From the IMG/VR virus record IMGVR_UViG_2654587976_000001, positions 32,001-96,000 of that record: DNA of 64,000 nucleotides. One strand, written 5' to 3'. Shown here piece after piece: positions 1-64,000 of this stretch (position 1 is its first letter; each line of letters begins with the position of its first letter). Below the pieces are notes generated by a model. The model ran no database searches. It saw only the letters and a list, made by a program, of their open reading frames with translations, and had not been told where the DNA came from. Position numbers and translations under genes: made by a program. This stretch comes from a virus. Its lineage: Duplodnaviria > Caudoviricetes.

Positions 1-934
1 TAATGAATTTGTACTCCATAGACATATCTTGGTTGGTTGTACCATCGGATACTTCTTTAATAAAAGGAGTTCCTTCTTTGACAACCTTAATAGGTTTGGC
101 GTTGGCTGGTAGAACCATCAAACGATCATTTGCAATTTGGAATTCAAAAGTGTTTGGTTTGTGGCTTTGAGGGATAGGAAGGAGGGAGTATCCGTTCCAA
201 ACGGAGAGAACACCGTTTTTGTTAATTTGATCTTTCATATTTTCACTCATGAGAGTAGTAGCACCGGATAGTTTAGACAATGCTGTGCGTGTTCCAGCAA
301 TAATGATTTGAGATCCTTGGTTTGCTGCTTGAACATGCTCTGCCTGCTCAATTAGTGTTGCGTCATTATAGGTGCCAGTCTGTTTGAACTCAGCAGGTAA
401 GTATGCCATAGAAGCCATGAATTCAGTATAGATACGTGAATTCAACTCCTGAGTGAATGCTTCACTTACTTTTTTGATGAAAGCGTCCCAATCAATGCGA
501 CCGGCTAAGAACCGTTTGAAGTCAGTGTAAATTGCAATAGCATACGGCTCAGTTTGTACAGTAAAGGTATCCCCAATATTCAATTTTTGCCGTCTGATGC
601 TCCAATGGTTACCTGAATGGCGCGCTGCTACTAGCATTGTTCTATCTTCAACATAAAATTCATTGGTATCACCAAGAGCTAAATCACGGTAATCCACGAA
701 TTGTTCGAAGAAAGGGCTGGCAATCATACCATCGGTAATTGTTTGATCAAGTACCTCTTCAATAATTTCGAAGATATCATTCTTATAGCGTCTAAATTGA
801 CTAAAGTTTGGCTTGTCCGTGCCGATAATCTCTACAAATGCTTTACGGATAACATCATTTGCCTGATTATTTGAGTAATCTGTAACTCTGTTTTTATATA
901 AATCAATACCCAATTTCACAAGATCTTGTTTCAT
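1..934 (-). CDS. Major capsid protein (3' end runs off the window)
   Basis: Not in the ORF track. ATG at 934 with GGAGG RBS, frame MKQDLVKLGIDLYKNRV...FRRYKNDIFEIIEEVLDQ, downstream of portal and protease/scaffold genes. Confidence 0.75.
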   Translation of the reverse strand, partial: MKQDLVKLGIDLYKNRVTDYSNNQANDVIRKAFVEIIGTDKPNFSQFRRYKNDIFEIIEEVLDQTITDGMIASPFFEQFVDYRDLALGDTNEFYVEDRTMLVAARHSGNHWSIRRQKLNIGDTFTVQTEPYAIAIYTDFKRFLAGRIDWDAFIKKVSEAFTQELNSRIYTEFMASMAYLPAEFKQTGTYNDATLIEQAEHVQAANQGSQIIIAGTRTALSKLSGATTLMSENMKDQINKNGVLSVWNGYSLLPIPQSHKPNTFEFQIANDRLMVLPANAKPIKVVKEGTPFIKEVSDGTTNQDMSMEYKFI

Positions 935-958
935 TAATTAACCTCCAAGTTATGATTA

Positions 959-1501
959 TTAGTTTTGTTCTACTCTGATAACGACTAAATCAAGCATTCC
1001 GCCCACATAACCAGGTTTCCCGGTTACTGTTTGAGTGCCAATCTTTTCGATGGCTTCGATTCGCCCTACAAATCTTTGATCGGCTACATCTGCCTCTACA
1101 ATCTCTTTATATTTGAAAGAATTAGCTTGTAAGGTGACCTTATTTCCAATTACAACTTGTTCACCAAGAGCATCAATTAGATCTGGTGAAACAGAAAAGA
1201 TATCGCCTTCAACAAGGTCGTATACTCTAAAAATTTGACCGGCGTCAATTTTGAAATACTTTAAATTGTTTTGTGATCTGCGAGTCTGGTCATACATAAT
1301 CTCATCTTGTGCTACAATAGCAGCTTTTTCTTTGGCTGGATCTGTAGCTCTTTTAAATAGGCGCAACTCTCGTTCACCTTCATACGGAACTCCAACCACA
1401 CCAACATTACCATTTTCAACATTAAGTTTTGCTTTTACAGAATGAATATGGGCACCGCCGTATACGGCAGCCAAATTATCTAAACGAACAACTCCTGACA
1501 T
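959..1501 (-). CDS. Putative head decoration/virion protein (yonC position)
   Basis: 180 aa ORF with RBS between scaffold and capsid genes. Confidence 0.55.
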   Translation of the reverse strand: MSGVVRLDNLAAVYGGAHIHSVKAKLNVENGNVGVVGVPYEGERELRLFKRATDPAKEKAAIVAQDEIMYDQTRRSQNNLKYFKIDAGQIFRVYDLVEGDIFSVSPDLIDALGEQVVIGNKVTLQANSFKYKEIVEADVADQRFVGRIEAIEKIGTQTVTGKPGYVGGMLDLVVIRVEQN

Positions 1502-1525
1502 TTAAATGCCTCCTCCAAATGTTAT

Positions 1526-3007
1526 TTAGTTTGAAAACTTTTCGAACAACCCGCCATAAACCAGTTGTGTATCATCATTTTCTTTATTAAAAGGTATTTT
1601 CACAGTTGTATCTTTTTCTTTTTTCGAAGATGAAAAATTTGCTTTCTTTTTTCCTAAAAGAGTGAAGAGTTTCTCTTCAATCTGTTGAATAGATAAACCT
1701 TCAGAAATCGCTTTAACTGAATTGATATCATCTTCAGATAGTTCAAGATTGAACTTTTCATAAAGCTCTTTTTCTTTTTCCTTACGTTGTGAAGAAAGAG
1801 TGTCAGCTTTAAATTGTTTGAGCGCCTCATTTTCTTCTTTAACCGACGCGTAAGTATGTTCAACCTCTTTTTCCTTTGCTTCAAGTTCATCTTTTAGTTT
1901 TTCAACAGGCACCACAGAAAATTTTGATTCATTGCCTTCGATAAAATCTACAATTTCAAACTTCTTTCGGTGTTTTGTTGAAAAATCAATTGTCACCTTG
2001 TCTTCTGAAATGGAGAATTTGAAGCCATACAGTAATCCGTCTTCTTTGTTATCAAATGCAAAAACTTCATCGTCTTTTTGATCTGCGTAGTAATAGCGAA
2101 TTCGCTCTTCAGATTCACCCCAACTATAAGTTTTCACAAACTTTTCTTCACTAAGGGCACGTTTTAATTCAGCTTCTAACTGATTAGCTGACAAGGAAAA
2201 GCTGCTGTCAACTTTGTATGCTGTTTTGAGTTTTTGATTTAACTCTTCATATGAAAGGGCTTCATAATTGATTCCGTTTGCGGCTAACTCTTCTTTAGTA
2301 ACAGAGAATTGTTTTAAAAGTTCTGTTTTATCCAAAGTCTTTATACCTCCTTTATCAGTGTTGATGGATTTAAACAGTTCCATTTTTTCTTGAATACCTT
2401 TGAACATTTTGTCTTCTGAGAATTGAGTTTCGATAGTTGCAGACTGCATAGCAGGGAGGACATCAGTTCCTAATGCACAAGCACCAAAAAAGCTAAATTT
2501 AGTGAAATGGAACACTTCATCAATCCATTCCCCTTCAAAATCATCATGGAGTTCCATGGACTGTGACTTCACGCTGTTTCTGTTGAATATTTCGATTGGA
2601 TCGTCCCATTTTTGCCATACAAGTCCTTCGCAAGTAAGGAATTCTCTTTCTATTCCGTCATCACAAACTCGTTTTTCAAACTTTGCATTGTTCGACTCAG
2701 GAATGAGCCCGATAGCTTGTCCGATATACTTAACTTTAAAGTGACCATCCTCTTTAATTAAAACCATGCGGTGGTCTGAAAAATCAATATCCCCATCAGA
2801 GTTCTCTTCTATGTAGGATAAAATAGGAGTATTAGCAAGAGAGGGGATAGCGGCTTGAACTGCTTCTTTATTAAAATAGCTTCCATTTAGGTTTTCCCCT
2901 AAATGCATCAGCCAAATTTTCACCTTTAAGAATCGAGTGTCTTCTGTTTCAAATGAATCCAAGCTCTGAAAGAGAAGAGGCACATAATTATCTACCGTTT
3001 TGTCCAA
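1526..3007 (-). CDS. yonD: Putative prohead protease/scaffold protein (YonD-like)
   Basis: TTG at 3007 behind AAAGGAGGTG. N-terminal protease-like domain (HLGENLNGS, SQSMEL, GACALG...PAM), charged coiled-coil C-terminus. Confidence 0.65.
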   Translation of the reverse strand: MDKTVDNYVPLLFQSLDSFETEDTRFLKVKIWLMHLGENLNGSYFNKEAVQAAIPSLANTPILSYIEENSDGDIDFSDHRMVLIKEDGHFKVKYIGQAIGLIPESNNAKFEKRVCDDGIEREFLTCEGLVWQKWDDPIEIFNRNSVKSQSMELHDDFEGEWIDEVFHFTKFSFFGACALGTDVLPAMQSATIETQFSEDKMFKGIQEKMELFKSINTDKGGIKTLDKTELLKQFSVTKEELAANGINYEALSYEELNQKLKTAYKVDSSFSLSANQLEAELKRALSEEKFVKTYSWGESEERIRYYYADQKDDEVFAFDNKEDGLLYGFKFSISEDKVTIDFSTKHRKKFEIVDFIEGNESKFSVVPVEKLKDELEAKEKEVEHTYASVKEENEALKQFKADTLSSQRKEKEKELYEKFNLELSEDDINSVKAISEGLSIQQIEEKLFTLLGKKKANFSSSKKEKDTTVKIPFNKENDDTQLVYGGLFEKFSN

Positions 3008-3036
3008 ATTTTCACCTCCTTTCAAAAATCATTTGA

Positions 3037-4479
3037 TTACTCTCGATTAAGGTTTCCTTCATTTTCCCTCGTTTCAACACCTTTATCGGAAAGAGCATCT
3101 TCTTTTTTCTTTGGGGCGCCAGCGGATTTAACGCTTTGTGTGTGAGAGCTGGACAAAGGTATTAAATTATCTGGCAAGTTCATAATTTCATTCTCAAGAA
3201 ATGCCATGTTGTTTAAATTGCTCTGTGTAACCCCCAATGTAGAAGCTAATGCAGACTTAACAGGCATTCCATATTGAGCTGCTTGTAACAAACTGTCTCG
3301 TACAGTTTCTACATTCAATTTTGTAGTTTCTAATAGCTCAATTCTGAATTTATATTCACTATCCATTTTTTTGAGCTTCCTATTTAGCCATCGTTCCAAT
3401 TGTTTTAACACTCTAAAAGCGACTTGTTCATCTGTGATTATCGATTTAGATAGGCCTGTTCCACTCATTCCATCACTGTTGAATAATATTTGACTGACTC
3501 CGGCCGCATTATAATAATCTCTTTCAGCTTTTGCGACAGCATCTGCATCATTGCTTTTTCTTTCAAGCTTAATTGCTTCAATTTGCATAGGAGAGGTTAC
3601 TAGACCAACTTCTTCTGGCAGAGCATTCATTGCCATATTGTGAAAATCAATGGCTGTTTCCATGTTCAATAAAAGCTTGTCTGCTTCTCCAGATTTCTCA
3701 TCCATGGGGATTTTTTGTGTTAGGATCATATAATTGTCCATCTTGTTTTTTACATTGCGAAGTCTTTTGGTTTCATCTATATCAAGAACTGATTCAAAAA
3801 CTGAAGAGAAAGGGGGAAGTAGATATTCAAGTTCCTCATTTACCTTGATACATATAGTGTTTTCGGAGCTCAGTTCTTGCCACCTTAAGCCTGTTTTGTC
3901 TTTGGTGTATTTCAGATACTTAACCCTAAATTCTTTAGGATAATCCTTTAAGATGTCCTTATTAGAATCAAAATAAGCAAAGTCAAAACTGTAGTTGAAA
4001 ACTCCATCTTCAATGGAACTTATCCTACAATAATCTGGGTCAAGTTTTTGAATGAAATACGAATCAGATGTTGTATGCTCATATCCATAAAAGACGTCTT
4101 CTTTAAAGGCAATTAGCAATAGTTTTGTGAATTCGTGCTGAAGATTCATTGTTTCAATAAGTTTTAATATGCTGGAATATTGATCTTTAAAGGGTTTTTC
4201 TTTGAATTTGTCTATATTTAAATCGAAAGGTTTGATTATGTAATCAAAGCGGAGCATAGTTGCAAAATATTGAATCAGGCGTTTATAGTTAGGCGAGGTG
4301 TTATATAAAAAACGGCTAACTCTTCTCAATTCTTTTTGGCTTTTTTGAGGGTTTTGAAGGTACATAATGATATTTTCTTTAGTGAATTTTGAGGAAATAG
4401 CTGATTTGTTATTATTTAAGCTCATGTCGTTGAGAAGTAGCTTGGACAGCTGCGCAAAACTTATTAATTTTTGATCCAT
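3037..4479 (-). CDS. yonE: Putative portal protein (YonE-like)
   Basis: 480 aa ORF directly downstream of the terminase large subunit, SPbeta synteny. Confidence 0.7.
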   Translation of the reverse strand: MDQKLISFAQLSKLLLNDMSLNNNKSAISSKFTKENIIMYLQNPQKSQKELRRVSRFLYNTSPNYKRLIQYFATMLRFDYIIKPFDLNIDKFKEKPFKDQYSSILKLIETMNLQHEFTKLLLIAFKEDVFYGYEHTTSDSYFIQKLDPDYCRISSIEDGVFNYSFDFAYFDSNKDILKDYPKEFRVKYLKYTKDKTGLRWQELSSENTICIKVNEELEYLLPPFSSVFESVLDIDETKRLRNVKNKMDNYMILTQKIPMDEKSGEADKLLLNMETAIDFHNMAMNALPEEVGLVTSPMQIEAIKLERKSNDADAVAKAERDYYNAAGVSQILFNSDGMSGTGLSKSIITDEQVAFRVLKQLERWLNRKLKKMDSEYKFRIELLETTKLNVETVRDSLLQAAQYGMPVKSALASTLGVTQSNLNNMAFLENEIMNLPDNLIPLSSSHTQSVKSAGAPKKKEDALSDKGVETRENEGNLNRE

Positions 4480-4505
4480 TTGTTACAAATTTCAACTCCT
4501 TTCTT

Positions 4506-6320
4506 TTAAGAAATTTGCGGTTGTTTAAACAGGAACATTTTATTCATATCAATTTTGGGATGCTCTTTTTTTGTTATGTTTTCACGTCTTAGTTGCTTTA
4601 AGTACCAAGCAAGCATTGCAATTGTATATGCACGGTCGTCGTGAACTTTACTTTTCTTATCAGGAGGCAAGTCATACCTTACTTTGCTACTACTCCCAGA
4701 AGAAAATTTATAGATGCTGACAAGCTCTTCTTTTGCTAAATCAATATTTGTTAAAGACAAAATTTCTTCATCGGTTAGCTTGTACTTTTTTCCTTCACCG
4801 TTATCAGTAGGTAAAGTGATTTCTCCCTTATAATCATAGGTTTCAGTAAAAGATATTAAGTTTAAATCCATCATCTCAATTAAAGATTCAAACATGTCGC
4901 TTTTTAGTTTTTGAGGTGAGAGGAGGGAGAGTTTGTCACTGGCGTTTGGATACTTGGAAATGTAAGATTTGTACTCTTCGTGTTGTTTATCAATAAGACC
5001 CCTGTGTTTAACACCCTTAGTATCTGTCCAGTCCTCCAGTAAACCATCTGCCCAGGCATTCATACCGCCACCGCCAGCACCGGCATCTAAGAGAATTCTT
5101 TCGATATTTTCATAATCAGCTGCCTTTGTTCCATTGTAATTTAGAAGCATCCTTTTAAAATCCTTAACTTGATCAGGAGTCTTAATTGGGGTTTTCTTTT
5201 TCTTTTCTAGATCAGTCCAAGAAACATTATTAGAAATTTCAAGCCGGTAGCCTACATTCTCATCATTAATTAGCTCTGCAACTGTGCATACTGAGTTGTC
5301 ATGATTTCTTGCAGGGTCGATGGCCATTAAAAATTTTCTGGAGCCATCATTAGCAAGAACAGGGGGGCGCGTTACAGAATTTCTGATAATCATTGCACGT
5401 TTGATGATTTGATTGTCTGATCCCTCGGTGGTGAATATGTTCTTATATTCACGCATAGCTTTTTCTTTGTTATCTCTCATTGCTGCATCCACAGTTTCTT
5501 GGGATAGCAAAGACACAGGGTACAGTTTTCCATTAAAGGTGGCATTTATAACAATGTCTGAACTGATATCTGCGACAAAATATCTTTTGTCTCCTAAGAA
5601 CATCTTTTTAGCAAAATCGCTATATTTTCGATAGAAGTAGGTATCTGTTGAAGAGGCTGACGAGGCATAAATCAGTTGGTTGGGCATTTGTTTAGGAAAT
5701 AGAGTGACATCAACATCTCCACCTAGTCTAAAATCACTGTTCTGAACAGCAAACGGTTCAGAAGTCGTAAAAAGCTCATCAGGAGCAAAACCACTTTCAT
5801 CATAGAAATTTAGATTAGAACGCTTCGAGCGGTTGTTGTCAAAGGATCCGTTTAATGAATTTACAATACTTCCGTTATAAAGTTTGTATTGAAATGATGC
5901 GGGGTTGTGGGTGAAGCCATCAGTGTTTGCTGCACTCTTAACGGTTTCGTTATAAAAAATGTCTGTAAGGCCGGTAAAGGACGCAATCTCTCTTTTCGCT
6001 ATTTTTTCAATTTTTAAGAACATCTCTTGCGATTGTGAACCAACACCAGCCAAGATATACGCTTGGAAATTGGGGATCAGGAGACTTTTGGCCATAATAA
6101 AAGGGCTTCCCAGTGTTGTTTTTCCTGAGTTTCGCCCCATGCACCAAAGAACATATTGCTTGTACCAACTTTCAGTAAAAGCGTACTTTTGATAATCTAA
6201 AAGTTCCATGCCGAAGAATCTTTCTACAAATTTGACCGGGTTTTTTCGCCCCCACTGAATGACTTCGGCAAGCTTAATAAATCCATCTATTTTCCGTTGA
6301 GACATATTAGCTTTAGTCAT
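4506..6320 (-). CDS. yonF: Terminase large subunit (YonF-like)
   Basis: Walker A GRNSGKTT, Walker B NFYDE, C-terminal nuclease motifs AIDPAR and HDDRAY. Confidence 0.85.
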   Translation of the reverse strand: MTKANMSQRKIDGFIKLAEVIQWGRKNPVKFVERFFGMELLDYQKYAFTESWYKQYVLWCMGRNSGKTTLGSPFIMAKSLLIPNFQAYILAGVGSQSQEMFLKIEKIAKREIASFTGLTDIFYNETVKSAANTDGFTHNPASFQYKLYNGSIVNSLNGSFDNNRSKRSNLNFYDESGFAPDELFTTSEPFAVQNSDFRLGGDVDVTLFPKQMPNQLIYASSASSTDTYFYRKYSDFAKKMFLGDKRYFVADISSDIVINATFNGKLYPVSLLSQETVDAAMRDNKEKAMREYKNIFTTEGSDNQIIKRAMIIRNSVTRPPVLANDGSRKFLMAIDPARNHDNSVCTVAELINDENVGYRLEISNNVSWTDLEKKKKTPIKTPDQVKDFKRMLLNYNGTKAADYENIERILLDAGAGGGGMNAWADGLLEDWTDTKGVKHRGLIDKQHEEYKSYISKYPNASDKLSLLSPQKLKSDMFESLIEMMDLNLISFTETYDYKGEITLPTDNGEGKKYKLTDEEILSLTNIDLAKEELVSIYKFSSGSSSKVRYDLPPDKKSKVHDDRAYTIAMLAWYLKQLRRENITKKEHPKIDMNKMFLFKQPQIS

Positions 6321-7362
6321 TTGTCAAAGTTCCTTCTGTTTTTCTCAGGCTAAATAATTCTTTCTTAAGCTTCCGGTTTTCTTCTTCAAGAGTAATTGTT
6401 CTTGCATCTAAGCTCTGAATAATTTCTCTTTGTTCCATAATCATTGAAGTATAATCATTCTCGTCGAATTGCAATTGATCCATAATACTTTTATTGCTTA
6501 AATCAGCTACTTGTCTTATCCCTTGTGCTGTTTCAATATCAAATTGATTAACTTCTCCTTCTTCAAAGCCTTTCTCCTGAAGTGTTTTAATAATTCCAGA
6601 AAGAGTCCCGGCACCTTTGCTTTTATTGTTGTTATGGTTTACCGAGATACCATTGTCTTTAGCTAAAGCCAGCATGGATTTGAGAATCTTTTCTTTGGAG
6701 TCAATTAAGGATTTAATGCCGCCTGCCTGATTAGACATATTAGCTACGTCACTTGTAATTGTCGCAATTGCTCGGTTTATTTTATCAATTTGATTAAATC
6801 CTTTTACAATTTCAATTACAGCGGGTAGTTTGAAATTGTCCTCTAATGTTCCTTCGTCAAGGAAGTTGACTAGGTTATTGTAAAGAAGACGTTTATCACT
6901 CTCAATTTCTCCTTCGAACGGATCATATCCCAACATCCTTAATACATCTTTTTTATTGGTATCATCTAACTGAATGCCATCATCTTTAGATGGATGATCT
7001 GCGTTTATTTCTTGCTGTGTTTTCGTGCCATCTTCGTCGAACTCACTGTCTTGCCATGTTTTCATGCGGTTATGTCTTAGACCTAAATTCTTCATGTAAA
7101 TTGAAAATAAATGCCTATTTCTATTTGCTGCTTCTTCAATTGAAGAAATCCAGGTAGTGTGTAAGTATGGTTTATCAAGCATTCGTAAGAGATTTTGTAT
7201 ATGGATAGGACTTTCTATGTCTGAGTCAGCAATTTTTAATAAGCATTGTTTACAGACGTGTAGCTTACCTGTTGCAGCGTGAAAAGGGGAGGCAGAGGCG
7301 TAATATTGCCCTGCGTCTCTTTCTTTTCCACAACAGGAGCAAACAATTTTTTCAATATTCAT
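6313..7362 (-). CDS. yonG: YonG-like protein with N-terminal Zn finger, possible terminase small subunit
   Basis: CSCC...CKQC motif, overlaps the start of the terminase large subunit gene. Confidence 0.6.
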   Translation of the reverse strand: MNIEKIVCSCCGKERDAGQYYASASPFHAATGKLHVCKQCLLKIADSDIESPIHIQNLLRMLDKPYLHTTWISSIEEAANRNRHLFSIYMKNLGLRHNRMKTWQDSEFDEDGTKTQQEINADHPSKDDGIQLDDTNKKDVLRMLGYDPFEGEIESDKRLLYNNLVNFLDEGTLEDNFKLPAVIEIVKGFNQIDKINRAIATITSDVANMSNQAGGIKSLIDSKEKILKSMLALAKDNGISVNHNNNKSKGAGTLSGIIKTLQEKGFEEGEVNQFDIETAQGIRQVADLSNKSIMDQLQFDENDYTSMIMEQREIIQSLDARTITLEEENRKLKKELFSLRKTEGTLTND

Positions 7363-7401
7363 CTACTCACCTCCGTTAATTTCTAAAAACACGTTTTATA
7401 A

Positions 7402-7450
7402 AACGCCCAGCAATAGAGCGGAAGGGGGTACCGCAATCATCCTGGGCGTT
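7402..7450. terminator. Intergenic stem-loop (terminator or RNA processing hairpin)
   Basis: AACGCCCAG...CTGGGCGTT inverted repeat with an inner GCGG/CCGC stem. Confidence 0.45.
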
Positions 7451-7462
7451 CTAAAAAGGTGT

Positions 7463-7828
7463 TTAAACTAAAGAAGAGAGGACTTCATCATGATGAAATC
7501 CTCCTTTGATCTCAATTCCTAATTTTTTAATTGTTTTGAGTTGATCTTTAGTAACAGTACTGTCGATATAAACGCCATTCGGAAAATGGTTACCTTCTAA
7601 ATAATTGACTGAGATAATAGTACAACTAATTCCTTTTTCTTTGGCTAAGTCTTTGTAAACCTTTTGATGAGCACCTACAAGTAAAGGAATATTATTCTCT
7701 TGTGATAGCCTAAGAAGAGTTGTTTTACCTTTACCTCTCTGAGAACCATTTACCAGCAGTATTTTGGGTGCATTTTTATGAAATTTTTCTTGTAGTGATT
7801 TATCCACGTCATTAAAAACAACTTTCAT
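7463..7828 (-). CDS. Small P-loop-like protein (yonH position)
   Basis: [10 protein letters not shown] Walker A-like motif, frame is open further upstream without a canonical start. Confidence 0.55.
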
Positions 7829-7995
7829 TCGCTTGGATGGAGGTTGGATTTTCTCTCCAAAAATAGTTAAATGAATAGCTTCTAATACACGCTTAATCTC
7901 AGAATCACATCTGTATCCAGACTGTTTTAACTCTGAGAGGGTTTCTAAATGTTTATTTAAGTATTTAAAATCTTCATCCTCAATCGTTTTTTGTA

Positions 7996-8325
7996 TTACT
8001 TTAATAAACTTTCAATAGCTCCTAGGCTCACAACTGTCTCATAAGGTGAATAGTGTTTTGCTGCCACACTCATGTTTCTTAAATCATCTATGGCAATTCT
8101 TTTATTTATAAAAGCTTCTCTATGAGTCTCAATAACATATTTAGGATCAGCAAATGGCTTACTTACAGTATTACAAGTCACTTCTTCATAAACAGCAGGA
8201 ATTGAATCCAACAGATACTTATAATCACACAGCTCTTTCATTAATTGTTCTTTGTTAATATTTCCTGTTCCATCTTCAATGATTTCCTTCCAGAAAGACT
8301 CGTAAACATCTTTGTAATCAGTCAC
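7996..8325 (-). CDS. Hypothetical phage protein
   Basis: 109 aa ORF in the late operon. Confidence 0.6.
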
Positions 8326-8339
8326 TTACACTGCCCCAA

Positions 8340-8367
8340 TCCGAATAAAATTAAAGTTTTATCAATA
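8340..8367 (-). repeat. 28-bp 11-6-11 junction site (minus orientation)
   Basis: Minus strand TATTGA TAAAA CTTTAA TTTTA TTCGGA, overlapping the TGA stop of 8362..8841. Confidence 0.55.
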
Positions 8368-8841
8368 GTGAATTTTAAAGAATTCGTTATCTTGTGGGTT
8401 TACTTTGAAAATCAAATCTAAACCTGAAACTTCTCCACTAACACCTTTAAGTTCTGCTCTAGAAATAATTTCGACATTGTTAAATTCTAAAGTAACCTTG
8501 TGTGACTTTGTTGTCTCAATATGGCGACCAATTGTTTCAGCTAATAGTTTGAATTCAGAGCGAGGAGTTTCTTTTAAAACTGAAATATATTGTTTCTTCC
8601 CTAACTTTGATTCAAAGGAGGTAGGAGCTTTATATTCACCTAAAAATTTAAGTACATCAAAGTTAAGCAGAGCATTCTTTGCAAAAATCAAATACGTTTC
8701 ATGTTCATCGCTATAAAAGATTTCAACATCTTGAAGAGTTGTTAAATCAATTAAAGACTCTTCAGTTTTTTTATCATACAAATGAAGGTTATACACTTCG
8801 TGCATTGCTAAGTCCACGTATATTTCCTCCCTGATTATCAT
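8362..8841 (-). CDS. Hypothetical phage protein
   Basis: 159 aa ORF in the late operon. Confidence 0.6.
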   Translation of the reverse strand: MIIREEIYVDLAMHEVYNLHLYDKKTEESLIDLTTLQDVEIFYSDEHETYLIFAKNALLNFDVLKFLGEYKAPTSFESKLGKKQYISVLKETPRSEFKLLAETIGRHIETTKSHKVTLEFNNVEIISRAELKGVSGEVSGLDLIFKVNPQDNEFFKIHY

Positions 8842-10030
8842 TTTTAAATCTAATTATGTATGTAGCTTCAATACCTGCATCATCAAAAACCATAAATTTT
8901 TGAGAAGGTTTTGTTCCGAACCGACCTTGCATCGCATAATCATCTGCACCGACAAGCGCTCCGTTTACTACAACTGTTGTGCTACCGTACTCTTTTTCAT
9001 AATTGTGATGAATATGACCACCGAATATGTAAGAAGGGATGTAGCCAAGTAATTGAGGTAATCGTGTTACACACTGATCAACACGATCGTAGTGTCCGTG
9101 TACAAACACGACTTCCTGATTGTTGATTTTAGCGGGGATGAAACCGTCTTGCTCAGGTTCAATGGAGATGTTCTTTATGTTCTTCAATCTGGCTTCGAGG
9201 TACCAATTAATGAGGTATTCAAAGTTTTCCTTAATCCCTACATCATTTTTAGAAGGGGAGAGGCGACCGTGATTACCTGCCACGTTGTAGAACTTAACTT
9301 CTTGAAACTCACTTGCCAACATCGCTAAAACCTCGGCAAGCGTTTCTGATACATATTTAATTTGTTCTACAGCATCTTCATTGGCCTGAACTCTTGTAGA
9401 CACATGAATAAGACCTCCGATTAAATCACCGAGGTTTGCTACATGTAATGTGGAGACATGATTCTGCTTACCATACTCAATCACTTTGTTGGTGAGATGT
9501 TCTACACGCTCATTAAAAATTTCTTTATTGAATTTGTTAATGCGGTTGTCGATTTCCATTCCGAAGTGCCAATCACTGAATAAAGCAAGTCCGTGTTTTT
9601 CAGCAATAGCAGGTGATGGGAAGGTGAAGCGAAGGGGTCTTTTTGACTCTAGAGATGCAATAGCTTGAACAACATCATCTTTAATTTGTTCAAACCGTGC
9701 TTGATTGGCAATGAATTTCCGGTATTCTCTTTTTTGATCTCGTGCTTTGATTGTTTGTTTTTCGGATTCAATGCGAATTTCTTCATGTTTTTGTTGAACT
9801 TCTTTGTTCATATTCTTTGAGATAAAGTAATCGTGCCAGCGCTCAAATTGTTTAAAGTCTTTACGCCATTTGCTTTCATCATAGTTGGTTCCCTGATCCT
9901 TGTTTAAAAGGGTAGCAATTGTTTTTGTGTCAATGTGATAAGTATCTTTGTTTTTGAAAAGTCTAATATGATAATCAGTGAACGATTCGTCTTTTTCTCG
10001 TTGTAAAACAGTATCTAAAATAGCTGTCAT
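8789..10030 (-). CDS. yonJ: Calcineurin-like metallophosphoesterase (YonJ-like)
   Basis: SDWH, GD, GNHG, HGH and GHIHH metallophosphoesterase motifs. Confidence 0.8.
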   Translation of the reverse strand: MTAILDTVLQREKDESFTDYHIRLFKNKDTYHIDTKTIATLLNKDQGTNYDESKWRKDFKQFERWHDYFISKNMNKEVQQKHEEIRIESEKQTIKARDQKREYRKFIANQARFEQIKDDVVQAIASLESKRPLRFTFPSPAIAEKHGLALFSDWHFGMEIDNRINKFNKEIFNERVEHLTNKVIEYGKQNHVSTLHVANLGDLIGGLIHVSTRVQANEDAVEQIKYVSETLAEVLAMLASEFQEVKFYNVAGNHGRLSPSKNDVGIKENFEYLINWYLEARLKNIKNISIEPEQDGFIPAKINNQEVVFVHGHYDRVDQCVTRLPQLLGYIPSYIFGGHIHHNYEKEYGSTTVVVNGALVGADDYAMQGRFGTKPSQKFMVFDDAGIEATYIIRFKNDNQGGNIRGLSNARSV

Positions 10031-10041
10031 TCAGTCACCAC

Positions 10042-10251
10042 CTACTCAGAAAGTCCTTCAGTTTCTTGAGGAACAACATCACTGTCGCTTTTTAACGTGA
10101 AATCAATTGGATCTGTTTTGCTTTCAAGCTCTCTTAGGTATTTAGATAGTGAGTGAATTTGTATACCATCACCTTTATGTTCAATAATTTGATCTTCATC
10201 TACATTTACAGTGCATTTTTTAAAAGAATATTCTTTCTTGCCTTTAGCCAA
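10042..10251 (-). CDS. yonK: YonK family protein
   Basis: TTG at 10251 behind GGAGG, small acidic protein at the head of the late operon. Confidence 0.6.
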   Translation of the reverse strand: MAKGKKEYSFKKCTVNVDEDQIIEHKGDGIQIHSLSKYLRELESKTDPIDFTLKSDSDVVPQETEGLSE

Positions 10252-10514
10252 ATTAAATTCCTCCAATATGTGTTTTATTTACGTTCAATAAGCTCCTTCG
10301 GAAGCCCGATGATCCGAAGCATCGGTAACGACCGAAAAGGGGATATAAAGGAGATGAAAAGATAAGTCGGATAGACGTTGGGGAAACGCCCGAAGGAGAT
10401 TATTGATTACTTGCGTACCGAAAGGCTCGTAAGCACATTCCGGCTGATCGGTAAAGTGAAACGCAAGCACAAAAAGACCTCGCCATAGGATGCGGAAGCC
10501 TCGTTCTGATTGCG

Positions 10515-10745
10515 TTATTTGTGGTTTACTAATTTAAATCCAGGTTCCAGTACGAGCTTACCGTACATGTCGAGAGATCCGACAAATACTTTGCGACCTT
10601 TCCGATCCTTTCCAAAATATTCTTCAGTGGGTTCGTTAAGGATAGCATCGATAATCTCGCCGGCATAAGTTTCATTAATAATCTCGCCCCATTTATTATA
10701 TACCGTGTCATCATACATAACTTTAACGCGAATATTTGTGTCCAT
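10515..10745 (-). CDS. Hypothetical protein
   Basis: 76 aa ORF with GGGAGG RBS inside an otherwise non-coding region. Confidence 0.6.
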   Translation of the reverse strand: MDTNIRVKVMYDDTVYNKWGEIINETYAGEIIDAILNEPTEEYFGKDRKGRKVFVGSLDMYGKLVLEPGFKLVNHK

Positions 10746-10749
10746 CTTT

Positions 10750-12165
10750 TTCGTCCTCCCTTGAAAATTATACGAAATTAGCGTTTCCTTACATATTATT
10801 CATTAACCCAAGTAGGTACGCAAAATCGACAGGGAATACGCTGATTACGAATTCATCGATCGAAATCTTTGTAAGTCGAAAATAACAAAAGACGCCAAAT
10901 AACGTCTTCAGAAACTCCTTGTACATCAAGGTACATGAGCATAAAAGGCTGGTTATCGCTGTGCGAAATCCAGCTGGCTCCTTCTACACCTGGCAGATGA
11001 GCTATGACAACAAATAATACACGCTTTCCGGAACGTATTTAAAGTCCCCACCGGCGGAGAATTCACGGTTGTCTCGTGAACTGCTTAGTATCGCTCTGTC
11101 AAGCATCACCTTAAAAGAGCTTGCACGTTAGCTGTTTATAGATATTAAAAATATAAGAAGGAAAGACCCATTATAAGCCTTCTCAATGGCATTTTCAGTC
11201 TCTCTTGTCAGGTTACACGCCTTATTGAGAAACAAAGCGTCTCAAACGCTCGCCATTTATTTTGCACAGTTTTCTCTGACCCGTGTAAGGAGGTATGTGC
11301 ATGGGAAAGATAAGTCTCCATACAGAACATTGAAGGAGATGAAGTGAAATAAAGTGAACGTGTTGCTAAGTGAAATTGAAAAGGCAAGACCGAAAATAAT
11401 CCTTTTCTGTGAAATGGGAGCGGTGATCAAGCGCCCAAAAACCATTTCACTTATTTTACGAGGGTATGTAATTACAAAGCCTCGCTAACCCGGAAAAATT
11501 TTTGATTACCTCTAATAAGCAACAAAGCTTACAAGGGCATTATTTAAAGGTAAGGGAGACGCATCTGCCTTACCTAAGTGCAGCCGAAGCAGTACACCGA
11601 ATTAATATTCAGGTTATATGCCACCCATAATAAGACCCTGATGGGATTCAGTCGCAATTTGCATTAATGCGTTAAGTCTTATCTGCATATTTAGCCCGAT
11701 AATAGCCATTTACCTGTCTCTTTTAGATACAGACATCCGAGTTAACCTCGAACCCTCATAAGTGACCATTATCCGACTAACTACAATGACCAGTTGTAGC
11801 TGTAAAGTCGAATTTAATGCTTTTGTTCGTATGAAAGTGAGAATAGAAATGTTTAGAAAAAGCTTAACCCACGGTGGGGCAATACCCCGCTAATATCCAC
11901 TTATCCGAAACCCTGGCATTCCAAGTCCTCAAACAAATGAATATTAGCCGAGAACTGATATCCCACATATCAGTAAACAGCTTATTATTGACGACACCCC
12001 CATGCCATCAATAAAAGAACTCTAATTAATTAACCTGGAGCTGAACACATGCGGAAAGAGGAGAGGGCGACAATTTCCTCCATAACATCTAACTCTGCCA
12101 CTTTTAGGAGCATAAGCTCTATGTGACAAAGCGTGCAGGAAGCCTTTCCTGTCGTCCTCATTAAT
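10750..12165. ncRNA. Long hairpin-rich non-coding region, candidate structured RNA(s) or late leader
   Basis: No credible ORF over ~1.4 kb and many inverted repeats, e.g. GTGAAATGG..CCATTTCAC, AGGTAAGG..CCTTACCT, CTACAA..TTGTAG, ACTGATAT..ATATCAGT. Confidence 0.4.
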
Positions 12166-12170
12166 TTTTA

Positions 12171-12446
12171 TTAAGCTTTAACTGCGTCTTTTAGAGCTTT
12201 AGCAGCCTTGAATGCTGGTGCCTTTGTAGCTGGAATATCAATTTCCTCACCCGATTTTGGATTTCTCCCTTTACGAGCTGCACGTTCACGAACCTCAAAT
12301 GTTCCAACTCCAGGAATCTTGATTGATTCACCTTTTGTAAGTGTTTCAACGATTACATTAAATACTGCTTCTACTTTAGGCGTAGCTTCTTTCTTAGTAA
12401 CTCCTAATTTTTCTGCAACTTCTCCAACAAATTCTGTTTTGTTCAT
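12171..12446 (-). CDS. yonN: HU family DNA-binding protein (YonN)
   Basis: MNKTEFV...GTFEVRERAARKGRNPKSGEEIDIPA...PAFK, the classic HU signature. Confidence 0.95.
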   Translation of the reverse strand: MNKTEFVGEVAEKLGVTKKEATPKVEAVFNVIVETLTKGESIKIPGVGTFEVRERAARKGRNPKSGEEIDIPATKAPAFKAAKALKDAVKA

Positions 12447-12706
12447 GTTTTAATTCCTCCTAGTGATTTTGCTTATTTTTGTGTTAAAGTATAATTACGG
12501 TAACGTTTGTGCTTCTTTTGAAAAATGGGAGACGTACTCACCCTTATATGTGGAAATTAGCTTTCTTTCTCCCTTATGGCGATTATCTCAAAAGGGGCTT
12601 TTAGACCAGTCATATCAAGGGTTCAAGGCACTTTTTTTGTTAAACTTTTTCCGGTAAAATCGCTGTACCCCTTGGGGGAGTAAGGCTCAGGGCACTTTTA
12701 TTACCG

Positions 12707-13354
12707 TTACACCTTTTGATTTCTAAATCGGATGACTCGTTCCTTTGTTTTTTGTTTATTCCTCTTGACTGTACATTTCCCACAGAAAAGCTTCTTACTT
12801 GTTTTAGCCCTAAATAGCGTTTTACAATCACTACAAACTCTTAGTGTTTTCAGGTTGTGTGTTAGGTTGTTCAATATACAAGCACCGAAACATTCCCACA
12901 AAGTCGATTTGAATTTACTCTTCTTTTTATACAGATACTTAATCAGAACATCAGCAACATATTGCTCGTCTTCATGAATCTTCAGCAATCTGTCTTTAAT
13001 GACCTTATAAACATAAAGTTTTTGTCCAGGCTTAATGTCTTCATCATTCATGAGCCATTTCTTGTTTTGGTCTAATCGTTTGTACTCACTAATAATTGCC
13101 TCGTCCAACTTAATATCCTTGTTCTTGAGCAGGAAGCGATAATCGAACTTCCCTGCAACAGCTGCAAAATTAATTCGGTCTGAGGGGATAATGGAGTCTA
13201 ACTTATTTACTGTGCTTTCATTAATTAACTCAACGCTATGTTCTTCTTTATCCTTTGCATTGATGAAGAAGTGGGGTACTTTATTTTTTATGTAATCTTT
13301 GATTTTTTCATCGACATGATCAGGTCGGGTAGGCATGAATAAGGTTTTTGCGAA
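12707..13354 (-). CDS. yonO: YonO single-subunit RNA polymerase, exon 2
   Basis: Frame [14 protein letters not shown]... begins immediately after the intron's terminal G and joins exon 1 in frame. Confidence 0.85.
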
Positions 13355-13685
13355 CTTTGATACCCTCGGTTTCCCGATATTTTATTAGGGAATAGACCAT
13401 ATCATCATCTGTGCTAGACAGATGGTCAGCGCTTCATAATAAGGAATTTCACCTTATTATTACTCCATAAAGGATGGTCGTTGCACCTTCATTTACAAGT
13501 GCTTCCCAGCATGATGTAAACGCTTGGCACAGGGTTATCGTATCGATAAGGACTTAGAATTCCCCTGTTAGCACACTCATTGACGATCATTTCCTATCGC
13601 TGCTTTTCGCTGAATGCACACCCTAGATTTCTAGGTTCACTGACTTTTCATCCGCATATCGCTATGCGACGCGACTAAAAATTTA
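13355..13685 (-). ncRNA. ORF-less group I intron (331 nt) in yonO
   Basis: 5' exon ends in U (...AUCGAU) and pairs with internal guide GUCG via a U-G wobble. P7 is GACCAU/AUGGUC (GCAACGACCAU and GAUGAUAUGGUCU). The intron ends in G, and removing it restores the frame. Confidence 0.88.
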
Positions 13686-15560
13686 ATCGATAGTAAAGTT
13701 ATTTTCCATACATAACCATTTGATCACGTCCATATTTATGTTGTCACTGTTCCATATCTTAGTGATGTTGTTGCTGTACTCCCCGATATTGATCCCATAA
13801 GCAAGAGTTAGTGCTTCATAGATGTTTTTGCTATTAATCTCTTGTTTCTGGGCTACAGACATTTCATAATACAACGGAACGATGTTTTCCATATTACGCT
13901 TGGCAATATTGACGATTAACTCATCAGGAATAATTAAGGCCTTATCCCCGTCATTGTCGAACTGCAGCAGTTTAGATATTGGATCATGAATGCTGGTGTA
14001 AACACCTGGGGTAATGAACCACTTTTCATATTCCTCATCTTTTTTGTTCCACCTAACACCATGCTCTCTGAATAGGTGAGGGGAGCGGAGGATATCAATA
14101 TACCCTTCATCATATAAAGAACAATGGACATCACTTCCTGAAAGCAGTCCTTTTGGATTCTGGATGTTCAGAAATAATTTTTCGCAGAAAGCATACAGGT
14201 CAGGGCATAAGTATGTATAACGAGCACCATCAACAAGCAATTTTCCTGATTTGGCATCTTTAATCATGCTTTTCTTTTTATTTTTAATAATTTCTTTCGT
14301 GTGATCATCGTTAAGAAGTTCTGGATATAGAAGCAAAGCGTTCTGAAGAGCTGTTCGATGTTTCTTTTTCTCCGTAGCTCCAAGAACTCTTAACATGGTT
14401 TCTTTGTCAGTTCCCAATGTGGTAATCTCTTTTACAGTCTTAGAGCTCATTTGAATTAATTCTTCATCGGAGATATCTGTAAGTGTCTGGAGCATTTGAT
14501 AAGTGAGTTTACCTTCAATAGAAGGGTCTTCTTCGTTGAGTTTTGCCCCTAAGCATCCATATTTTTTATAATTGCCTTGATATTCTTCCCACGATGAATA
14601 ATACTTCCACATTTTAAACTGGCTTTTAGTGAAGATAATTTGAACATCATCTTTCACTACGTCCCATTCCTTGCCGTATATATCAGTTACTTTAAAAGCT
14701 TTGTTTTCCTCAGCAAATTTACGAAAATCAAAAGGGACTAATAAACCCTTTACCCATGGGAGTCTTACCATGAAGCTTTTACGACTTAGAGTGGGGAGTA
14801 TCATTCCGCAGCCATCTGTATGTTCAATGGGAATGTTCATTGTTTTTCGTGTGATATCGTAGGTATCTCGATCAATGTAGTCAACGAGACTCGACACATC
14901 AGTTTCTAAGTCGTTGACAACAATGGCTTTATCAATATCAATCTCCCAAGGGCTACTGGCACTGTTAGAAAGGGCCATATAGCTATTCCATTTGTTAATG
15001 CTACTACCACCAAGGGAGTTGATCTTTTCAATACTTAAGCCGCATGTCAAAGCATCCTGATACTTATCGTAGGTGCTTTTTTTAATGAAACATGACTTCT
15101 TTGTACGAATTTGACCGGCGCTGCTCGTGAAATAAATGTATTTTTCATTGTTATGTAAAAATCCCTGATCAATAATGTCCTTCAATACTTCAAAATGGTA
15201 AGTCTGGACAACCATGATTTCCTCTGAAAGGGTGTTTTCTTTAATCCCTAATGTTCGGGTCAACACTGAATCAAATAAAGAAATCACTTTATTATCCCTT
15301 AAGCTGTCAGTTCGAAGTGTTCTTATGTTATTATGTTCTTCGAATGCGGAATAGAGGCATTCTTTAAGGTATGTAATTCTTTGTGATATGTATTTCTTAT
15401 GTTTATTATTTACATTGTCTAATGTCTTAAGATAATCTCTGTATCTATAAGACTTCAAAATCTTATTATGTAATGAATTTTCTTTGTCATTATAAAATGC
15501 TGATGTGTCCACGCTGTATATGTGAACTTGCTTAGACAATCCGTCTTTTTTTCTTTTCAA
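13686..15560 (-). CDS. yonO: YonO single-subunit DNA-dependent RNA polymerase, exon 1 (spliced product ~840 aa)
   Basis: Catalytic QFDNDGD (DxDGD) and RSPH motifs, SPbeta synteny yonP-yonO-yonN. Confidence 0.9.
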
Positions 15561-15574
15561 TCAATCCCCTCCAT

Positions 15575-15880
15575 TTATTTTATTTTTACTCTAAAAGTGC
15601 TTAATATTCGCTATTAAGATATTGATTTACTAAACTTCGATATGTAAAGCTTTGCTTATTAATCTTTCCGTACCATTTATAATCCTGATAAAGGTATTCT
15701 TCTTCGGGTGTTGCTGTCCCATCGACTACTTTTCCCTCAATAAATCCCATTAAATGACTAAATAAATACTGCTTTTTCATCTTACACCTCCATACTATTT
15801 TATTTTTACTCTTAAGTAATTAAAATAAAGACCACTTCATGTGGTTGTGTCTTTATTATATATTTTATTTTTACTCTTGT
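15575..15880 (-). repeat. Three copies of the AT-rich AGAGTAAAAATAAAATA motif (probable SPBRE/repressor operators) upstream of yonP and yonO
   Basis: TATTTTATTTTTACTCT at about 15576, 15796 and 15861. The same motif recurs >20 times in + orientation to the right. Confidence 0.6.
15601..15780 (-). CDS. yonP: Small protein (yonP position), 59 aa
   Basis: ATG at 15780 behind GGAGGTG, MKKQYLFSHLMGFIEGKVVDG... Confidence 0.6.
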   Translation of the reverse strand: MKKQYLFSHLMGFIEGKVVDGTATPEEEYLYQDYKWYGKINKQSFTYRSLVNQYLNSEY

Positions 15881-15898
15881 AAACATAAAAATCCAAAG

Positions 15899-16135
15899 TT
15901 AATTGGATTTAATTTCGATTAATTCAAAAAGATCGTCAACTTTACAATTTAGAATATGTGCCATCAATAAAAGATTGTATGTACTAGGGAGGACGGTTGC
16001 AAATCCCTCGCTGTCATTTTTACACCATCTAGATATACTTGCTCTTTCAGCTTTTATTTGCTCTGCTAACCAGCCTTTTTCGATACCTTTGCTGCTTAGA
16101 AATGAATCCAACTTACTTTTAACCCTATATTCCAT
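15899..16135 (-). CDS. XRE/Cro-like HTH regulator
   Basis: WLAEQIKAERASISRWC...LAHILNCKVDDLF HTH_XRE pattern. Confidence 0.75.
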   Translation of the reverse strand: MEYRVKSKLDSFLSSKGIEKGWLAEQIKAERASISRWCKNDSEGFATVLPSTYNLLLMAHILNCKVDDLFELIEIKSN

Positions 16136-16204
16136 TTAAATCATCCTTTTGCTGTTTGAATAAATTTTATAAAATGACTGGTTTACATACAAGCAGAGTG
16201 TAAT

Positions 16205-16248
16205 TATTTGCATTAAGATACAAAAATATTTGCATTTAAATGCAAATA
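16205..16248. promoter_or_regulatory. Direct and inverted TATTTGCATT repeats upstream of the tubR-like gene (candidate operator or centromere)
   Basis: TATTTGCATT at 16205 and 16227, inverted AATGCAAATA at 16239. Confidence 0.35.
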
Positions 16249-16313
16249 GACAATATAATAATCGTATATCAACCAAGATACTTCAAAATCATCAGATATT
16301 AAGGAGGGGTCAC

Positions 16314-16598
16314 ATGGATACTTATTTTGCTTCTGTCATTGACAACTTAACTCGAAATGATCTGTATATTCTAGGCTTATTGAGCGATGAAGGGGCTGAT
16401 TTAAAGTTTAAATCAATTAGGAAGAAAACCATTCAAGCTAAAACTCAGTTAACTGATGCTACCTTTAGAAAGAGTATCGATCGTCTGGAGGCCTTGCAAT
16501 TTATTAATATAGTGAAAAACAGTAAAGAGCATACAATTTTTATTACTCAATATGGTCAAGAAGCTTTGAGATATCAATTAGAAGGGGAGAGGGTTTAA
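16314..16598 (+). CDS. Winged-helix DNA-binding protein, TubR-like adaptor
   Basis: ATG at 16314 behind AAGGAGGGG, wHTH-like FRKSIDRLEALQFI...ITQYG, translationally coupled (TAATG) to the tubulin gene. Confidence 0.6.
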   Translation: MDTYFASVIDNLTRNDLYILGLLSDEGADLKFKSIRKKTIQAKTQLTDATFRKSIDRLEALQFINIVKNSKEHTIFITQYGQEALRYQLEGERV

Positions 16599-17710
16599 TG
16601 TTTGGTTTTATTGGAGTTGGTCAGGCCGGCGGAAGTGTAGCAGATGAAGCAATGAAGAGAGGATTTCATTCTGTCGCAATAAATTATTCACTTTCAGACC
16701 TTAATTCATTGGTCAATATTCAAGATAAGCTTCATCTGGTTGGGACAGAAGGAGTTGGCAAAGAAAGAAGTGTAGCAGCGAAACATATGAAAAACAACTG
16801 GGAATCTTCTATTGAGTTTATAAAGAACACAATGGAAAAGCCTTCAGTACAAGTCATTTTTGTTGTTTTCTCTGCAGCTGGTGGAACTGGTTCAGGGGTA
16901 GCTCCTATATTATTAGAATTGTTAAACGAATGTCTTACTCATAAAACAATAGTTGCTGTACCCATCCTTCCTGACAACAATGAAGTATTGGTCAATCAGA
17001 TGAATTCACTGGAGTTGCTTGATGACTTATCTATGCCAGAGACATGTGTTTTACCTTTGGATAATCAAATGGTTTTGAGCAAATATGAAGGGAAGATTTC
17101 TGAAAGCAGACTATACAAGGAGACAAACAAGATGTTCCTTGATTTAATCGAAGTCTTACTCAATTACACGGACAGAGGATCAAAGATCAGTACATTAGAC
17201 AGGAAGGATTTAAATCAGCTTTTTGACACATCAGGAATCATGACTATTGCTCAAACAGACCTCAATGAATTTACAAATGAGGGTAAGTATTTTGATAAGC
17301 TGCATGAAGATATACAAAAGTCGTGGAACAATTCGATTTTCACTCCTGTTGAGTTTACAAATGTGATGAGAGCTGGAGTTATTCTGGATGTTCATGAGTT
17401 CTTAACGGAACATATATCGTATAATGAGCTGTTTAATGTCTTTGATAACAAGATGCCCCTAGACTTATTTAAAGGGCATTATGATAAAGGTAATAGGGCG
17501 ATAACGATTCTTAGTGGATTAACCTGGATCAATGAGCGAATGAAGCAGTTAGATGATTTAATTGAAAATGGGAACACTGAAGTTAAAGAAACAACTGTTT
17601 ATAAAGCGAAGAATCGCCGTAGAGAGGATTTATTTAAACCGAAAAAACTGGAGAACAAGGAATCGAAAAAGACCTCTTATATGGAGGCACTGAAGAGACT
17701 AAAGCGCTAA
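16598..17710 (+). CDS. Tubulin/FtsZ-family GTPase (TubZ-like)
   Basis: GVGQAGG, AGGTGSG tubulin signature, DN motif, T7-like loop LDRKD, basic C-terminal tail. Confidence 0.85.
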   Translation: MFGFIGVGQAGGSVADEAMKRGFHSVAINYSLSDLNSLVNIQDKLHLVGTEGVGKERSVAAKHMKNNWESSIEFIKNTMEKPSVQVIFVVFSAAGGTGSGVAPILLELLNECLTHKTIVAVPILPDNNEVLVNQMNSLELLDDLSMPETCVLPLDNQMVLSKYEGKISESRLYKETNKMFLDLIEVLLNYTDRGSKISTLDRKDLNQLFDTSGIMTIAQTDLNEFTNEGKYFDKLHEDIQKSWNNSIFTPVEFTNVMRAGVILDVHEFLTEHISYNELFNVFDNKMPLDLFKGHYDKGNRAITILSGLTWINERMKQLDDLIENGNTEVKETTVYKAKNRRREDLFKPKKLENKESKKTSYMEALKRLKR

Positions 17711-17720
17711 TTTTAAAGGG

Positions 17721-17750
17721 AAGCTGCCTATTTTGGTGGCTTTTTTATTT
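17721..17750 (+). terminator. Rho-independent terminator after the tubZ-like gene
   Basis: AAGCTGCC-tatttt-GGTGGCTT followed by a T-run. Confidence 0.7.
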
Positions 17751-18698
17751 TGATTTTTTATGACCCCCCTTGGTGATCGTGAGCTAAAAAAGTGCTTATC
17801 GTCAATGAAGATCGGAAAGGGTTAATTAGTTGATATAGCAATGTTTTAGAGCTGTCAAAGGGGATAATAGGTGTTTTGTGATCGTAAAACGTAGACAGGA
17901 GAGAGGAAAAGTGGTTGTTTATTTAAAAATCCAATGAAAAAGGGGAGAATGAGGGGTAGAAAAACATTGATATTATAGGCTTTTACGATAGCGGTTACGA
18001 TGCGAAAATAGGCTGAAAAATGGGAAAGTGAAAAAATAAGTTGGGTGTGGAAATGGAAGTGCTAGGGGTACATTTGTTCTTGTTTTTTGGCCTTTAGATG
18101 TTAATATACCCCCTATATATTGGTAGTGAATTCCCTATATAAGATACGTTATGCAGGGTTTTTATGATTTAACTGATAAATTTGCACAACTAACACAATT
18201 TCAAATGAAAAACAATATTTATTTTTGAAAAAATAATTAAGCGGTCAACTTAAAAGTGAATACCCATTCATTAAAAAAAATCGTGTATATAACGAAAGGA
18301 AGCAAATCGAAGTCTTATTTTTTATCTATACAATTTACTTATCTAATCCATACACCTATTTTATATTCACCCTAATCGTGTTCCTTCTCATCTCATTACA
18401 TCCACCCATAACCTTACTTGTCCTCATCTCTATTCCGTTTCCTTCACCATACATTATATATCCATCCTATACACACTAACCACACATCATCAGAAGCATT
18501 CTAATACACCTAGAATCAATTTTAATTTAATCATAGTATCATTGGTATCCAATCCACATACATGCCTTATACAGCCTATAAACACCCATGAATAATAGTG
18601 CCAAAATAATTTAAAAAAATCCATTTTAAGAGTAAAAATAAAATGACTCGAAAGGGAAAATGTGCTATAATAGAGTTATAGGAAAGGAGGTGTACATA

Positions 18699-18878
18699 GT
18701 GCTTGAGAAAGTGGGTATAACAATTGCTTTCCTTATTCCTATCACGGTTTTAATCATCAACTGTTTAACAATAGCTGAGAAGATTCAAAACCTGATGAAG
18801 AATAAAGAAAGCAAAAAGAAAAAGCGTACACGCAAGCGCCTCCGTAGCAAGAGACAACGCAAACGTATACGCAGATAA
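18699..18878 (+). CDS. yonT: Type I toxin YonT
   Basis: GTG behind AAAGGAGGTG, hydrophobic N-terminal helix and very basic tail (KKKKRTRKRLRSKRQRKRIRR). Confidence 0.8.
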   Translation: MLEKVGITIAFLIPITVLIINCLTIAEKIQNLMKNKESKKKKRTRKRLRSKRQRKRIRR

Positions 18879-18912
18879 CACGCTAAAGGGGAATTAATCC
18901 CCTTTAGTCACT
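18810..18912 (-). ncRNA. SR6-like antisense antitoxin RNA (ends approximate)
   Basis: Minus-strand promoter TTTACA...TG-T-TATAAT at 18946-18919 reads through hairpin CTAAAGGGG/CCCCTTTAG into the yonT 3' end, as in SPbeta yonT/SR6. Confidence 0.55.
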
Positions 18913-18926
18913 ACCCATATTATAAC

Positions 18927-19130
18927 ATGGACAAGCACATTGTAAACATGAAACGATTCTCATTATGGTTTACGAACATTACATTTGTTGTTTTATTCTT
19001 GTTGTTCCTGTTCATCAAAGATTACTTCAGCAGCGGAATACAGTCGCTTATTACGGCTATCTTCATAGTAACGTGTATCATTGTCATTTTGTTATGGATC
19101 GCTTACTTTGTATACGCCAAAAGAAGGTAA
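18927..19130 (+). CDS. yoyJ: Small two-TM membrane protein (YoyJ-like)
   Basis: Two hydrophobic segments, directly after yonT. Confidence 0.6.
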   Translation: MDKHIVNMKRFSLWFTNITFVVLFLLFLFIKDYFSSGIQSLITAIFIVTCIIVILLWIAYFVYAKRR

Positions 19131-19171
19131 ACAAATCTAGCTAACATCATGCTATACTAAGCTTATTAGAG

Positions 19172-19420
19172 GTGAGCGGAATGGAAAATCAGATCCTTGA
19201 AGCGATACAGCAACTATCCAAGGATATTAACACAATTAAGCAGGACGTTAAGGATATTAAAGAAACGGTTAAACGGATCGAAGAAAATGAACCTGAAGAA
19301 GTTGTATCCATGCTTAAGATTATTAACAAGAATATTGAAAGTGACCACCGATACAATGATAAGAAATTCTCTGGACTTGAAAGACGTATTCATGATCTTG
19401 AAGAAAGAATCAACAATTGA
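19172..19420 (+). CDS. Coiled-coil protein (yonU position)
   Basis: 82 aa with heptad pattern. Confidence 0.55.
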   Translation: MSGMENQILEAIQQLSKDINTIKQDVKDIKETVKRIEENEPEEVVSMLKIINKNIESDHRYNDKKFSGLERRIHDLEERINN

Positions 19421-19500
19421 ATTTCATACATGAGAAGGAGCGGTAAAACATTTATCCGTTCCTTTATTTTTAATATTAAAGGGGGAAGTCTATATTTATT

Positions 19501-20733
19501 ATGAATAAAATTAAAATAATTGACTCTATAATGGGATCGGGTAAGACAAGTTACATGATTCAAAAGATGAATGAAGCACCCAAAGAGGATAAGTTTATTT
19601 TTATTACACCATATCTTGATGAGGTAAAGAGGATAAAGGAAGCGTGTCCAGATAAGAAGTTTATTGAACCTAAGATACACAGCGTAAACGGAGAAACATT
19701 TTATAAGCTAGACTCATTACATAAACACCTTTCAGATAATAAGAATATAGCAACTACACACGCACTCTTTAAGATGGCAAATGAGACAACAAAAGAACTC
19801 ATCTATTCAGGTAATTATACTTTGATACTGGATGAAGCAATAGAGGTTGTAAAGCAGTTAAACATATCTGCAGATGACCTGGATATGTTATTTAAAAATA
19901 ACTGGATAATTAACAAAGACGACCGAATAATATGGAACATGGAACAAGAAAAGAATATGCAAAGGGAATATGATGGAGAGTTTAAACACTTGAAACAGCT
20001 TGCATTAAATAACAATTTAATATTACATAATGATTCAGTCATACTCTGGAACTTTCCTGCTGACATATTCAAATTGTTTAAAGAAGTATACAACTTAACA
20101 TATCTGTTCGATGGACAGTTACAGAAGTATTATTATGATTTAAACAATATTCCTTATGAGAAATATATGATTAAAAAAGATAAGGGAAAGTATAAGTGTG
20201 TGCCCTATGATTCAGCAGCAGATAAGCATATTAAGGGTAAAATTAAAATAAAGATAAATATTTACGATGGAGATCTTAATAAAATCGGTGAAGAAAAGTA
20301 CTCTTTATCAAAAGGATGGTACAGAAATAAAAGGGTTTTACATAAGCGACTGCAGAATAATATCCTGAATTACTTTCAGAACATATGTAAGTCTAAATCA
20401 AACTTTAATATGTGGACAACGTTTATTGATTATAAACCAAGGCTTTCAGGCAAGGGATATACTAAGGGGTTCATACCATGTAATATCCGGTCTACAAATG
20501 AACATAGTCATAAAAATACACTGGTTTATGCTATTAACCGTTATTGTAATCCCTTGTTAGTTGAATATTTTATCTCTAAGGGTGTTAAAGTTGATGAGAC
20601 TTACTTTGCCCTTTCAGAGATGATTCAGTGGATATGGAGAAGCAGCATAAGAAATAATGATTCGATTTCAATTTACATTCCATCAAGAAGAATGAGGTTA
20701 ATGTTTATTGATTGGTTAAATAATGATTTATAA
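19501..20733 (+). CDS. yonV: SF2 helicase-like P-loop protein (YonV-like)
   Basis: IMGSGKTS Walker A, LILDEA Walker B, QWIWRSSIR motif VI-like. Confidence 0.7.
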   Translation: MNKIKIIDSIMGSGKTSYMIQKMNEAPKEDKFIFITPYLDEVKRIKEACPDKKFIEPKIHSVNGETFYKLDSLHKHLSDNKNIATTHALFKMANETTKELIYSGNYTLILDEAIEVVKQLNISADDLDMLFKNNWIINKDDRIIWNMEQEKNMQREYDGEFKHLKQLALNNNLILHNDSVILWNFPADIFKLFKEVYNLTYLFDGQLQKYYYDLNNIPYEKYMIKKDKGKYKCVPYDSAADKHIKGKIKIKINIYDGDLNKIGEEKYSLSKGWYRNKRVLHKRLQNNILNYFQNICKSKSNFNMWTTFIDYKPRLSGKGYTKGFIPCNIRSTNEHSHKNTLVYAINRYCNPLLVEYFISKGVKVDETYFALSEMIQWIWRSSIRNNDSISIYIPSRRMRLMFIDWLNNDL

Positions 20734-21040
20734 CCCTTATTGCAAATAAAGCAATAAATCATAAAAAAAAGTCAACTGTCCCAAGGGTTTGAGGGGTGTG
20801 TCCCTTAAAGGGGAAGAGGGGTAATAATTAAATAAAAAAATAATAAATTCGTCCGTAAAGTGCCTTTACGGCCGTCTCGTTTCAGCAAGCTGAACCTCGA
20901 TAATATGTTTTTCTTTTTTAGAATAAAAATAAAATAATTATTGAATATTTATAGTGATCATGTTAAAATTAAATCAAGTCAAAGGATTACATACATTTAG
21001 AGTAAAAATAAAATTTTTATAAAGAATGGGGAGATTGAAA

Positions 21041-22912
21041 ATGACAGCTGTTTTAAGAATTAACGAAGAGTTAAACGGAATTGAACTTTATTTTGATAGT
21101 AAACCAGAACAAGAGGTTTTAACTCATCTTAAATCAAACGGTTTTCGATACTCTGGATTCAAAAAATGTTGGTGGAGCAAACGGACAGAAAAATCAATGC
21201 AGGTCGCTAATGGTGTCACTAAACAAGAAATCTCATCTTCTAAAACAATCACTAAAACCAAAAAGAAAGCTAAGGGCGTAAAAATGAGTCTGTGGGATGC
21301 AACACAATGGAGTGAATTCGAGGTTAACAAGGAACAAGAAGTGAAAGAAATGGCAAAGGAAATAAGAAAGCATTTGAGACAACGTTTCCCACAATGCAAA
21401 TTCTCTGTTACTACTGGGGGAAGCAATTCACATAGCACTATTAACATCACAATCAAATCAAGTCCTTATGAAAAAGGCTCAGCTTATTTGACTGCGATTT
21501 ATAATTATTGCAACAGCCTTTTAAACAATTATCGCCATTGCTACAGCCCAGCAGATCCATACACTGATTACGCAGGTAGTTACAATTTCTATGGTCGTGT
21601 TTCATTAGATTGGGAATACACAGTGACAGAACAAACAGAAGAAATTAAAGAAGATATGACACTGTTTGATTCAAAGATGGAAGAATTCGAAGAAGCCGAG
21701 AAAGCGAGAAAAGAAAAAGAACTTCAGGAATATTTAAAAGAGCAAGAGCTTAAAAATGCTGAATATAAGAGACGGCAAGAAGAAGAAAAGAAACAAGTCG
21801 AAAAAATCTATAGCAGCATTGTAGTAAAACAACTGAATGAAGATCAAGAGTATTTTGTTATTGATGCACAGTTTGCCAACTTAAACAAAAATCAAACACT
21901 TAATCAATATAAAGACGAGGTTGTTAAAGGTGACTACAGACTTGAAAATGTGAAAATTACAAAAGAAGTGCATTTCAATACTGAAGAAGCTTTAAACAAC
22001 TTTTCTAACTTGCTTTTAAATGATTTTGATTTTCTTGCGGAAACCGGTGGAAGTTTTACGGAAGACAATAGAATCAACTCAATGATTGATTATTACAATA
22101 TGGACGATCTTGAAAAGAACACAGTCAAATGGAATTTATATGGCGTAGGAGTGTACTACGGCGGGAAATTGCAATTCATTGTAGACGCTCAAGGCCATTC
22201 TTATGCAAGATACGTTGGTTTAGTGGACAATGCAAAAATTGAAAAGTCATTTTCTCATAAACAAGCGATAAAAGAAGGAGAGTTAGACGAGTTAAAACAT
22301 CAAGCGGGAAAAATAGAAGATCTTTCTAGTTCAGTCATTGAAGAATTAAATATATTTCTAACCTGGAATAATGAAGACTGGGACAAATATAAAACTTCAC
22401 TCAAAGGAAAATTGAAATTGAATAATTTGAATTTGAGTAAAAATGTTATCCAACAAGCAGATACAGAAAAATTAAAAACTGCTTTATACAGAATTCTCCA
22501 TGAAGTTGACAGTATTCAAGAACAATTTAAAAATGCTGATCTTGAAAAAGGTGAAAAATATACTCTGTTTCACATATCTGATCTTGGATCTTTAATTACT
22601 GAAAGAATAACGTATGACAGTTGCCAGTCAACTAAATATGCTCAATATGATAATGCAGTGAAGTTGACATATCGGCCTGAAAATAAAAGGAATTTATATT
22701 ACCGACACTTCTATTCAGAATTATTGATGTTCAAAGGATGGCACTCGCTGCCCGAAACAGTGTTGAATAATGTAGAGGTTAAACCAGATGGGACTAAAAT
22801 AATTCACAGTAAGTACTACTCGTGTGACAAAAGACAATTTGACGAGGTTTTAAATTACTTAAATAATAAAAGATTCAAACCTTTAATCAATACTTATAAG
22901 TCTAATCTATGA
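21041..22912 (+). CDS. Large polyvalent-type protein with LPD29-like domain (yonX position)
   Basis: AKEIRKHLRQRFPQCKFSV...DPYTDY resembles LPD29, N-terminal GFRYS..KCWW motif, ATG at 21041 behind GGGGAG. Confidence 0.55.
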   Translation: MTAVLRINEELNGIELYFDSKPEQEVLTHLKSNGFRYSGFKKCWWSKRTEKSMQVANGVTKQEISSSKTITKTKKKAKGVKMSLWDATQWSEFEVNKEQEVKEMAKEIRKHLRQRFPQCKFSVTTGGSNSHSTINITIKSSPYEKGSAYLTAIYNYCNSLLNNYRHCYSPADPYTDYAGSYNFYGRVSLDWEYTVTEQTEEIKEDMTLFDSKMEEFEEAEKARKEKELQEYLKEQELKNAEYKRRQEEEKKQVEKIYSSIVVKQLNEDQEYFVIDAQFANLNKNQTLNQYKDEVVKGDYRLENVKITKEVHFNTEEALNNFSNLLLNDFDFLAETGGSFTEDNRINSMIDYYNMDDLEKNTVKWNLYGVGVYYGGKLQFIVDAQGHSYARYVGLVDNAKIEKSFSHKQAIKEGELDELKHQAGKIEDLSSSVIEELNIFLTWNNEDWDKYKTSLKGKLKLNNLNLSKNVIQQADTEKLKTALYRILHEVDSIQEQFKNADLEKGEKYTLFHISDLGSLITERITYDSCQSTKYAQYDNAVKLTYRPENKRNLYYRHFYSELLMFKGWHSLPETVLNNVEVKPDGTKIIHSKYYSCDKRQFDEVLNYLNNKRFKPLINTYKSNL

Positions 22913-22964
22913 AATAAGAGGGGGATGGGAAAACATCTCATTCCCTAAAAAGGGAGAACAAAAA

Positions 22965-24566
22965 ATGTTTAAAGATAATCCGGATTTTTATCCGACACCA
23001 CCACAGTTAATCCGAAAAATGACATCTAAAGTAGAATGGAAGTACATTAACTCCGTTTTGGAGCCGTCAGCAGGTAAAGGAAACTTAGTAGAAGCTATTC
23101 ACAATCAATTTAAAAACACCAGCAACTATAGAAGGAATTCGAAATATGACATTGATGCAATTGAACAAGATGAAAACTTACGACACATACTTAAAGGCAA
23201 AGATTACAGAGTGATAGCAGACGATTTTCTGACGTTTAACACTTACAAGAAGTATGATTTGATTTTTATGAATCCACCTTTTAGTAGCGGTGTTAAACAT
23301 TTATTAAAGGCGATTGAATTAATTGAAAAGCAACAAAGATCCGGACAAATTGTTTGCTTACTAAATGCCGAAACATTAAAAAATCCGTATTCAAATGACA
23401 GGAAATTTCTTATACGTAAGCTAGAGGAAATAAATGCAGAAGTTGAATACATTCAAAACGCTTTTTCGAACTCAGAGCGAAACACAGAAGTTGAAACGGC
23501 GCTAATTTACATAAGCATTGAAAAACAAGAATATGACAGTGTTCTAATAGAAGAATTGAAAAAAGATGAGTCCCATAAAATTAGTGCCGATTATAAAGCA
23601 ACACAGTTAGTGAATGCAGACTTTATAAAAGGAATTGTAGAACAGTTCAATTATGAAATCAAAGCGGGTTTAAAATTAATCAATGAATATAACAGTTTAA
23701 AACCATTAATGCTACATAGTTTCAATGATGACAGTACTCCAATATTGAAGCTGCTAATTGACAAGAATACCGAAGAAAATGACATAGAGAATGCATATAT
23801 AAAACAAATTAGGGCGAAGTATTGGAATACGTTATTTAACAATGATCAATTTATGGGGCTCTTCACAAGCAATTTAAAACAAAAGTATTTGCAGCACGTT
23901 GAGGAATTAAAAGATTATGATTTTTCTTTGTTCAATATCTATACATTAAGAATTCAGATGAGTAAAGAGATGACGCAGGGCGTAGAAGATACAATACTTA
24001 ACCTTTTTGAAGAATTTAGCCACAAGCATTACTATGATGAATCATCAAAAAATGTGCACTTATATAATGGGTGGAAAACAAATAAATCATATAAAATTAA
24101 TAAAAAAATAATTATTCCACTAAACGGGTATTGTAGTTGGCTCGGTCACTATAGTCCAACAGACTACAAGGTCTTAGAAAAGTTGAAAGATATCGAAAAA
24201 GTTTTCAATTACCTTGACAATGGGTTAACAGAAGACATAAACATTGATGAAACTATAAAACTAGCTAAGCATTACGGTGAAACGAAAAAAATAGAATTAA
24301 AGTACTTCTATGTAACTTTCTATAAAAAAGGAACATGTCACATCGAGTTTAAAGATATGGAAATTCTCAAGAAATTTAATATCTTTGGCAGCCAAAAGAA
24401 AAACTGGCTTCCTCCTTCGTATGGTAAGGTAAAATATCAGGATATGACAGCAGAAGAAAAAGACGTAATTAATAATTTTGAGGGTGCGCAATCTTACAAT
24501 GAAACGGTAAATAACGCTTCTTATTATATCCTGGATACATCAAAGCTTCTATTGCTTACATCATAA
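22965..24566 (+). CDS. N6-adenine DNA methyltransferase with DUF4942-like C-terminus
   Basis: FYPTP, VLEPSAGKG (motif I), MNPPF (motif IV), C-terminal FYKKGTCHIEF. Confidence 0.8.
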   Translation: MFKDNPDFYPTPPQLIRKMTSKVEWKYINSVLEPSAGKGNLVEAIHNQFKNTSNYRRNSKYDIDAIEQDENLRHILKGKDYRVIADDFLTFNTYKKYDLIFMNPPFSSGVKHLLKAIELIEKQQRSGQIVCLLNAETLKNPYSNDRKFLIRKLEEINAEVEYIQNAFSNSERNTEVETALIYISIEKQEYDSVLIEELKKDESHKISADYKATQLVNADFIKGIVEQFNYEIKAGLKLINEYNSLKPLMLHSFNDDSTPILKLLIDKNTEENDIENAYIKQIRAKYWNTLFNNDQFMGLFTSNLKQKYLQHVEELKDYDFSLFNIYTLRIQMSKEMTQGVEDTILNLFEEFSHKHYYDESSKNVHLYNGWKTNKSYKINKKIIIPLNGYCSWLGHYSPTDYKVLEKLKDIEKVFNYLDNGLTEDINIDETIKLAKHYGETKKIELKYFYVTFYKKGTCHIEFKDMEILKKFNIFGSQKKNWLPPSYGKVKYQDMTAEEKDVINNFEGAQSYNETVNNASYYILDTSKLLLLTS

Positions 24567-24743
24567 CAAAATACACACTTTAATAATAAAAATAAAATAA
24601 GTATTGATAATTTAAAATAGTCATGTTATACTTAAATCAAGTTAAAACAACAGCAGAGCATACATATTTTAAGAATGAAAATAAAATAACTAAAACAAAA
24701 TGAAATGCATATTTTAAACAAAATTCTAGGTAGGTGATAATAA

Positions 24744-25349
24744 ATGAATAAGGTTGATGATAAAGAAATACGAACAGCTCTCATTTCCAGACTAACAACT
24801 TATAAAAATTGTGCAGTTTCAGAAGAAGTAACTGTGCCCTCTGGTAAAGCTAGAGCAGATGTAGTAGCTGTAAATGGTCATGTTGTTGCATACGAAATAA
24901 AGAGTGACTTTGATTCAATAAAACGATTAACAATGCAAATATACGAATATGACAAGAATTTCGAAATGAATTATATAGTAGTGGGTCAGAAATTCGCAGA
25001 ATCAATCACTAAAATCGTACCTGAACATTGGGGGGTTATCGTAGCTGAAAAAACAAGAGTGACTGTTCGTTTAGCCTTTTTAAAAAAGGCAAGATTAAAT
25101 CCGAATCTTTCTTTTAAAGACTTTTTATCTTGGTTGCCTTCGGAAGATGTAAAAAAAATAGCTTTAATGGATGATTACTTAGGAAATAAGCTTCCGAAAA
25201 GTAAAATAAGAACGCTTTTTAAACAAGATGTTATTAAAAGGTTAGAAGAAACAGTTCCAAGCCTACATAAAAATGAGCTAAAAAATAGAGTTCGACTCTT
25301 ACTGAAAAATAAGGGTAAGGCAAATAAGAAATCTGAAATAATTGGTTAA
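24744..25349 (+). CDS. sce7726-family PD-(D/E)XK nuclease-like protein
   Basis: EE...RADV...YEIKSDFDS..RL..Q...Y pattern. Confidence 0.65.
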   Translation: MNKVDDKEIRTALISRLTTYKNCAVSEEVTVPSGKARADVVAVNGHVVAYEIKSDFDSIKRLTMQIYEYDKNFEMNYIVVGQKFAESITKIVPEHWGVIVAEKTRVTVRLAFLKKARLNPNLSFKDFLSWLPSEDVKKIALMDDYLGNKLPKSKIRTLFKQDVIKRLEETVPSLHKNELKNRVRLLLKNKGKANKKSEIIG

Positions 25350-25369
25350 AACAGAATGGAGAGATTGAA

Positions 25370-25498
25370 ATGAAAGAGGTTAGCCACAACGAATGGATGG
25401 ATACGGTTAAAAAGTTGAATGAAGGGAAACCAAGTCTTACTGGTCTGATTGATCAGCAAGTTGAATCATATGAGAAAGATAAGGAGTGCAAGGAATGA
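25370..25498 (+). CDS. Small hypothetical protein (42 aa)
   Basis: ATG behind GGAGAG, ATGA overlap with the next ORF. Confidence 0.45.
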   Translation: MKEVSHNEWMDTVKKLNEGKPSLTGLIDQQVESYEKDKECKE

Positions 25499-25713
25499 AT
25501 CATTCCGAGAGAGTCGTTATGAATGTTGAAAAAAACGAGAACGGATTTGTAGTTGTAAAAGAGCATTATACAGAAGAGGGTATCCGCGAAAACCAATGCT
25601 TTTGTTTTGATAGAGATAAGGCTAGTGCAGAGGCTGAACGTATTCAAAATGAAATTGATCCAGAACATAACGAATGGAAAGTGACTTATGAACCTGTAGA
25701 GATTATTAGATAG
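25495..25713 (+). CDS. Hypothetical protein
   Basis: Track ORF 25486..25713, ATG at 25495 behind AAGGAG. Confidence 0.55.
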   Translation: MNHSERVVMNVEKNENGFVVVKEHYTEEGIRENQCFCFDRDKASAEAERIQNEIDPEHNEWKVTYEPVEIIR

Positions 25714-25809
25714 TCGTTTGGGTGACTATAAACAGACATTAAGCCCAGAGCGTCCTTCCTGCTGCGGGAAAAGAAAACAACTCATAAAACATAAGGAAGT
25801 GTTATTCAG

Positions 25810-25977
25810 TTGAAAAAAGAGTGTATGTTTAAAACGATAAGTTCAAAATGTCCAAATTGTCTCGCGTCTAATTCATTTAATATACCGATTGATATAAAAA
25901 AAATTAGCGATGTAGATGTGCCTTGGTTTCAATGTTCATTCTGTTTTAATAGAAGTGATAAACAATTATGGAAATGA
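25810..25977 (+). CDS. Small Zn-ribbon protein (55 aa)
   Basis: CPNC...CSFC, lies between two repeat copies. Confidence 0.5.
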   Translation: MKKECMFKTISSKCPNCLASNSFNIPIDIKKISDVDVPWFQCSFCFNRSDKQLWK

Positions 25978-26065
25978 TGGTTTAGATAGTCGTTGAGCGA
26001 CTATAAACGAGAATTACGAGTTGTGTTGACGGATCTGTCAATATTTATTAAATGGGGGGATTAAT

Positions 26066-26305
26066 TTGAGTTATGAACGTCCAGGCTTTACTTTTGCGGA
26101 AGCAGTAGTATTGTCCCTGAAGATCATGTTAACGATTGCTATTGTAATTGGTGATGCATTCTTTATACGTTGGCTTTACACAAATGATTACGTTATTTCG
26201 ACTTATGTGACTGGTGGATTTTCATTTTTTGTTTTTTGGTTTTTATGTTTTGGACTCCCGAATGAGAGATTAAATGTCGCCTGGGCGACTATAAACAGAC
26301 ATTAA
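26066..26305 (+). CDS. Small membrane protein
   Basis: Two hydrophobic segments, GGGGG RBS. Confidence 0.55.
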   Translation: MSYERPGFTFAEAVVLSLKIMLTIAIVIGDAFFIRWLYTNDYVISTYVTGGFSFFVFWFLCFGLPNERLNVAWATINRH

Positions 26306-26339
26306 GCCCAGAGCGTCCTTCCTGCTACGGGAAGGGGTT

Positions 26340-27086
26340 GTGAAAAATATAAGGAGAGAATGGGGGCGTTTTAAAAAAATGGCAGCAGTACTAAAAATGA
26401 AAGAATCTGATTTGTTCGAACCTGTTAAGTCGTTTCTAATAAAAAATGGTTGCTCGAAAGTTTATGGGGAAGTTCTCGGATGTGATGTATTTGGGATAAA
26501 TGGAGTGTGTGATATTGTCGTAGAATTGAAGACAACGTTGAGTTTTAAACTGATTGATCAAGCTTTAGACAGATTGAACCATGGTCATTACGTTTACATT
26601 GCAGTACCTAAGAGAAAAGGGCATATACCTAGATGTGTGAAATACCTACTTGAAGAAAAAAATATAGGTTTACTTGAAGTAGGTAAAGACAAATATTCAG
26701 ACGACATTATAGTACATGTTTCAATTCCTGCAAAATACAATCGCCTTGCTACTGAATGGAAGAAGAGAGGATTAAAGTCAACCAGAGACTATATAAAGGA
26801 CTACCACGAAACACAAATGGGGGGTGTAAAGGGGGGAGAGAGTGTTACTGAGTATTCTAACATGATTGATAATATTAAAGATTTCTTGTACCGCAGAATG
26901 CGTGGAAAATGGGCTACAATTGAAGAAATATTGAACCATTGTGAAACGTATTATTCAAATCCAAAACCAAGTCTAAACGCAACTTTGCAAGCGAAATGGA
27001 ATAGTGATTGGTGTGAATCTAAAGTGGTTAATCGAAAAAGATATTTCAGAATTCGAAAGGAACAATATTATGGGGAAGGGATCTAA
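26340..27086 (+). CDS. Putative PD-(D/E)XK nuclease-fold protein (DUF2161-like)
   Basis: ESDLFEPVK...GEV..CDV...VELK...QA...YIAVP pattern. Confidence 0.55.
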   Translation: MKNIRREWGRFKKMAAVLKMKESDLFEPVKSFLIKNGCSKVYGEVLGCDVFGINGVCDIVVELKTTLSFKLIDQALDRLNHGHYVYIAVPKRKGHIPRCVKYLLEEKNIGLLEVGKDKYSDDIIVHVSIPAKYNRLATEWKKRGLKSTRDYIKDYHETQMGGVKGGESVTEYSNMIDNIKDFLYRRMRGKWATIEEILNHCETYYSNPKPSLNATLQAKWNSDWCESKVVNRKRYFRIRKEQYYGEGI

Positions 27087-27354
27087 TTTCATGAACGAAA
27101 AAAAAGTATTTCTTGGAGCATATGGTAGATCACTTGAAATATTTTGGCAGTTGCCTGTAATTCAAAGCAATAAAACAGATCATAATTGGATACATCCAAA
27201 AGCAAAATACCATGCCTATATTAATAATGAGTCTGTTTGTGGAAAGTATGGTCAAAATACTGATTACTTTGAAATAGGAATCAAAGAATCTGACCTGATG
27301 GCAAATAAGGAATTGGCTTGCAAAGTATGCTTGAAAAAGTTAGGACTTTCTTAA
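27004..27354 (+). CDS. Hypothetical protein with possible Zn-binding C-terminus
   Basis: H...CG...CKVC, true start probably later than the track start. Confidence 0.5.
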   Translation: MIGVNLKWLIEKDISEFERNNIMGKGSNFMNEKKVFLGAYGRSLEIFWQLPVIQSNKTDHNWIHPKAKYHAYINNESVCGKYGQNTDYFEIGIKESDLMANKELACKVCLKKLGLS

Positions 27355-27408
27355 AGAGGATGGAAGGATAGTGGAACGCCTGTTAAATTCACAAGGGGGA
27401 AATAGCCT

Positions 27409-27687
27409 ATGAAAGTGAAGTACAGTCATAGTGAAGGAAATTTTCCATTTGCTAAAGGTGATTATGTGACAGTTGTTGTCAGATATCTTTATGTGAAAGG
27501 TTTGGAAGATGAACTTTATTATCATGGAACTGTAACAGAGATTGATGAGCAAGGGTTTCGGTGTGTTTTGGATGATGATAAAACAAAGGAAGAGTATTTC
27601 AGTTTTCTTGACGTTGAAAACGTTATAGATGGCGATAGAATACCTTTTTTTGCAGGAACAACTAAACGTATAAAAGGCAAAGACTAA
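27409..27687 (+). CDS. Hypothetical protein
   Basis: 92 aa ORF with RBS. Confidence 0.55.
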   Translation: MKVKYSHSEGNFPFAKGDYVTVVVRYLYVKGLEDELYYHGTVTEIDEQGFRCVLDDDKTKEEYFSFLDVENVIDGDRIPFFAGTTKRIKGKD

Positions 27688-27688
27688 T

Positions 27689-27716
27689 TCTCAATAATAC
27701 AACAATTTCAAACAGA
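27689..27716 (+). repeat. 28-bp 11-6-11 junction site
   Basis: TCTCAA TAATA CAACAA TTTCA AACAGA. Confidence 0.6.
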
Positions 27717-27730
27717 AAGAGGGCGTATAA

Positions 27731-27970
27731 ATGAGTACGATGGTTAATACAATAGGCGAATTCAATCTATATGATGTATTTGCCTTTAAGGACAGGCCAA
27801 ACGTTGAAATAAAAATAAGTATGATTATAGATGATCTTTATTACTTATGGTGTACAGATAGAGGGGAAATGACGGACGTTATCTTGATGAAAAATAGCGA
27901 TTTTAAAGAACAATCTTATAAGTTGCTTAAAGTAGCCAGTGGAATACCAAAGTGCAAGGAGAGAAGTTAA
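27731..27970 (+). CDS. Hypothetical protein
   Basis: 79 aa ORF with RBS. Confidence 0.5.
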   Translation: MSTMVNTIGEFNLYDVFAFKDRPNVEIKISMIIDDLYYLWCTDRGEMTDVILMKNSDFKEQSYKLLKVASGIPKCKERS

Positions 27971-28230
27971 TGAAGGATGTATTGTTGCCAATTGGTACAA
28001 TTTTTAAAGCGAAAGAACCGAATGGATATGAAGAGAATCAACCCATCATAGAATACATAATTATTGGGAAGCGTACAATCAATCCACGATCAATGAAGGC
28101 TTGGGATTATGTTGTAGTTCCTTTTGACGCAGGCTACAAAAATGAGTATAAAGAGCATACAAAAGAGTGGGAAAATAACTTTGTATATTTCAACCATATT
28201 GATATAGAAGAAGTTATAAAAAAGCTTTAA
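27952..28230 (+). CDS. DUF4176-like small protein
   Basis: LLPIGT...IIIG...DYVVVPF..G...FNH.DIEEV pattern. Confidence 0.5.
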   Translation: MQGEKLMKDVLLPIGTIFKAKEPNGYEENQPIIEYIIIGKRTINPRSMKAWDYVVVPFDAGYKNEYKEHTKEWENNFVYFNHIDIEEVIKKL

Positions 28231-28234
28231 GGAT

Positions 28235-28262
28235 TCTAAATAAAACAGCAGTTTTAAAGAGA
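28235..28262 (+). repeat. 28-bp 11-6-11 junction site
   Basis: TCTAAA TAAAA CAGCAG TTTTA AAGAGA. Confidence 0.7.
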
Positions 28263-28347
28263 GTTAACAGATAGAGTATCATGCTATAATATTGAATTAA
28301 TTAGAAGTAGTGTTTAGTAAGAGAAAAATATTTAGGGCGGGAAGAGA

Positions 28348-29853
28348 TTGGATAACTATGAGTCTAACATAAATATACTTAATGAGATTGATAAAAGATT
28401 AAGGAGATTTAATTTTAATTCTAAACTTGAATTATTAAGAGTGTTACATCATGCTACATCTGTAATTAATCCTAATGATGATTTTTTAATCAGTCTATTG
28501 CCTAATAATATATTAAGAAAACAAATTAGAGGTAACATATATAATCATGAACTAGCATATCTCTCCTTAGCCTCTATAATAGGGAAAGAGTGGGGTGGAT
28601 ATACGCCAGATATTAGTTATAATGATTTAGTGAAAGTAATTAAGTTATATCGAGAATATAATATTCCATTTAAGCATAAAGATGATTTGAATTTGTCTGA
28701 TCAGGAATTATTGTCACAATTTTCTGTGAGAGTCGGTTTACAACAATTTATTTATCAGAGGCATCCTTTTAAAAGTTTTTATAGGTATCACTATCTGTTT
28801 AATTATGAAAGCCCTGAAATTAATGTTAAAAAAATTTTTCTTGAATTGTTTGGTTATGAGTATGAAGATTATTTGTTATTCTCTTGGGCTTTATATAATT
28901 GTTCCTCGAAATACTGGGAAATTGATAAAGATAATTTTATTAGAACACTTGGGGAAATTTTCCGATTTTCTGAAACAAAAGTGAAAACTTTAATAAATAC
29001 CTTTTTAATTAATAGAGAAGAATTTATAGTTTTGTATGAACAATTTGCAACAATTGATCCAAAAATGAAAGTCTATGATTTCAACCCATTACTAATGAAA
29101 CCGATTGTAACCTCAAATGGCTCTGACCTTTTATTTCCAATGCCTTTTTCAATTTTCATAGCTGTTACAGAGGGGATGTATCAACAAATTTGCACTGCAA
29201 AAGGTTTGGAATTCAAAAGTGCTTTTGGAAAACACCCTTACGAAGATTACATAGAACATATTTTAAAACTTCATAATTATCTTTATATAAAAGAGTTTGT
29301 GTATAGATTTCAAAAGAACAATTTAAGATCCCCTGATTTTATGTTAGTTAAAAATAATCACGTTATCTTTATTGAATTAAAAGCAAGAGTACCCATGATA
29401 AGTTTAAGAACAACAAATTATACAAAATATAAAGAAGAGCTTAAAACTTCACTTGGTGCTGCACTTGCTCAGTGTTTTAAAAAGGAAGGTCATCTAAAAA
29501 GCGGCTTTATAAACCATGAAAAGTTACCTAAAAATATTTCGCGAATTTCACATATTGCTATTACACTTGAAGAATTTAATATTGCAGATGAAACTGGACT
29601 CGAAGAAGCAATAAAGGAAAATGGTGGAGTGCTTAGTGACTCTTCTTACCATGTTATGAGCACAGGAACATTAGAATCAATATTAGAAGAAGACACAAGG
29701 GATATTTTTCAATATTGTATCGATAGAGAAGAAGCTGGAACAACCAATAGGCACTTATCAGATGGAGATGTAAAAAGAGAAAAGTTAACTTCCACAAGAG
29801 ATCAAAATTTAATGGAACTCATTGTGAAAAAGAATAATCTAATTTCTAAATAA
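28348..29853 (+). CDS. AT-rich 501 aa protein with C-terminal PD-(D/E)XK/NERD-like nuclease motif, candidate defence gene
   Basis: YEDY...E...PDF...IFIELK...Q motif, own promoter (TG-CTATAAT at ~28282). Confidence 0.55.
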   Translation: MDNYESNINILNEIDKRLRRFNFNSKLELLRVLHHATSVINPNDDFLISLLPNNILRKQIRGNIYNHELAYLSLASIIGKEWGGYTPDISYNDLVKVIKLYREYNIPFKHKDDLNLSDQELLSQFSVRVGLQQFIYQRHPFKSFYRYHYLFNYESPEINVKKIFLELFGYEYEDYLLFSWALYNCSSKYWEIDKDNFIRTLGEIFRFSETKVKTLINTFLINREEFIVLYEQFATIDPKMKVYDFNPLLMKPIVTSNGSDLLFPMPFSIFIAVTEGMYQQICTAKGLEFKSAFGKHPYEDYIEHILKLHNYLYIKEFVYRFQKNNLRSPDFMLVKNNHVIFIELKARVPMISLRTTNYTKYKEELKTSLGAALAQCFKKEGHLKSGFINHEKLPKNISRISHIAITLEEFNIADETGLEEAIKENGGVLSDSSYHVMSTGTLESILEEDTRDIFQYCIDREEAGTTNRHLSDGDVKREKLTSTRDQNLMELIVKKNNLISK

Positions 29854-29872
29854 AAACACCATTTCATGCTAA
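29845..29872 (+). repeat. 28-bp 11-6-11 junction site containing the stop codon of the 501 aa gene
   Basis: TCTAAA TAAAA ACACCA TTTCA TGCTAA. Confidence 0.65.
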
Positions 29873-29910
29873 ATGGGACACGGGCTGCCTACATGAACAG
29901 CCCTTGGCCA

Positions 29911-31002
29911 TTAGCTCGCAATCTTCGTTTTGACTTGCTTGCGTGTCTCTATATTACGTAATTTAAGAGCCGGTTTTTCCACTATTCTGTATGAAAGGAA
30001 TGCGACGGTAGCAGTGACAGCCATCAGAACGATGATCAGCGGGTAATCAGACAATGTTTTATTAATTCCAGTGTATAAGAAGATGTTGATGATCACCATG
30101 TGCCATATGAAAATCCCCATACTGATATCATCTAACCGGTTCAGCTGCCACAATATCTTCGGCCCATTGTACCCGAACCAAATAATTGCATAGCTCAAAG
30201 GAATGAACCATAAAAAACTCCATAATGTGCTGTTTATTGAGCTGAGATGTAGAAGGTCAAATTTAAAGAATAAAAATAAAATAATAGAACATAAAAATAA
30301 AACGATATGCTGCGGTAACTTGCTCCATGCCTTAGCCCAGAAGATGCCCAAAGTGAAATAAAACATCTGCGGCAGGAAAGAATGTAAGTACAGGTTACCG
30401 AACACACTGCCAGGCGCGAGCTTTAAGATTATGAAAGAGACTAACACACTGAAAGCGGCAACAGCAAAAGAGCAAAGAATCATTTTTTGGAATCCGAAAC
30501 GTTTATAAAACCAATAAATTGCGGGTAACACCAGGTAAAAGCTAAGCTGAACAGGAATTGTCCAAAGTGAATCGTTAAGGCGACCTGTGCCAATGTGATG
30601 GAATATGTCAGGGAAGTATTGAGGGTATAACACAAAATTGCTAAGAAGCCATGTCCAGTACTCTTTAGTAGTGAGTACTGAGAATGAAAGAGCTCCTAGA
30701 ACAATTAACAGTACCGTGGAGGCAATAGCATAGGTGTATATTGCGGGTGCGATCCTGATAATTCGGCTCCAATAAAAATCGGTTGCATTATTTCCTTTAA
30801 GCTTGTATCTCTCATAAGAAGTGAAAAGAAAAAATGCGCTTAGAAAAAAGAAGATTGATATGCCGGTGTGAAACATTGCTTTACTCTCTGGGGTATAACC
30901 AAAGACAGAAATGTTTAGATCTCTTGTAGCATGGCCAACCAGCACACACAGAGCAGCAAACAGCCTGATAACAAAGAAACAATTAGAATGCTTTACGTTC
31001 AT
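29911..31002 (-). CDS. Acyltransferase-3 (OafA/YrhL-like) membrane O-acyltransferase
   Basis: R..AAL.V..H, FF.LS.F, R..RI.P, SLWTI, S.GIFIWH and IVEKP motifs, ~10 TM segments. Confidence 0.85.
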   Translation of the reverse strand: MNVKHSNCFFVIRLFAALCVLVGHATRDLNISVFGYTPESKAMFHTGISIFFFLSAFFLFTSYERYKLKGNNATDFYWSRIIRIAPAIYTYAIASTVLLIVLGALSFSVLTTKEYWTWLLSNFVLYPQYFPDIFHHIGTGRLNDSLWTIPVQLSFYLVLPAIYWFYKRFGFQKMILCSFAVAAFSVLVSFIILKLAPGSVFGNLYLHSFLPQMFYFTLGIFWAKAWSKLPQHIVLFLCSIILFLFFKFDLLHLSSINSTLWSFLWFIPLSYAIIWFGYNGPKILWQLNRLDDISMGIFIWHMVIINIFLYTGINKTLSDYPLIIVLMAVTATVAFLSYRIVEKPALKLRNIETRKQVKTKIAS

Positions 31003-31307
31003 TTTAAAGAACCTCTTTCCTATACCATATGGCGAATAAGCAGTAAGGTTGCCTATAAGCAGTGATGATTATATCATAAAAATGGAAGATTTGTTCTTAA
31101 AAATGAACTAAAATAAATATTTTTGTTCTCAATAATGTATTTTCGTGAGGTATAGAGCGGTATAGATACTTATAAATACACGTAGATATTCGTAGATACA
31201 TGCATATCTAGCTATATCATGAAGAATGCAGATAAATCACGAAGCTTCTGCCTGTTCTTTCACCTTTATTTCAAATATAGTATAATTTGGAAAAGGGGGG
31301 AGAGTGA

Positions 31308-31745
31308 ATGAAAAAGCTAATCTTTTTGGCTGTAATTTGCATTGGTTTTATATTGAGTATTAACACACCAAGTGCTGAGGCGAAGCTTACATTAGACTAC
31401 AAAAATGTGAATTTTCACATGACTGAGGATTCAGAGAGCTTTTCCATGGCAGATTATTTTGATCGGAATTATGATCGCACTTGGCTCTTCTACAAATTCA
31501 CAATTAGCAATGCAGAAGGGTGTACTCTAAATATGAAAATCAGTAGGATAACTCTTGCTGGCTGGGTATTCCCACGTAGTGAGAAGCAGTTTGTAGGGAA
31601 CTATGCCGACTATACTGCTGCAGATCGAGTAGAGGGAGATGCAAATCGTAATCATGTGCTAGAGATTACAAAGAACCCAGGCTGCGGAGACGTGTGGATT
31701 AAAGGTATTTATGGATTTGAACATGAAGATTCATTTGATTGGTAA
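31308..31745 (+). CDS. Secreted protein with Sec signal peptide
   Basis: MKKLIFLAVICIGFILSINTPSAEA signal peptide, followed by a terminator hairpin (GTCAAGG/CCTTGAC plus T-run). Confidence 0.7.
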   Translation: MKKLIFLAVICIGFILSINTPSAEAKLTLDYKNVNFHMTEDSESFSMADYFDRNYDRTWLFYKFTISNAEGCTLNMKISRITLAGWVFPRSEKQFVGNYADYTAADRVEGDANRNHVLEITKNPGCGDVWIKGIYGFEHEDSFDW

Positions 31746-31805
31746 GCTTAATACATAGTCAAGGTATATCCTTGACCTTTTTTATGCATATGGTGATAAT
31801 TTAAA

Positions 31806-32051
31806 GTGATCATACATAATGAATGTGAGGTAGTAAAATTGATTAAATCAAATTTAAAGCCGATATTAGACGAAAGGAATATCAGTATTCGAAAGCTGTC
31901 CAATGATATTGACCATGGTTTTAACACAGTCAGGAAGCTGTATCATGACGAAATGGAGCGGTACCCAAGGGATCTGTTGGATAAAGTCTGTACATATTTA
32001 GACATTGAGCTGCATGAGCTGCTAACATACAAAAGAGATCAAAATGATTAA
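31806..32051 (+). CDS. Cro/C1-type HTH regulator
   Basis: [20 protein letters not shown]...[16 protein letters not shown]. Confidence 0.75.
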
Positions 32052-32062
32052 ATGTTTCCGAT

Positions 32063-32326
32063 GTGGATTCCTTACTAAAAATAAAGGGAGATTCTAAAAT
32101 GATTGAATTCAAATTAAAGCAACTAGCTGAAGAAAAAGGAATAAGCGGAATAAGGGAACTATCGAGGATTCTGGAACACGATTATAAAAGCGTACGGTTG
32201 ATGTGGCTGGGTGAAATAAAGCGAGTTCCAACAGACCTTATTGAAAAAATATGCTCTTATTTTGACGTCACAATTAATGAACTGATGGAATTTAAAAAAG
32301 ATGAAAATAATAGAAAAAATCATTGA
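32063..32326 (+). CDS. Cro/C1-type HTH regulator
   Basis: LKQLAEEKGISGIRELS...IEKICSYFDVTINELM. Confidence 0.75.
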   Translation: MDSLLKIKGDSKMIEFKLKQLAEEKGISGIRELSRILEHDYKSVRLMWLGEIKRVPTDLIEKICSYFDVTINELMEFKKDENNRKNH

Positions 32327-32404
32327 TCCGTTTTAGGGATCATGATATACTAAAGTTACAAGTTAAGGAAACATTAAAAAACAATGGAAAAGAGAGTGGA
32401 GAGA

Positions 32405-32620
32405 ATGAATAATTTAGAACAACATTTAAAAGAGCAAACGGATGCCTTTTTAGCAGATTGCTTTAATGAATTAAAACAGTGGCGGGAATCTGGTGTCCTA
32501 GAGCAGGGCAAGGTTAGAAATTTACATGATACTTTTAATACGAATATCACTTAACTCCATATGATTAGTGAAGTAATTTACAGGGAGTTAGCATCAAGAT
32601 TCGTTGAAAAAGTAAAGTAA
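32405..32620 (+). pseudogene. 71-codon ORF interrupted by an in-frame TAA at 32552
   Basis: ATG behind GGAGAG, frame continues for 21 more codons after the internal stop. Confidence 0.45.
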
Positions 32621-32865
32621 AGTAAACTAGGGAAGAATTGCAGGCTATTTTTATAAAATCATTCTTTTGAAGAGAGATAAAATATAAATGGGGTTATAAA
32701 AACTCTGTAATTGAGATCACCAGGTAAGATCAGAACCAGGATTAAAACATTATGTGTGCACAGTCTATAAATTTTAAGTAAATATTGTATTAATCCTTGT
32801 TTTTACGTACGTGGAAATCAGTCAGTCACTTTTGAAACAAACGAAGCTTAGTCTATTCAATTCAG

Positions 32866-33450
32866 ATGTATGGGGGCTTGTTGATGGGTATTATCATTAC
32901 TCTTATTTTTATCCTTATTTTTAATTTTCTTTATCAACTATACCAAGCAAGTAGATGTGAAAAATTACAAGAATGGTATGAACGTTGGCTCCTTGATGAA
33001 AATTTTAAAAAGGATTTAAACGAATATAGAATGGAGGTTAGAAATCTTGTTACTAAAGCAGGGTTCAAAGATGAAGCCATGCCATTTGAAGAACCGATCG
33101 GAGGAGGACATATTAGAACAATGACAGTTGTTCCTATTGATCAGTTTCCAACAAGGGTTGAAGCGATTGCAATTGCCATATTAAGAACCCTAAGCGCTGC
33201 CAAAGGCGTATACAAAAAAAGAATGTTGGCATCTGTTAATCCAATTAAGTGGTTAGAATTTCTTATCTTTTTACCTGCAATAATTATCAATTATTTAGGT
33301 TTAAAGAAAGAAAGTGTTCTATCAAAATTTTTTAATTTAATTTGGTGGTTTATTGGTGTAGTTATTATTCCAATTTTAATAACAACTTATGCAAATGAGA
33401 TCGGAGCTATTGTAAAAAGAATAATCAGCTATATGCAAGCATTAATTTAA
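32866..33450 (+). CDS. Membrane protein, hypothetical
   Basis: N- and C-terminal TM segments, flanked by 28-bp sites at 32648 and 33446. Confidence 0.65.
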   Translation: MYGGLLMGIIITLIFILIFNFLYQLYQASRCEKLQEWYERWLLDENFKKDLNEYRMEVRNLVTKAGFKDEAMPFEEPIGGGHIRTMTVVPIDQFPTRVEAIAIAILRTLSAAKGVYKKRMLASVNPIKWLEFLIFLPAIIINYLGLKKESVLSKFFNLIWWFIGVVIIPILITTYANEIGAIVKRIISYMQALI

Positions 33451-33473
33451 TTAAAACTACGATTTTAAAGGGG
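33446..33473 (+). repeat. 28-bp 11-6-11 junction site
   Basis: TTTAAT TAAAA CTACGA TTTTA AAGGGG. Confidence 0.6.
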
Positions 33474-33484
33474 GAGGATGACTT

Positions 33485-33712
33485 ATGGCAGCCAAAATGA
33501 TAACTGTCTGGTACAAATACGATGAGAGAGGCGGTAAAACCCAACTGAATCATATTGAAGATGGATGGGCGCACGGAGATTATCCAAAGCCTATATATCC
33601 GTCATTCACAAATCAAGAAGCATGGAAGAAAAGTGATTGGGAGAGGAAACATGCTTATTTAGATGAACACTATCAAGTATTGAGCGTTCCACCAGCGAAT
33701 TGGATTAAATAA
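33485..33712 (+). CDS. Hypothetical protein
   Basis: 75 aa ORF with GGGGAGG RBS. Confidence 0.6.
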   Translation: MAAKMITVWYKYDERGGKTQLNHIEDGWAHGDYPKPIYPSFTNQEAWKKSDWERKHAYLDEHYQVLSVPPANWIK

Positions 33713-33935
33713 TGAATTTAATAATGTTCACGGCAAGTATAAAGGCGGATGTTCCAAAGAAGATATATCCATAGCTCTTTTTTTTCTTTGAAAGTAATTC
33801 CAGCCCGACCATGATAAAAAGAACTGCAACTAATACCTGAAGAGAAATCAACAGGAATCCACTTTGATTAAACAGAGAATACACGGCTAGTAACAACGCC
33901 ATAAATGAAATGAGAATTTTTATAGCTTTTAGCAT
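33705..33935 (-). CDS. Small membrane protein (YczI/DUF3953-like)
   Basis: Three hydrophobic helices, KKKKSYGYIFF motif. Confidence 0.55.
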   Translation of the reverse strand: MLKAIKILISFMALLLAVYSLFNQSGFLLISLQVLVAVLFIMVGLELLSKKKKSYGYIFFGTSAFILAVNIIKFII

Positions 33936-34041
33936 GCAAACACTCCTAAGGTAATTTGGTTAACCTTATCACGTTGCAGACTTTTTTTGCAGAGGAAAAG
34001 GGATCAAGAACAAGCATTATTTTATAGGGGGAGACGAATAA

Positions 34042-34266
34042 ATGATCAAGGTTTATACAAGAGGTCATAAGATACCAGAAAAGATTAAGTCCTGCATCTC
34101 TGAATGGAATTATTGGTCTTGGATTGTTGCATCAAATAGTGAGAAGGGTAATAAAAGTGCAAAGCGGCTTATTGAAAAGATTGAATCGGATCCAGACAAA
34201 ATTGCGGAATATAAAACTGAAGACGGAATTGAAGTATATGTAAGCTACATGGATCCAGTGAAATAA
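34042..34266 (+). CDS. Hypothetical protein
   Basis: 74 aa ORF with RBS. Confidence 0.55.
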   Translation: MIKVYTRGHKIPEKIKSCISEWNYWSWIVASNSEKGNKSAKRLIEKIESDPDKIAEYKTEDGIEVYVSYMDPVK

Positions 34267-34280
34267 AAAAGAGCATTAAA

Positions 34281-34463
34281 CTAAATGCTCTTCTTCATAC
34301 CACACCTACGACACTCACGTAAAAACACACCACTTTTCACTGAACTCTTGAACAAAGCATAATCACAGTTGTCACAGCGGCCATATTTAACATCGGGATA
34401 CTCCTTATAATCATAAACAACAGTTACATCGTACCCGTTAGTCTCAAAATCTTTCTCTTCCAT
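34281..34463 (-). CDS. Small Zn-ribbon protein
   Basis: CDNC...CRRC. Confidence 0.65.
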   Translation of the reverse strand: MEEKDFETNGYDVTVVYDYKEYPDVKYGRCDNCDYALFKSSVKSGVFLRECRRCGMKKSI

Positions 34464-34533
34464 TAAATTTCACCTACACAAAGTATTTAACACTACTATA
34501 ATACCAGACGATGTATATAAGGAGGGGTTTTAT

Positions 34534-34790
34534 TTGATTGGAATAGCATATTTCTTAATACTCTGGCTGGGTATTGGCTTTCTGACAGGATTTAAGGCCT
34601 TATTCGTTGATCAGGTTTATGATGAAGAGTTTAAGCAGGAACTGATTGATTCATTTTCACCAGGTATGGAGCAGAATATGATTGAACTGTTCTTTAAGAA
34701 TAAAATAAAATAAATATCATGGTGTTTTACATATTAATTGGATTGCTGCCACTGGCCATAAAAATTGCTGGTCTGCTGAAGAGGAGTTAG
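34534..34790 (+). pseudogene. Frameshifted small membrane protein (yopE position)
   Basis: TTG behind AAGGAGGGG. An extra AAAAT unit at ~34700-34712 gives an early TAA, and deleting 5 bp yields an 83 aa two-TM ORF. Confidence 0.55.
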
Positions 34791-34792
34791 CT

Positions 34793-35008
34793 ATGCCGGT
34801 TATCGATACCTTTTTTGTTATTCAATTTGAAAATGATGATTACTTCAAGTCATTTAAAGTAGATGGAAGTGGTTATAAGACATCTAAGGGGCTTCATAGC
34901 GCTTCTAAGTTCACTACAATGTCAGAAGCCTTAGCGATCGCAAATGAGCTACATATGGAGTTTAAAGCCACTTCTGCCATAAGGCAAATTGAAGTTATTA
35001 CTAGGTGA
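34793..35008 (+). CDS. Hypothetical protein (yopF position, 71 aa)
   Basis: ORF with GAGGAG RBS. Confidence 0.6.
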   Translation: MPVIDTFFVIQFENDDYFKSFKVDGSGYKTSKGLHSASKFTTMSEALAIANELHMEFKATSAIRQIEVITR

Positions 35009-35019
35009 GGAGTGTTCAG

Positions 35020-35151
35020 GTGTACTGGATTGAATGGATTGAGGATGGGGAGAAGAAAAGTATTGTTGCTGAGGGCTGGGTGGAATGGGTCACAATCCTG
35101 GAAGACCTTTATCAGCAACGATTTGAGTATGTTGAATGGAAGAGAATTTAA
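35020..35151 (+). CDS. Small Trp-rich protein (yopG position, 43 aa)
   Basis: GTG behind GAGGAG, MYWIEWIEDGEKKSIVAEGWVEW... Confidence 0.55.
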   Translation: MYWIEWIEDGEKKSIVAEGWVEWVTILEDLYQQRFEYVEWKRI

Positions 35152-35199
35152 AAAACACAAGTCTAAATAAAATTAATGTAAAGGGAGAAGGTTTTTAGA

Positions 35200-35745
35200 A
35201 TGGAAGAATTAAATCATTATAGAAAATGCCTTAATGTGAATTACGAATCCATTATTTTATTGGTAGCAACCCCAAAAGGGAAATATCCTTCAAAAAGTGT
35301 TGATTTAAAAACAAAAGAATTTGTTAATGAGATATTATATAAAGAGTATTACATTGATATTTATGAAAAAGGTAAAAAAGAAATTCTTCAGGATACAGCG
35401 TTTAAACTTTTTACATTGCCATTAATCGGAGATTCATTTGATCGCAAAGTAAATAGGACTGTTGCGAATAGCAGGGCATCTGAAGATAAAGTTGAGGCAT
35501 TTTTTGTGTTACAAAGTATTAATAAAGAATTTCAAGAAAACAATTCAAATATCAACATAGATAAAGCAATAAAGAGAGGAGAAGAAAGTGCTAAACTCTT
35601 TTTAAATTGTTACCCATTAGGTACACATGATGTTTCCGTGATACCGGTTGAAAGAGGGAACGAAGGGGTAGAGCTATTACTTGACATGAAGTTTAAAGAT
35701 AATGCCTCTGAGTACTATTTTGATTTCACATATTTTGGCGGTTGA
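35200..35745 (+). CDS. Hypothetical protein
   Basis: 181 aa ORF. Confidence 0.6.
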   Translation: MEELNHYRKCLNVNYESIILLVATPKGKYPSKSVDLKTKEFVNEILYKEYYIDIYEKGKKEILQDTAFKLFTLPLIGDSFDRKVNRTVANSRASEDKVEAFFVLQSINKEFQENNSNINIDKAIKRGEESAKLFLNCYPLGTHDVSVIPVERGNEGVELLLDMKFKDNASEYYFDFTYFGG

Positions 35746-36083
35746 TGGACATGGATGAAACATTTATCAATAATCTAAATAAGAACAAATTTGATAATGA
35801 AGAGTTTAAAAATGGTTTTAGTGCAGGAGCTGAATACAAAGATCAAATGGAAAAACGGATACGTGATCTTGAATCAGTGTTGCTTGGGTTTATTGGGTAT
35901 GAAGACGAGTGGCTACTAACAAAAGCAGGTTTAAATAAACGTACTAAGTCAGTCTTAGTCAACATGATTATTGATCAGCGAAATCTTACCCGTGCTCTTT
36001 ATAAAAAATTAGATGAAGAAACAAAAAAGAAATTAAAAAGTGAAATTGAGATGTGCATTTGGCCGGGAGAAAGTGAGCAATAA
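35742..36083 (+). CDS. Hypothetical protein
   Basis: 113 aa ORF overlapping the previous stop. Confidence 0.55.
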   Translation: MMDMDETFINNLNKNKFDNEEFKNGFSAGAEYKDQMEKRIRDLESVLLGFIGYEDEWLLTKAGLNKRTKSVLVNMIIDQRNLTRALYKKLDEETKKKLKSEIEMCIWPGESEQ

Positions 36084-36165
36084 AGACAAATACGTTTAAT
36101 TATACGTATCGAATTTGCAAACTTTTTAAATGTATTTATAATCTTCAATAAGGAGTTGATTATAA

Positions 36166-36576
36166 ATGAATTGGGTATCTTACCCCTCTATTTTACACTT
36201 TGCAAATGATGGTATTACAGTAACCTTTCCAGACCTTCCTGGGTGTGTAACCTGTGGATCGAATGACACAGAGGCAATTAGCATGGCAAAAGAAGCTTTA
36301 GGGCTTCATTTATATGGGTTAGAAATGGACGGAGAGAAGTATCCTGGCCCTTCACCGTTTTCGGAAATTAAGACAGCGGAAAATGAAGTTGTGTGCTTGA
36401 TTGATATACCTATGCATGCATTCCGCGATGAATATAGACGTAAATCAGTCAAGAAAACATTAACTATTCCTGCGTGGTTGAATGAAGTGGCTGAAGAAAA
36501 GAACATTAATTTTTCTCAGGTGCTGCAGGATGCATTAAAAGATAAACTCGGACTAAATATCTTTAAGGCACAATAA
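36166..36576 (+). CDS. hicB: HicB family antitoxin (no adjacent hicA)
   Basis: VTFPDLPGCVTCG...EA...AKEAL and C-terminal VKKTLTIPAWL...INFSQVLQDAL. Confidence 0.9.
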   Translation: MNWVSYPSILHFANDGITVTFPDLPGCVTCGSNDTEAISMAKEALGLHLYGLEMDGEKYPGPSPFSEIKTAENEVVCLIDIPMHAFRDEYRRKSVKKTLTIPAWLNEVAEEKNINFSQVLQDALKDKLGLNIFKAQ

Positions 36577-36594
36577 GAATCCTTATTGTGCCGG

Positions 36595-36622
36595 TTTACA
36601 TAAAATACGAATTTTAAACAGA
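36595..36622 (+). repeat. 28-bp 11-6-11 junction site
   Basis: TTTACA TAAAA TACGAA TTTTA AACAGA, just after the hicB terminator hairpin. Confidence 0.65.
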
Positions 36623-36737
36623 TAAGTATTCCTTAAAAAATAATTAGCATAAAAATAAAATAAATACTTGTAATTCTGACAACTCTAATGTATATTATAA
36701 ACAAGGGAACATTAGTTGGGAAGGGGTGGAGTAACCA

Positions 36738-37877
36738 ATGAATCTTAAGCAGATGATTAAGAATGAATGTGAAAAAGACAACCAGCTCGCAGCGAAACTC
36801 TCAAAAATAGCAGGGTACGAAAAGGTTAATGGTTTTTACAAATTCATCAACACCCCAGAGAAAGAAATGGACAACTTAGGCGGTTTAATTAATATTGTTA
36901 AAAGCTTGTTTCCTGATAATGAGGAGCAGCTTCTAAGTGATTACTTCTTATCACTGGATCCCAACAAAAAATGCGCTAGACAATCTGTTGAATACTCCGA
37001 TATCAATCAATGGGATTCATTAACAGACAAGATTATTTTAAATTTATGCCACTCAAAAAACACAACAAGTCAAGAATGGGGTAACATCTACAACATACAT
37101 AGAAAGCTATATAAAAACGAAATCTCAATACCAGAAGCAATAAGAGAATGTGGGAGATGTAAAGCTCCAGAAATGTCATTTTTTTCAGATGCAATGCTGA
37201 TGTATAAATACTTGAATATTGGTGAGTTCGGATTGATGAAAAGCACCTTAACACTTTTAGATTTTAAAAGCTTACCAGAAGGATTTATAAAAGATTCGTA
37301 CAAAAGTAGAGTGTCAATGTTAAAAGCGAATATAAGCTTAAACGAAAACAATTTAATCGAAGCAAGGAAACATTCAAATATTGCAATAATGCAGTCCAAT
37401 GTGAACCGAATATGTTTCTTTGCACATCTGACAATAGGTAATACCCTAATTTTCGAAAATTATGAAGAAGCTATGCTGGCGTATGTTGAGGCAAAGAAGT
37501 ATGTTCTGAATGATACTCATGAAGAAATGCTAAATGGCGCTCTTTGCTTCTTAGCTAATGTATGGAACAAGGAAAATCTATGGGTTAACTATGAATCAAA
37601 TGAAATCAAATATCAACAGCTAAGGGCTTTTTATTACATAAAAAGTAATAATCTCGACAAGGCTAACGAATTATTAGAAAGCTTATCAAAAAGAGATCAA
37701 GATGAAAATGAATTAGGATTTTATTTTTATTATAAAGGTTTAATATCGAGGCAAAAATCTGATTTTTTTAAATCAATAACATATTTTAAAGAATCAGATG
37801 ATAAATATTTTATCCAATTGGCAATAATAGAACTCGAAAAATTAGGCTGTGACCCGGAGCTGCTAAATTTAATTTAG
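36738..37877 (+). CDS. aimR: Arbitrium receptor AimR (phi3T type)
   Basis: MIKNECEKDNQLAA... N-terminus and TPR body resembling phi3T AimR, followed by aimP. Confidence 0.92.
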   Translation: MNLKQMIKNECEKDNQLAAKLSKIAGYEKVNGFYKFINTPEKEMDNLGGLINIVKSLFPDNEEQLLSDYFLSLDPNKKCARQSVEYSDINQWDSLTDKIILNLCHSKNTTSQEWGNIYNIHRKLYKNEISIPEAIRECGRCKAPEMSFFSDAMLMYKYLNIGEFGLMKSTLTLLDFKSLPEGFIKDSYKSRVSMLKANISLNENNLIEARKHSNIAIMQSNVNRICFFAHLTIGNTLIFENYEEAMLAYVEAKKYVLNDTHEEMLNGALCFLANVWNKENLWVNYESNEIKYQQLRAFYYIKSNNLDKANELLESLSKRDQDENELGFYFYYKGLISRQKSDFFKSITYFKESDDKYFIQLAIIELEKLGCDPELLNLI

Positions 37878-37906
37878 AATTTAGTACTTGAAAGGAGGTG
37901 AATTTA

Positions 37907-38038
37907 ATGAAAAAAATTATTTTCGGTACAGCCATTTTAGCATCATTAGCAATTTCATTCATTGCAGGTCAACATTCAGTTAATACGGCATCAGCTTCTG
38001 ATGAGATCTCTGTAGCAAGTGCAATTCGGGGAGCTTAA
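37907..38038 (+). CDS. aimP: Arbitrium pro-peptide AimP, mature peptide SAIRGA
   Basis: MKKIIFGTAILASLAISFIAGQHSVNTASASDEISVASAIRGA*, signal peptide plus C-terminal hexapeptide, strong RBS. Confidence 0.95.
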   Translation: MKKIIFGTAILASLAISFIAGQHSVNTASASDEISVASAIRGA

Positions 38039-38070
38039 TAATACAACAGGATACTACATAATCAATGGTT

Positions 38071-38104
38071 AGACGTTTGATCCAGTGGATCAGGCGTCTT
38101 TTCT
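38071..38104 (+). terminator. Terminator between aimP and aimX
   Basis: AGACGTTTGATCCA/TGGATCAGGCGTCT stem followed by TTTCT. Confidence 0.7.
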
Positions 38105-38116
38105 AATTTTAAGAGA

Positions 38117-38153
38117 ATGTTCCAGAAATTCATAATATAAAAAACAAGAACAT
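38117..38153 (+). promoter_or_regulatory. AimR operator
   Basis: ATGTTC-N25-GAACAT, 6-bp inverted repeats 25 bp apart as described for AimR boxes, directly upstream of aimX. Confidence 0.75.
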
Positions 38154-38165
38154 GGAGGAATTAAA

Positions 38166-38321
38166 ATGAAAAAGCATTTCGGACAATCACTTTCTTATGA
38201 GGATATGGCTAAGGGATACATGGAAATGGGAGACCTTAACTTAGAAATTTCCCAGGAAGATAATCATCTTGAAAATGAAGCAGAAATGGTTAGATCAAAA
38301 TATAAAGCAAAGGTATCCTAA
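38166..38321 (+). CDS. aimX: AimX (51 aa, phi3T-type MazE-like protein)
   Basis: MKKHFGQSLSYEDMAKGYMEMGDLNLEISQEDNHLENEAEM..., MazE C-terminal-like M.KGY.EM..LNL motif. Confidence 0.85.
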   Translation: MKKHFGQSLSYEDMAKGYMEMGDLNLEISQEDNHLENEAEMVRSKYKAKVS

Positions 38322-38452
38322 TGAAGATTAAAGTCAAATCAGCAGACATTTTAACACATACATAGGGGATGTGTTATTTGTCTTGAATAAAAATAAAATA
38401 AATTGTTGCATATTATTCTAGCAACATATATAATGAAGTTACAAGATGAACG

Positions 38453-38683
38453 TTGTTGGGAGATGAAACAATGGAAACAACCAGTGCCACTCAAAAGGAA
38501 GAGTTGAAGATTACATCATTAAGACAATATCAATACATAAAACAACTAAAGAACTTCACACGAGTCAATCTCCACCTAGAGGATCCAGATGTGTTTACAC
38601 CTAATAATGTAACTACAATGAGAAAAAACCATAAAGAATACAACCTCATTAAAGAACAAAAAAATTCTATAAAATGTATTTAA
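38453..38683 (+). CDS. First small gene of the repression (sro) operon
   Basis: ORF downstream of a TTGCAT..TATAAT promoter following aimX. Confidence 0.55.
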   Translation: MLGDETMETTSATQKEELKITSLRQYQYIKQLKNFTRVNLHLEDPDVFTPNNVTTMRKNHKEYNLIKEQKNSIKCI

Positions 38684-38697
38684 GGAGTAAAAATAAA

Positions 38698-38928
38698 ATG
38701 AATAATAAATATTATACAGAAGAAAACAAGGCTAAAGTTTGGAAAAAGCATATGATCGTTTTAAAGTTTCTAGAGCAGCCTGAGATAGCAGTAGCTTATA
38801 ATGAGTTCCTACGAAGAGAAGCGACAAGTGATGAATGGGTTGGGTTCGAAGAGGAGCTTTATGAGGAATTGACGGGGATGCCAATTATAAACGTCTGTAA
38901 GGACGAGAGGGTAAATGTCCTAAACTGA
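38698..38928 (+). CDS. Small protein of the repression operon
   Basis: ATG at 38698 behind AAGGAG (track start 38674). Confidence 0.6.
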   Translation: MNNKYYTEENKAKVWKKHMIVLKFLEQPEIAVAYNEFLRREATSDEWVGFEEELYEELTGMPIINVCKDERVNVLN

Positions 38929-38966
38929 ATTTTATTATAGGATAAAAATAAATTAGGTGTGATAAA

Positions 38967-39131
38967 ATGAATACAGACATCTTAATTAACGCTCTTAAAG
39001 AATACGACATGTTAAAGCAAATGGAAATCTGTAACGCCAATATAATGCTGCTGAGTAATATTCAAGGTGAGAATGAATGGATTGTTGCGTGGAAAGAATT
39101 TGATCAATACTTAATGAAAAAAATGATATGA
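38967..39131 (+). CDS. Small protein of the repression operon (54 aa)
   Basis: ATG behind AGGTGT, MNTDILINALKEYDML... Confidence 0.5.
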   Translation: MNTDILINALKEYDMLKQMEICNANIMLLSNIQGENEWIVAWKEFDQYLMKKMI

Positions 39132-39140
39132 GGTGTCATT

Positions 39141-40199
39141 ATGGAAGCTCAAAAGAAAGCGTCAACACTAAGGGATTATTCAATATACAATAACATAAAT
39201 AGGTGGTTTGATGAATTAGATTTAAGAAACAGGGATCGAGAAACTGGAGAAATTGAAAAGTCTAATACTAGAGCCACGTATGAAAGGCATATAAGAGAGT
39301 TTTTCAACCACTATGCTGCCAAGGATATTGAATATTTAACTGAGAGTGACCTGGCGATTAAGAAGAGTGACCTGTATGATTATCGAACCCATTTGGCTAA
39401 AAATAAAAGCAACTCCAATTCAACAATTAACAATAAGATTGCCGCACTGAAAAGTATGATTAAGTACCTTGAATCTGAACATGAGTGTGATGCATCTGTA
39501 TTTAATTTTAGACCTCTTCCAACAGAAAAGAACCCAGCAGGCTCTTTTGAAGGAATATCTGAAGCTGATGAATTTGCTGAGGTAGCGTATGTTACTGAGC
39601 GTCAGAACAGATTAATGAAAAAGATGTTTATTTTGTTTAGTGCACGTACTGGTGGGCGTAAATCAGAGGTGCTTAGAGTTGGGTGGGATGATATTACTTA
39701 TTCAGAAAAGCACCAATGCTATCTCGTCAACTTTAAAAAAACTAAGCAAAAAAAGGCTAGACCAGTTGGGATTTCCACTGCTTTTTATGAAGAGTTGTTG
39801 CTGTTAAAGCAAGAGTATGTGGAACATGAGCTTTTATTTCATAAGTTAACAGTTGATTCAATACAGGATATGTGGAATCGCGTATGTAGAGTTATGGGCA
39901 TTCCCAAAGAAAGAAAGATAACTCCGCATAGTTTACGCAATACTGCAACAAACTTTTCTTACAGCGTTAATGGTGATATTAAAAAAGTGGCAGCGTTCTC
40001 TGGCCACAGTAATATCAATACTTTAAATGACCATTATTTAGTCAATGAAAGGGATTATTCTCAAGATCCAGGGGTTTTGGTTGATCAAAAAGAAGACATG
40101 TCCTTTTTAGAAGATGTTACCTTAGAGCAATATAAAGAATTCTTTTTAAAATCAGACATGTATATACAGAATAAACTTAAAATGTTTTTGAACAAGTGA
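39141..40199 (+). CDS. yopP: Tyrosine recombinase-family protein YopP (SroD-like)
   Basis: RTGGRKSE, KTK, HSLR and SGH...HY catalytic motifs. Confidence 0.8.
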   Translation: MEAQKKASTLRDYSIYNNINRWFDELDLRNRDRETGEIEKSNTRATYERHIREFFNHYAAKDIEYLTESDLAIKKSDLYDYRTHLAKNKSNSNSTINNKIAALKSMIKYLESEHECDASVFNFRPLPTEKNPAGSFEGISEADEFAEVAYVTERQNRLMKKMFILFSARTGGRKSEVLRVGWDDITYSEKHQCYLVNFKKTKQKKARPVGISTAFYEELLLLKQEYVEHELLFHKLTVDSIQDMWNRVCRVMGIPKERKITPHSLRNTATNFSYSVNGDIKKVAAFSGHSNINTLNDHYLVNERDYSQDPGVLVDQKEDMSFLEDVTLEQYKEFFLKSDMYIQNKLKMFLNK

Positions 40200-40275
40200 T
40201 ACAAATAATCATATAAAAGCTTTACTTGCTTATGAAAATAATGATAAATTTAATATGATTATGTGAGGTGATAAT

Positions 40276-41625
40276 GTGTCTGAAGTTTTGTTGACAACGG
40301 ATAAACTTTATAAGTTAAAAACTGAAATAGAGGAAAATCTTAATGATATTAAAAATGATCCCAATATGGTGAAGGAATTAAAAGCCACAATGGCGGACAA
40401 ATACAAGGCACTCCCTGGTTATATCCAAGAAATTTTAAATAATAATGATAACAACGTACAGCGTTTAAACGAAAAAGAAGTGTACATTGTTTCAAAAGAG
40501 ATGTATTCAATTCTTGGGACGCAAGCCTTAGATCCGTCAAATTATTTTCCAACCAGATTGGCAAAAGAGCTTGAAGGTGGGAGAGTATTCGCCGGTGAAG
40601 AAGTAGTTAAGCTCCCATACAAGTTTAAAAATGTGATTAAAATTAAAGAGGATAACTATGTCACTTCCATTACTGCCAAAGAACTGAGTGAGTTATATAA
40701 TAGCTCCATCCTGCAGTACAATTACAACACTCAGCGTGAAGGAAAGTACATTAAGGGCAGCCTTATCCCTGTACCTAAAACAAATCCTAAATCAGTCGAT
40801 GAGATCAAAGAATTGTTTATTAAAGGCGATTTAATTGTGTCAATGTTAACTTTTAACGCTCGTCTTGGAACTTCTGATGGTGATGAAGAAGTTGAATATG
40901 ATCCAAGCGATCAAACCCTCACTGTAACACGAGGAACCTTATTAGATGCTCTAGATGGGTACCATCGAATTTCAGGTATTGTTAAGGCCATTGCTGAAGT
41001 CCCTGAATTAGATCAACCATTCATTTTAAATGTGCTCAATTATGATGAAGAAAAGGCTAAGGTTCACTTTGCTCAAATGAATACAATAAACCCAGTTGAA
41101 AAATCCAGAATTGAAGAATTAGGACAAAAACGGTATTCTTCAACCGTGGTCGAGCAACTGAAATTTAAAAGTGAACTTAAAAATAAAATAAGCCCACAAA
41201 GTGACATTGGTCTTGATAGCAATTTCCTTGTGACATATTACACTTTATCCGAAGCTATAGACGATGCATTTGAGTTGAAATCTCGAAAAGATGCATTAAA
41301 AATTTCAAAATACCTGGTTGACTTTTTTGATAACCTTTTTTATGCTTTCCCAGATGAATTTCTTGAAGATGATTTATCGTCCATTAGAAAGCAATCATAT
41401 ATTAATCATAACGTAATGTTTTACGGTTATGTTTATTTGGCCAAGAAGATGAAGGAAAACAATATAGAACTAAACAAGCTTGAAAGTATCCTTAATACAA
41501 TTGACTTTAGTAAAAGCGGAAGAGTGTTTGAAGAATTAGGAAGACAAAATAATGAGATTCAACTAAAGAATGTTATGAAGAAGAAACTTAAGCGAATATT
41601 TTATGATGAAATTGCTGTTGTTTAA
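40276..41625 (+). CDS. yopQ: YopQ (SroE-like), DndB/DGQHR-domain protein
   Basis: QR and LDGYHR motifs, located between yopP and yopR. Confidence 0.75.
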   Translation: MSEVLLTTDKLYKLKTEIEENLNDIKNDPNMVKELKATMADKYKALPGYIQEILNNNDNNVQRLNEKEVYIVSKEMYSILGTQALDPSNYFPTRLAKELEGGRVFAGEEVVKLPYKFKNVIKIKEDNYVTSITAKELSELYNSSILQYNYNTQREGKYIKGSLIPVPKTNPKSVDEIKELFIKGDLIVSMLTFNARLGTSDGDEEVEYDPSDQTLTVTRGTLLDALDGYHRISGIVKAIAEVPELDQPFILNVLNYDEEKAKVHFAQMNTINPVEKSRIEELGQKRYSSTVVEQLKFKSELKNKISPQSDIGLDSNFLVTYYTLSEAIDDAFELKSRKDALKISKYLVDFFDNLFYAFPDEFLEDDLSSIRKQSYINHNVMFYGYVYLAKKMKENNIELNKLESILNTIDFSKSGRVFEELGRQNNEIQLKNVMKKKLKRIFYDEIAVV

Positions 41626-41644
41626 AGCCTAAAGGAGAATTAAT

Positions 41645-42628
41645 ATGAGTGAAATGTATAATGCTGAATTGAAGGAAAAGTTTTTAGAGAAATACGAAAG
41701 TGAAGCAACAAGAAACCATTATTGGCTAAGGCTAAGGGATTTCTCAGCTACAGAAAAAATACTTCAAAAAGACATATTTAATTTTTCTTTGGAAGAGCTG
41801 CGTACGTTATTTTTCGATTTGGATAGCAAATCTATAGACTCATTAAGAGGAGCACGAGCTGTAATTGGACAATACACAACCTGGGCAATGGAAAATGGCT
41901 TGGCAAACAGTAACATCAACAAAGTGTATCAGATACAGGATGGTGACTTAAAGCAGTTTATAGATAAAAACAAAAAAACACTATTCACTAATAAAGAAGT
42001 AGAAGAGTATGTTGATTTTATGATTAATTATCAGGATAAGGCCATGATACAGGCTATTTATGAAGGTATAGATGGTTATCAGCATTCAGAGTTACTGAAT
42101 TTAACAGGTGACGATTTACTCGATGATAACAAGGTAAAGCTAGTAGATGATAAACATGGTGTAAGAATAATTACTGTAAGCGATAAATGTTATGAGTTAC
42201 TTAAGCGTGCTAATGACCAAAGAACATATCATCTTAGCAATGGTTCGCCAGATAGTAGCCTTAAAAACAAATTTGCCACATTAGTTAAAAGCGAAAATAT
42301 TTTTAGGCTAAAATATAAGAGCTCTAATCAGAGTATGAAAGCTGACAAATTTTTAGTTCATCGTTCTTTTAGTCAGTTTCAAAAATTTTTAGAAGAACCC
42401 TTCTTTACACCTAAAAATCTTATCAATTCAGGAAAGCTCAACATGGCGTATGCGATATATAAAGAGAAGGGTGAATTAAAAGTACCTGATTATAAACAAA
42501 TAACTCGACAATATGGGTTCTTGAATGAAGACGCGGAGTTTAATTCACAAACACTGAGGAAAGTAGTGAATATGGAGAACTTAGAAAAATATTGTATCAA
42601 GTCTGAAGTAATTGAGACTAATTCTTAA
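41645..42628 (+). CDS. yopR: Master repressor MrpR/YopR (integrase-like fold, degenerate catalytic site)
   Basis: [11 protein letters not shown]..., YEGIDG and PKNLINSG replace the R and HxxR motifs, SPbeta synteny. Confidence 0.8.
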
Positions 42629-42848
42629 TCCCTGTTACAGGGATTAACTTTACATAACTTTCAGAGTAAAAATAAAACAAATGTGAGTTAACTCGTGGTA
42701 TTTTTAAAAAAATATCAGGATTTTGTTCATATTTTTCAGAATTCGACAAAGTTAGACAGAGACAAATTTGTACATATGCAGTAAAATAGTTCTATACCCT
42801 AAAAAGGGTACAAGGAGGTTCGCTAGGCCAAACTCCCTAGCGATAAAG

Positions 42849-43103
42849 TCAATGTTTGATTTTCCATTCATAGAGCTCTTCAATCGAACAGTTAAGGGCA
42901 ATAGCAATGATTTTCGCTGTTTTTATATTCATAGAAGGTCTAAAGCCGTTTGCATAGTCACTTAATCTTTGCGTACTAATGCCTGTTCGCTTTGAAAGTT
43001 CTCCTAAGGACATTCCTCTACTTTCAAGGAGAATGGATATCAAACATTGTCCGATTTCAACCTCAAGCATCGGACAACCTCCTGTTATAGTATTGCTTAT
43101 CAT
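42849..43103 (-). CDS. yopS: XRE HTH regulator (YopS-like)
   Basis: MSLGELSKRTGISTQRLSDY...IAIALNCSIEELY. Confidence 0.75.
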   Translation of the reverse strand: MISNTITGGCPMLEVEIGQCLISILLESRGMSLGELSKRTGISTQRLSDYANGFRPSMNIKTAKIIAIALNCSIEELYEWKIKH

Positions 43104-43235
43104 ACTATATCAATTCTTTCCAAGTTTTTAAATGAAAGAAAAAAGATTTGCCACTAACTAGGTAAAAGGTTATAATTAAGTCAACAAAAAAGGGAACGTA
43201 AGTTCGGTTAATTACTACCAGAGAGAGGGAAACGT

Positions 43236-43535
43236 ATGTCAGAAAAGGATTATTTCATTCAAGGGGAGCTGTGCATTCCTTTTTTCGGCAGAATAAAAGC
43301 CAAGAATGAAGAGGAAGCACTATTGTTCGCATATCAATCAATTAAAAAGAAATTAAGAAATAAAACAGGGAAAATGGGGTTTCTTCAAAAAGATCAAGAA
43401 AAATATGAGGCACTATTTGATGTAGATATCATGTGTACAGAGGATGCTGAATTAACAACATCTTATGCCGAAGAGATAGACGATTCGTTTGAAAATGAAG
43501 GCTATAAATCTTCACAATTGTTATCATCGAAGTAA
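43236..43535 (+). CDS. Hypothetical protein (yopT position)
   Basis: 99 aa ORF divergent from yopS. Confidence 0.55.
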   Translation: MSEKDYFIQGELCIPFFGRIKAKNEEEALLFAYQSIKKKLRNKTGKMGFLQKDQEKYEALFDVDIMCTEDAELTTSYAEEIDDSFENEGYKSSQLLSSK

Positions 43536-43609
43536 AAATACATACACATCTTGTCAGTCATCATGAGACATAAAAAATTGGTGACTTTTTAGTCAGACTG
43601 GAGCATACA

Positions 43610-43855
43610 ATGGATTTTAATCTTGAAATTGACTTGAAAGACATTATGAGATCAGTTTCCATGAGTGTTGGTTCTAAGAACATCCAAAGTGGAGAGTACT
43701 ACATAGACATTATTTTTAAAAACAATGGGGATTGTTTGAGGATTAGAATGGATCATGCTTCAGTTTTAGAATTTAGAGACAAAATAAATGAAACTCTTTG
43801 GAAACTAGACGGCATGAAGACGTTTATGAAGACAGCAGCTTTACAGTATGAGTAA
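43610..43855 (+). CDS. Hypothetical protein
   Basis: 81 aa ORF with GGAG RBS. Confidence 0.55.
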   Translation: MDFNLEIDLKDIMRSVSMSVGSKNIQSGEYYIDIIFKNNGDCLRIRMDHASVLEFRDKINETLWKLDGMKTFMKTAALQYE

Positions 43856-43963
43856 AGCTGATTTTTTTGAAATTTTTAAGAGTAAAAATAAAATAATTGT
43901 TTACAACATTTGGTTGAGATTATATAATCGAATTAGAATAAGGAAAGGAGATAGCTTTAATTA

Positions 43964-44188
43964 TTGATTAATGAACCAACTAACAATCAAATAAGAAGTA
44001 TGGTTTTAAGGAAATATGCAAAGCTCTTAGCATCATGTGAAAGATCTTTGCGCAGCATAGAGAACAATGAAATCAGAATGGCAATAGGAGACCTGGACTT
44101 TGTTAAAGACAATTTAGAGGAAATACAATACATACTTCGTGATGTTGTGAATCAGCATGAATATATTAAGGATAAAAATAAAATGTAA
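43964..44188 (+). CDS. Hypothetical protein
   Basis: 74 aa ORF after a TTTACA..TATAAT promoter. Confidence 0.5.
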   Translation: MINEPTNNQIRSMVLRKYAKLLASCERSLRSIENNEIRMAIGDLDFVKDNLEEIQYILRDVVNQHEYIKDKNKM

Positions 44189-44200
44189 GTTTTATAGAGA
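44173..44200 (+). repeat. 28-bp 11-6-11 junction site
   Basis: TAAAAA TAAAA TGTAAG TTTTA TAGAGA. Confidence 0.55.
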
Positions 44201-44220
44201 ATTAAAAAGGAGGAAACGTA

Positions 44221-44637
44221 ATGAAAGAAATTAAAGTTCGGTACGTTTTTCGGCATAAGAAGACCAATGAAATTGTCTTGCATTATTACACCTTGAGCGA
44301 AATTGAATTTTTCGGAGAGACGATCTACACAGATAAAGAAGATTACGAGTTGGTCAGTCGGGATCTGTGCACTTGTCTTAAAGACAGCAATGGCAAAAAC
44401 ATATATGCAGGAGATTATATAAAAATTACATACGACACTGCCTTTTCTAAAGAGCCATTCTATATCGGGGTGGTGAAATATTTGGAAAACGAAGATTACC
44501 CAGCTTTTGATTTAAGACCTTGGGTTGATTTAGACATGAATGCTATAAGCTGGTTAAAAAGTGAATCAGATCCTACCGTAAAAAAATACGAAGTCATAGG
44601 CAATGTGTATCAGAATCCAGAATTGTTAGGAGTGTAG
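44221..44637 (+). CDS. YopX family protein
   Basis: LKDSNGKNIYAGDYI...EVIGNVYQNPELL. Confidence 0.8.
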   Translation: MKEIKVRYVFRHKKTNEIVLHYYTLSEIEFFGETIYTDKEDYELVSRDLCTCLKDSNGKNIYAGDYIKITYDTAFSKEPFYIGVVKYLENEDYPAFDLRPWVDLDMNAISWLKSESDPTVKKYEVIGNVYQNPELLGV

Positions 44638-44641
44638 GTGA

Positions 44642-45016
44642 ATGATCACAGCATACAGAGTTTGGGACGGCGAGCAGATGCATTATTGGGATGATGAGGG
44701 GATAAGCCTGAATATTGAAGATGGAAATTGGTATTTATACCGCAAAGGAAAATTCATCACAAGCAATAAAACAGCCTGCGCGGCTCTAATGTGGGGCATA
44801 GGATCGAAGGATCAGAACGAAAAAATGATCTATGACAAGGATTACATTTTGGATCATAACACTGATACGAAGTTCGTAGTTAAGTATGACAACAATCAAG
44901 CTGGTTTTTATCTTGATATAGGTATCGGAAATGGCAGTGGTGCTTTTATGGTAGGCGATCTTGAAATCATCGGCGACGTTTATCGAAGTTCTAAGTTATT
45001 GGAGGGCATAGAGTGA
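44642..45016 (+). CDS. YopX family protein
   Basis: YRVWD...KDQNEKMIYDKD...EIIGDVY. Confidence 0.7.
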   Translation: MITAYRVWDGEQMHYWDDEGISLNIEDGNWYLYRKGKFITSNKTACAALMWGIGSKDQNEKMIYDKDYILDHNTDTKFVVKYDNNQAGFYLDIGIGNGSGAFMVGDLEIIGDVYRSSKLLEGIE

Positions 45017-45225
45017 TGGCATTTCATAAAGAAGTGGTTGAGACTATATACAAAACAGTTGTTATTTGCGATAAATGCGACAAAGAGAAGGTTTTAAACA
45101 TAGGGGAGCCGTTATCGTGGGAGGGGCATATGAATGGTGCTTTGTACCACGATTACACATTCACAGAGAAGGGGAACGGGTTCGAAACTCTATGCCCCGC
45201 ATGTCAGAAGGAGGGCGCGGAGTGA
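45013..45225 (+). CDS. Small Zn-finger protein
   Basis: CDKC...CPAC. Confidence 0.6.
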   Translation: MMAFHKEVVETIYKTVVICDKCDKEKVLNIGEPLSWEGHMNGALYHDYTFTEKGNGFETLCPACQKEGAE

Positions 45226-45287
45226 GTAAATTCAAAGGGCACACATGTGAACAATAGATCGGTAAAGGTGATCGAGGAGGTAATAGA

Positions 45288-45566
45288 ATGACAATCAATT
45301 TGAAAGTGAAACAAGAGAAGCGTAAAGGGTTATCAATTAATGATATCCAAGATGGATTTTTCATTTTAAGAAATGACGATGTTTGGATTGTGAAAATGGA
45401 TGTTACAAATAGAAATAAGATACATTTAATCGATTTAGAGACGTTCCATGTTAAAACTGTATCAACAAAGAACGAGTTGAAAAGTTTGTTTGAAAATTGG
45501 AACCGAATCAAGATATTAAGTCCGAAACAGGTGAATTTAAATATCGGGTTCCAATGGAAAGAGTAA
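45288..45566 (+). CDS. Hypothetical protein (92 aa)
   Basis: GAGGAGG RBS. Confidence 0.6.
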   Translation: MTINLKVKQEKRKGLSINDIQDGFFILRNDDVWIVKMDVTNRNKIHLIDLETFHVKTVSTKNELKSLFENWNRIKILSPKQVNLNIGFQWKE

Positions 45567-45579
45567 AGGAGGAGGCTGA

Positions 45580-45768
45580 GTGATGGACAAAATAGATAAC
45601 AACGAATTGAAATTCCGAATGATTACTACGGATGGAAAATCATTTCCGGTTAATTCTGCACCTATTGAAGGCTGGCAAAATGATATTTGGAAGACGTTTG
45701 ATGAACAGAAACGGGTTTTCGATGCAGAGACCAAAAAGGCACTTGCACACTGCGGAGTGCCTTTGTGA
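45580..45768 (+). CDS. Hypothetical protein
   Basis: GGAGGAGG RBS. Confidence 0.5.
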   Translation: MMDKIDNNELKFRMITTDGKSFPVNSAPIEGWQNDIWKTFDEQKRVFDAETKKALAHCGVPL

Positions 45769-45926
45769 GAAGCAATTAGACGGGCTATATTAGCCAAAGA
45801 TAAGGACGACAACACTGTTCTGACAATAGACAAACGACCGGTTTTAATTTTGTATAAACCTGAATTTTTATATTCGCAAGGAAAAGCAGTACGGAGATTC
45901 AAACGACTTTATGAGGAGGATGCAGA

Positions 45927-46109
45927 GTGAGTAGGTTAAATGGATTGATTACAGATAAATACGGTGATGCATTGTATAGAAGTGGTTTTTGTATAACCAT
46001 TGAAGAGAATTCACACTCTAGGATGGTTACGGCAGATTTCACATTGAACAGAAGTCACCTTCCGTTTTTAAAAGAAATTGTAAAAGACTTGGAGGAAGAA
46101 GCGGAGTGA
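45927..46109 (+). CDS. Hypothetical protein
   Basis: GAGGAGG RBS. Confidence 0.5.
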   Translation: MSRLNGLITDKYGDALYRSGFCITIEENSHSRMVTADFTLNRSHLPFLKEIVKDLEEEAE

Positions 46110-46122
46110 TCTGAGGTTACAG

Positions 46123-46150
46123 TCTAGATAAAAGATGCATTTTAAAGTGT
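46123..46150 (+). repeat. 28-bp 11-6-11 junction site
   Basis: TCTAGA TAAAA GATGCA TTTTA AAGTGT. Confidence 0.7.
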
Positions 46151-46185
46151 TTCAAGGGGAGTGATGAAATTGGAAAAAGAATGAT

Positions 46186-46485
46186 TTGAAAAAAGCACTT
46201 GAATACAAATTAACGGGAGGTAAAACGATGAAAATTATTAACGTTTACGGAGACGGAGATTGTGCAGCGTTGTTTATTGAGGATGAGCATGGGATTGAAC
46301 GTGCCTATAAAGAAGCGGTTACAAACGGTGGAAAAGTAAGCATTGAAGGGGACGATCATCAACAGGTTTACGTTGAGGTTCTGGAATTTGGCGCTGTTGA
46401 CGAAAAATTTATCGCTTATATTCGAGATAAACAAGATGACGACATGGCTAAGGACAGCAATTTTTTCGTTATTGATGAGTCGTAA
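46186..46485 (+). CDS. Hypothetical acidic protein
   Basis: Likely start at internal MKII behind GGGAGG. Confidence 0.55.
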   Translation: MKKALEYKLTGGKTMKIINVYGDGDCAALFIEDEHGIERAYKEAVTNGGKVSIEGDDHQQVYVEVLEFGAVDEKFIAYIRDKQDDDMAKDSNFFVIDES

Positions 46486-46883
46486 TAAATCCGATAACTA
46501 AATCAACTCTGTGTAAAAGTTGCGAAGGAATGCTTGATCACAGTGTTGCGGGCAATGTCCCTTGGAGAGAGCAGTTTGGATAAAAATAAAAAATAAAAAG
46601 GTTGATAGAATGTGCAAAAAATGCTTTGTGCTTGTAAAGATGAATTAACACAACATGATTATTTAGTTGATCATAATAGATTTGAAGAAGGGTATCTATG
46701 TCTGGATTGCAGTACATTTAAACTCCTAGATGCCAATGGTGAATTTGATGTTTTGAAGCACTATAAACTAATGAAGTTCACAGCCAGTGACAATTGATTA
46801 CCTACATAAATACATAGACATTGATGAACGTACACAATTAATAAACTTTATAGAAGTAAAATTTTAATGGAAAGAGGAGCTAT

Positions 46884-47186
46884 ATGAGAAGATATCAAAC
46901 ACAGGAACAAGTTGCATTAAACTTCTTGCTTTCAGAGGCCAAAGAAGAGCTTAGATTATGTGAAGAAAGAATCGAGTACCATGCAAAACATAGAGATTAT
47001 GTTCTCATGAGGATGGAGAAAGAAATTGAAGCAAAGGCAAATGCGAAAATTGAAAAATTATCTTCGTTGCTTGAGATGGAAAGAGAGTCTTGGGCAAACT
47101 TACCTTCTCTTTTACAAATTGGAATAGTGAACACTAAGGGAGAATCTGTAATTCAAGAAGAGCGTTTTTCTGAAGAAATTGAATGA
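46884..47186 (+). CDS. Hypothetical protein
   Basis: 100 aa, bracketed by degenerate 28-bp sites at 46845 and 47178. Confidence 0.6.
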   Translation: MRRYQTQEQVALNFLLSEAKEELRLCEERIEYHAKHRDYVLMRMEKEIEAKANAKIEKLSSLLEMERESWANLPSLLQIGIVNTKGESVIQEERFSEEIE

Positions 47187-47295
47187 AGTTGAATTTTTAA
47201 GAAAGGAATGACTTCGGAGTCGGCAGACGTTATTTTAAAATTAAGTGATTTAGGGGGAAACACAAAACTTTTGAAGTTTAGCAGGAGGCGCAGAG

Positions 47296-47493
47296 ATGAA
47301 GATTAGACAAAGGTACGAATGTGGAGCTGATAAAATTGCGATTCAGTATTCCATTGATGAAAAAGGGATGATTACCAGTTTTAAAGAAGTAAGTTGGGAT
47401 TCAAGTACAGAAGCGGGTGAGCTCTTACTTCCGAGAATTGAAGTTACTGACAACTGCTTTAATAAGATAATTAACAATCCCAAAATGGTCTAA
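47296..47493 (+). CDS. Hypothetical protein
   Basis: 65 aa, AGGAGG RBS. Confidence 0.5.
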   Translation: MKIRQRYECGADKIAIQYSIDEKGMITSFKEVSWDSSTEAGELLLPRIEVTDNCFNKIINNPKMV

Positions 47494-47494
47494 G

Positions 47495-47522
47495 ACTGGA
47501 TAAAAAGACTGTTTTAAAGAGA
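47495..47522 (+). repeat. 28-bp 11-6-11 junction site
   Basis: ACTGGA TAAAA AGACTG TTTTA AAGAGA. Confidence 0.65.
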
Positions 47523-47527
47523 GGGAG

Positions 47528-47926
47528 ATGTTAATGGGAATGTATACAGAATTGGTATGTGCTTTTGAGCTTATTGAGGAAACATCAAGTCACATTATTG
47601 AAACGTTGGAGTTTATGAGTGGTCAACGAGATGAGCAACCAGATGAGTTGCCAGACCATAAGCTATTTGCTGAAGGAAGCAGATGGAAATGGATGCTTCA
47701 ATCGGATAGCTATTACTTCGATGGAAAAACTCACAGCGAAATTGTAAACGACACTCTTGTAGGTGGTTGCTATGTGACAATTAGATGCAATCTAAAAAAC
47801 TATGATAATGAGATTGAGAATTTTATTGAGTGGATTTCACCATTTATTTACAAAAAAGATGGGAATTACTTTATTGGCTACAAACGATATGAAGAGGATA
47901 AAGAGCCAGAATTAATCTTTGTTTAA
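47528..47926 (+). CDS. Hypothetical phage protein
   Basis: MGMYTE...LKNYDNEIENFIEWISP, its stop codon is part of the site at 47918. Confidence 0.65.
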   Translation: MLMGMYTELVCAFELIEETSSHIIETLEFMSGQRDEQPDELPDHKLFAEGSRWKWMLQSDSYYFDGKTHSEIVNDTLVGGCYVTIRCNLKNYDNEIENFIEWISPFIYKKDGNYFIGYKRYEEDKEPELIFV

Positions 47927-48096
47927 AAGGATTATTTCATTGTAAGGAGGAAGGCACATAGGTTATTTAAAGCACATAATTGATACAGCTTGGTTTAATT
48001 TAGTTTGGTTTAGATGGCATCTTGGAGCGGACATAAGCTTATTTGACGGCTGCGGATGGAATACATATAAATATTTAAAGAATAAAAATAAAATAA

Positions 48097-48327
48097 ATGG
48101 AGGTTATAAGGGTGATAAAGAGGAATCTGCTTAGCAACCACGTTGATGAGATTATTGGTGAATATTACGCTGCTAAAGGCTATTCAGTTCATAGCATTGA
48201 ACACCAGGAAAATGGACAACTGATTGTTGTTACGGAACGAGTAGCAGAGGAGAAGGAACCGGCAAAGGTTGATATCGCATTTGATTTTGTACATAGAAGA
48301 TCGCACAGAAAGAAGTATTTAGCTTAA
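48097..48327 (+). CDS. Hypothetical protein
   Basis: 76 aa ORF. Confidence 0.55.
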   Translation: MEVIRVIKRNLLSNHVDEIIGEYYAAKGYSVHSIEHQENGQLIVVTERVAEEKEPAKVDIAFDFVHRRSHRKKYLA

Positions 48328-48343
48328 AAAAGGCAAAGAGGGA

Positions 48344-48760
48344 TTAGCACTCTTTACCGTTAGGTGATTTCCTTAACCGATTCGCAATGTACTTCATTAC
48401 GTTTACTGCAATCGACACTAATGCAATAATCAATGCTATTTCAAATAAGAGGACGTATCCAAAATTCACATTAAGCTTTTCAAAGTAATCGCTGGTAAAA
48501 GAGAGGATTTTATAAATCCCTAGCATAAAAATAATAAAGGAAACTCCTAAAATTACAAGTGACTTTTTAGAATAATCTTTAGCGTGTTCAAAATTATAAA
48601 TCATTATTGATACAAATAACAAACCCGTAGCAATCCTGTGGGATAACGAATCATCGGCCGAAAATGATTGTACTACTATGCTGATGATTAATCCAGTAAT
48701 ACCGATTGTTTTATTCAAGGAATCACCCACTCGTATGTAAGTTAGGTATGAGTTTACCAA
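48344..48760 (-). CDS. YoqO-like membrane protein
   Basis: Four hydrophobic segments, opposite orientation to its neighbours. Confidence 0.55.
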   Translation of the reverse strand: MVNSYLTYIRVGDSLNKTIGITGLIISIVVQSFSADDSLSHRIATGLLFVSIMIYNFEHAKDYSKKSLVILGVSFIIFMLGIYKILSFTSDYFEKLNVNFGYVLLFEIALIIALVSIAVNVMKYIANRLRKSPNGKEC

Positions 48761-48796
48761 TTAAAGGGGATTTTCTCAAGATGATACACATTAAAG

Positions 48797-48824
48797 TTAA
48801 ATTAAAATCGTGATTTTAAACAGA
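48797..48824 (+). repeat. 28-bp 11-6-11 junction site
   Basis: TTAAAT TAAAA TCGTGA TTTTA AACAGA. Confidence 0.65.
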
Positions 48825-48834
48825 ATAGGATGCC

Positions 48835-49242
48835 TTGATACATGGGCTTATATGTAACACAGGGAGCATTCGAGGGGCATACTCGTCATTCAATAATCTT
48901 AGAAGGTTTTTATTAAAATCAATTGGAGGTAGTTGGCCACCACATGATAACCAAAAATTCAAGGATGGCTATTGGTATTTTGGTAAAGGCTATTCAACAA
49001 AAAACCATAAGGGGCTAACAGAGTTTTTCGGTCATTCAGATTGTGATGGAGTAATTACACCTGAAATGTGTAAAGTTGTTGCAGAGGAATTAGAAGCCAT
49101 CTTACCCTTTGCAGAAGAGTTGGCAAATGTGGAAATGTCTCATGATTATATGCTACCTAATAGGTACATAGAGACTGCAAAACAGTTTATCAATGGGTGT
49201 AGATTGGCATTTGAGTTGAATGAGCCATTAGAGTTTAGATAA
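48835..49242 (+). CDS. Hypothetical phage protein (HSDCDG motif)
   Basis: GAYSSFNNLR...HSDCDG.I.PE, bracketed by sites at 48797 and 49234. Confidence 0.65.
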   Translation: MIHGLICNTGSIRGAYSSFNNLRRFLLKSIGGSWPPHDNQKFKDGYWYFGKGYSTKNHKGLTEFFGHSDCDGVITPEMCKVVAEELEAILPFAEELANVEMSHDYMLPNRYIETAKQFINGCRLAFELNEPLEFR

Positions 49243-49261
49243 AAGATAGTTTTCAACTAAA
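49234..49261 (+). repeat. 28-bp 11-6-11 junction site containing a stop codon
   Basis: TTTAGA TAAAA GATAGT TTTCA ACTAAA. Confidence 0.6.
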
Positions 49262-49323
49262 CATATAAGGATGGATCGTTATCGAAATTATAAGCAAATC
49301 TGATAACGATCGCAGAGGGGATG

Positions 49324-49476
49324 TTAATCTCTATAGCGCCTTCTTTCCTCCAAGTCATCGGGATACTCATTCTGCTTTGACTTGGACTTGAATACAAACC
49401 AAATTACAGCAGCCAGCATGTAATCCATAACTTTATCAAAAGTCCAATTTGTGAAAAGATCCATAAGAATTTTCAT
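49324..49476 (-). CDS. Small single-TM protein (50 aa)
   Basis: ATG behind GGAGGTGAAAGG, MKILMDLFTNWTFDKVMDYMLAAVIWFVFKSK... Confidence 0.55.
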   Translation of the reverse strand: MKILMDLFTNWTFDKVMDYMLAAVIWFVFKSKSKQNEYPDDLEERRRYRD

Positions 49477-49594
49477 TACCTTTCACCTCCCGAGACAAAA
49501 ATGTCCTATCTCTTTTAGGTGGCATGTGTATGACACGCTCCTATTAATAAAAGAGTGAAAAGTAATATGAAAATCAAAAAGAATTGAAAAAAAC

Positions 49595-50455
49595 ATGAAG
49601 AAAATTGAGGTGGAGCAAATGAGCGAAACTAAGGCAAACACAAATACAAAGATTCACGTATTGGCTGACGAAAAACTTGGCGGCATCAAGCGCGAATACG
49701 TAGAGGTCGATCGCAAGGCGGAGATTGGCGAGAAGATCGTAATTGTTGAGAAAAATGATTTCGAAGGGTACGAGAACGGGGATGTTTTTACGGTAGATCG
49801 TGATTTCCACTCTAAAATGGATTTCGTGGAAAGTGACGCAGCTGCATCCGACGGTAACTATAGTGGGGCTATCTATCACGATGAATATCACGTTCTCGAA
49901 CCGACCAACATCGTACACATTGACGACGGCCGCTACGAAATGGTCGAACGTGAGGGGGAAGTAGGCGAGAAGATTATCATTGTTAGGCCTGACGGAGTAA
50001 TAGGGGACGATTATGATACAGGGAGAGTTGGAACGGTAAAATCACGCCATTCTGCTGGAGACGTAAGCGTAGAAACTATTGGGTTGGTGTTTGGCGATGA
50101 ATACCGTGTCCTCGTCCCATTAGGTAAACATAAGAAGACCTTTGAAAATAAAAATAGTGCATACAAAGAAGTCAAAAACTACATGCATAATGAATTAAGT
50201 ATTTCAAGACAAGATGTACAAGATATGATTAGCATTGCGGTTTCTAATGAAGTTCAGAAGATGTCTAAGTCAGGAAAACTGGATAGAATTGCGGGAGAAA
50301 AGATTGAATCACTTATTGAAGAAGGTTTTGAAAACGGAGGCCAGCTACTACATGGATTTAAAGAAAGGGTGTCACAAACAGTTTCCGATGAGGTGGGTAA
50401 ACGGATTGCAAAAGTATTGAATATTAATGTGGAATTAAAGGAGGAAGGGAATTGA
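49595..50455 (+). CDS. Hypothetical protein with a tandemly repeated beta domain
   Basis: Two repeats V.R.AEIGEKIVIV...EYHVLEP and V.R.GEVGEKIIIV...EYRVLVP. Confidence 0.6.
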   Translation: MKKIEVEQMSETKANTNTKIHVLADEKLGGIKREYVEVDRKAEIGEKIVIVEKNDFEGYENGDVFTVDRDFHSKMDFVESDAAASDGNYSGAIYHDEYHVLEPTNIVHIDDGRYEMVEREGEVGEKIIIVRPDGVIGDDYDTGRVGTVKSRHSAGDVSVETIGLVFGDEYRVLVPLGKHKKTFENKNSAYKEVKNYMHNELSISRQDVQDMISIAVSNEVQKMSKSGKLDRIAGEKIESLIEEGFENGGQLLHGFKERVSQTVSDEVGKRIAKVLNINVELKEEGN

Positions 50456-50512
50456 CCAAATTTTCATTTGGTGTGTAATGGCGAGTCACTAAGGAATTAT
50501 GTAACGGAGAGA

Positions 50513-51325
50513 TTAGACTCTCCAGGATTCAAAGGAAGGTATGCGGAGTTTACCATGCTTAGTCTTAAATCTGTGCTTAACCTTACATAAGATAGGTTCT
50601 ACAAATACATATTCGTCAGTTTCAGACTTTACATGTTTCATAGAGTGAAACTTGCTTCGTTCCGCATTCGGCATGAATTCCATAAATCCAGCTGCAGTAC
50701 CATCAGGATAAGACAGAAGAAATTTTATATCCTCTTTGGTGTAGCCAGTGATAAGCACATCTGTGTAATCATAATTAATCACTTTCAGCCAGCTGTGGGA
50801 ACGTTTATTGATTTCATAAGGGGAGTTAGCTTTCTTTAGTACGATTCCTTCAAGATGCTTTTCTTTGGCCAGATTGAAGTAAGTTAATCCGTTTCCTTGC
50901 AGGCCTTCGATCACAAAGATATTATCGTGGTCAAGGTTTAGGTCTGAAAGCATGCTCTTACGTTCAGTGAGCGGCTTATTAGCGATTGAATGTCCATCAA
51001 TATAAACTACATCGAATACACAGTAAACCACCTTATGAGCTGATTTCTTAGACATAAAGCGTTCCATGACTGCTTCGAAATCAGGGGCACCGCCTGGGGC
51101 AGCTACAATGATTTCACCGTCTAAAACAGTTCCATTGGGTATATTAAGATCCAACAGTTCTGGGAACTTGCTTGTTACTTCATTGTTGTGACGAGTATAA
51201 AGCTTTATCTGATCATTAAACTTGGAGAGGATTAGTCTAATTCCATCAAACTTCAGCTCGGTAATATAATCATCGTCATCAAATGGTTCTTTAATTGAAT
51301 GCAATAACATTGGCGATACAAACAA
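50513..51325 (-). CDS. ligB: ATP-dependent DNA ligase (LigB/YoqV)
   Basis: ELKFDGIR (motif I), LDGEII, VFD, EGIVLK and WLK motifs. Confidence 0.92.
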   Translation of the reverse strand: MFVSPMLLHSIKEPFDDDDYITELKFDGIRLILSKFNDQIKLYTRHNNEVTSKFPELLDLNIPNGTVLDGEIIVAAPGGAPDFEAVMERFMSKKSAHKVVYCVFDVVYIDGHSIANKPLTERKSMLSDLNLDHDNIFVIEGLQGNGLTYFNLAKEKHLEGIVLKKANSPYEINKRSHSWLKVINYDYTDVLITGYTKEDIKFLLSYPDGTAAGFMEFMPNAERSKFHSMKHVKSETDEYVFVEPILCKVKHRFKTKHGKLRIPSFESWRV

Positions 51326-51394
51326 AATATCACCTCCTACTTAGAACATAATAGCTAAGCGAAGGTGATATATAAAGCAAAATGACTGTGGTAC

Positions 51395-52069
51395 TTAATG
51401 GGATTCAATCAGTTCCGGTGAGTTGTTTTTAGGCGAGTTAACTAAGGATGAAACTTGATAAGCTTCCATGTCATCAGCATCATACGGAAGCAGTAAGCTT
51501 TGAAGATAATCAGGATCGGTGTTTTTGGGGTTTAGCCATTCCTTTTCGTTCTTGTCAGTAAGAATGACCGGCATCCGATCATGGATGTCCTCCATCAACT
51601 CATTGGGTTTTGTAGTAATGATTGTGCAGGTATATAGCGGATTGCCTTCTGGCGTATTCCACTTTTCATATAAGCCGGCAAATGCAAAGAGGTTGGATGA
51701 TTTAAGTTTAATCCTCATAGGAACCTTAGTCTTTGAATCAAGGCGTTTCCATTCATAAAAACTGTCTGCAGGGATAATGCAGCGTTTGCTTGCGAGTGGC
51801 TTTCTAAAGCTTTGTTTCTCGGACAATGTTTCAGCGCGAGCATTGATCATTTTGTATCCGATCTTTTCATCCTTAGACCAGGGAGGAATAAGACCCCATC
51901 TTAGCTTACCCATACGGTTGTTTGACCCATCATTAATGATTGTCAGGATGTTCTGTGAAGGAGCTACATTATAACTTGGATGGTATTCGTCTTCAGACAA
52001 AAATTGATCTATATTGAACTGTTCAATGATGTCGTCAAACTCAGAAAATAAAGTGAACCTGCCACACAT
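51395..52069 (-). CDS. yoqW: SRAP/SOS response-associated peptidase (YoqW)
   Basis: MCGRF N-terminus, YNVAP, INARAET and HDRMP motifs. Confidence 0.92.
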   Translation of the reverse strand: MCGRFTLFSEFDDIIEQFNIDQFLSEDEYHPSYNVAPSQNILTIINDGSNNRMGKLRWGLIPPWSKDEKIGYKMINARAETLSEKQSFRKPLASKRCIIPADSFYEWKRLDSKTKVPMRIKLKSSNLFAFAGLYEKWNTPEGNPLYTCTIITTKPNELMEDIHDRMPVILTDKNEKEWLNPKNTDPDYLQSLLLPYDADDMEAYQVSSLVNSPKNNSPELIESH

Positions 52070-52140
52070 GTTCATCATCCTTTAGGGTTTTTTGAATATT
52101 GTACAGGCTTGATACACGAAAATCAAAAAGGAGGAATGTG

Positions 52141-52359
52141 ATGCAACGGCAAACAGTTGAGGTAAAAGAAGTTGAAGTGTTGATTAGAGGTATATGGACA
52201 AAGAAGAAGTTCACGGATATCCAAAAGGGGCAAACCTTTAAAATTGAGGAAAATGGGAAAACAACAAAATACATAGCAAGAACAGAACCCTATTGGGATG
52301 ACATGTATGAGACTTACATAATTGATTTATTAGATAAAAATAAAATAAGTGTAGGGTGA
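52141..52359 (+). CDS. Hypothetical protein (yoqX position)
   Basis: ATG behind AAGGAGG (track start 52099). Confidence 0.55.
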
Positions 52360-52685
52360 TATTTATGAATTTATTGAGAGATGCGCGGATATTAAGAATA
52401 GAACTTCTTCTTGGAGCTTTAGCGTTAGTAGGTATGAACTTGTTTGTATATTTTCTATTCGGTGGTTTAACAGCCATAGACAATCAGAGGATGATAACAC
52501 GAAGAATTGGAATGTTTGTTGTAAGTATTGGAATACCATGTTCTTTTATTCTAAAGTACTTGATCGTTTGGAGACCGTTAATCCGTAAGGCAATGGAAGA
52601 GTTAAAGGAAGAAGATCAGAATGAACGTACACTCAAGAAATATGAATTTCTAAGAAAGAAATTTGATAAAACAGAGATTTTATAA
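52356..52685 (+). CDS. Membrane protein
   Basis: Two TM segments, ends inside the site at 52661. Confidence 0.55.
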
Positions 52686-52688
52686 AGA
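52661..52688 (+). repeat. 28-bp 11-6-11 junction site
   Basis: ATTTGA TAAAA CAGAGA TTTTA TAAAGA. Confidence 0.6.
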
Positions 52689-52718
52689 TAAAAGCAAATT
52701 GATTATGGAGGTAGCAGA

Positions 52719-52865
52719 ATGAGATACAAAGCGAAAGTGAAAGCGGTAGCCGAAATGGAAGTATGGGTACATGAAGATGCCGCGGGGAATATCGAAATAG
52801 AATACGTTGAATATGTGGATGACATAGAGGATTTTGAAAATGTTAGACCAATGGACGGGAGGTAA
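52719..52865 (+). CDS. Small acidic protein (48 aa)
   Basis: ATG behind GGAGGT. Confidence 0.5.
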   Translation: MRYKAKVKAVAEMEVWVHEDAAGNIEIEYVEYVDDIEDFENVRPMDGR

Positions 52866-52870
52866 GGGGA

Positions 52871-53341
52871 ATGAGGGAAATTAAGTTCAGAGGAATGGGT
52901 ATTAACGGTGAATGGTATTACGGCAATATATCAATCATCAAACAAAGAATCAAGAGCATGGGCATTGATCCTGGTTCTTATATCTCTAATAAAGCTGGTG
53001 TTCCATTTGCTTACAAAGTGAGGCCGGAAACAGTTGGGCAATTCACCGGATTGAAGGATAAGAACGGCCGGGATATTTATGAAGGGGATATACTTCGTGT
53101 ATGGGAAGAGAATGAACATGTTCCAAATCGTGATAGTGGTGGCGGCATTATCGACTTTGACAAAATCGAAGGGTTTTCACAGTTAGGAGTAGTCGACTTC
53201 AAGAGTGCTTGGTTTACTTATGAAACTAAAAAACATCAAAAAGAACGAGAAGAAGATATCTTTGCACCATTAGATTTTACTAATAACTATGAAGTCACTG
53301 GGAACATCTATGAAGATTCAGAGCTTATAAAATCTAAATAA
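52871..53341 (+). CDS. YopX family protein
   Basis: MREIKFRG...VRPETVGQFTGLKDKNGRDIYEGDI...EVTGNIYE. Confidence 0.85.
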   Translation: MREIKFRGMGINGEWYYGNISIIKQRIKSMGIDPGSYISNKAGVPFAYKVRPETVGQFTGLKDKNGRDIYEGDILRVWEENEHVPNRDSGGGIIDFDKIEGFSQLGVVDFKSAWFTYETKKHQKEREEDIFAPLDFTNNYEVTGNIYEDSELIKSK

Positions 53342-53360
53342 AAACGATATTTTACAGAAA
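53333..53360 (+). repeat. 28-bp 11-6-11 junction site containing a stop codon
   Basis: TCTAAA TAAAA ACGATA TTTTA CAGAAA. Confidence 0.7.
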
Positions 53361-53374
53361 GAGGAGGAGTGAAA

Positions 53375-53518
53375 ATGTTTACCTGCTTCTGCAACGAATG
53401 TAAAAAAGTAATCGAAAAAGATGAAGTTGATTATGAGGTTGATTTGGTAGAAGGGTCTTGGGAAGGAGATTGGGAACACGTGCATTTAGAATGCGGTAGT
53501 ATTGTGTCTTGGATTTAA
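53375..53518 (+). CDS. Small Zn-binding protein (47 aa)
   Basis: GAGGAGG RBS, CNEC...H..C, sole content between sites 53333 and 53527. Confidence 0.6.
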   Translation: MFTCFCNECKKVIEKDEVDYEVDLVEGSWEGDWEHVHLECGSIVSWI

Positions 53519-53526
53519 CTTGTATG

Positions 53527-53554
53527 TCTAAATAATAGTGATTTTTTATTTAAG
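53527..53554 (+). repeat. 28-bp 11-6-11 junction site
   Basis: TCTAAA TAATA GTGATT TTTTA TTTAAG. Confidence 0.6.
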
Positions 53555-53630
53555 GGGGTGATAACAATGTGAGTTACCAATGTGTTTGAGTTTTAAGAAT
53601 AAAACAAAAATAAAAAGGAGTGGTTATTAA

Positions 53631-54455
53631 TTGTTAAGGATTAAAAACAGAATAGAGGATTTGTTAAAAAAGATTGAAGAGGCAGAGAGGGTCAGCTTTG
53701 GGCGGCGTCCCCAACTCTGCATGCATCGTATCACTACGAAGCTATTAAAGTATATCACAGGTAAGAAGGCTTTTCCAGTCTTGGTGGCTGCTCTGGTTTC
53801 ATTCCTGAATCCAGTGAGTATTTTAGCAGCGGACAAGTATCGGAACTTTGAAGAGCTTAAAGCGAATGAATCACCGTTCAATTTTAGCGTGTTCTCAAAA
53901 GAGCAAGACACTGGTGTATTAATTCTTGCTCCCCATGGAGGTGGCATAGAAGGGGGAACAAGCGAGCTTGCAAAGGAATTAAGCGAAACATACTCTACAT
54001 ATCTTTTTGAAGCTTTAAAGACACCAGGAGCATTTGATTTACATTTAACCAGTACGAATTTTGATGAACCACAAGCACTTGAAATGTTGAAGGGACATGA
54101 GTTCACACTGTCACTTCATGGCTACGCAAGTAATGAGGAACATGTTTTAGTTGGCGGCACAGATCGAGACAAAGCTGAAGCGATAACAAGTACATTGAAT
54201 GATGCCGGCTACTCTGCGGAGCTTCTTGATGAAGGGACAAGGTTATCTGGTAGTAGCCCAAATAATGTTGCCAATAAAAATAAAACAGGAAAGAGCATTC
54301 AACTAGAATTGAGCACTGGATTGCGTAAATCAATGTTTAACACCTTTTCTCTAAAAGGACGCTCAGGCACAAGAAATGAGACCTTTTATAACTTCATTGA
54401 CACTCTATCAGGGTTTCTCAATGAAAATGTAGAAGGGAAGGGTTTGACAGCATGA
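53631..54455 (+). CDS. yoqZ: Poly-gamma-glutamate hydrolase (YoqZ/PghZ, DUF867)
   Basis: APHGGGIEGGTSE, HLTST.FDEP, SLHG and QLELS motifs. Confidence 0.88.
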   Translation: MLRIKNRIEDLLKKIEEAERVSFGRRPQLCMHRITTKLLKYITGKKAFPVLVAALVSFLNPVSILAADKYRNFEELKANESPFNFSVFSKEQDTGVLILAPHGGGIEGGTSELAKELSETYSTYLFEALKTPGAFDLHLTSTNFDEPQALEMLKGHEFTLSLHGYASNEEHVLVGGTDRDKAEAITSTLNDAGYSAELLDEGTRLSGSSPNNVANKNKTGKSIQLELSTGLRKSMFNTFSLKGRSGTRNETFYNFIDTLSGFLNENVEGKGLTA

Positions 54456-56200
54456 ATATGCAGCAGCCCTTATACTATTTTGTTGATGCTCTGGTTTGGG
54501 GAATTGATGATAAAGGGTCAAATGCAATTGAAACAACAGAAGGATTAAACCGGGCTTTAAAGTACGCAAGCTCAAAATCATTCTATAAAGTACATATCCC
54601 AAAAGGTATCTATTTAATTGATGCTGTGAATACGTCAAAGCGGTTGCCTGAATTTGGAGGAGGTATTAATGTACCGTCAAATATTGAGTTGATACTGCAT
54701 CCAGAGGCTATTTTTAAAGTGCAGCCAAATGATTCTCAAGGTTACTCCTGTTTTTATATCGGCCAAGCAAGTAACGTTACGATTCGTGGTGGTCAAATTA
54801 TTGGAGATCGATATGAACATGATTACTCTAAAATCAATGCAATTCAAAGGACTCATGAATGGGGATACGGCATACATGTTCATGGTAGTAGCAATGTGTT
54901 AATTGACGGCGTGAGTGTCTCTGATTGTATTGGAGATAACATTTGGATAGCAGCGGAAGGAATGATGAACACTTCAGGAACATATACGCCCTCAAAGAAT
55001 GCAACCGTTCGAAAGTGTACGCTTTTAAGAGGGAGAAGAAATAACCTGGCTACCAATGGCTGTGAAGGTCTTCTTGTCGATGACTGTGATATAGAGGAGG
55101 CTGGTGGAGATACAATTGGGCCACAATTAGGAATTGATTTAGAGGGCTTTGGAGAAAACGGAATTAAATACGATCACCCATATAAATTAACTGTTCGAAA
55201 CTGCAGGTTTAAAAATAATGGACGTGGATCCGTTACAGCTCACACAAGCGGCAAGGTAATTATTGAAGGAAACTACAGCGACCATGTTATTTCCTATGGA
55301 TATAGCACGGATGTCAGTATCAAAAATAACAAGATCATCAATGAAAAGGAAATTAAGACATATGGGATTGACTCGGTAGGTGTTTCAAGTACTGAGTCTG
55401 GAAACAGAGTTCAAATTGATGGCAATACGATCAGTGGCTTTGAAGTGGGTATTTGTGTAAGAGGAAAGGGTGGCACAGTATCAAATAACACTTTTGAAAA
55501 AATAAAAGCATGCCCTATTGCAACACATCAAGCAGAGGACTTTTTAATTACGGACAACAGGATAGAAAACAGTGATTGTGTTCAAGTCCAGGTTAGAAAC
55601 TCAAATGATATTAAGGTTGTGAATACCAAAGGAAAAGGAACGAGCTCATCATATGCTGCAAAGATAATGGACTCTACCCGAATCAGTCTCGTTAATAATG
55701 AGTTTGCTAATGTATATGGAGGAATTTATTGCGAAAGGTCTCAGTCAGTTCGTTTAAAGGGAAATGACTTGTTGTTAAGTGGAAGTGGAAGTGGGTACGG
55801 CATCTTTTGGGATAAAGACTCTTCTGTCTCACTACATCGAAATGAAATTCATGAGCCTAGGAATGTTGCAATTAAAGGCACCCCTGAGAAATACAGTTGC
55901 CAGATTAGTGAGAATCAGATTTATTTCTGTAAATCATTGATCGCTATCCAACTAACTGGGGGTTCAGAACACATGTTAAAGGATAATGAGATTATGTTTA
56001 ATCGTTCAGCAGATCAAGGATATGGCGTTTATTTGGAGAATACAAACAAGGTACGTCTCGTAAGGAACGATGTTTATGTAATTGGTGGACGGTTGCTATC
56101 CCATCCTTTTTACACAGAAAAAGCAAAGAATACAACCTTAGTTCAGAATACATACAATAGTGGAACGCTGAAGACTGCAGAAGGAGATATTGTAGTCTAA
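54452..56200 (+). CDS. yorA: Right-handed parallel beta-helix protein (YorA-like, pectate-lyase fold)
   Basis: IPKGIYLI, GDR..H, EWGYGI and GIDLE motifs plus many PbH1-type repeats. Confidence 0.75.
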   Translation: MNMQQPLYYFVDALVWGIDDKGSNAIETTEGLNRALKYASSKSFYKVHIPKGIYLIDAVNTSKRLPEFGGGINVPSNIELILHPEAIFKVQPNDSQGYSCFYIGQASNVTIRGGQIIGDRYEHDYSKINAIQRTHEWGYGIHVHGSSNVLIDGVSVSDCIGDNIWIAAEGMMNTSGTYTPSKNATVRKCTLLRGRRNNLATNGCEGLLVDDCDIEEAGGDTIGPQLGIDLEGFGENGIKYDHPYKLTVRNCRFKNNGRGSVTAHTSGKVIIEGNYSDHVISYGYSTDVSIKNNKIINEKEIKTYGIDSVGVSSTESGNRVQIDGNTISGFEVGICVRGKGGTVSNNTFEKIKACPIATHQAEDFLITDNRIENSDCVQVQVRNSNDIKVVNTKGKGTSSSYAAKIMDSTRISLVNNEFANVYGGIYCERSQSVRLKGNDLLLSGSGSGYGIFWDKDSSVSLHRNEIHEPRNVAIKGTPEKYSCQISENQIYFCKSLIAIQLTGGSEHMLKDNEIMFNRSADQGYGVYLENTNKVRLVRNDVYVIGGRLLSHPFYTEKAKNTTLVQNTYNSGTLKTAEGDIVV

Positions 56201-56223
56201 ATAAAACTGTAGTTTTAACAAGA
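56196..56223 (+). repeat. 28-bp 11-6-11 junction site
   Basis: TCTAAA TAAAA CTGTAG TTTTA ACAAGA. Confidence 0.7.
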
Positions 56224-56238
56224 TTAGGAGATGGATAT

Positions 56239-56616
56239 ATGACCAATATTTTAAGCAAAGAACAAGATGAAGCAATTCGGTATTTCAAGAACAAACTGAG
56301 CTTATCTGAAAAACTGTACATATCCCTGATTAATTTTAACCTACTTAGAGATAAACACGAAGACTTTGGTAATAGACTATATGAGCTTTATAAGACAGAT
56401 CCTTATCTATATATTAGAGCGCTAAAAGAAGGCTATGTAGTTGATCATCCAATTGAATTTAATGAAGCAATTGTGCGGTTCTATGATGGTGAAGAACTTG
56501 CTGTGATCCATAAGACTACTGGGAAGAGATACAATGTGAATGTTAAAATGAAAAAGCTTCCTGATGGGTTTACGCTGCAGACAATGAATATGTGGTCATG
56601 GAGTGAGGTTGTTTAA
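56239..56616 (+). CDS. Hypothetical protein (yorC position)
   Basis: 125 aa, AGGAG RBS. Confidence 0.6.
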   Translation: MTNILSKEQDEAIRYFKNKLSLSEKLYISLINFNLLRDKHEDFGNRLYELYKTDPYLYIRALKEGYVVDHPIEFNEAIVRFYDGEELAVIHKTTGKRYNVNVKMKKLPDGFTLQTMNMWSWSEVV

Positions 56617-57228
56617 ATAAATTGGAGACCCCTTAAAAAGGGTCTCTTTGACTGTAACATGAGGGCTGTGAACCTAAATCTAAAAAGAAAGAATTCACTT
56701 TTACAAACCAACATCCACGTTGGCCTAAGTGGGTACTATAAAGCTTTAATCCAGAAATACAAATAACAAGAAGGATTATTATAATTGCCCATAGCACCAC
56801 ATTGCGTCGCAACAATTTAATCACATCATTACACTCCTCTCTCGTTTCTCCACCCCAACCGGTCTATAAAAGACATCCCAGCGAGAGAACTCAGAGAGTG
56901 AGCTCATAATAATAAACTTTTACCTATTTAAATATTTCTATGCAGTATAAAGTAAAATGTTTTTTCATGTTTATCCCCCCTTTCCTGTGAAATATATAAA
57001 GTAACTCTTATTCCCAAACCTTTTGCCACTCTCTACTGGAAAATGGAATGAGTGAAAACTGTTGCTATTAAATAATCACATAGAAGGATAAATTTAGCAA
57101 GAAGATGGTTTGATATTTTAGCAACCGTTTATGTGAAAACTTTTAGGAATAAAAATAAAATAGTTATTGACTGTTGCGTTTTGGTGATGTAAGATTAAGT
57201 TATCCCAAAGAGAGAAAGGAGGAAAGAG

Positions 57229-57603
57229 ATGAAAAAGGAATTAAAGATACTGAAAGTATCTGCCGAAGCCTTACATACCTACAAAAATGATGTCAAAAGG
57301 AATTACGACATTGACGAAGACCAAGCAAGAAGAAAATTAACCAGGAATGTGATGTTGGTAAAGGAATTTAAACCAAGAGGAATTAAAAGAGGTCTTTTTT
57401 CTAAAACATATTCATACGGAAACTTAAAGATCACAATCCGGCATGGAACAGTAATAAGGATTGAAAATGTAAAAGGTGATCCTGAACCTTGGAACTTTCC
57501 AAAAAAGAGATACATAGAATTAAACAAGCTACTTGGTATCAAGGATTGTAAGTTTAGTAGCAAGTCTTATTATAGGCATTTTAAGAATAAAAATAAAATA
57601 TAA
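57229..57603 (+). CDS. yorE: YorE-like protein, first gene of the replication operon
   Basis: Behind a TTGACT..TAAGAT promoter and AAAGGAGG RBS. Confidence 0.65.
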   Translation: MKKELKILKVSAEALHTYKNDVKRNYDIDEDQARRKLTRNVMLVKEFKPRGIKRGLFSKTYSYGNLKITIRHGTVIRIENVKGDPEPWNFPKKRYIELNKLLGIKDCKFSSKSYYRHFKNKNKI

Positions 57604-57630
57604 ATAAAAAGAAAGAGGTTGATTATTTAA

Positions 57631-58545
57631 ATGGCAGAAAATAAAACAGTATTACGTGAAGCATCAAATGTTGTAACTATTGAGGGGACACTTGCTGAGG
57701 TAAGACACACTGAGTGGAAAAGCGGCAAGGGGTTAAATATTGAATTAGACATTGAGGTTGCGCCAAATGAAGTACATACAGTGAAGGGCTTTTCAAAATA
57801 TAAGAAAGCTGATGGGACAGATAATGCTATTGCCAAAGGTTATCAAACCATTATCAGTGATTATAAGTCCATTGCAGAACACGGGAGAGATCAAGCTGAT
57901 AAAGTGAGAATTACCCAAGGAAAGATTGGATTAAACGAATATTACTCACAAGGGATTTTAAAGGCGTATCCACAGTTAACGACTAACTTTGTAAATAGAC
58001 TGGACGCCAATGAAGAATTCAATCCAAGAGCAGAATTTGATGTTGAGCTGTTTGTAAAGAATGTAATCGAAGAAAAAGTAAAAGGTGAAGAAACGGGCAG
58101 AGTTAATTTAAATGGTTATATTCCTTTATATGGTGGGAAAGTAATTCCGTTTGAATTTGTAGTCACAAAAGAAGGGTCTCATTACGTTGAAAATAATTAT
58201 GAAAAAGGGTCTACGGTTAACGTTTTTGGGAAGATTATTAACTTTAAAGAGCAAAAAGTAACGACCAAAACAGCAGCATTTGGCGAAGACAAGAAAGAAA
58301 TCACTATCAATTCGAAAAGAGAGTACCTAATTACAGGTGGCAATGATCCATATGACGAGGATAGCAAGAATGCTTTTAATGCAGATGCAATTAAAAAAGC
58401 GCTGACTGAAAGAGAGATTTACCTAGATGAGCTTAAGAATGAAAGTGGCAATGAGAATAATAAAAAGTCTGGGTTTGGCGGAAGCGCTCCTAATAACAAG
58501 CCTTCAAAGCCGGTTGAAATTTCAGATGATGACCTACCTTTTTAA
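57631..58545 (+). CDS. yorF: SSB-like protein (YorF)
   Basis: Acidic C-terminal tail ending DDDLPF, OB-fold-like body. Confidence 0.75.
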
Positions 58546-58633
58546 TGGATAAAAATAAAATAATTTAACTGAAAATACATAACTGGGGTGGGCTTTGACT
58601 AACCCATCAAATCAAAATTAAAGGAGAGTTTAA

Positions 58634-59605
58634 ATGACAATCGATATTTTCAACCCTCAAATTTCAGTGGTAGCACAAGGACTTGAAGGAAAAAAAATAC
58701 TTATTTACGGCAGTAACAACTTAGGAAAAACATATCAAGCTTCAAGAATGGAGAAGCCTTACTTCATCGCTTTTGAAAAAGGATTGGCAGCGAGAGATGG
58801 CATTCCGTTTTATCCAATTAATCGATGGTCTGATTTTTCAAAAATTGTACGACAATTTGAGAAAAATGCAGAAAAAGCAAAAGAAATATATAAAACAATT
58901 GTAATTGATGGTGCAGATATTATGGCAAGATATTGCTCTAAATATATTTGTGATACATACGGTGTAAACAGACTAAAAGAAGGTAACAGTGGGTATGGAT
59001 TGTGGTCTGAATATGAAACTGAATTATGGGAACAAATCGATAAACTTATATCACTTGATTTTACAATCGTGTTTATCACTCATGAAACTGAAGATGAAAA
59101 TGGAAAGATACAGCCAAAAGGCGATAAGAGGTTGATGCCAACCATTCGTGATAACTGTGAATTCACTATTTATCTTAAGTCGAATGGAGTAGATGAGAAT
59201 GGCACTGTAATTAAGTCAAGCGCATACCTTGCTGAAACTGATGAATTTTTCGCTCGATCAAAATTTGACTATGTGCCAACCTTTATTGAGGAGTTTACAG
59301 CGGAAAACCTTACAAAGGCTATTGTTGATGGGATTGTTAAACAAGGAGAAATGGAAGGCATTAAACTGGTAACTGAAGAAGAGAAAAAAGAAGTGTATTC
59401 CATTGGGGAAAATAATTATGAAACGCTTATGGCTGAGATTAAGGAAGTCGGGATTCGCCTAAATGAAAAAGGCAAACTAGAGGAATTAAATGAAATAGTT
59501 GAAAAGCACTTAGGTAAAAATGCAAAAGTAACTGAATGCACTAAGAAACAAGTTGATGTAATGTCAGTTATTTTAGATGATCTTAAAGATCTTCTTGAGG
59601 ATTAA
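58634..59605 (+). CDS. yorG: AAA_24/Sak4-like ATPase (YorG)
   Basis: IYGSNNLGKT, EKG, IVIDG and FITHE motifs. Confidence 0.75.
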   Translation: MTIDIFNPQISVVAQGLEGKKILIYGSNNLGKTYQASRMEKPYFIAFEKGLAARDGIPFYPINRWSDFSKIVRQFEKNAEKAKEIYKTIVIDGADIMARYCSKYICDTYGVNRLKEGNSGYGLWSEYETELWEQIDKLISLDFTIVFITHETEDENGKIQPKGDKRLMPTIRDNCEFTIYLKSNGVDENGTVIKSSAYLAETDEFFARSKFDYVPTFIEEFTAENLTKAIVDGIVKQGEMEGIKLVTEEEKKEVYSIGENNYETLMAEIKEVGIRLNEKGKLEELNEIVEKHLGKNAKVTECTKKQVDVMSVILDDLKDLLED

Positions 59606-59647
59606 AAATGAGGGAGTCATCTCCCTCTCTTTATGAGAGGTGATTAA

Positions 59648-60118
59648 ATGGGTAGGCAGGTAAAGTGTCCCTATTGTGAGACTAAATTAGATAAAGATTT
59701 AGCGTTACCTTATAAAAAAAGATATTACCATGAACAGTGTTTTAGCACGTGGAGACAAGAATCAGACCATCGAAATGAGTTACTTCAATACATATGCAAT
59801 TTATATGGCCTTACATCGCCGACCGGTATGATGTTAAAACAGATCAAAGAGTTTCAAGAGGACTATGGTTATAAGCTAAAAGGAATTGAGCTTGCGCTTA
59901 AGTACTTTTATGAAACACTGGAGAATCACCCAAGAGAAGGTGACGGTATTGGAATCGTCCCTTTTGTATATGACGAGGCCAAGCGACATTACATAAAACA
60001 AAAGGCAATTCAAAAATCAGCTGAAGACCCTAAGAATCACAAAAGAGAAGAAATCACGTTAATTATAAAAAAGGGATTGAGAAAGAAAAGGGGAGTTGTT
60101 GACATCTCAACACTATAG
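59648..60118 (+). CDS. yorH: YorH-like Zn-finger protein
   Basis: CPYC...HEQC, upstream of the helicase. Confidence 0.65.
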   Translation: MGRQVKCPYCETKLDKDLALPYKKRYYHEQCFSTWRQESDHRNELLQYICNLYGLTSPTGMMLKQIKEFQEDYGYKLKGIELALKYFYETLENHPREGDGIGIVPFVYDEAKRHYIKQKAIQKSAEDPKNHKREEITLIIKKGLRKKRGVVDISTL

Positions 60119-60132
60119 GAAGGAGAGTCCAT

Positions 60133-61647
60133 TTGCTACAAGACAAAAAAGCAATTATTCAGGTTTTAGGAAGCATACTCAAGGATCCCACAATCTTGTC
60201 TGAAAGCAACAAGTATAGGATTACTTCGGATGATTTCCCTTCAAGATTTCACTCAATACTGTTTTTTGCTATGAGCAACTTATTCCAGCAAGGGACGGAA
60301 GTATTGAATGAGGTTGAGATAGATGGATATCTAAAAGATTACGACATTCAATATAAGATTTTTCATGATAACAATGGCCTTGAATACATCGAGAGAATTC
60401 AAGAGCTGGCTGTAGTCGAAAACTTTGATTACCACTACAAAAGACTAAAAAAGTTTAGTTTGCTCAGAGAAATGAGCGGCTTAGGTTTCGATATCAAGGA
60501 GATTTATGATGAAACTATAATTGATCCAAAAGAACAAGAAAAAATGCAGGAACAGTTTGATAAGAAATCGATTGATGAAATTCTAGCAGCTTATGAAATG
60601 AAGATTGTAGATGTAAAAGAGAAGTTTCGAACCTCATCCGAAAGCGTGGGAATTCAAGGTGGAGAAGGCATTGATGAGTTATTGGATTCTTTTGAGGAGT
60701 CGCCAGATATTGGAGTGCCACTAAACAGCGAAATGCTTACGTCAATTTTCCGCGGATCTCGCAAGAAAAAGTTTTACATTCGCTCAAGCATTACCGGTGG
60801 TGGTAAAACAAGAAATATGGTTGCTGATGCTTGTCGATTAAGTGCAACTGAGTTGTACAACCTTAAAAAGAAGGAGTGGGTGAAAAATCCTTGGAATGAA
60901 AGTTCCACGGTCATCTCAACGGAAATGATGGCAGAGGAATTGCAAAGCTTGGCACTTGCCTATATCAGTGGTGTAGAAGAGAAAAAAATACTCAGAAATA
61001 CTATTAATGAGCAAGAAAAACAGCTTGTGCGCAAAGCTGCAAAAGTTCTTCAAGAGTCCAATATTTGGTTTGAGCATCTTCCAGATTTCAATATCCAGGA
61101 GATCGAGAGAACGATTGAAAAGAATGTAATTAAAAATAATGTTGAGTACATTTACTTTGATTATATTCACTCATCGGTGACAATTTTTTCGGAGATGAGT
61201 AAAAAAAGCGGAGTCAACCTAAGAGAGGATCAAATCCTTTTGCTTATGTCTGATAAGTTAAAGGGCTTATGCAACAAATACGATGTCTATATGATGAGTG
61301 CTACTCAGTTAAATGGTGAATGGAAAGAGGCATGGCAAAAAGGACAAGTTATAGATGCATCTTACCTTAGAGGAAGCAAAGCTATTGCAGATAAGACTGA
61401 TGCTGCAATGATTATTCTCCCTTTAAGCAAAAAAGAGAAGGATGCTATTGATCCGATTTTAAAAGCAGGTTTTTATTCAGAGCCAAATTTTGTTACACAT
61501 GTGTTTAAAAACAGGGGGAATGAGTACGACAAAGTAAAAGTCTTCTCCTATATAAATATGGGAAATATGCGCATCAAGGATTGTTTCACAACAAATCTCG
61601 ATAACGAATTAATTACAGTTGAAAAATTGAATGTTAAAGCAGGATAA
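60133..61647 (+). CDS. yorI: DnaB-like replicative helicase (YorI)
   Basis: TGGGKTR, ISTEM, FDYIH, ATQLN, GSKAIADK and KNR motifs. Confidence 0.88.
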   Translation: MLQDKKAIIQVLGSILKDPTILSESNKYRITSDDFPSRFHSILFFAMSNLFQQGTEVLNEVEIDGYLKDYDIQYKIFHDNNGLEYIERIQELAVVENFDYHYKRLKKFSLLREMSGLGFDIKEIYDETIIDPKEQEKMQEQFDKKSIDEILAAYEMKIVDVKEKFRTSSESVGIQGGEGIDELLDSFEESPDIGVPLNSEMLTSIFRGSRKKKFYIRSSITGGGKTRNMVADACRLSATELYNLKKKEWVKNPWNESSTVISTEMMAEELQSLALAYISGVEEKKILRNTINEQEKQLVRKAAKVLQESNIWFEHLPDFNIQEIERTIEKNVIKNNVEYIYFDYIHSSVTIFSEMSKKSGVNLREDQILLLMSDKLKGLCNKYDVYMMSATQLNGEWKEAWQKGQVIDASYLRGSKAIADKTDAAMIILPLSKKEKDAIDPILKAGFYSEPNFVTHVFKNRGNEYDKVKVFSYINMGNMRIKDCFTTNLDNELITVEKLNVKAG

Positions 61648-61662
61648 GGGGTGTAGCACCCT

Positions 61663-62799
61663 TTGAAATATGATAAGGACAGAATAAAAGAAAGTCTTAC
61701 GCTTGACGATATACATAAAATATTAAAAGAATTGGGTAGCGAAAATAATCAATGGGATCAACAAGGAAACCCAATATACAGAACCGTTTGCCATAACGCT
61801 TCTGGGGGAAGCTACAAGCTGTATTATTATCACGAAGCAAAGCAATTTCATTGCTATACAGAATGTGGAGACACATTCGATGTCTTTGAGCTTGTTATAC
61901 GAGCAAAAAGTCAAAAAGGGATCAATATACCTTTCAATCAAGCCATTGAGTATGTTGCAAGGCTGGCTGGGAGAACATTTGGTTTCGGTAATAGAGAGAC
62001 ATTCACGAATAATGATTTAATTGATGACTGGGAATGGATGGGGAAGTTCAATAAGAAGAAAAAGATAGCCATTGAACTTCCCAGCTTCAATGAAACTGTA
62101 TTAGATGTGTTTATGCCTTATCCTCATCAAATGTGGTTGGAAGAGGGGATAAGCCAGCAAACATTATATGATTTTGAAATTGGCTACTATTTTAGAACTC
62201 ACACAGAAGGGATAACTATTCCACACCGGGACTTAAATAATAGATTGATTGGTATCCGTAGACGATCTCTTATTAAAGAGGAAGTTGATGCCGGTTATAA
62301 ATATATGCCTTTAAAAGTTGGGAACACCTTATATAATCATCAGACCATGATGAATTTATATGGATTACATAGAACAAAAGATTCTATTGAAAGGTTTAAA
62401 AAAGCTTTAATTTTTGAATCAGAAAAGTCTGTATTAAAATGCCAGGATTTTTATGGTGAAGCAAATTTCACATGTGCAGTCTGTTCAAACAACATTTCAA
62501 ATTTTCACCGTGATATCTTACTTTCTCTTGGAGTGGAAGAAGTGTTTATTGCTTTAGATAAATATAGACCACCGAAAGAGCATGAGACAGAGGAGATGTA
62601 TCAACGTAAACTGCTAGAGTATCAGAAAAAAATCTTGAAGCTTGCAGCAAAATTTACGCCGTATGTTCGTGTGTATGTTTTATGGGATTTTGAAAATATG
62701 TTGGATTATAAAGACAGTCCAGCTGATAAGGGAAAAGACGTTTTAGAGGAGTTGATGAGAAGAAAAATTGAAATCAATACGAATGAAGGAGGAATTTAG
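61663..62799 (+). CDS. yorJ: DNA primase (YorJ)
   Basis: CH...CYTEC Zn finger, TOPRIM FESEKS and IALD motifs. Confidence 0.85.
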   Translation: MKYDKDRIKESLTLDDIHKILKELGSENNQWDQQGNPIYRTVCHNASGGSYKLYYYHEAKQFHCYTECGDTFDVFELVIRAKSQKGINIPFNQAIEYVARLAGRTFGFGNRETFTNNDLIDDWEWMGKFNKKKKIAIELPSFNETVLDVFMPYPHQMWLEEGISQQTLYDFEIGYYFRTHTEGITIPHRDLNNRLIGIRRRSLIKEEVDAGYKYMPLKVGNTLYNHQTMMNLYGLHRTKDSIERFKKALIFESEKSVLKCQDFYGEANFTCAVCSNNISNFHRDILLSLGVEEVFIALDKYRPPKEHETEEMYQRKLLEYQKKILKLAAKFTPYVRVYVLWDFENMLDYKDSPADKGKDVLEELMRRKIEINTNEGGI

Positions 62800-64000
62800 T
62801 GGCTTATAAGCTCATTGGCAACAATGATTATAATTTCAATCCATTATCGACAATTTTAAAAAACAGAGGGATTGAAAATCCGAAGAGCTTTATTGATGTG
62901 AACCAGAGCTCAGTCATTCATTTTTCAAAACTCGATAACATTGATAAAGCATCTGATTGTTTAATAAAGCATTTAGAGAATAAAAATAAAATATTTGTTC
63001 AAGTGGATAGCGATGTAGATGGGTACACATCCAGTTCAATCATTATCAATTATATAAAGAAGATTTGTCCGAAAGCAAATATACATTACAGAATTCAAGA
63101 TGGGAAGGAACATGGGATTTTTATTAATACAATTCCTGATGATGTTGACTTAGTCATAATCCCAGACGCAGGTTCAAGTCAATTTGAGGAACATGAGGCT
63201 CTTAATAAGAGAGGCACAGAAATAATTGTTATTGATCACCATGAATGTGAACGAGAGTCTGAACATGCGATCGTAGTAAATAATCAACTTTCACCTAATT
63301 ATTCGAATAAAACTCTAACAGGTGCAGGTATGGCATATAAATTTTGCCAGGCAGTTGATGAAAAGCTAAATAAAAATGAAGCCGAACAATTCTTAGACCT
63401 TGTATCTATTGGTAACATTGCTGATTCGGCTGATTCAAGAAACCTTGAAACCAGGTATTTTATGAATGAAGGCTTGAAGAAAATTAAGCATCCATTATTA
63501 AAGAAGCTGTTTAAGAAGCAAGATTTTTCAACCAAAGGTGACAAGAACATACAGAATACACAGTTCTTTATTAACCCTTTAATTAACGCTGCCATTAGGG
63601 TTGGAAGCAGTGAAGAAAAAGATCAAATGATGAGAGCATTCCTTCTTTCTAAAGAAAAGGTTCCCTACAAAAAACGTGGGCAAAGTGAAACAGAGCTTGT
63701 GTCAATACATGATGACACAGTTAGAATTCTAGGAAATCTAAAAGCTAAGCAGAAACGGATTGCAGATGCAGCTGGAGCGGAAATTAAAAATAGAATAGAG
63801 GAAAAAAGTTTAACAGCGAATAAAGTACTCATTGTTTACATTGAAGGAATTCTAGATAAGAGTCTAACTGGTCTGGTTGCCAATCAGCTTGCAGAAGAAT
63901 ATAAAAAGCCGGTCTTGTTAGCCAGAAACGATCCCGATAAAGGTGAAGATATCTTGAGTGGCTCTATACGTGGGTATGACAAAGGGTTTATAAAGGATTT
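62799..64000 (+). CDS. yorK: RecJ-like DHH single-strand exonuclease (YorK), 3' end beyond the window
   Basis: Not in the ORF track. GTG at 62799, DSDVDG, PDAG and IDHH motifs, GLVANQL and GSIRG in DHHA1. Confidence 0.88.
   Translation, partial: MAYKLIGNNDYNFNPLSTILKNRGIENPKSFIDVNQSSVIHFSKLDNIDKASDCLIKHLENKNKIFVQVDSDVDGYTSSSIIINYIKKICPKANIHYRIQDGKEHGIFINTIPDDVDLVIIPDAGSSQFEEHEALNKRGTEIIVIDHHECERESEHAIVVNNQLSPNYSNKTLTGAGMAYKFCQAVDEKLNKNEAEQFLDLVSIGNIADSADSRNLETRYFMNEGLKKIKHPLLKKLFKKQDFSTKGDKNIQNTQFFINPLINAAIRVGSSEEKDQMMRAFLLSKEKVPYKKRGQSETELVSIHDDTVRILGNLKAKQKRIADAAGAEIKNRIEEKSLTANKVLIVYIEGILDKSLTGLVANQLAEEYKKPVLLARNDPDKGEDILSGSIRGYDKGFIKD

Follow-up and report, generated by a model that had tools for sequence, protein, structure and literature searches.

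Results

A palindromic motif at gene junctions

The window analysed here, a 64,000-bp stretch of a 128,870-bp phage genome, carries a series of short elements that lie mostly between genes. A first-pass annotation of this sequence had listed 20 copies of a 28-bp element, and the motif is present at 20/20 of these positions (no strand assigned):

8340..8367: junction site, minus-strand late region; spacer TTAAAG; 17.1 and 16.1 bits on the two strands
24695..24722: junction site, palindromic; spacer TGCATA; 18.4 bits
27689..27716: junction site; spacer CAACAA; 18.6 bits; left edge of a block shared with BUCT083
28235..28262: junction site; spacer CAGCAG; 24.6 bits; right edge of the BUCT083-shared block
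29845..29872: junction site; spacer ACACCA; 17.9 bits
32648..32675: junction site; spacer TCATTC; 18.9 bits
33446..33473: junction site; spacer CTACGA; 17.6 bits
36595..36622: junction site; spacer TACGAA; 21.0 bits; upstream of an SroF-type box and the aimR promoter
44173..44200: junction site; spacer TGTAAG; 20.5 bits; left arm overlaps an SroF-box-like core
46123..46150: junction site; spacer GATGCA; 19.6 bits; SPbetaL4 HSP end at 46149
46845..46872: weak junction site; spacer GTAAAA; 12.6 bits
47178..47205: weak junction site, from the first-pass list; 12.0 bits
47495..47522: junction site; spacer AGACTG; 22.7 bits; Goe14 HSP start at 47497
47918..47945: junction site; spacer GGATTA; 18.7 bits; HSP starts at 47924
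48797..48824: junction site; spacer TCGTGA; 21.2 bits
49234..49261: junction site; spacer GATAGT; 18.9 bits; two-site indel joint relative to SPbetaL2
52661..52688: junction site; spacer CAGAGA; 19.1 bits
53333..53360: junction site; spacer ACGATA; 20.7 bits; SPbetaL4 HSP end at 53371
53527..53554: junction site; spacer GTGATT; 16.1 bits; HSP starts at 53526-53533 in three relatives
56196..56223: junction site; spacer CTGTAG; 23.7 bits; next start codon 16 nt downstream

The element is a near-perfect palindrome, TCTaAATAAAAt-N4-aTTTTATt.AGA, in which the 6-bp gap between TAAAA and TTTTA is strict: TAAAA-Nk-TTTTA occurs 23 times at k=6 and 0-4 times at any other k from 0 to 14. It had been described as an imperfect inverted repeat; the repeat arms and the 6-bp spacer stand, but the motif is essentially palindromic. 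The exact consensus first proposed, with up to 3 mismatches allowed, has 6 matches against 0.02 expected, and the suggested comparison with shuffled sequence upholds the enrichment, since a spacer-masked position weight matrix (PWM) found 41 strand-hits of at least 14 bits across the window, whereas 30 dinucleotide shuffles of it averaged 1.33 and never exceeded 4. At this threshold the window has 21 places and the complete genome 36; 18 of the 20 listed sites reach it, the exceptions being 46845 and 47178, while three supposedly degenerate copies at 25328, 34003 and 35162 are half-sites at best. Both strands of every site score within about 0-4 bits of each other, so the co-orientation with transcription once claimed for the sites hangs only on the arm positions adjoining the ribosome-binding site (RBS), which are purine-rich on the sense strand. 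The 28-bp junction motif is real and confirmed.

Gene junctions, as delimited by a crude gene caller, hold 31 of the 36 sites in a genome that is 86% coding, which bears out the location first reported for the bulk of the sites but not for the matches at 2309, 55475 and 61454, which lie within long ORFs, a helicase-like gene included. The usual position is after a stop codon and before the next RBS. As had been noticed from the sequence, the left-arm TAA (site positions 7-9) serves as the upstream stop codon in 7 sites, among them 29845 (ORF 28348-29853) and 53333 (ORF 52871-53341); the weak site 47178 has the stop of ORF 46884-47186 at these positions too. The RBS noted after the right arm was likewise found, a plus-strand start codon lying 12-17 nt downstream in 11 sites (12 nt at 33446), so that the RBS directly follows the site; about one third of the sites have no adjoining start codon. 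Downstream of site 36595 come an SroF-type box (36644-36667) and then aimR (36738-37877), and SPbeta shows this layout upstream of aimR too.

Promoter and terminator searches at the sites returned counts close to the shuffle background in both regions, and the palindromes are neither promoters nor terminators. Predicted RNA hairpins are negligible (mean folding energy -2.6 kcal/mol, against -1.7 kcal/mol for shuffles), and an Rfam search at the sites returned no family. Among the inner arms of 207 distinct sites there were 52 one-sided and 0 compensated changes; with no compensatory change in the arms there is no folded, attC-like site, and the pattern favours recognition of half-sites over a hairpin.

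The same consensus recurs at 34-44 sites per genome in seven SPbeta-like genomes. In the distant Psychrobacillus phage Perkons there are 17 exact cores, compared with 2 in a reversed control, in the same order of site and then RBS and start codon. A 4.5-Mb host genome gave 72 matches versus 40 in the control, with a dense run on a prophage contig among the matches listed, and in a further genome (G002) the phage contig carries 24 of 25 matches. The motif is phage-specific.

Spacers and conserved islands

The 268 sites compared carry 84 distinct spacers, unique within a genome save for one exception. Those that genomes have in common are perfectly collinear and are kept at the same slot, and no duplicated spacer that could mark an insertion was found among the 268 sites. 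The early observation that the spacer differs at every copy therefore holds within a genome, but between genomes the same slot is conserved: spacers are slot-specific and conserved, not cassette-specific. Spacer AGACTG (site 47495) is present in 7/7 genomes, with at least 4 different left and right contexts; TGCATA (site 24695) occurs in 6/7 with differing flanks, and the slot of site 8340 is common to 5/6 compared genomes.

Pairs of sites that share a spacer and have no flank homology numbered 190 when co-oriented and 21 in a reverse-orientation control, counts that derive from genome pairs and are hence non-independent events; in 90 of the 190, protein comparison of the 500 bp to each side likewise shows no similarity. 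In such pairs a 16-18-bp core stands as an island of identity between unrelated flanks, identity dropping at positions 5/6 and 23/24. The match of one metagenome contig is limited to about 30 bp at each of sites 46845 and 47495, the genes between them being replaced. Where one flank alone is homologous, the same spacer is kept in 139 of 218 pairs (left flank only) and 173 of 282 (right flank only). A different spacer accompanies about a tenth of one-flank cases; counted at the neighbouring site, there are 33 such cases among about 500, a proportion suggesting that dependence on the length of homology is graded.

Breakpoints between related phages

When relatives were aligned, mosaic breakpoints fell at 16 of 20 site-bearing junctions and at 30 of 94 others (non-independent events, as above), in agreement with the earlier proposal that the sites mark module boundaries at which genes are gained, lost or replaced. 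The bias persisted in the accessory region alone (14/17 versus 18/61) and among length-matched spacers (9/10 with a site versus 7/25 without). Homology stops sharply at the borders of the core. An HSP with BUCT083 (27689-28263) begins at site 27689, and this homology stops within the right arm of site 28235; another BUCT083 HSP begins at 33458, in site 33446, and a block shared with phi3T and BUCT083 (36635-44213) terminates at site 44173. The HSP ends of SPbeta, phi3T and Goe14 at site 48797 all fall on 48819, within the right arm, and the relatives in runs X5 and X21 lack 52347-52664, with the joint in the left arm of site 52661. These alignments indicate that gene modules are swapped between SPbeta-like phages exactly at junction sites. 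The slot-conserved, collinear spacers, the core islands and the concentration of breakpoints at site-bearing junctions are new here.

Simple indels beside a site were uniform: in 34/34, the genome that carries the insert shows a site at one end of it and none at the other. SroF-type operator boxes are also breakpoint hot spots (6/15, compared with 7.6% of random windows), suggesting that a short motif need only be conserved to act as a crossover point. In four laboratory phi3T x SPbeta hybrids, recombination had occurred within near-identical tracts of several kb.

Candidate binding proteins

Four genes and one operator box bear on the proteins that might act at these sites:

12171..12446, minus strand: YonN homologue, HU-family DNA-binding protein, candidate binder; Pfam Bac_DNA_binding, E 6e-33
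36644..36667, plus strand: SroF-type operator box, 1 of 19 genome copies; a repeat family separate from the palindromes
39141..40199, plus strand: YopP/SroD homologue, tyrosine-recombinase family, candidate binder; Pfam Phage_integrase, E 4e-14
40276..41625, plus strand: YopQ/SroE homologue, DndB/ParB-like, candidate binder; Pfam DndB, E 6e-16
41645..42628, plus strand: YopR/MrpR/SroF homologue, master repressor; Pfam MrpR_N_CB and MrpR_C_cat; binds another repeat

The YopP homologue also has an N-terminal SAM-like domain. Aligned to two host Xer-like proteins, it retains Arg, Lys, His-x-x-Arg and His, with Tyr within one residue, and appears to be catalytically intact. This Arg-Lys-His-Arg-His-Tyr set is kept in the YopP of this phage and of phi3T; in the SPbeta type, which is 33% identical to the phi3T type, Lys replaces the second catalytic Arg. 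YopP homologues accompany the motif as far as Perkons. YonN identity is at least 74.7% in six relatives and 48% in Perkons, making it, on protein comparison, the most conserved candidate binder of the 28-mer. SroE is described in a 2025 preprint as a second repressor of unclear role.

Discussion

The first-pass interpretation is, as a whole, partly supported. The reading we prefer, to which we give about an even chance, is that the junction palindromes are protein-binding sites and double as short-homology linkers in module exchange. The 28-bp elements would be double-stranded DNA sites of a putative dimeric protein, conserved across the whole SPbeta-like group, with two half-sites, TCTnnATAAAA, flanking a centre of 6 bp that plays no part in recognition. 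Their first-order role would most likely be architectural or regulatory, for instance as insulators or as blocks to read-through transcription, much like stoperators; the regulatory part is conjecture. The sites lie away from promoters, and the ten published MrpR ChAP-seq peaks are confined to SPBRE, two observations that speak against regulation. With the arms held by selection and the centre inherited with each slot, unrelated phages would share at least 16-18 bp of perfect identity. Crossover between co-resident SPbeta-like phages could then take place within this core, so that modules would be replaced slot by slot and gene order kept. Such linkers recall the old linker-sequence idea of modular phage evolution and would act like the PeSL cassettes of T4-type phages. 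We infer that a protein binds, which protein it may be and what it does, and that crossover is driven by homology and is not site-specific; the hot-spot SroF boxes, the one-ended indels and the joints to other spacers all point towards homology and away from an enzyme. For RecA-type recombination, 16-18 bp of identity is little, and no phage single-strand annealing protein was identified.

Rather unlikely, in our judgement, is a site-specific cassette exchange in which the palindromes are core sites of the phage tyrosine recombinase (YopP/SroD) or of host Xer proteins. Cleavage would occur at both edges of the 6-bp centre and, since strand exchange needs identical centres, only same-slot sites of two phages would recombine, a natural counterpart of recombinase-mediated cassette exchange with heterospecific sites. 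The 11-6-11 inverted-repeat geometry with its strict centre, spacers unique within and collinear between genomes, islands ending in the spacer-proximal arms and one-flank pairs that retain the spacer are all as this would predict, and YopP, with its integrase domain and catalytic set, is encoded beside the repressor gene and travels with the motif. Yet every simple indel beside a site is single-ended, and joints occur between unlike spacers: the left arm of site 49234 corresponds to an SPbetaL2 site with spacer TCTTGT, its spacer and right arm to an SPbetaL2 site lying 1.5 kb downstream. The SroF-type boxes are hot spots too, although the protein that binds them lacks recombinase activity. The motif is unchanged between phages whose YopP proteins diverge and, in the SPbeta type, have Lys at the second Arg; the more conserved, HU-like YonN is at least an equal candidate. 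SroD is reportedly an auxiliary repressor. The 11-6-11 geometry, the sharp island edges and the apparently intact tyrosine recombinase fit site-specific exchange equally well.

An RNA-level element in polycistronic early mRNAs, just 5' of the Shine-Dalgarno sequence (whether for processing, for ribosome stand-by or for binding by a translational regulator), would account for the RBS and start codon that follow the site, here and in Perkons, and for the purine-rich arm positions. It is nevertheless quite improbable, given the uncompensated arm changes, the negligible hairpins, the missing Rfam family, the third of sites with no adjacent start codon and those that follow a terminator and precede a promoter (aimR here; aimR and yorE in SPbeta).

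The integron-like or Tn916-like mobile cassettes first envisaged, in which a gene between two sites excises as a circle and re-inserts elsewhere, are largely refuted and extremely unlikely. Several neighbouring site pairs do enclose one or a few genes, and one two-site indel is seen, at 49234 relative to SPbetaL2; a second, at yoqG/yoqI, is deduced from site and gene coordinates only, which place after the phi3T yoqG homologue the spacer that follows yoqI in SPbeta. But spacers go with slots, insertion-marking duplicates and folded-site covariation are absent, simple indels have a single site, and the joints found in reads are differences between related strains at 90-95% likeness rather than circles.

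The published repressor MrpR/YopR adopts a tyrosine-recombinase fold and recognises a repeated element (SPBRE) in SPbeta, and SroF is described as a catalytically dead repressor lacking recombinase activity. MrpR ChAP-seq reportedly gave only ten peaks, all at SPBRE, a sequence that visual inspection finds ahead of 9 of the 10 genes concerned. That the palindromes are this known operator has virtually no likelihood, even though their left arm shares a AAATAAAA stretch with the phi3T-type box and site 44173 overlaps a box-like core: SPBRE is unlike the palindrome, the phi3T box, 26 bp long, is asymmetric and recognised by a monomer, ten peaks compare with about 34 palindromes, and the palindrome is identical across phages whose SroF boxes differ. 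The box at 36644-36667 resembles the reverse complement of the published phi3T box, and this genome has its 19 copies apart from the palindromes; sequence comparison thus refutes the identity, and SPBRE/SroF operators are a separate repeat in the same genomes.

A palindrome of fixed geometry at gene junctions

The window covers bases 32,001-96,000 of a 128,870-bp phage genome that resembles, in patches of 85-93% identity, SPbeta, phi3T, BUCT083 and the Goe and SPbetaL phages. The first-pass annotation had described about 20 dif-like 28-bp sites, each consisting of two 11-bp arms around a 6-bp centre (the spacer), and the motif was present at every one of the 20 positions it listed; sites are named here by the window coordinate at which the 28-mer starts. 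Its literal consensus gave 6 matches with at most 3 mismatches (0.02 expected), and a position weight matrix with the six central columns masked and a threshold of 14 bits returned 41 strand-hits in the window, where 30 dinucleotide shuffles averaged 1.33 (maximum 4). These hits correspond to 21 places in the window and to 36 in the whole genome, 31 of which lie between 56.6 and 126.7 kb. Eighteen of the 20 proposed sites passed the threshold, whereas 46845 (12.6 bits) and 47178 (12.0 bits) were weak, and three further copies that had been taken as degenerate turned out to be half-sites.

The 11-6-11 layout was borne out by the spacing profile of the inner arms: TAAAA-Nk-TTTTA occurred 23 times at k=6 and 0-4 times at each other k from 0 to 14, and in 84 kb of SPbeta it occurred 29 times at k=6 versus 0-3 times at other spacings. 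Chance or AT-richness is thus ruled out by the shuffles and the spacing profile. The consensus of seven genomes, palindromic over 28 bp, reads TCTaAATAAAAt-N4-aTTTTATt.AGA.

Placement at gene junctions was confirmed for 31 of the 36 sites, as judged with a crude, heuristic gene caller in a genome that is 86% coding. The proposed overlap with stop codons was likewise found, the upstream gene ending at a TAA in site positions 7-9 in 7 sites, and in 11 sites a plus-strand start codon lies 12-17 nt past the site, so that the ribosome-binding site abuts the right arm. The suggested co-orientation with transcription is only apparent: the element is a palindrome that scores about equally on both strands, and its seeming direction comes from purine-rich positions beside the ribosome-binding site.

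Distribution among SPbeta-like phages and beyond

SPbeta carries 34 exact TAAAA-N6-TTTTA cores versus 2 in a reversed control, and in at least 9 of them the TAA is the annotated stop codon (yoqG, yoqS, yoqY, yorT, mtbP, yorZ, yosC, yosF and yosR). Five further records contained 24-28 matches to a pattern of 16 specified bases with at most 2 mismatches (control, 1-2), and seven complete genomes held 34-44 matrix-defined sites apiece, with one consensus irrespective of their SroF or YopP type. Outside the genus, the Psychrobacillus phage Perkons, whose YonO is 51% identical, has 17 exact cores at k=6 versus 0-3 at other spacings, and these likewise lie directly upstream of ribosome-binding sites.

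A 4.5-Mb Bacillus genome with a related prophage gave 72 matches versus 40 in the control, with a dense run on the prophage contig among the matches listed. In a second assembly, 24 of 25 motif cores fell on one 133-kb phage contig encoding a YopP 99% identical to that of the window. A host-wide motif is ruled out by this concentration on phage or prophage contigs in two assemblies, and the motif therefore belongs to the phage rather than to the host. The title of the record holding the 133-kb contig names a Streptomyces isolate; the contig appears to be that of a Bacillus phage, placed in the wrong assembly. When viral contigs were scanned with a 14-base form of the motif, the matches listed included single chance matches in AT-rich contigs and were uninformative.

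Relation to the SPBRE and SroF repeats

SPbeta and phi3T are model phages for arbitrium signalling, and the repression system is under active study. The features of the window that bear on it and on candidate binding proteins are as follows.

Features of the window (window coordinates)
36738-37877, AimR homologue
39141-40199, YopP/SroD homologue, Phage_integrase family
40276-41625, YopQ/SroE homologue, DndB-like
41645-42628, YopR/MrpR/SroF homologue
Encoded in the window, N-terminal part of the YonO RNA polymerase homologue
Encoded in the window, YonN (HU family) and YopS (Cro-like) homologues
20918-20941, 24578-24605, 36644-36667, 38379-38406, 48074-48101, 52326-52353, 57141-57168 and 57579-57606, SroF-type boxes (examples)

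One repeated element of SPbeta, SPBRE, was predicted in 1999 and traced in 2023 to the master repressor MrpR (YopR), which binds it and has a tyrosine-recombinase fold but has lost recombinase function (PMC10516654). In the same study, MrpR ChAP-seq gave ten peaks at named promoters, and the published peaks lie at SPBRE only (PMC10516654). When we inspected by eye the 300 bp upstream of the ten peak genes in AF020713, SPBRE (approximately AAATACAAAwAATATGTATATAA) was recognized in 9 of the 10; it is unrelated to the palindrome, which in SPbeta adjoins SPBRE upstream of aimR and of yorE, behind a terminator. The phi3T repressor SroF is described in a preprint as a monomer that binds a 26-bp asymmetric box (bioRxiv 10.1101/2025.11.27.690993).

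The published SPBRE and SroF motifs, allowing up to 3 mismatches, had 0 matches in the window and none at the palindromes. The genome has its own SroF-type boxes, 19 copies with the core ATAAAAATAAAAT, which resemble the phi3T box on the other strand and lie mostly upstream of promoter-like sequences; one sits 22 bp downstream of site 36595. Identity of the palindrome with SPBRE or the SroF box is ruled out by the sequence difference in SPbeta and phi3T and by the separate box copies here, and two repeat families therefore coexist in these genomes. Both are repeated, intergenic, carried by the same phages and hot spots of mosaic breakpoints, but the SPBRE/SroF box has its own sequence, is asymmetric and monomer-bound, lies at promoters in 10-19 copies and is not the same in the SPbeta and phi3T types. 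The palindrome is a second repeat of SPbeta-like phages, more numerous than SPBRE (34-44 copies) and conserved beyond the genus.

Neither the palindrome nor its binder was found in the literature searched, a scope that stopped short of Lazarevic et al. 1999 (SPBc2 genome, SPBRE), Brady et al. 2023 (sro operon) and closed ChAP/ChIP supplements, which may already mention either. Look-ups by term in the Kohm 2021 preprint, the 2021 SPbeta review and the 2026 Perkons paper gave nothing relevant.

The arms are probably read as double-stranded DNA

At the five inner arm pairs of 207 distinct 28-mers we counted 52 one-sided changes and 0 compensated double changes, and 36-nt RNAs around the sites had a mean folding energy of -2.6 kcal/mol versus -1.7 kcal/mol in shuffles. 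With no compensated changes and such weak folding, the arms would be read as double-stranded DNA sequence by something with two-fold symmetry; judged from this sequence variation, they are not read as RNA or as a single-strand hairpin. Between 24 and 57.5 kb, promoter-like matches (99 versus 85.8 and 41 versus 45.7) and terminator-like matches (13 versus 7.9 and 6 versus 6.7) were near shuffle background, and these counts rule out the sites as promoters or terminators. A known RNA family was also discarded, as Rfam has none at the sites. The stretch is covered by a single contig from an RNA library (X1), which is uninformative on transcripts.

Spacers belong to slots and mark conserved islands

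The spacer had been held to vary from copy to copy. This is so within one genome, where the sites have unlike spacers, but the same spacers recur between genomes: the 268 sites of the seven genomes have 84 distinct spacers, with a single exception to their being unique within a genome. Between 13 and 21 spacers are common to the window genome and each relative, in exactly identical order. Each spacer thus marks a genomic position across phages, referred to here as a slot.

Pairs of same-spacer sites from different genomes that lack detectable homology in the 120 bp on each side numbered 190 in the same orientation versus 21 in reverse orientation, the latter being the chance measure for a palindrome; for 90 of these same-orientation pairs, similarity at the protein level was absent as well over 500 bp to either side. 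In these flank-unrelated pairs, identity is 0.81-1.0 at positions 6-22 and at background outside, a conserved core between unrelated flanks that we term an island. Where the left flank alone is homologous, identity stays at 0.9 or above through position 22 and drops at 23-24, and where the right flank alone is homologous it drops left of position 6. Across the seven genomes, slot GTTTTA has at least 5 different left and at least 6 different right neighbours, and slot AGACTG at least 4 of each. One metagenome contig, from outside the set of named genomes, shares with the window only some 30 bp at sites 46845 and 47495; the genes in between are replaced.

The slot-specific spacers and the conserved islands of 16-18 bp are the new finding of this work. 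Linker sequences are a long-standing yet rarely documented idea in phage evolution, and the slots and islands provide an unusually clean natural case of such sequences at module boundaries, testable in a tractable and harmless host.

The spacer TTTGTC at 129638-129653 of Perkons is that of the Bacillus-phage slot at 103689 of the window genome, a match for which about 0.3 is expected by chance; it could be a chance match or a slot conserved across genera.

Mosaic breakpoints coincide with the sites

When the genome was aligned to six relatives by blastn, 174 HSP ends fell in the 57 kb under comparison. As the first-pass annotation would have it, such ends were concentrated at the sites: 16 of 20 site junctions had an HSP end versus 30 of 94 site-free junctions (Fisher p = 1e-4), where the genome pairs have common ancestors and do not count as independent events, and HSP ends are good to a few bases, with conserved arms lengthening the alignments. 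The accessory region by itself gave 14 of 17 versus 18 of 61 (p = 1.5e-4), and intergenic spacers of 25-120 bp gave 9 of 10 with a site versus 7 of 25 without (p = 0.002), although the site-free spacers are longer. In alignments the spacer went with the left flank at 28235, 44173, 46123, 48797 and 53333, and with the right flank at 27689, 47495 and 49234. The SroF-type boxes of the compared region carried HSP ends in 6 of 15 cases, the palindromes in 15 of 23 and random windows in 7.6%.

Related strains (runs X5 and X21) lack 52347-52664 and 53355-53622, the first being replaced by 27 other bases joined at the left arm of 52661. In four phi3T x SPbeta laboratory hybrids (Hyb1-3 and PP526179), all parental switches fall within multi-kb tracts in which the parents are more than 99.5% identical. 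The hybrids therefore say nothing about the sites; they show that ordinary homologous recombination operates in phi3T/SPbeta.

Junction sites, recombinase exchange or cassettes

We read the elements as dimer-bound junction sites turned crossover points, the part that PeSL cassettes play in T4-type phages. The palindromes would lie at module boundaries as putative sites to which a conserved dimeric protein binds. Being held constant, they would be the only sequence common to otherwise unrelated modules and so would become the crossover points. One candidate binder is the HU-family protein YonN, which is at least 74.7% identical in six relatives and 48% identical in Perkons. YopP/SroD, YopQ/SroE and YopS are other candidates, and a palindrome with this layout could also suit small HTH dimers and HU-family proteins as binders. 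Perkons keeps homologues of YopP, YopQ, YopR, YonN and YonO, and therefore does not discriminate between binders. SroE is a second repressor whose role is described as still unclear in the 2025 preprint (bioRxiv 10.1101/2025.11.27.690993), which suggests that it had as yet been given no motif of its own. For ChIP-seq of SroD, SroE and YonN, all still unexplained, the palindrome provides a concrete target.

An alternative is that a recombinase drives exchange confined to like-spaced sites, which we consider unlikely. In its fullest form this would be a natural recombinase-mediated cassette exchange, in which every genome has some 35-45 heterospecific 11-6-11 sites whose arms are alike and whose private 6-bp overlaps serve as a family-wide address, and YopP/SroD swaps like-addressed segments of co-resident phages; such a scheme appears improbable, but if true, accessory genes would be reshuffled at a high rate with gene order never broken. 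Two inverted arms of about 11 bp with only the 6-bp gap enriched are a layout of the Xer/dif type, the island edges fit a crossover in the central region, and the YopP homologue encoded here has what appears from its sequence to be a plausible catalytic set. A phmmer search of YopP against PDB sequences gave no hit at E <=0.01. Against such a system, the YopP proteins of the SPbeta and phi3T types are only 33% identical, and that of the SPbeta type has Lys for the second catalytic Arg, yet the motif is the same in both. Strict site specificity is also at odds with the SroF-type boxes, whose binder lacks recombinase activity and which carry HSP ends too, and with the simple indels: in 34 of 34 directed comparisons (about 9 events) a site lay at one end only. 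In the genome with the insert, one end carried the site with the same spacer and the other had none (at most 3.4 bits); in two indel events this other end retained a left arm only. Among about 500 one-flank comparisons, 33 had a differently spaced site, again counter to strict specificity, and 107 had no site; a joint of differently spaced sites is clear at 49234 versus SPbetaL2. Circle junctions were not seen in the reads, and we do not claim their absence; the raw RNA run X21 holds only a 90-95%-alike relative. A recombinase, if involved, would make this a new kind of genome-shuffling device.

The integron-like cassettes of the first-pass annotation are not supported: the spacer belongs to the slot and stays collinear between genomes while both neighbours change, and the single-site indels contradict cassettes bounded by two sites.

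Comparison with known systems

The PeSLs, regulatory cassettes found in T4-type phages, are reportedly also treated by Comeau et al. in 2014. In Arbiol et al. 2010 (PMC2839356), PeSLs are, like the palindrome, short conserved intergenic motifs with many copies in plastic regions, and indels or replacements end at the motif, giving modular shuffling. As portrayed there, a PeSL consists of a sigma-70-like promoter and a terminator stem-loop, whereas the AT-rich 28-bp palindrome is neither; PeSLs are without a slot-specific centre, and their mini-circles were shown physically, whereas the palindromes are known here from sequence.

Stoperators number in the dozens and are asymmetric, read by a monomer, oriented with transcription and variable by immunity group. 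In cluster A mycobacteriophages, as described by McGinnis et al. 2022 (PMC9283540), they are repressor-type sites scattered over the genome in short gaps between genes, frequently at stop codons and not near promoters. The palindrome similarly has many intergenic copies (31/36 at junctions), with promoter-like sites not in excess, and stoperators may by analogy serve as the model for a proposed insulating role. It differs in being symmetric and unchanged across phages of different SroF type.

The site dif is single-copy per replicon, and pdif modules have XerC/XerD arm pairs. The palindrome, compared by layout alone, shares with them the 11-6-11 arrangement of inverted arms around a 6-bp centre, but a genome has about 36 palindromes with individual centres, and they are candidate recombination sites only. 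Integron attC sites also place imperfect inverted repeats with a variable middle between gene cassettes; attC travels with its cassette and is recognized as a folded single strand, structure being kept rather than sequence. In the palindrome, by contrast, the centre is a property of the slot, the arms keep their sequence and show no covariation, and indels are usually single-site. Heterospecific lox and FRT sites have identical arms and different spacers, only like-spaced sites recombine, and exchange swaps DNA with the order unchanged, which makes them a formal analogue of the slot pattern. That system is engineered and has a proven recombinase, whereas for the palindromes the recombinase step is hypothetical and partly contradicted by the data.

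Other features of the window

The YonO homologue is divided between two minus-strand ORFs, 13683-15560 (625 aa) and 12707-13336, with 13337-13684 in between; blastn against SPbeta places about 330 additional bases at a single point within yonO, and a split yonO_1/yonO_2 is annotated in two Goe records also. Rfam at gathering score gave no intron match at the split yonO; the extra stretch may be an intron-like insert. Two Pistol ribozyme matches, 25712-25766 (+) and 26275-26342 (+), scored 41.3 and 66 bits, above the Rfam gathering score, among small early ORFs. A match to the Bacillus SR6 antitoxin RNA (86 bits) lies at 18813-18910 (-), the position of the yonT/SR6 type I toxin-antitoxin locus in SPbeta.

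Follow-up and report, generated by a model that had tools for sequence, protein, structure and literature searches.

The stretch analysed here (the window) comprises 64,000 nucleotides, bases 32001-96000 of a 128,870-base SPbeta-like provirus record. The yonO gene, which is uninterrupted in SPbeta, is split in its orthologue in the window, and the three parts lie on the minus strand as follows.

13686..15560, minus strand: yonO exon 1, 625 codons, with the RdRP-like two-barrel polymerase core including FDNDGDK, ending in ...ENNFTID

13355..13685, minus strand: ORF-less intron of 331 nt, assigned to group I by RF00028 (38.3 bits), the SPbeta junction, an RNA contig and covariation

12707..13354, minus strand: yonO exon 2, 215 codons plus stop, starting with FAKTLFMPT and colinear with SPbeta YonO after ...FTID

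The exon 1 product matches the Pfam family RdRP (PF05183) with 32.1 bits at a cut-off of 23.8, its translation contains the aspartate motif of two-barrel polymerases, FDNDGDK, and its DNA is about 81% identical to SPbeta yonO. A search for PDB relatives returned none for either exon product, and the C-terminal 215 residues of YonO are kept in all homologues that were scored. The host gene is thereby classified as the orthologue of SPbeta YonO with a predicted activity of the single-subunit RNA polymerase type. In the text available of Forrest et al. 2017 (PMC5467207), YonO of SPbeta-type phages is described as transcribing the late genes. The neighbourhood is conserved as well: an HU-like gene occupies 12171-12446 and a small ORF lies upstream, like yonN and yonP in SPbeta.

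Several other features of the window deserve mention. A 370-aa ORF on the plus strand (16598-17710) shows tubulin/FtsZ-like glycine-rich motifs in its translation (GVGQAGG, AAGGTGSG). The roughly 1.9 kb downstream of the HU-like gene (10270-12170) hold no ORF longer than 76 aa and are 82-92% identical to SPbeta-like phages; in the corresponding part of the Goe14 record, RNA motifs named 'skipping-rope' and 'DUF3800-VIII' are annotated, and the Rfam scans of the window list nothing there. Two pistol ribozyme matches (RF02679, cut-off 34.5) were found on the plus strand at 26275-26342 (66.0 bits) and 25712-25766 (41.3 bits), the second of which misses most of one stem. On the minus strand, 18813-18910 matches the Bacillus SR6 antitoxin RNA (RF02892) with 86.2 bits; in SPbeta this RNA is known as the antitoxin of a type I toxin-antitoxin pair.

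The boundaries of the insertion were read from the alignment with the intronless SPbeta gene, which covers 15693-13685 and 13354-12616, both pieces ending at one SPbeta base with one T at the junction that fits either side. The exact ends were then fixed by the group I rule of a U before the 5' splice site and a G as last intron base. Exon 1 thus ends with U13686, TAA at 13685-13683 forms the first three intron bases, and the intron 3' end ...CAAAG runs out in G13355, directly before exon 2. These ends agree with the original prediction, in which exon 1 stops at ...ENNFTID on a U, the intron opens with an apparent TAA stop and a terminal G precedes FAKTLFMPT. On the minus strand, the ORF list gives 13683..15560 as a 625-aa frame that reads ...ENNFTID and then TAA, while the exon 2 frame is open in translation from 13354 to its stop at 12707. 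The joined frames amount to 840 codons, compared with 839 in SPbeta yonO and with the product of about 840 aa that had been anticipated, and the SPbeta protein runs uninterrupted across the join (NNFTID followed by FAKTLF). As the intron opens with an in-frame TAA, full-length YonO needs splicing, and unspliced RNA yields the 625-residue N-terminal part only. Late transcription in intron-bearing phages is hence predicted from the sequence to depend on splicing. Within the intron, no ORF of at least 40 aa is present on either strand.

An alternative reading would be that the two frames are translated separately and that the spacer is dead or a non-catalytic remnant. GenBank does annotate two CDSs at this place in related phages (phi3T_60/phi3T_59, yonO_1/yonO_2), and an ATG (MPTRPD...) occurs seven codons into exon 2. 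A division at this point would, however, sever the conserved motif NNF-ID followed by (F/Y)AKT, and a split gene is difficult to reconcile with the RNA data. Parts of the stretch occur in twenty public runs, of which ten are recorded as RNA, and four were compared (X1, X8, X9 and X4). In the RNA-seq run X1, a contig of 59 nt lies with 0 differences on 13714-13685 and then on 13353-13325 ('skips 331'), leaving 29-30 letters on each side of the joint with one base fitting either side. The exons are therefore joined precisely at the junction ...ATCGAT to TTCGCA... that had been proposed for the spliced product. After the join the contig reads TTC, where TTT stands in every one of the 23 close intronless alleles surveyed. 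An intronless DNA allele of the surveyed kind is thereby excluded as its source, and the contig is best read as spliced RNA of the window's allele. The joint was found in this one of the four runs; X8, which belongs to that study, leaves the junction uncovered, and X9 (RNA, different study) and X4 (probably DNA) hold the intron-containing form only. Word depths in X1 were 90 for the junction contig, 125 and 143 for the exon contigs and 184 for a 390-letter intron-bearing contig, where such contigs show neither strand nor absence and the depths cannot measure splicing efficiency.

The assignment to group I starts from a match to the Rfam model Intron_gpI (RF00028) at 13695-13373 that spans positions 1-253 of the model; in a 1-kb search it scores 38.3 bits with E = 5e-8, and in the provirus scan 37.3 bits. 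A scan with group I models, which had been proposed as a check, thus supports the element by E-value on 1 kb, but the score stays below the 50-bit Rfam gathering cut-off, as would suit a dead spacer. The intron is listed by the 1-kb scan and missing from both the gathering scan and the whole-window E-value scan. Likewise, a 24-kb multi-locus Rfam E-value scan missed the introns of phi3T, Goe11, Perkons, CB457P1, EFP01 and PH15. These relatives were recovered by blastn, which found the same intron in SPbeta-like phages and matched, over part of its length, intervening sequences of further phage genes, namely in Psychrobacillus phage Perkons, Enterocloster phage CB457P1, Enterococcus phage EFP01 and Staphylococcus phage PH15. 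The EFP01 match sits between two nrdD pieces, and the one of PH15 inside a joined terminase (terL) CDS next to an annotated homing endonuclease.

Ten introns from yonO, nrdD, terL and unnamed genes were aligned with MAFFT, and a structure written from the window's sequence was counted on this alignment. Its elements are the following.

13672..13689, minus strand: P1, in which exon CGAU and intron UAA (13689-13683) pair with the guide UUAGUCG (13678-13672)

13653..13668, minus strand: P2 hairpin, CGCAUA/UAUGCG with a GCGA tetraloop, 100% paired, 4 of 6 pairs compensatory

13638..13644, minus strand: P3 5' strand, GUCAGUG, pairing with CGCUGAC at 13431-13425, 100% paired, 4 of 7 pairs compensatory

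13573..13635, minus strand: extra domain, with Px 13635-13622, Py 13617-13611 with 13579-13573 (7 bp) and Pz 13600-13583

13529..13568, minus strand: P4 with a minimal P5; P4 is ACAGGG 13568-13563 with CCCUGU 13534-13529, the P5 hairpin 13549-13535

13485..13528, minus strand: P6, P6a and P6b, 92-97% paired (P6 96.7%), P6b with a GNRA-type loop GGGA

13436..13479, minus strand: P7 5' strand (GACCAU, 13479-13474), P7.1 (13473-13465) and P7.2 (13460-13436)

13395..13431, minus strand: P3 3' strand (13431-13425), P8 (13424-13406), J8/7 (AUGAU) and P7 3' strand (AUGGUC, 13400-13395)

13355..13390, minus strand: P9, P9a and 3' tail, CCC...UCGG GAAA CCGA GGG, tail UAUCAAAG and terminal G13355

For the 17 helices with 93 pairs in 10 introns, 90.7% of 860 cells were standard-paired, compared with 76.2% in shuffles, of which 0 of 500 reached the observed value, and with 36-44% for slid partners, over which a structure derived from one alignment row, that of the window, is favoured. 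MAFFT partly misaligned EFP01 and PH15, which lowers the pairing counts and does not raise them. Compensatory changes on both sides occur in 57 of the 93 pairs and in each of P3, P4, P6, P7 and P8, which include the P3/P7 pseudoknot core. Ribozyme helices that stay paired through such changes argue against a spacer without function. Folding supports the structure as well: the minimum-free-energy fold has -98.2 kcal/mol with z = -4.68 against 100 shuffles, and when unconstrained it recovers P3, Px, Py, Pz, P4, P6a/b, P7.2 and P8.

Both helices named in the original prediction are borne out. P1, given there as CGAU with GUCG, is paired with changes on both sides in 4 of its 7 pairs, and U13686 stands opposite a G as the wobble at the 5' splice site, a splice-site U-G that is seen in 8 of 10 rows. 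P7, predicted as GACCAU/AUGGUC, is 95% paired with compensatory changes in 3 of 6 pairs, the relatives having GACUAU/AUAGUC or GGUCAU/AUGACC. The four variable bases of P3 read by eye GUCA/UGAC, CCUU/AAGG or GAUG/CAUC. P4 is 96.7% and P8 89.9% paired, and P5 reaches 52% as a helix that is not alignable between the intron forms. The terminal base is a G in 9 of 10 aligned rows, the Perkons row having an undefined 3' end, and by eye the P10 pairing with the 3' exon is weak (1 bp). About 50 nt at the end of the core, around 13395..13431, are 86-92% identical to many records of Listeria, Staphylococcus and Enterococcus phages.

Subgroup IA is defined by two additional helices, P7.1 and P7.2, that follow P7 and precede the 3' strand of P3. 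In the window intron these two helices are 100% and 88.8% paired, and the Rfam alignment also places an insert after P7, so that the element is assigned to the IA type on its predicted structure. The P1-P9 core, the J8/7-P7 consensus and the P7.1/P7.2 pair ahead of the 3' strand of P3 are features that it has in common with phage IA introns such as those of T4 td and Staphylococcus phage Twort. It differs from the Rfam consensus in a covarying domain of Px and Py-Pz, about 70 nt between the P3 5' strand (GUCAGUG) and J3/4-P4 (UAA-CAGGGG). Px, a hairpin of CCUAG AAAU CUAGG, appears as CCUAU/AUAGG and CCUGU/ACAGG in the metagenomic contigs L057 and L061 and pairs in 100% of cells with 2 of 5 pairs compensatory; the corresponding values are 7 of 7 for Py and 3 of 5 for Pz, which is capped by the invariant loop AGGAAAUG. 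The domain is common to the introns of the window, Perkons, CB457P1 and EFP01 (nrdD), with a shorter version in PH15 (terL). It is without counterpart in the Rfam consensus, the region being aligned at low posterior, and we infer that this two-hairpin insert is the likely reason for the low RF00028 score. A literature search did not find a published name for it.

Two alternative placements were dropped on the way to this structure. Rfam sets P4/P5 at CCUAG...CUAGGG, but covariation assigns the CCUAG stretch to a hairpin of its own, and ACAGGG is paired with CCCUGU in every row. Other P3 5' strands (UCAGCG, GUCAAUG and GUGC before UAA) were discarded by eye, given an A-C mismatch in EFP01 and the covariation of N4-GUG/YGC-N4.

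The intron is polymorphic among SPbeta-like elements. In a collection of 24 phage records covering at least 80% of yonO, with the state scored by the length of the matched place, eight are intronless (two of SPBc2, Goe12, Goe13, SPbetaL1, L2, L8 and one phi3T-SPbeta hybrid), nine hold about 400 nt without an ORF (two of phi3T, phi3Ts, SPR, SPbetaL3 and four hybrids) and seven about 1290 nt with a GIY-YIG ORF (vB_BsuS-Goe11, Goe14, SPbetaL4-L7 and BUCT083); boundaries were checked directly in SPBc2, phi3T, Goe11 and BUCT083. A survey of yonO alleles for presence or absence, as had been suggested, gave the same picture in IMG/VR: among 77 scorable alleles from 79 examined out of 229 relatives, 60 have no insert and 17 have one, of 1154-1296 bases in 12 and of 330-400 bases in 5. 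Alleles that share 93% or more of the last 120 exon 1 residues divide into 23 without and 15 with the intron, and the window's own clade contains all three states (none in L013 and L014, 1291 bases in L015 and L016, 331 in L012). Contigs from one genome per species (80) gave 71 without insert, 4 with insert (331, 331, 1275 and 495 bases) and 5 that were not scorable. Copies of the 331-nt form, identical or almost so, occur in L012 (100% identical), L019, L091 and L170.

Homologous introns interrupt the same codon in more distant relatives, with 495 bases in a Neobacillus sequence (L098) and with 1154 and 1270 bases in L057 and L061, whose YonO homologues, like that of L098, are just 56-66% identical to the window's protein. 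Conservation of the target NNF-x-ID followed by (F/Y)AKT extends to homologues with as little as 53% protein identity. In phi3T, SPR, SPbetaL3, Goe11, Goe14, SPbetaL4-L7 and BUCT083, the intron occupies the window's site after ...ACTATCGAT with TTC as the first exon 2 codon. A few side observations arose from this survey. At 13352, the third base of exon 2 codon 1, SPbeta-like intron-bearing alleles read TTC and the 23 close intronless ones TTT in a tally without the rows L019, L057 and L061; TTC may have travelled with the intron as a marker, or it may alter recognition by the endonuclease. In L098, the exon 1 match spans about 2.7 kb (2501-5196) for 618 residues and is split by tblastn, so that a further insert may lie upstream of the shared site. 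L091 and L170 have an identical 331-nt form in a near-identical yonO, and their assemblies are labelled Streptomyces sp. and Paenibacillus sp., sources in which an SPbeta-like prophage is unexpected, so that the contigs may be foreign to these assemblies.

This distribution bears on the functional part of the original prediction, a timing or GTP checkpoint. Splicing would then be rate-limiting or GTP-sensing and would time late transcription, and the ORF-less intron would be kept for the benefit of the phage. The requirement of full-length YonO for splicing past the in-frame UAA (13685-13683) fits such a role, as do the abundance of intron-containing RNA contigs (depth 184 in X1, sole form in X9) and the recurrence of the 331-nt form with little or no change in L012, L019, L091 and L170. 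Yet the intron is absent from the 60 of 77 IMG/VR alleles and from 23 of the 38 close ones, and SPbeta, Goe12 and Goe13 are intronless and were nevertheless isolated as phages. The sister copies moreover carry a homing endonuclease gene of the GIY-YIG type, and this accounts for the intron's persistence even if the phage gains nothing from it. We therefore consider a checkpoint very unlikely.

How the endonuclease gene is placed becomes apparent from comparing the intron forms. The 131 bases at the 5' end and the 188 bases at the 3' end are common to all three at 97-99% identity, and the differences are confined to the P5 loop, which holds an 80-nt stem in phi3T, a 903-nt GIY-YIG ORF in Goe11 and a minimal hairpin in the window. 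The 903 bases of the Goe11 ORF are equipped with their own GGGGG ribosome-binding site and a GTG start, and in Pfam the product scores 30.8 bits with GIY-YIG and 24.5 bits with NUMOD3, beside a weak helix-turn-helix match; ORFs in the introns of L057, L061 and PH15 align with it. In phi3T the AU-rich P5 stem is kept and the ORF is gone between two short AAACAAGG-type repeats. The window's P5 contains a 17-base hairpin, CCUUAUCGAUACGAUAA, that is absent from phi3T, Goe11 and L015. With 69 nt less than in phi3T and 959 nt less than in Goe11, the window intron is the smallest form. The original prediction was also correct in finding no homing endonuclease inside, and a search with the Goe11 GIY-YIG protein did not find a homologue of it anywhere in the 128,870-base provirus.

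Between the window and phi3T or Goe11, the ribozyme is 97-98% identical, whereas exon 1 reaches about 81% and exon 2 about 72%. A ribozyme more conserved than its exons fits lateral spread between diverged alleles and is not what separately translated genes around a dead spacer would lead one to expect. phi3T and SPR, moreover, carry the intron and were isolated as phages, and overall we regard a split gene without splicing as extremely improbable. Flank identity does not discriminate as to co-conversion tracts, the flanks being 91-97% identical to both phi3T (with intron) and SPbeta (intronless). From the sequence comparison we infer the direction of change as loss rather than gain of the ORF: the endonuclease gene would have been lost and P5 trimmed afterwards, which corresponds to the decay phase of a homing element.

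Loss of the endonuclease ORF and of the long P5 stem, in a record that represents a provirus, might alternatively reflect a decaying intron in a defective prophage, in which splicing is inefficient and yonO is becoming a pseudogene. Against this, both exons are intact and the core helices complementary, and the X1 junction contig has about two thirds of the depth of the exon contigs. L012 furthermore has the 331-nt form at 100% identity, and L091 and L170 carry it too. Decay of the splicing function itself hence appears most improbable. The endonuclease-bearing sisters, taken together with the patchy presence, instead identify what is in all likelihood a selfish mobile intron in decay and not a regulator.

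We thus conclude, with high confidence, that 13685..13355 on the minus strand is a functional ORF-less IA group I intron in yonO, selfish in nature and the smallest derivative of a mobile 1290-nt intron. The ORF-less group I intron predicted for these coordinates is upheld by SPbeta colinearity, covariation and the RNA contig alike, and direct support comes from the boundaries, the covarying structure, the polymorphism, the endonuclease-bearing sisters and the ligated-exon RNA in one run. In the proposed course of events, translation of the primary transcript would be halted at codon 625 by the intron's UAA. The ribozyme would fold into P1-P9 with P7.1/P7.2 and the two-hairpin domain between P3 and P4, and, on the standard group I pathway, free guanosine would attack after U13686. 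The exon 3'-OH would then attack after G13355 and join ...AUCGAU to UUCGCA..., giving the 840-codon YonO; autocatalysis in vitro with a guanosine cofactor would be expected of such an element. The 1290-nt GIY-YIG/NUMOD3 intron would spread among yonO alleles by homing into the site NNF-ID followed by (F/Y)AKT. A bolder combination, which we consider very unlikely, would have the splicing efficiency of the minimal intron, perhaps linked to guanosine nucleotide supply, govern the build-up of active YonO and thereby time the late switch, while the P3-P4 domain may mark an undescribed IA subclass in yonO, nrdD and terL.

Group I introns are not new to these phages, as SPbeta bnrdE and bnrdF are described to contain them (Lazarevic et al. 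1998 and Lazarevic 2001, as cited in PMC8270828). The yonO intron resembles these in being a group I intron in a gene of an SPbeta-family phage; it differs from the nrdF-type introns in its host gene and in the endonuclease family, which is GIY-YIG instead of HNH. The provirus itself contains a second group I intron outside the window at about 113,700-114,500 (L007, 1014-1779; RF00028 at 39.5 and 30.6 bits), which has an HNH ORF and splits nrdF, the ribonucleotide reductase small-subunit gene; blastn gave no alignment between the yonO intron and this locus. The original prediction knew of no intron in yonO, which holds for the open-access literature, where we found no paper describing one, but not for the sequences, given that 16 of the 24 public SPbeta-like phage records hold it. 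The word 'intron' does not occur in the available text of Forrest et al. 2017 (PMC5467207), and the accessible portions of PMC8270828, bioRxiv 10.1101/2021.11.22.469490, PMC5467207, PMC7824862 and PMC2504315 do not mention a yonO intron. The records of phi3T, SPR, SPbetaL3, Goe11, Goe14, SPbetaL4-L7 and BUCT083 have no intron annotation, with Goe11 listing yonO_1, a hypothetical gene and yonO_2.

The window intron belongs to a well-known class of phage group I introns and is an ordinary selfish phage intron, which leaves the existing picture of group I introns and of YonO function unaltered. Its consequences are mainly for annotation. Existing annotation lists yonO as a pair of 'hypothetical' genes in phi3T, SPR, the SPbetaL phages and Goe11/Goe14; phi3T being a model phage, its late RNA polymerase ought to be entered as a single gene with splicing. 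As the yonO intron family scores below the Rfam cut-off, routine scans miss its members. With intronless, endonuclease-bearing, 400-nt and 331-nt forms in one gene of closely related, cultivable Bacillus phages, the series of yonO forms offers a convenient system for the homing cycle and for intron-driven competition between co-infecting phages.
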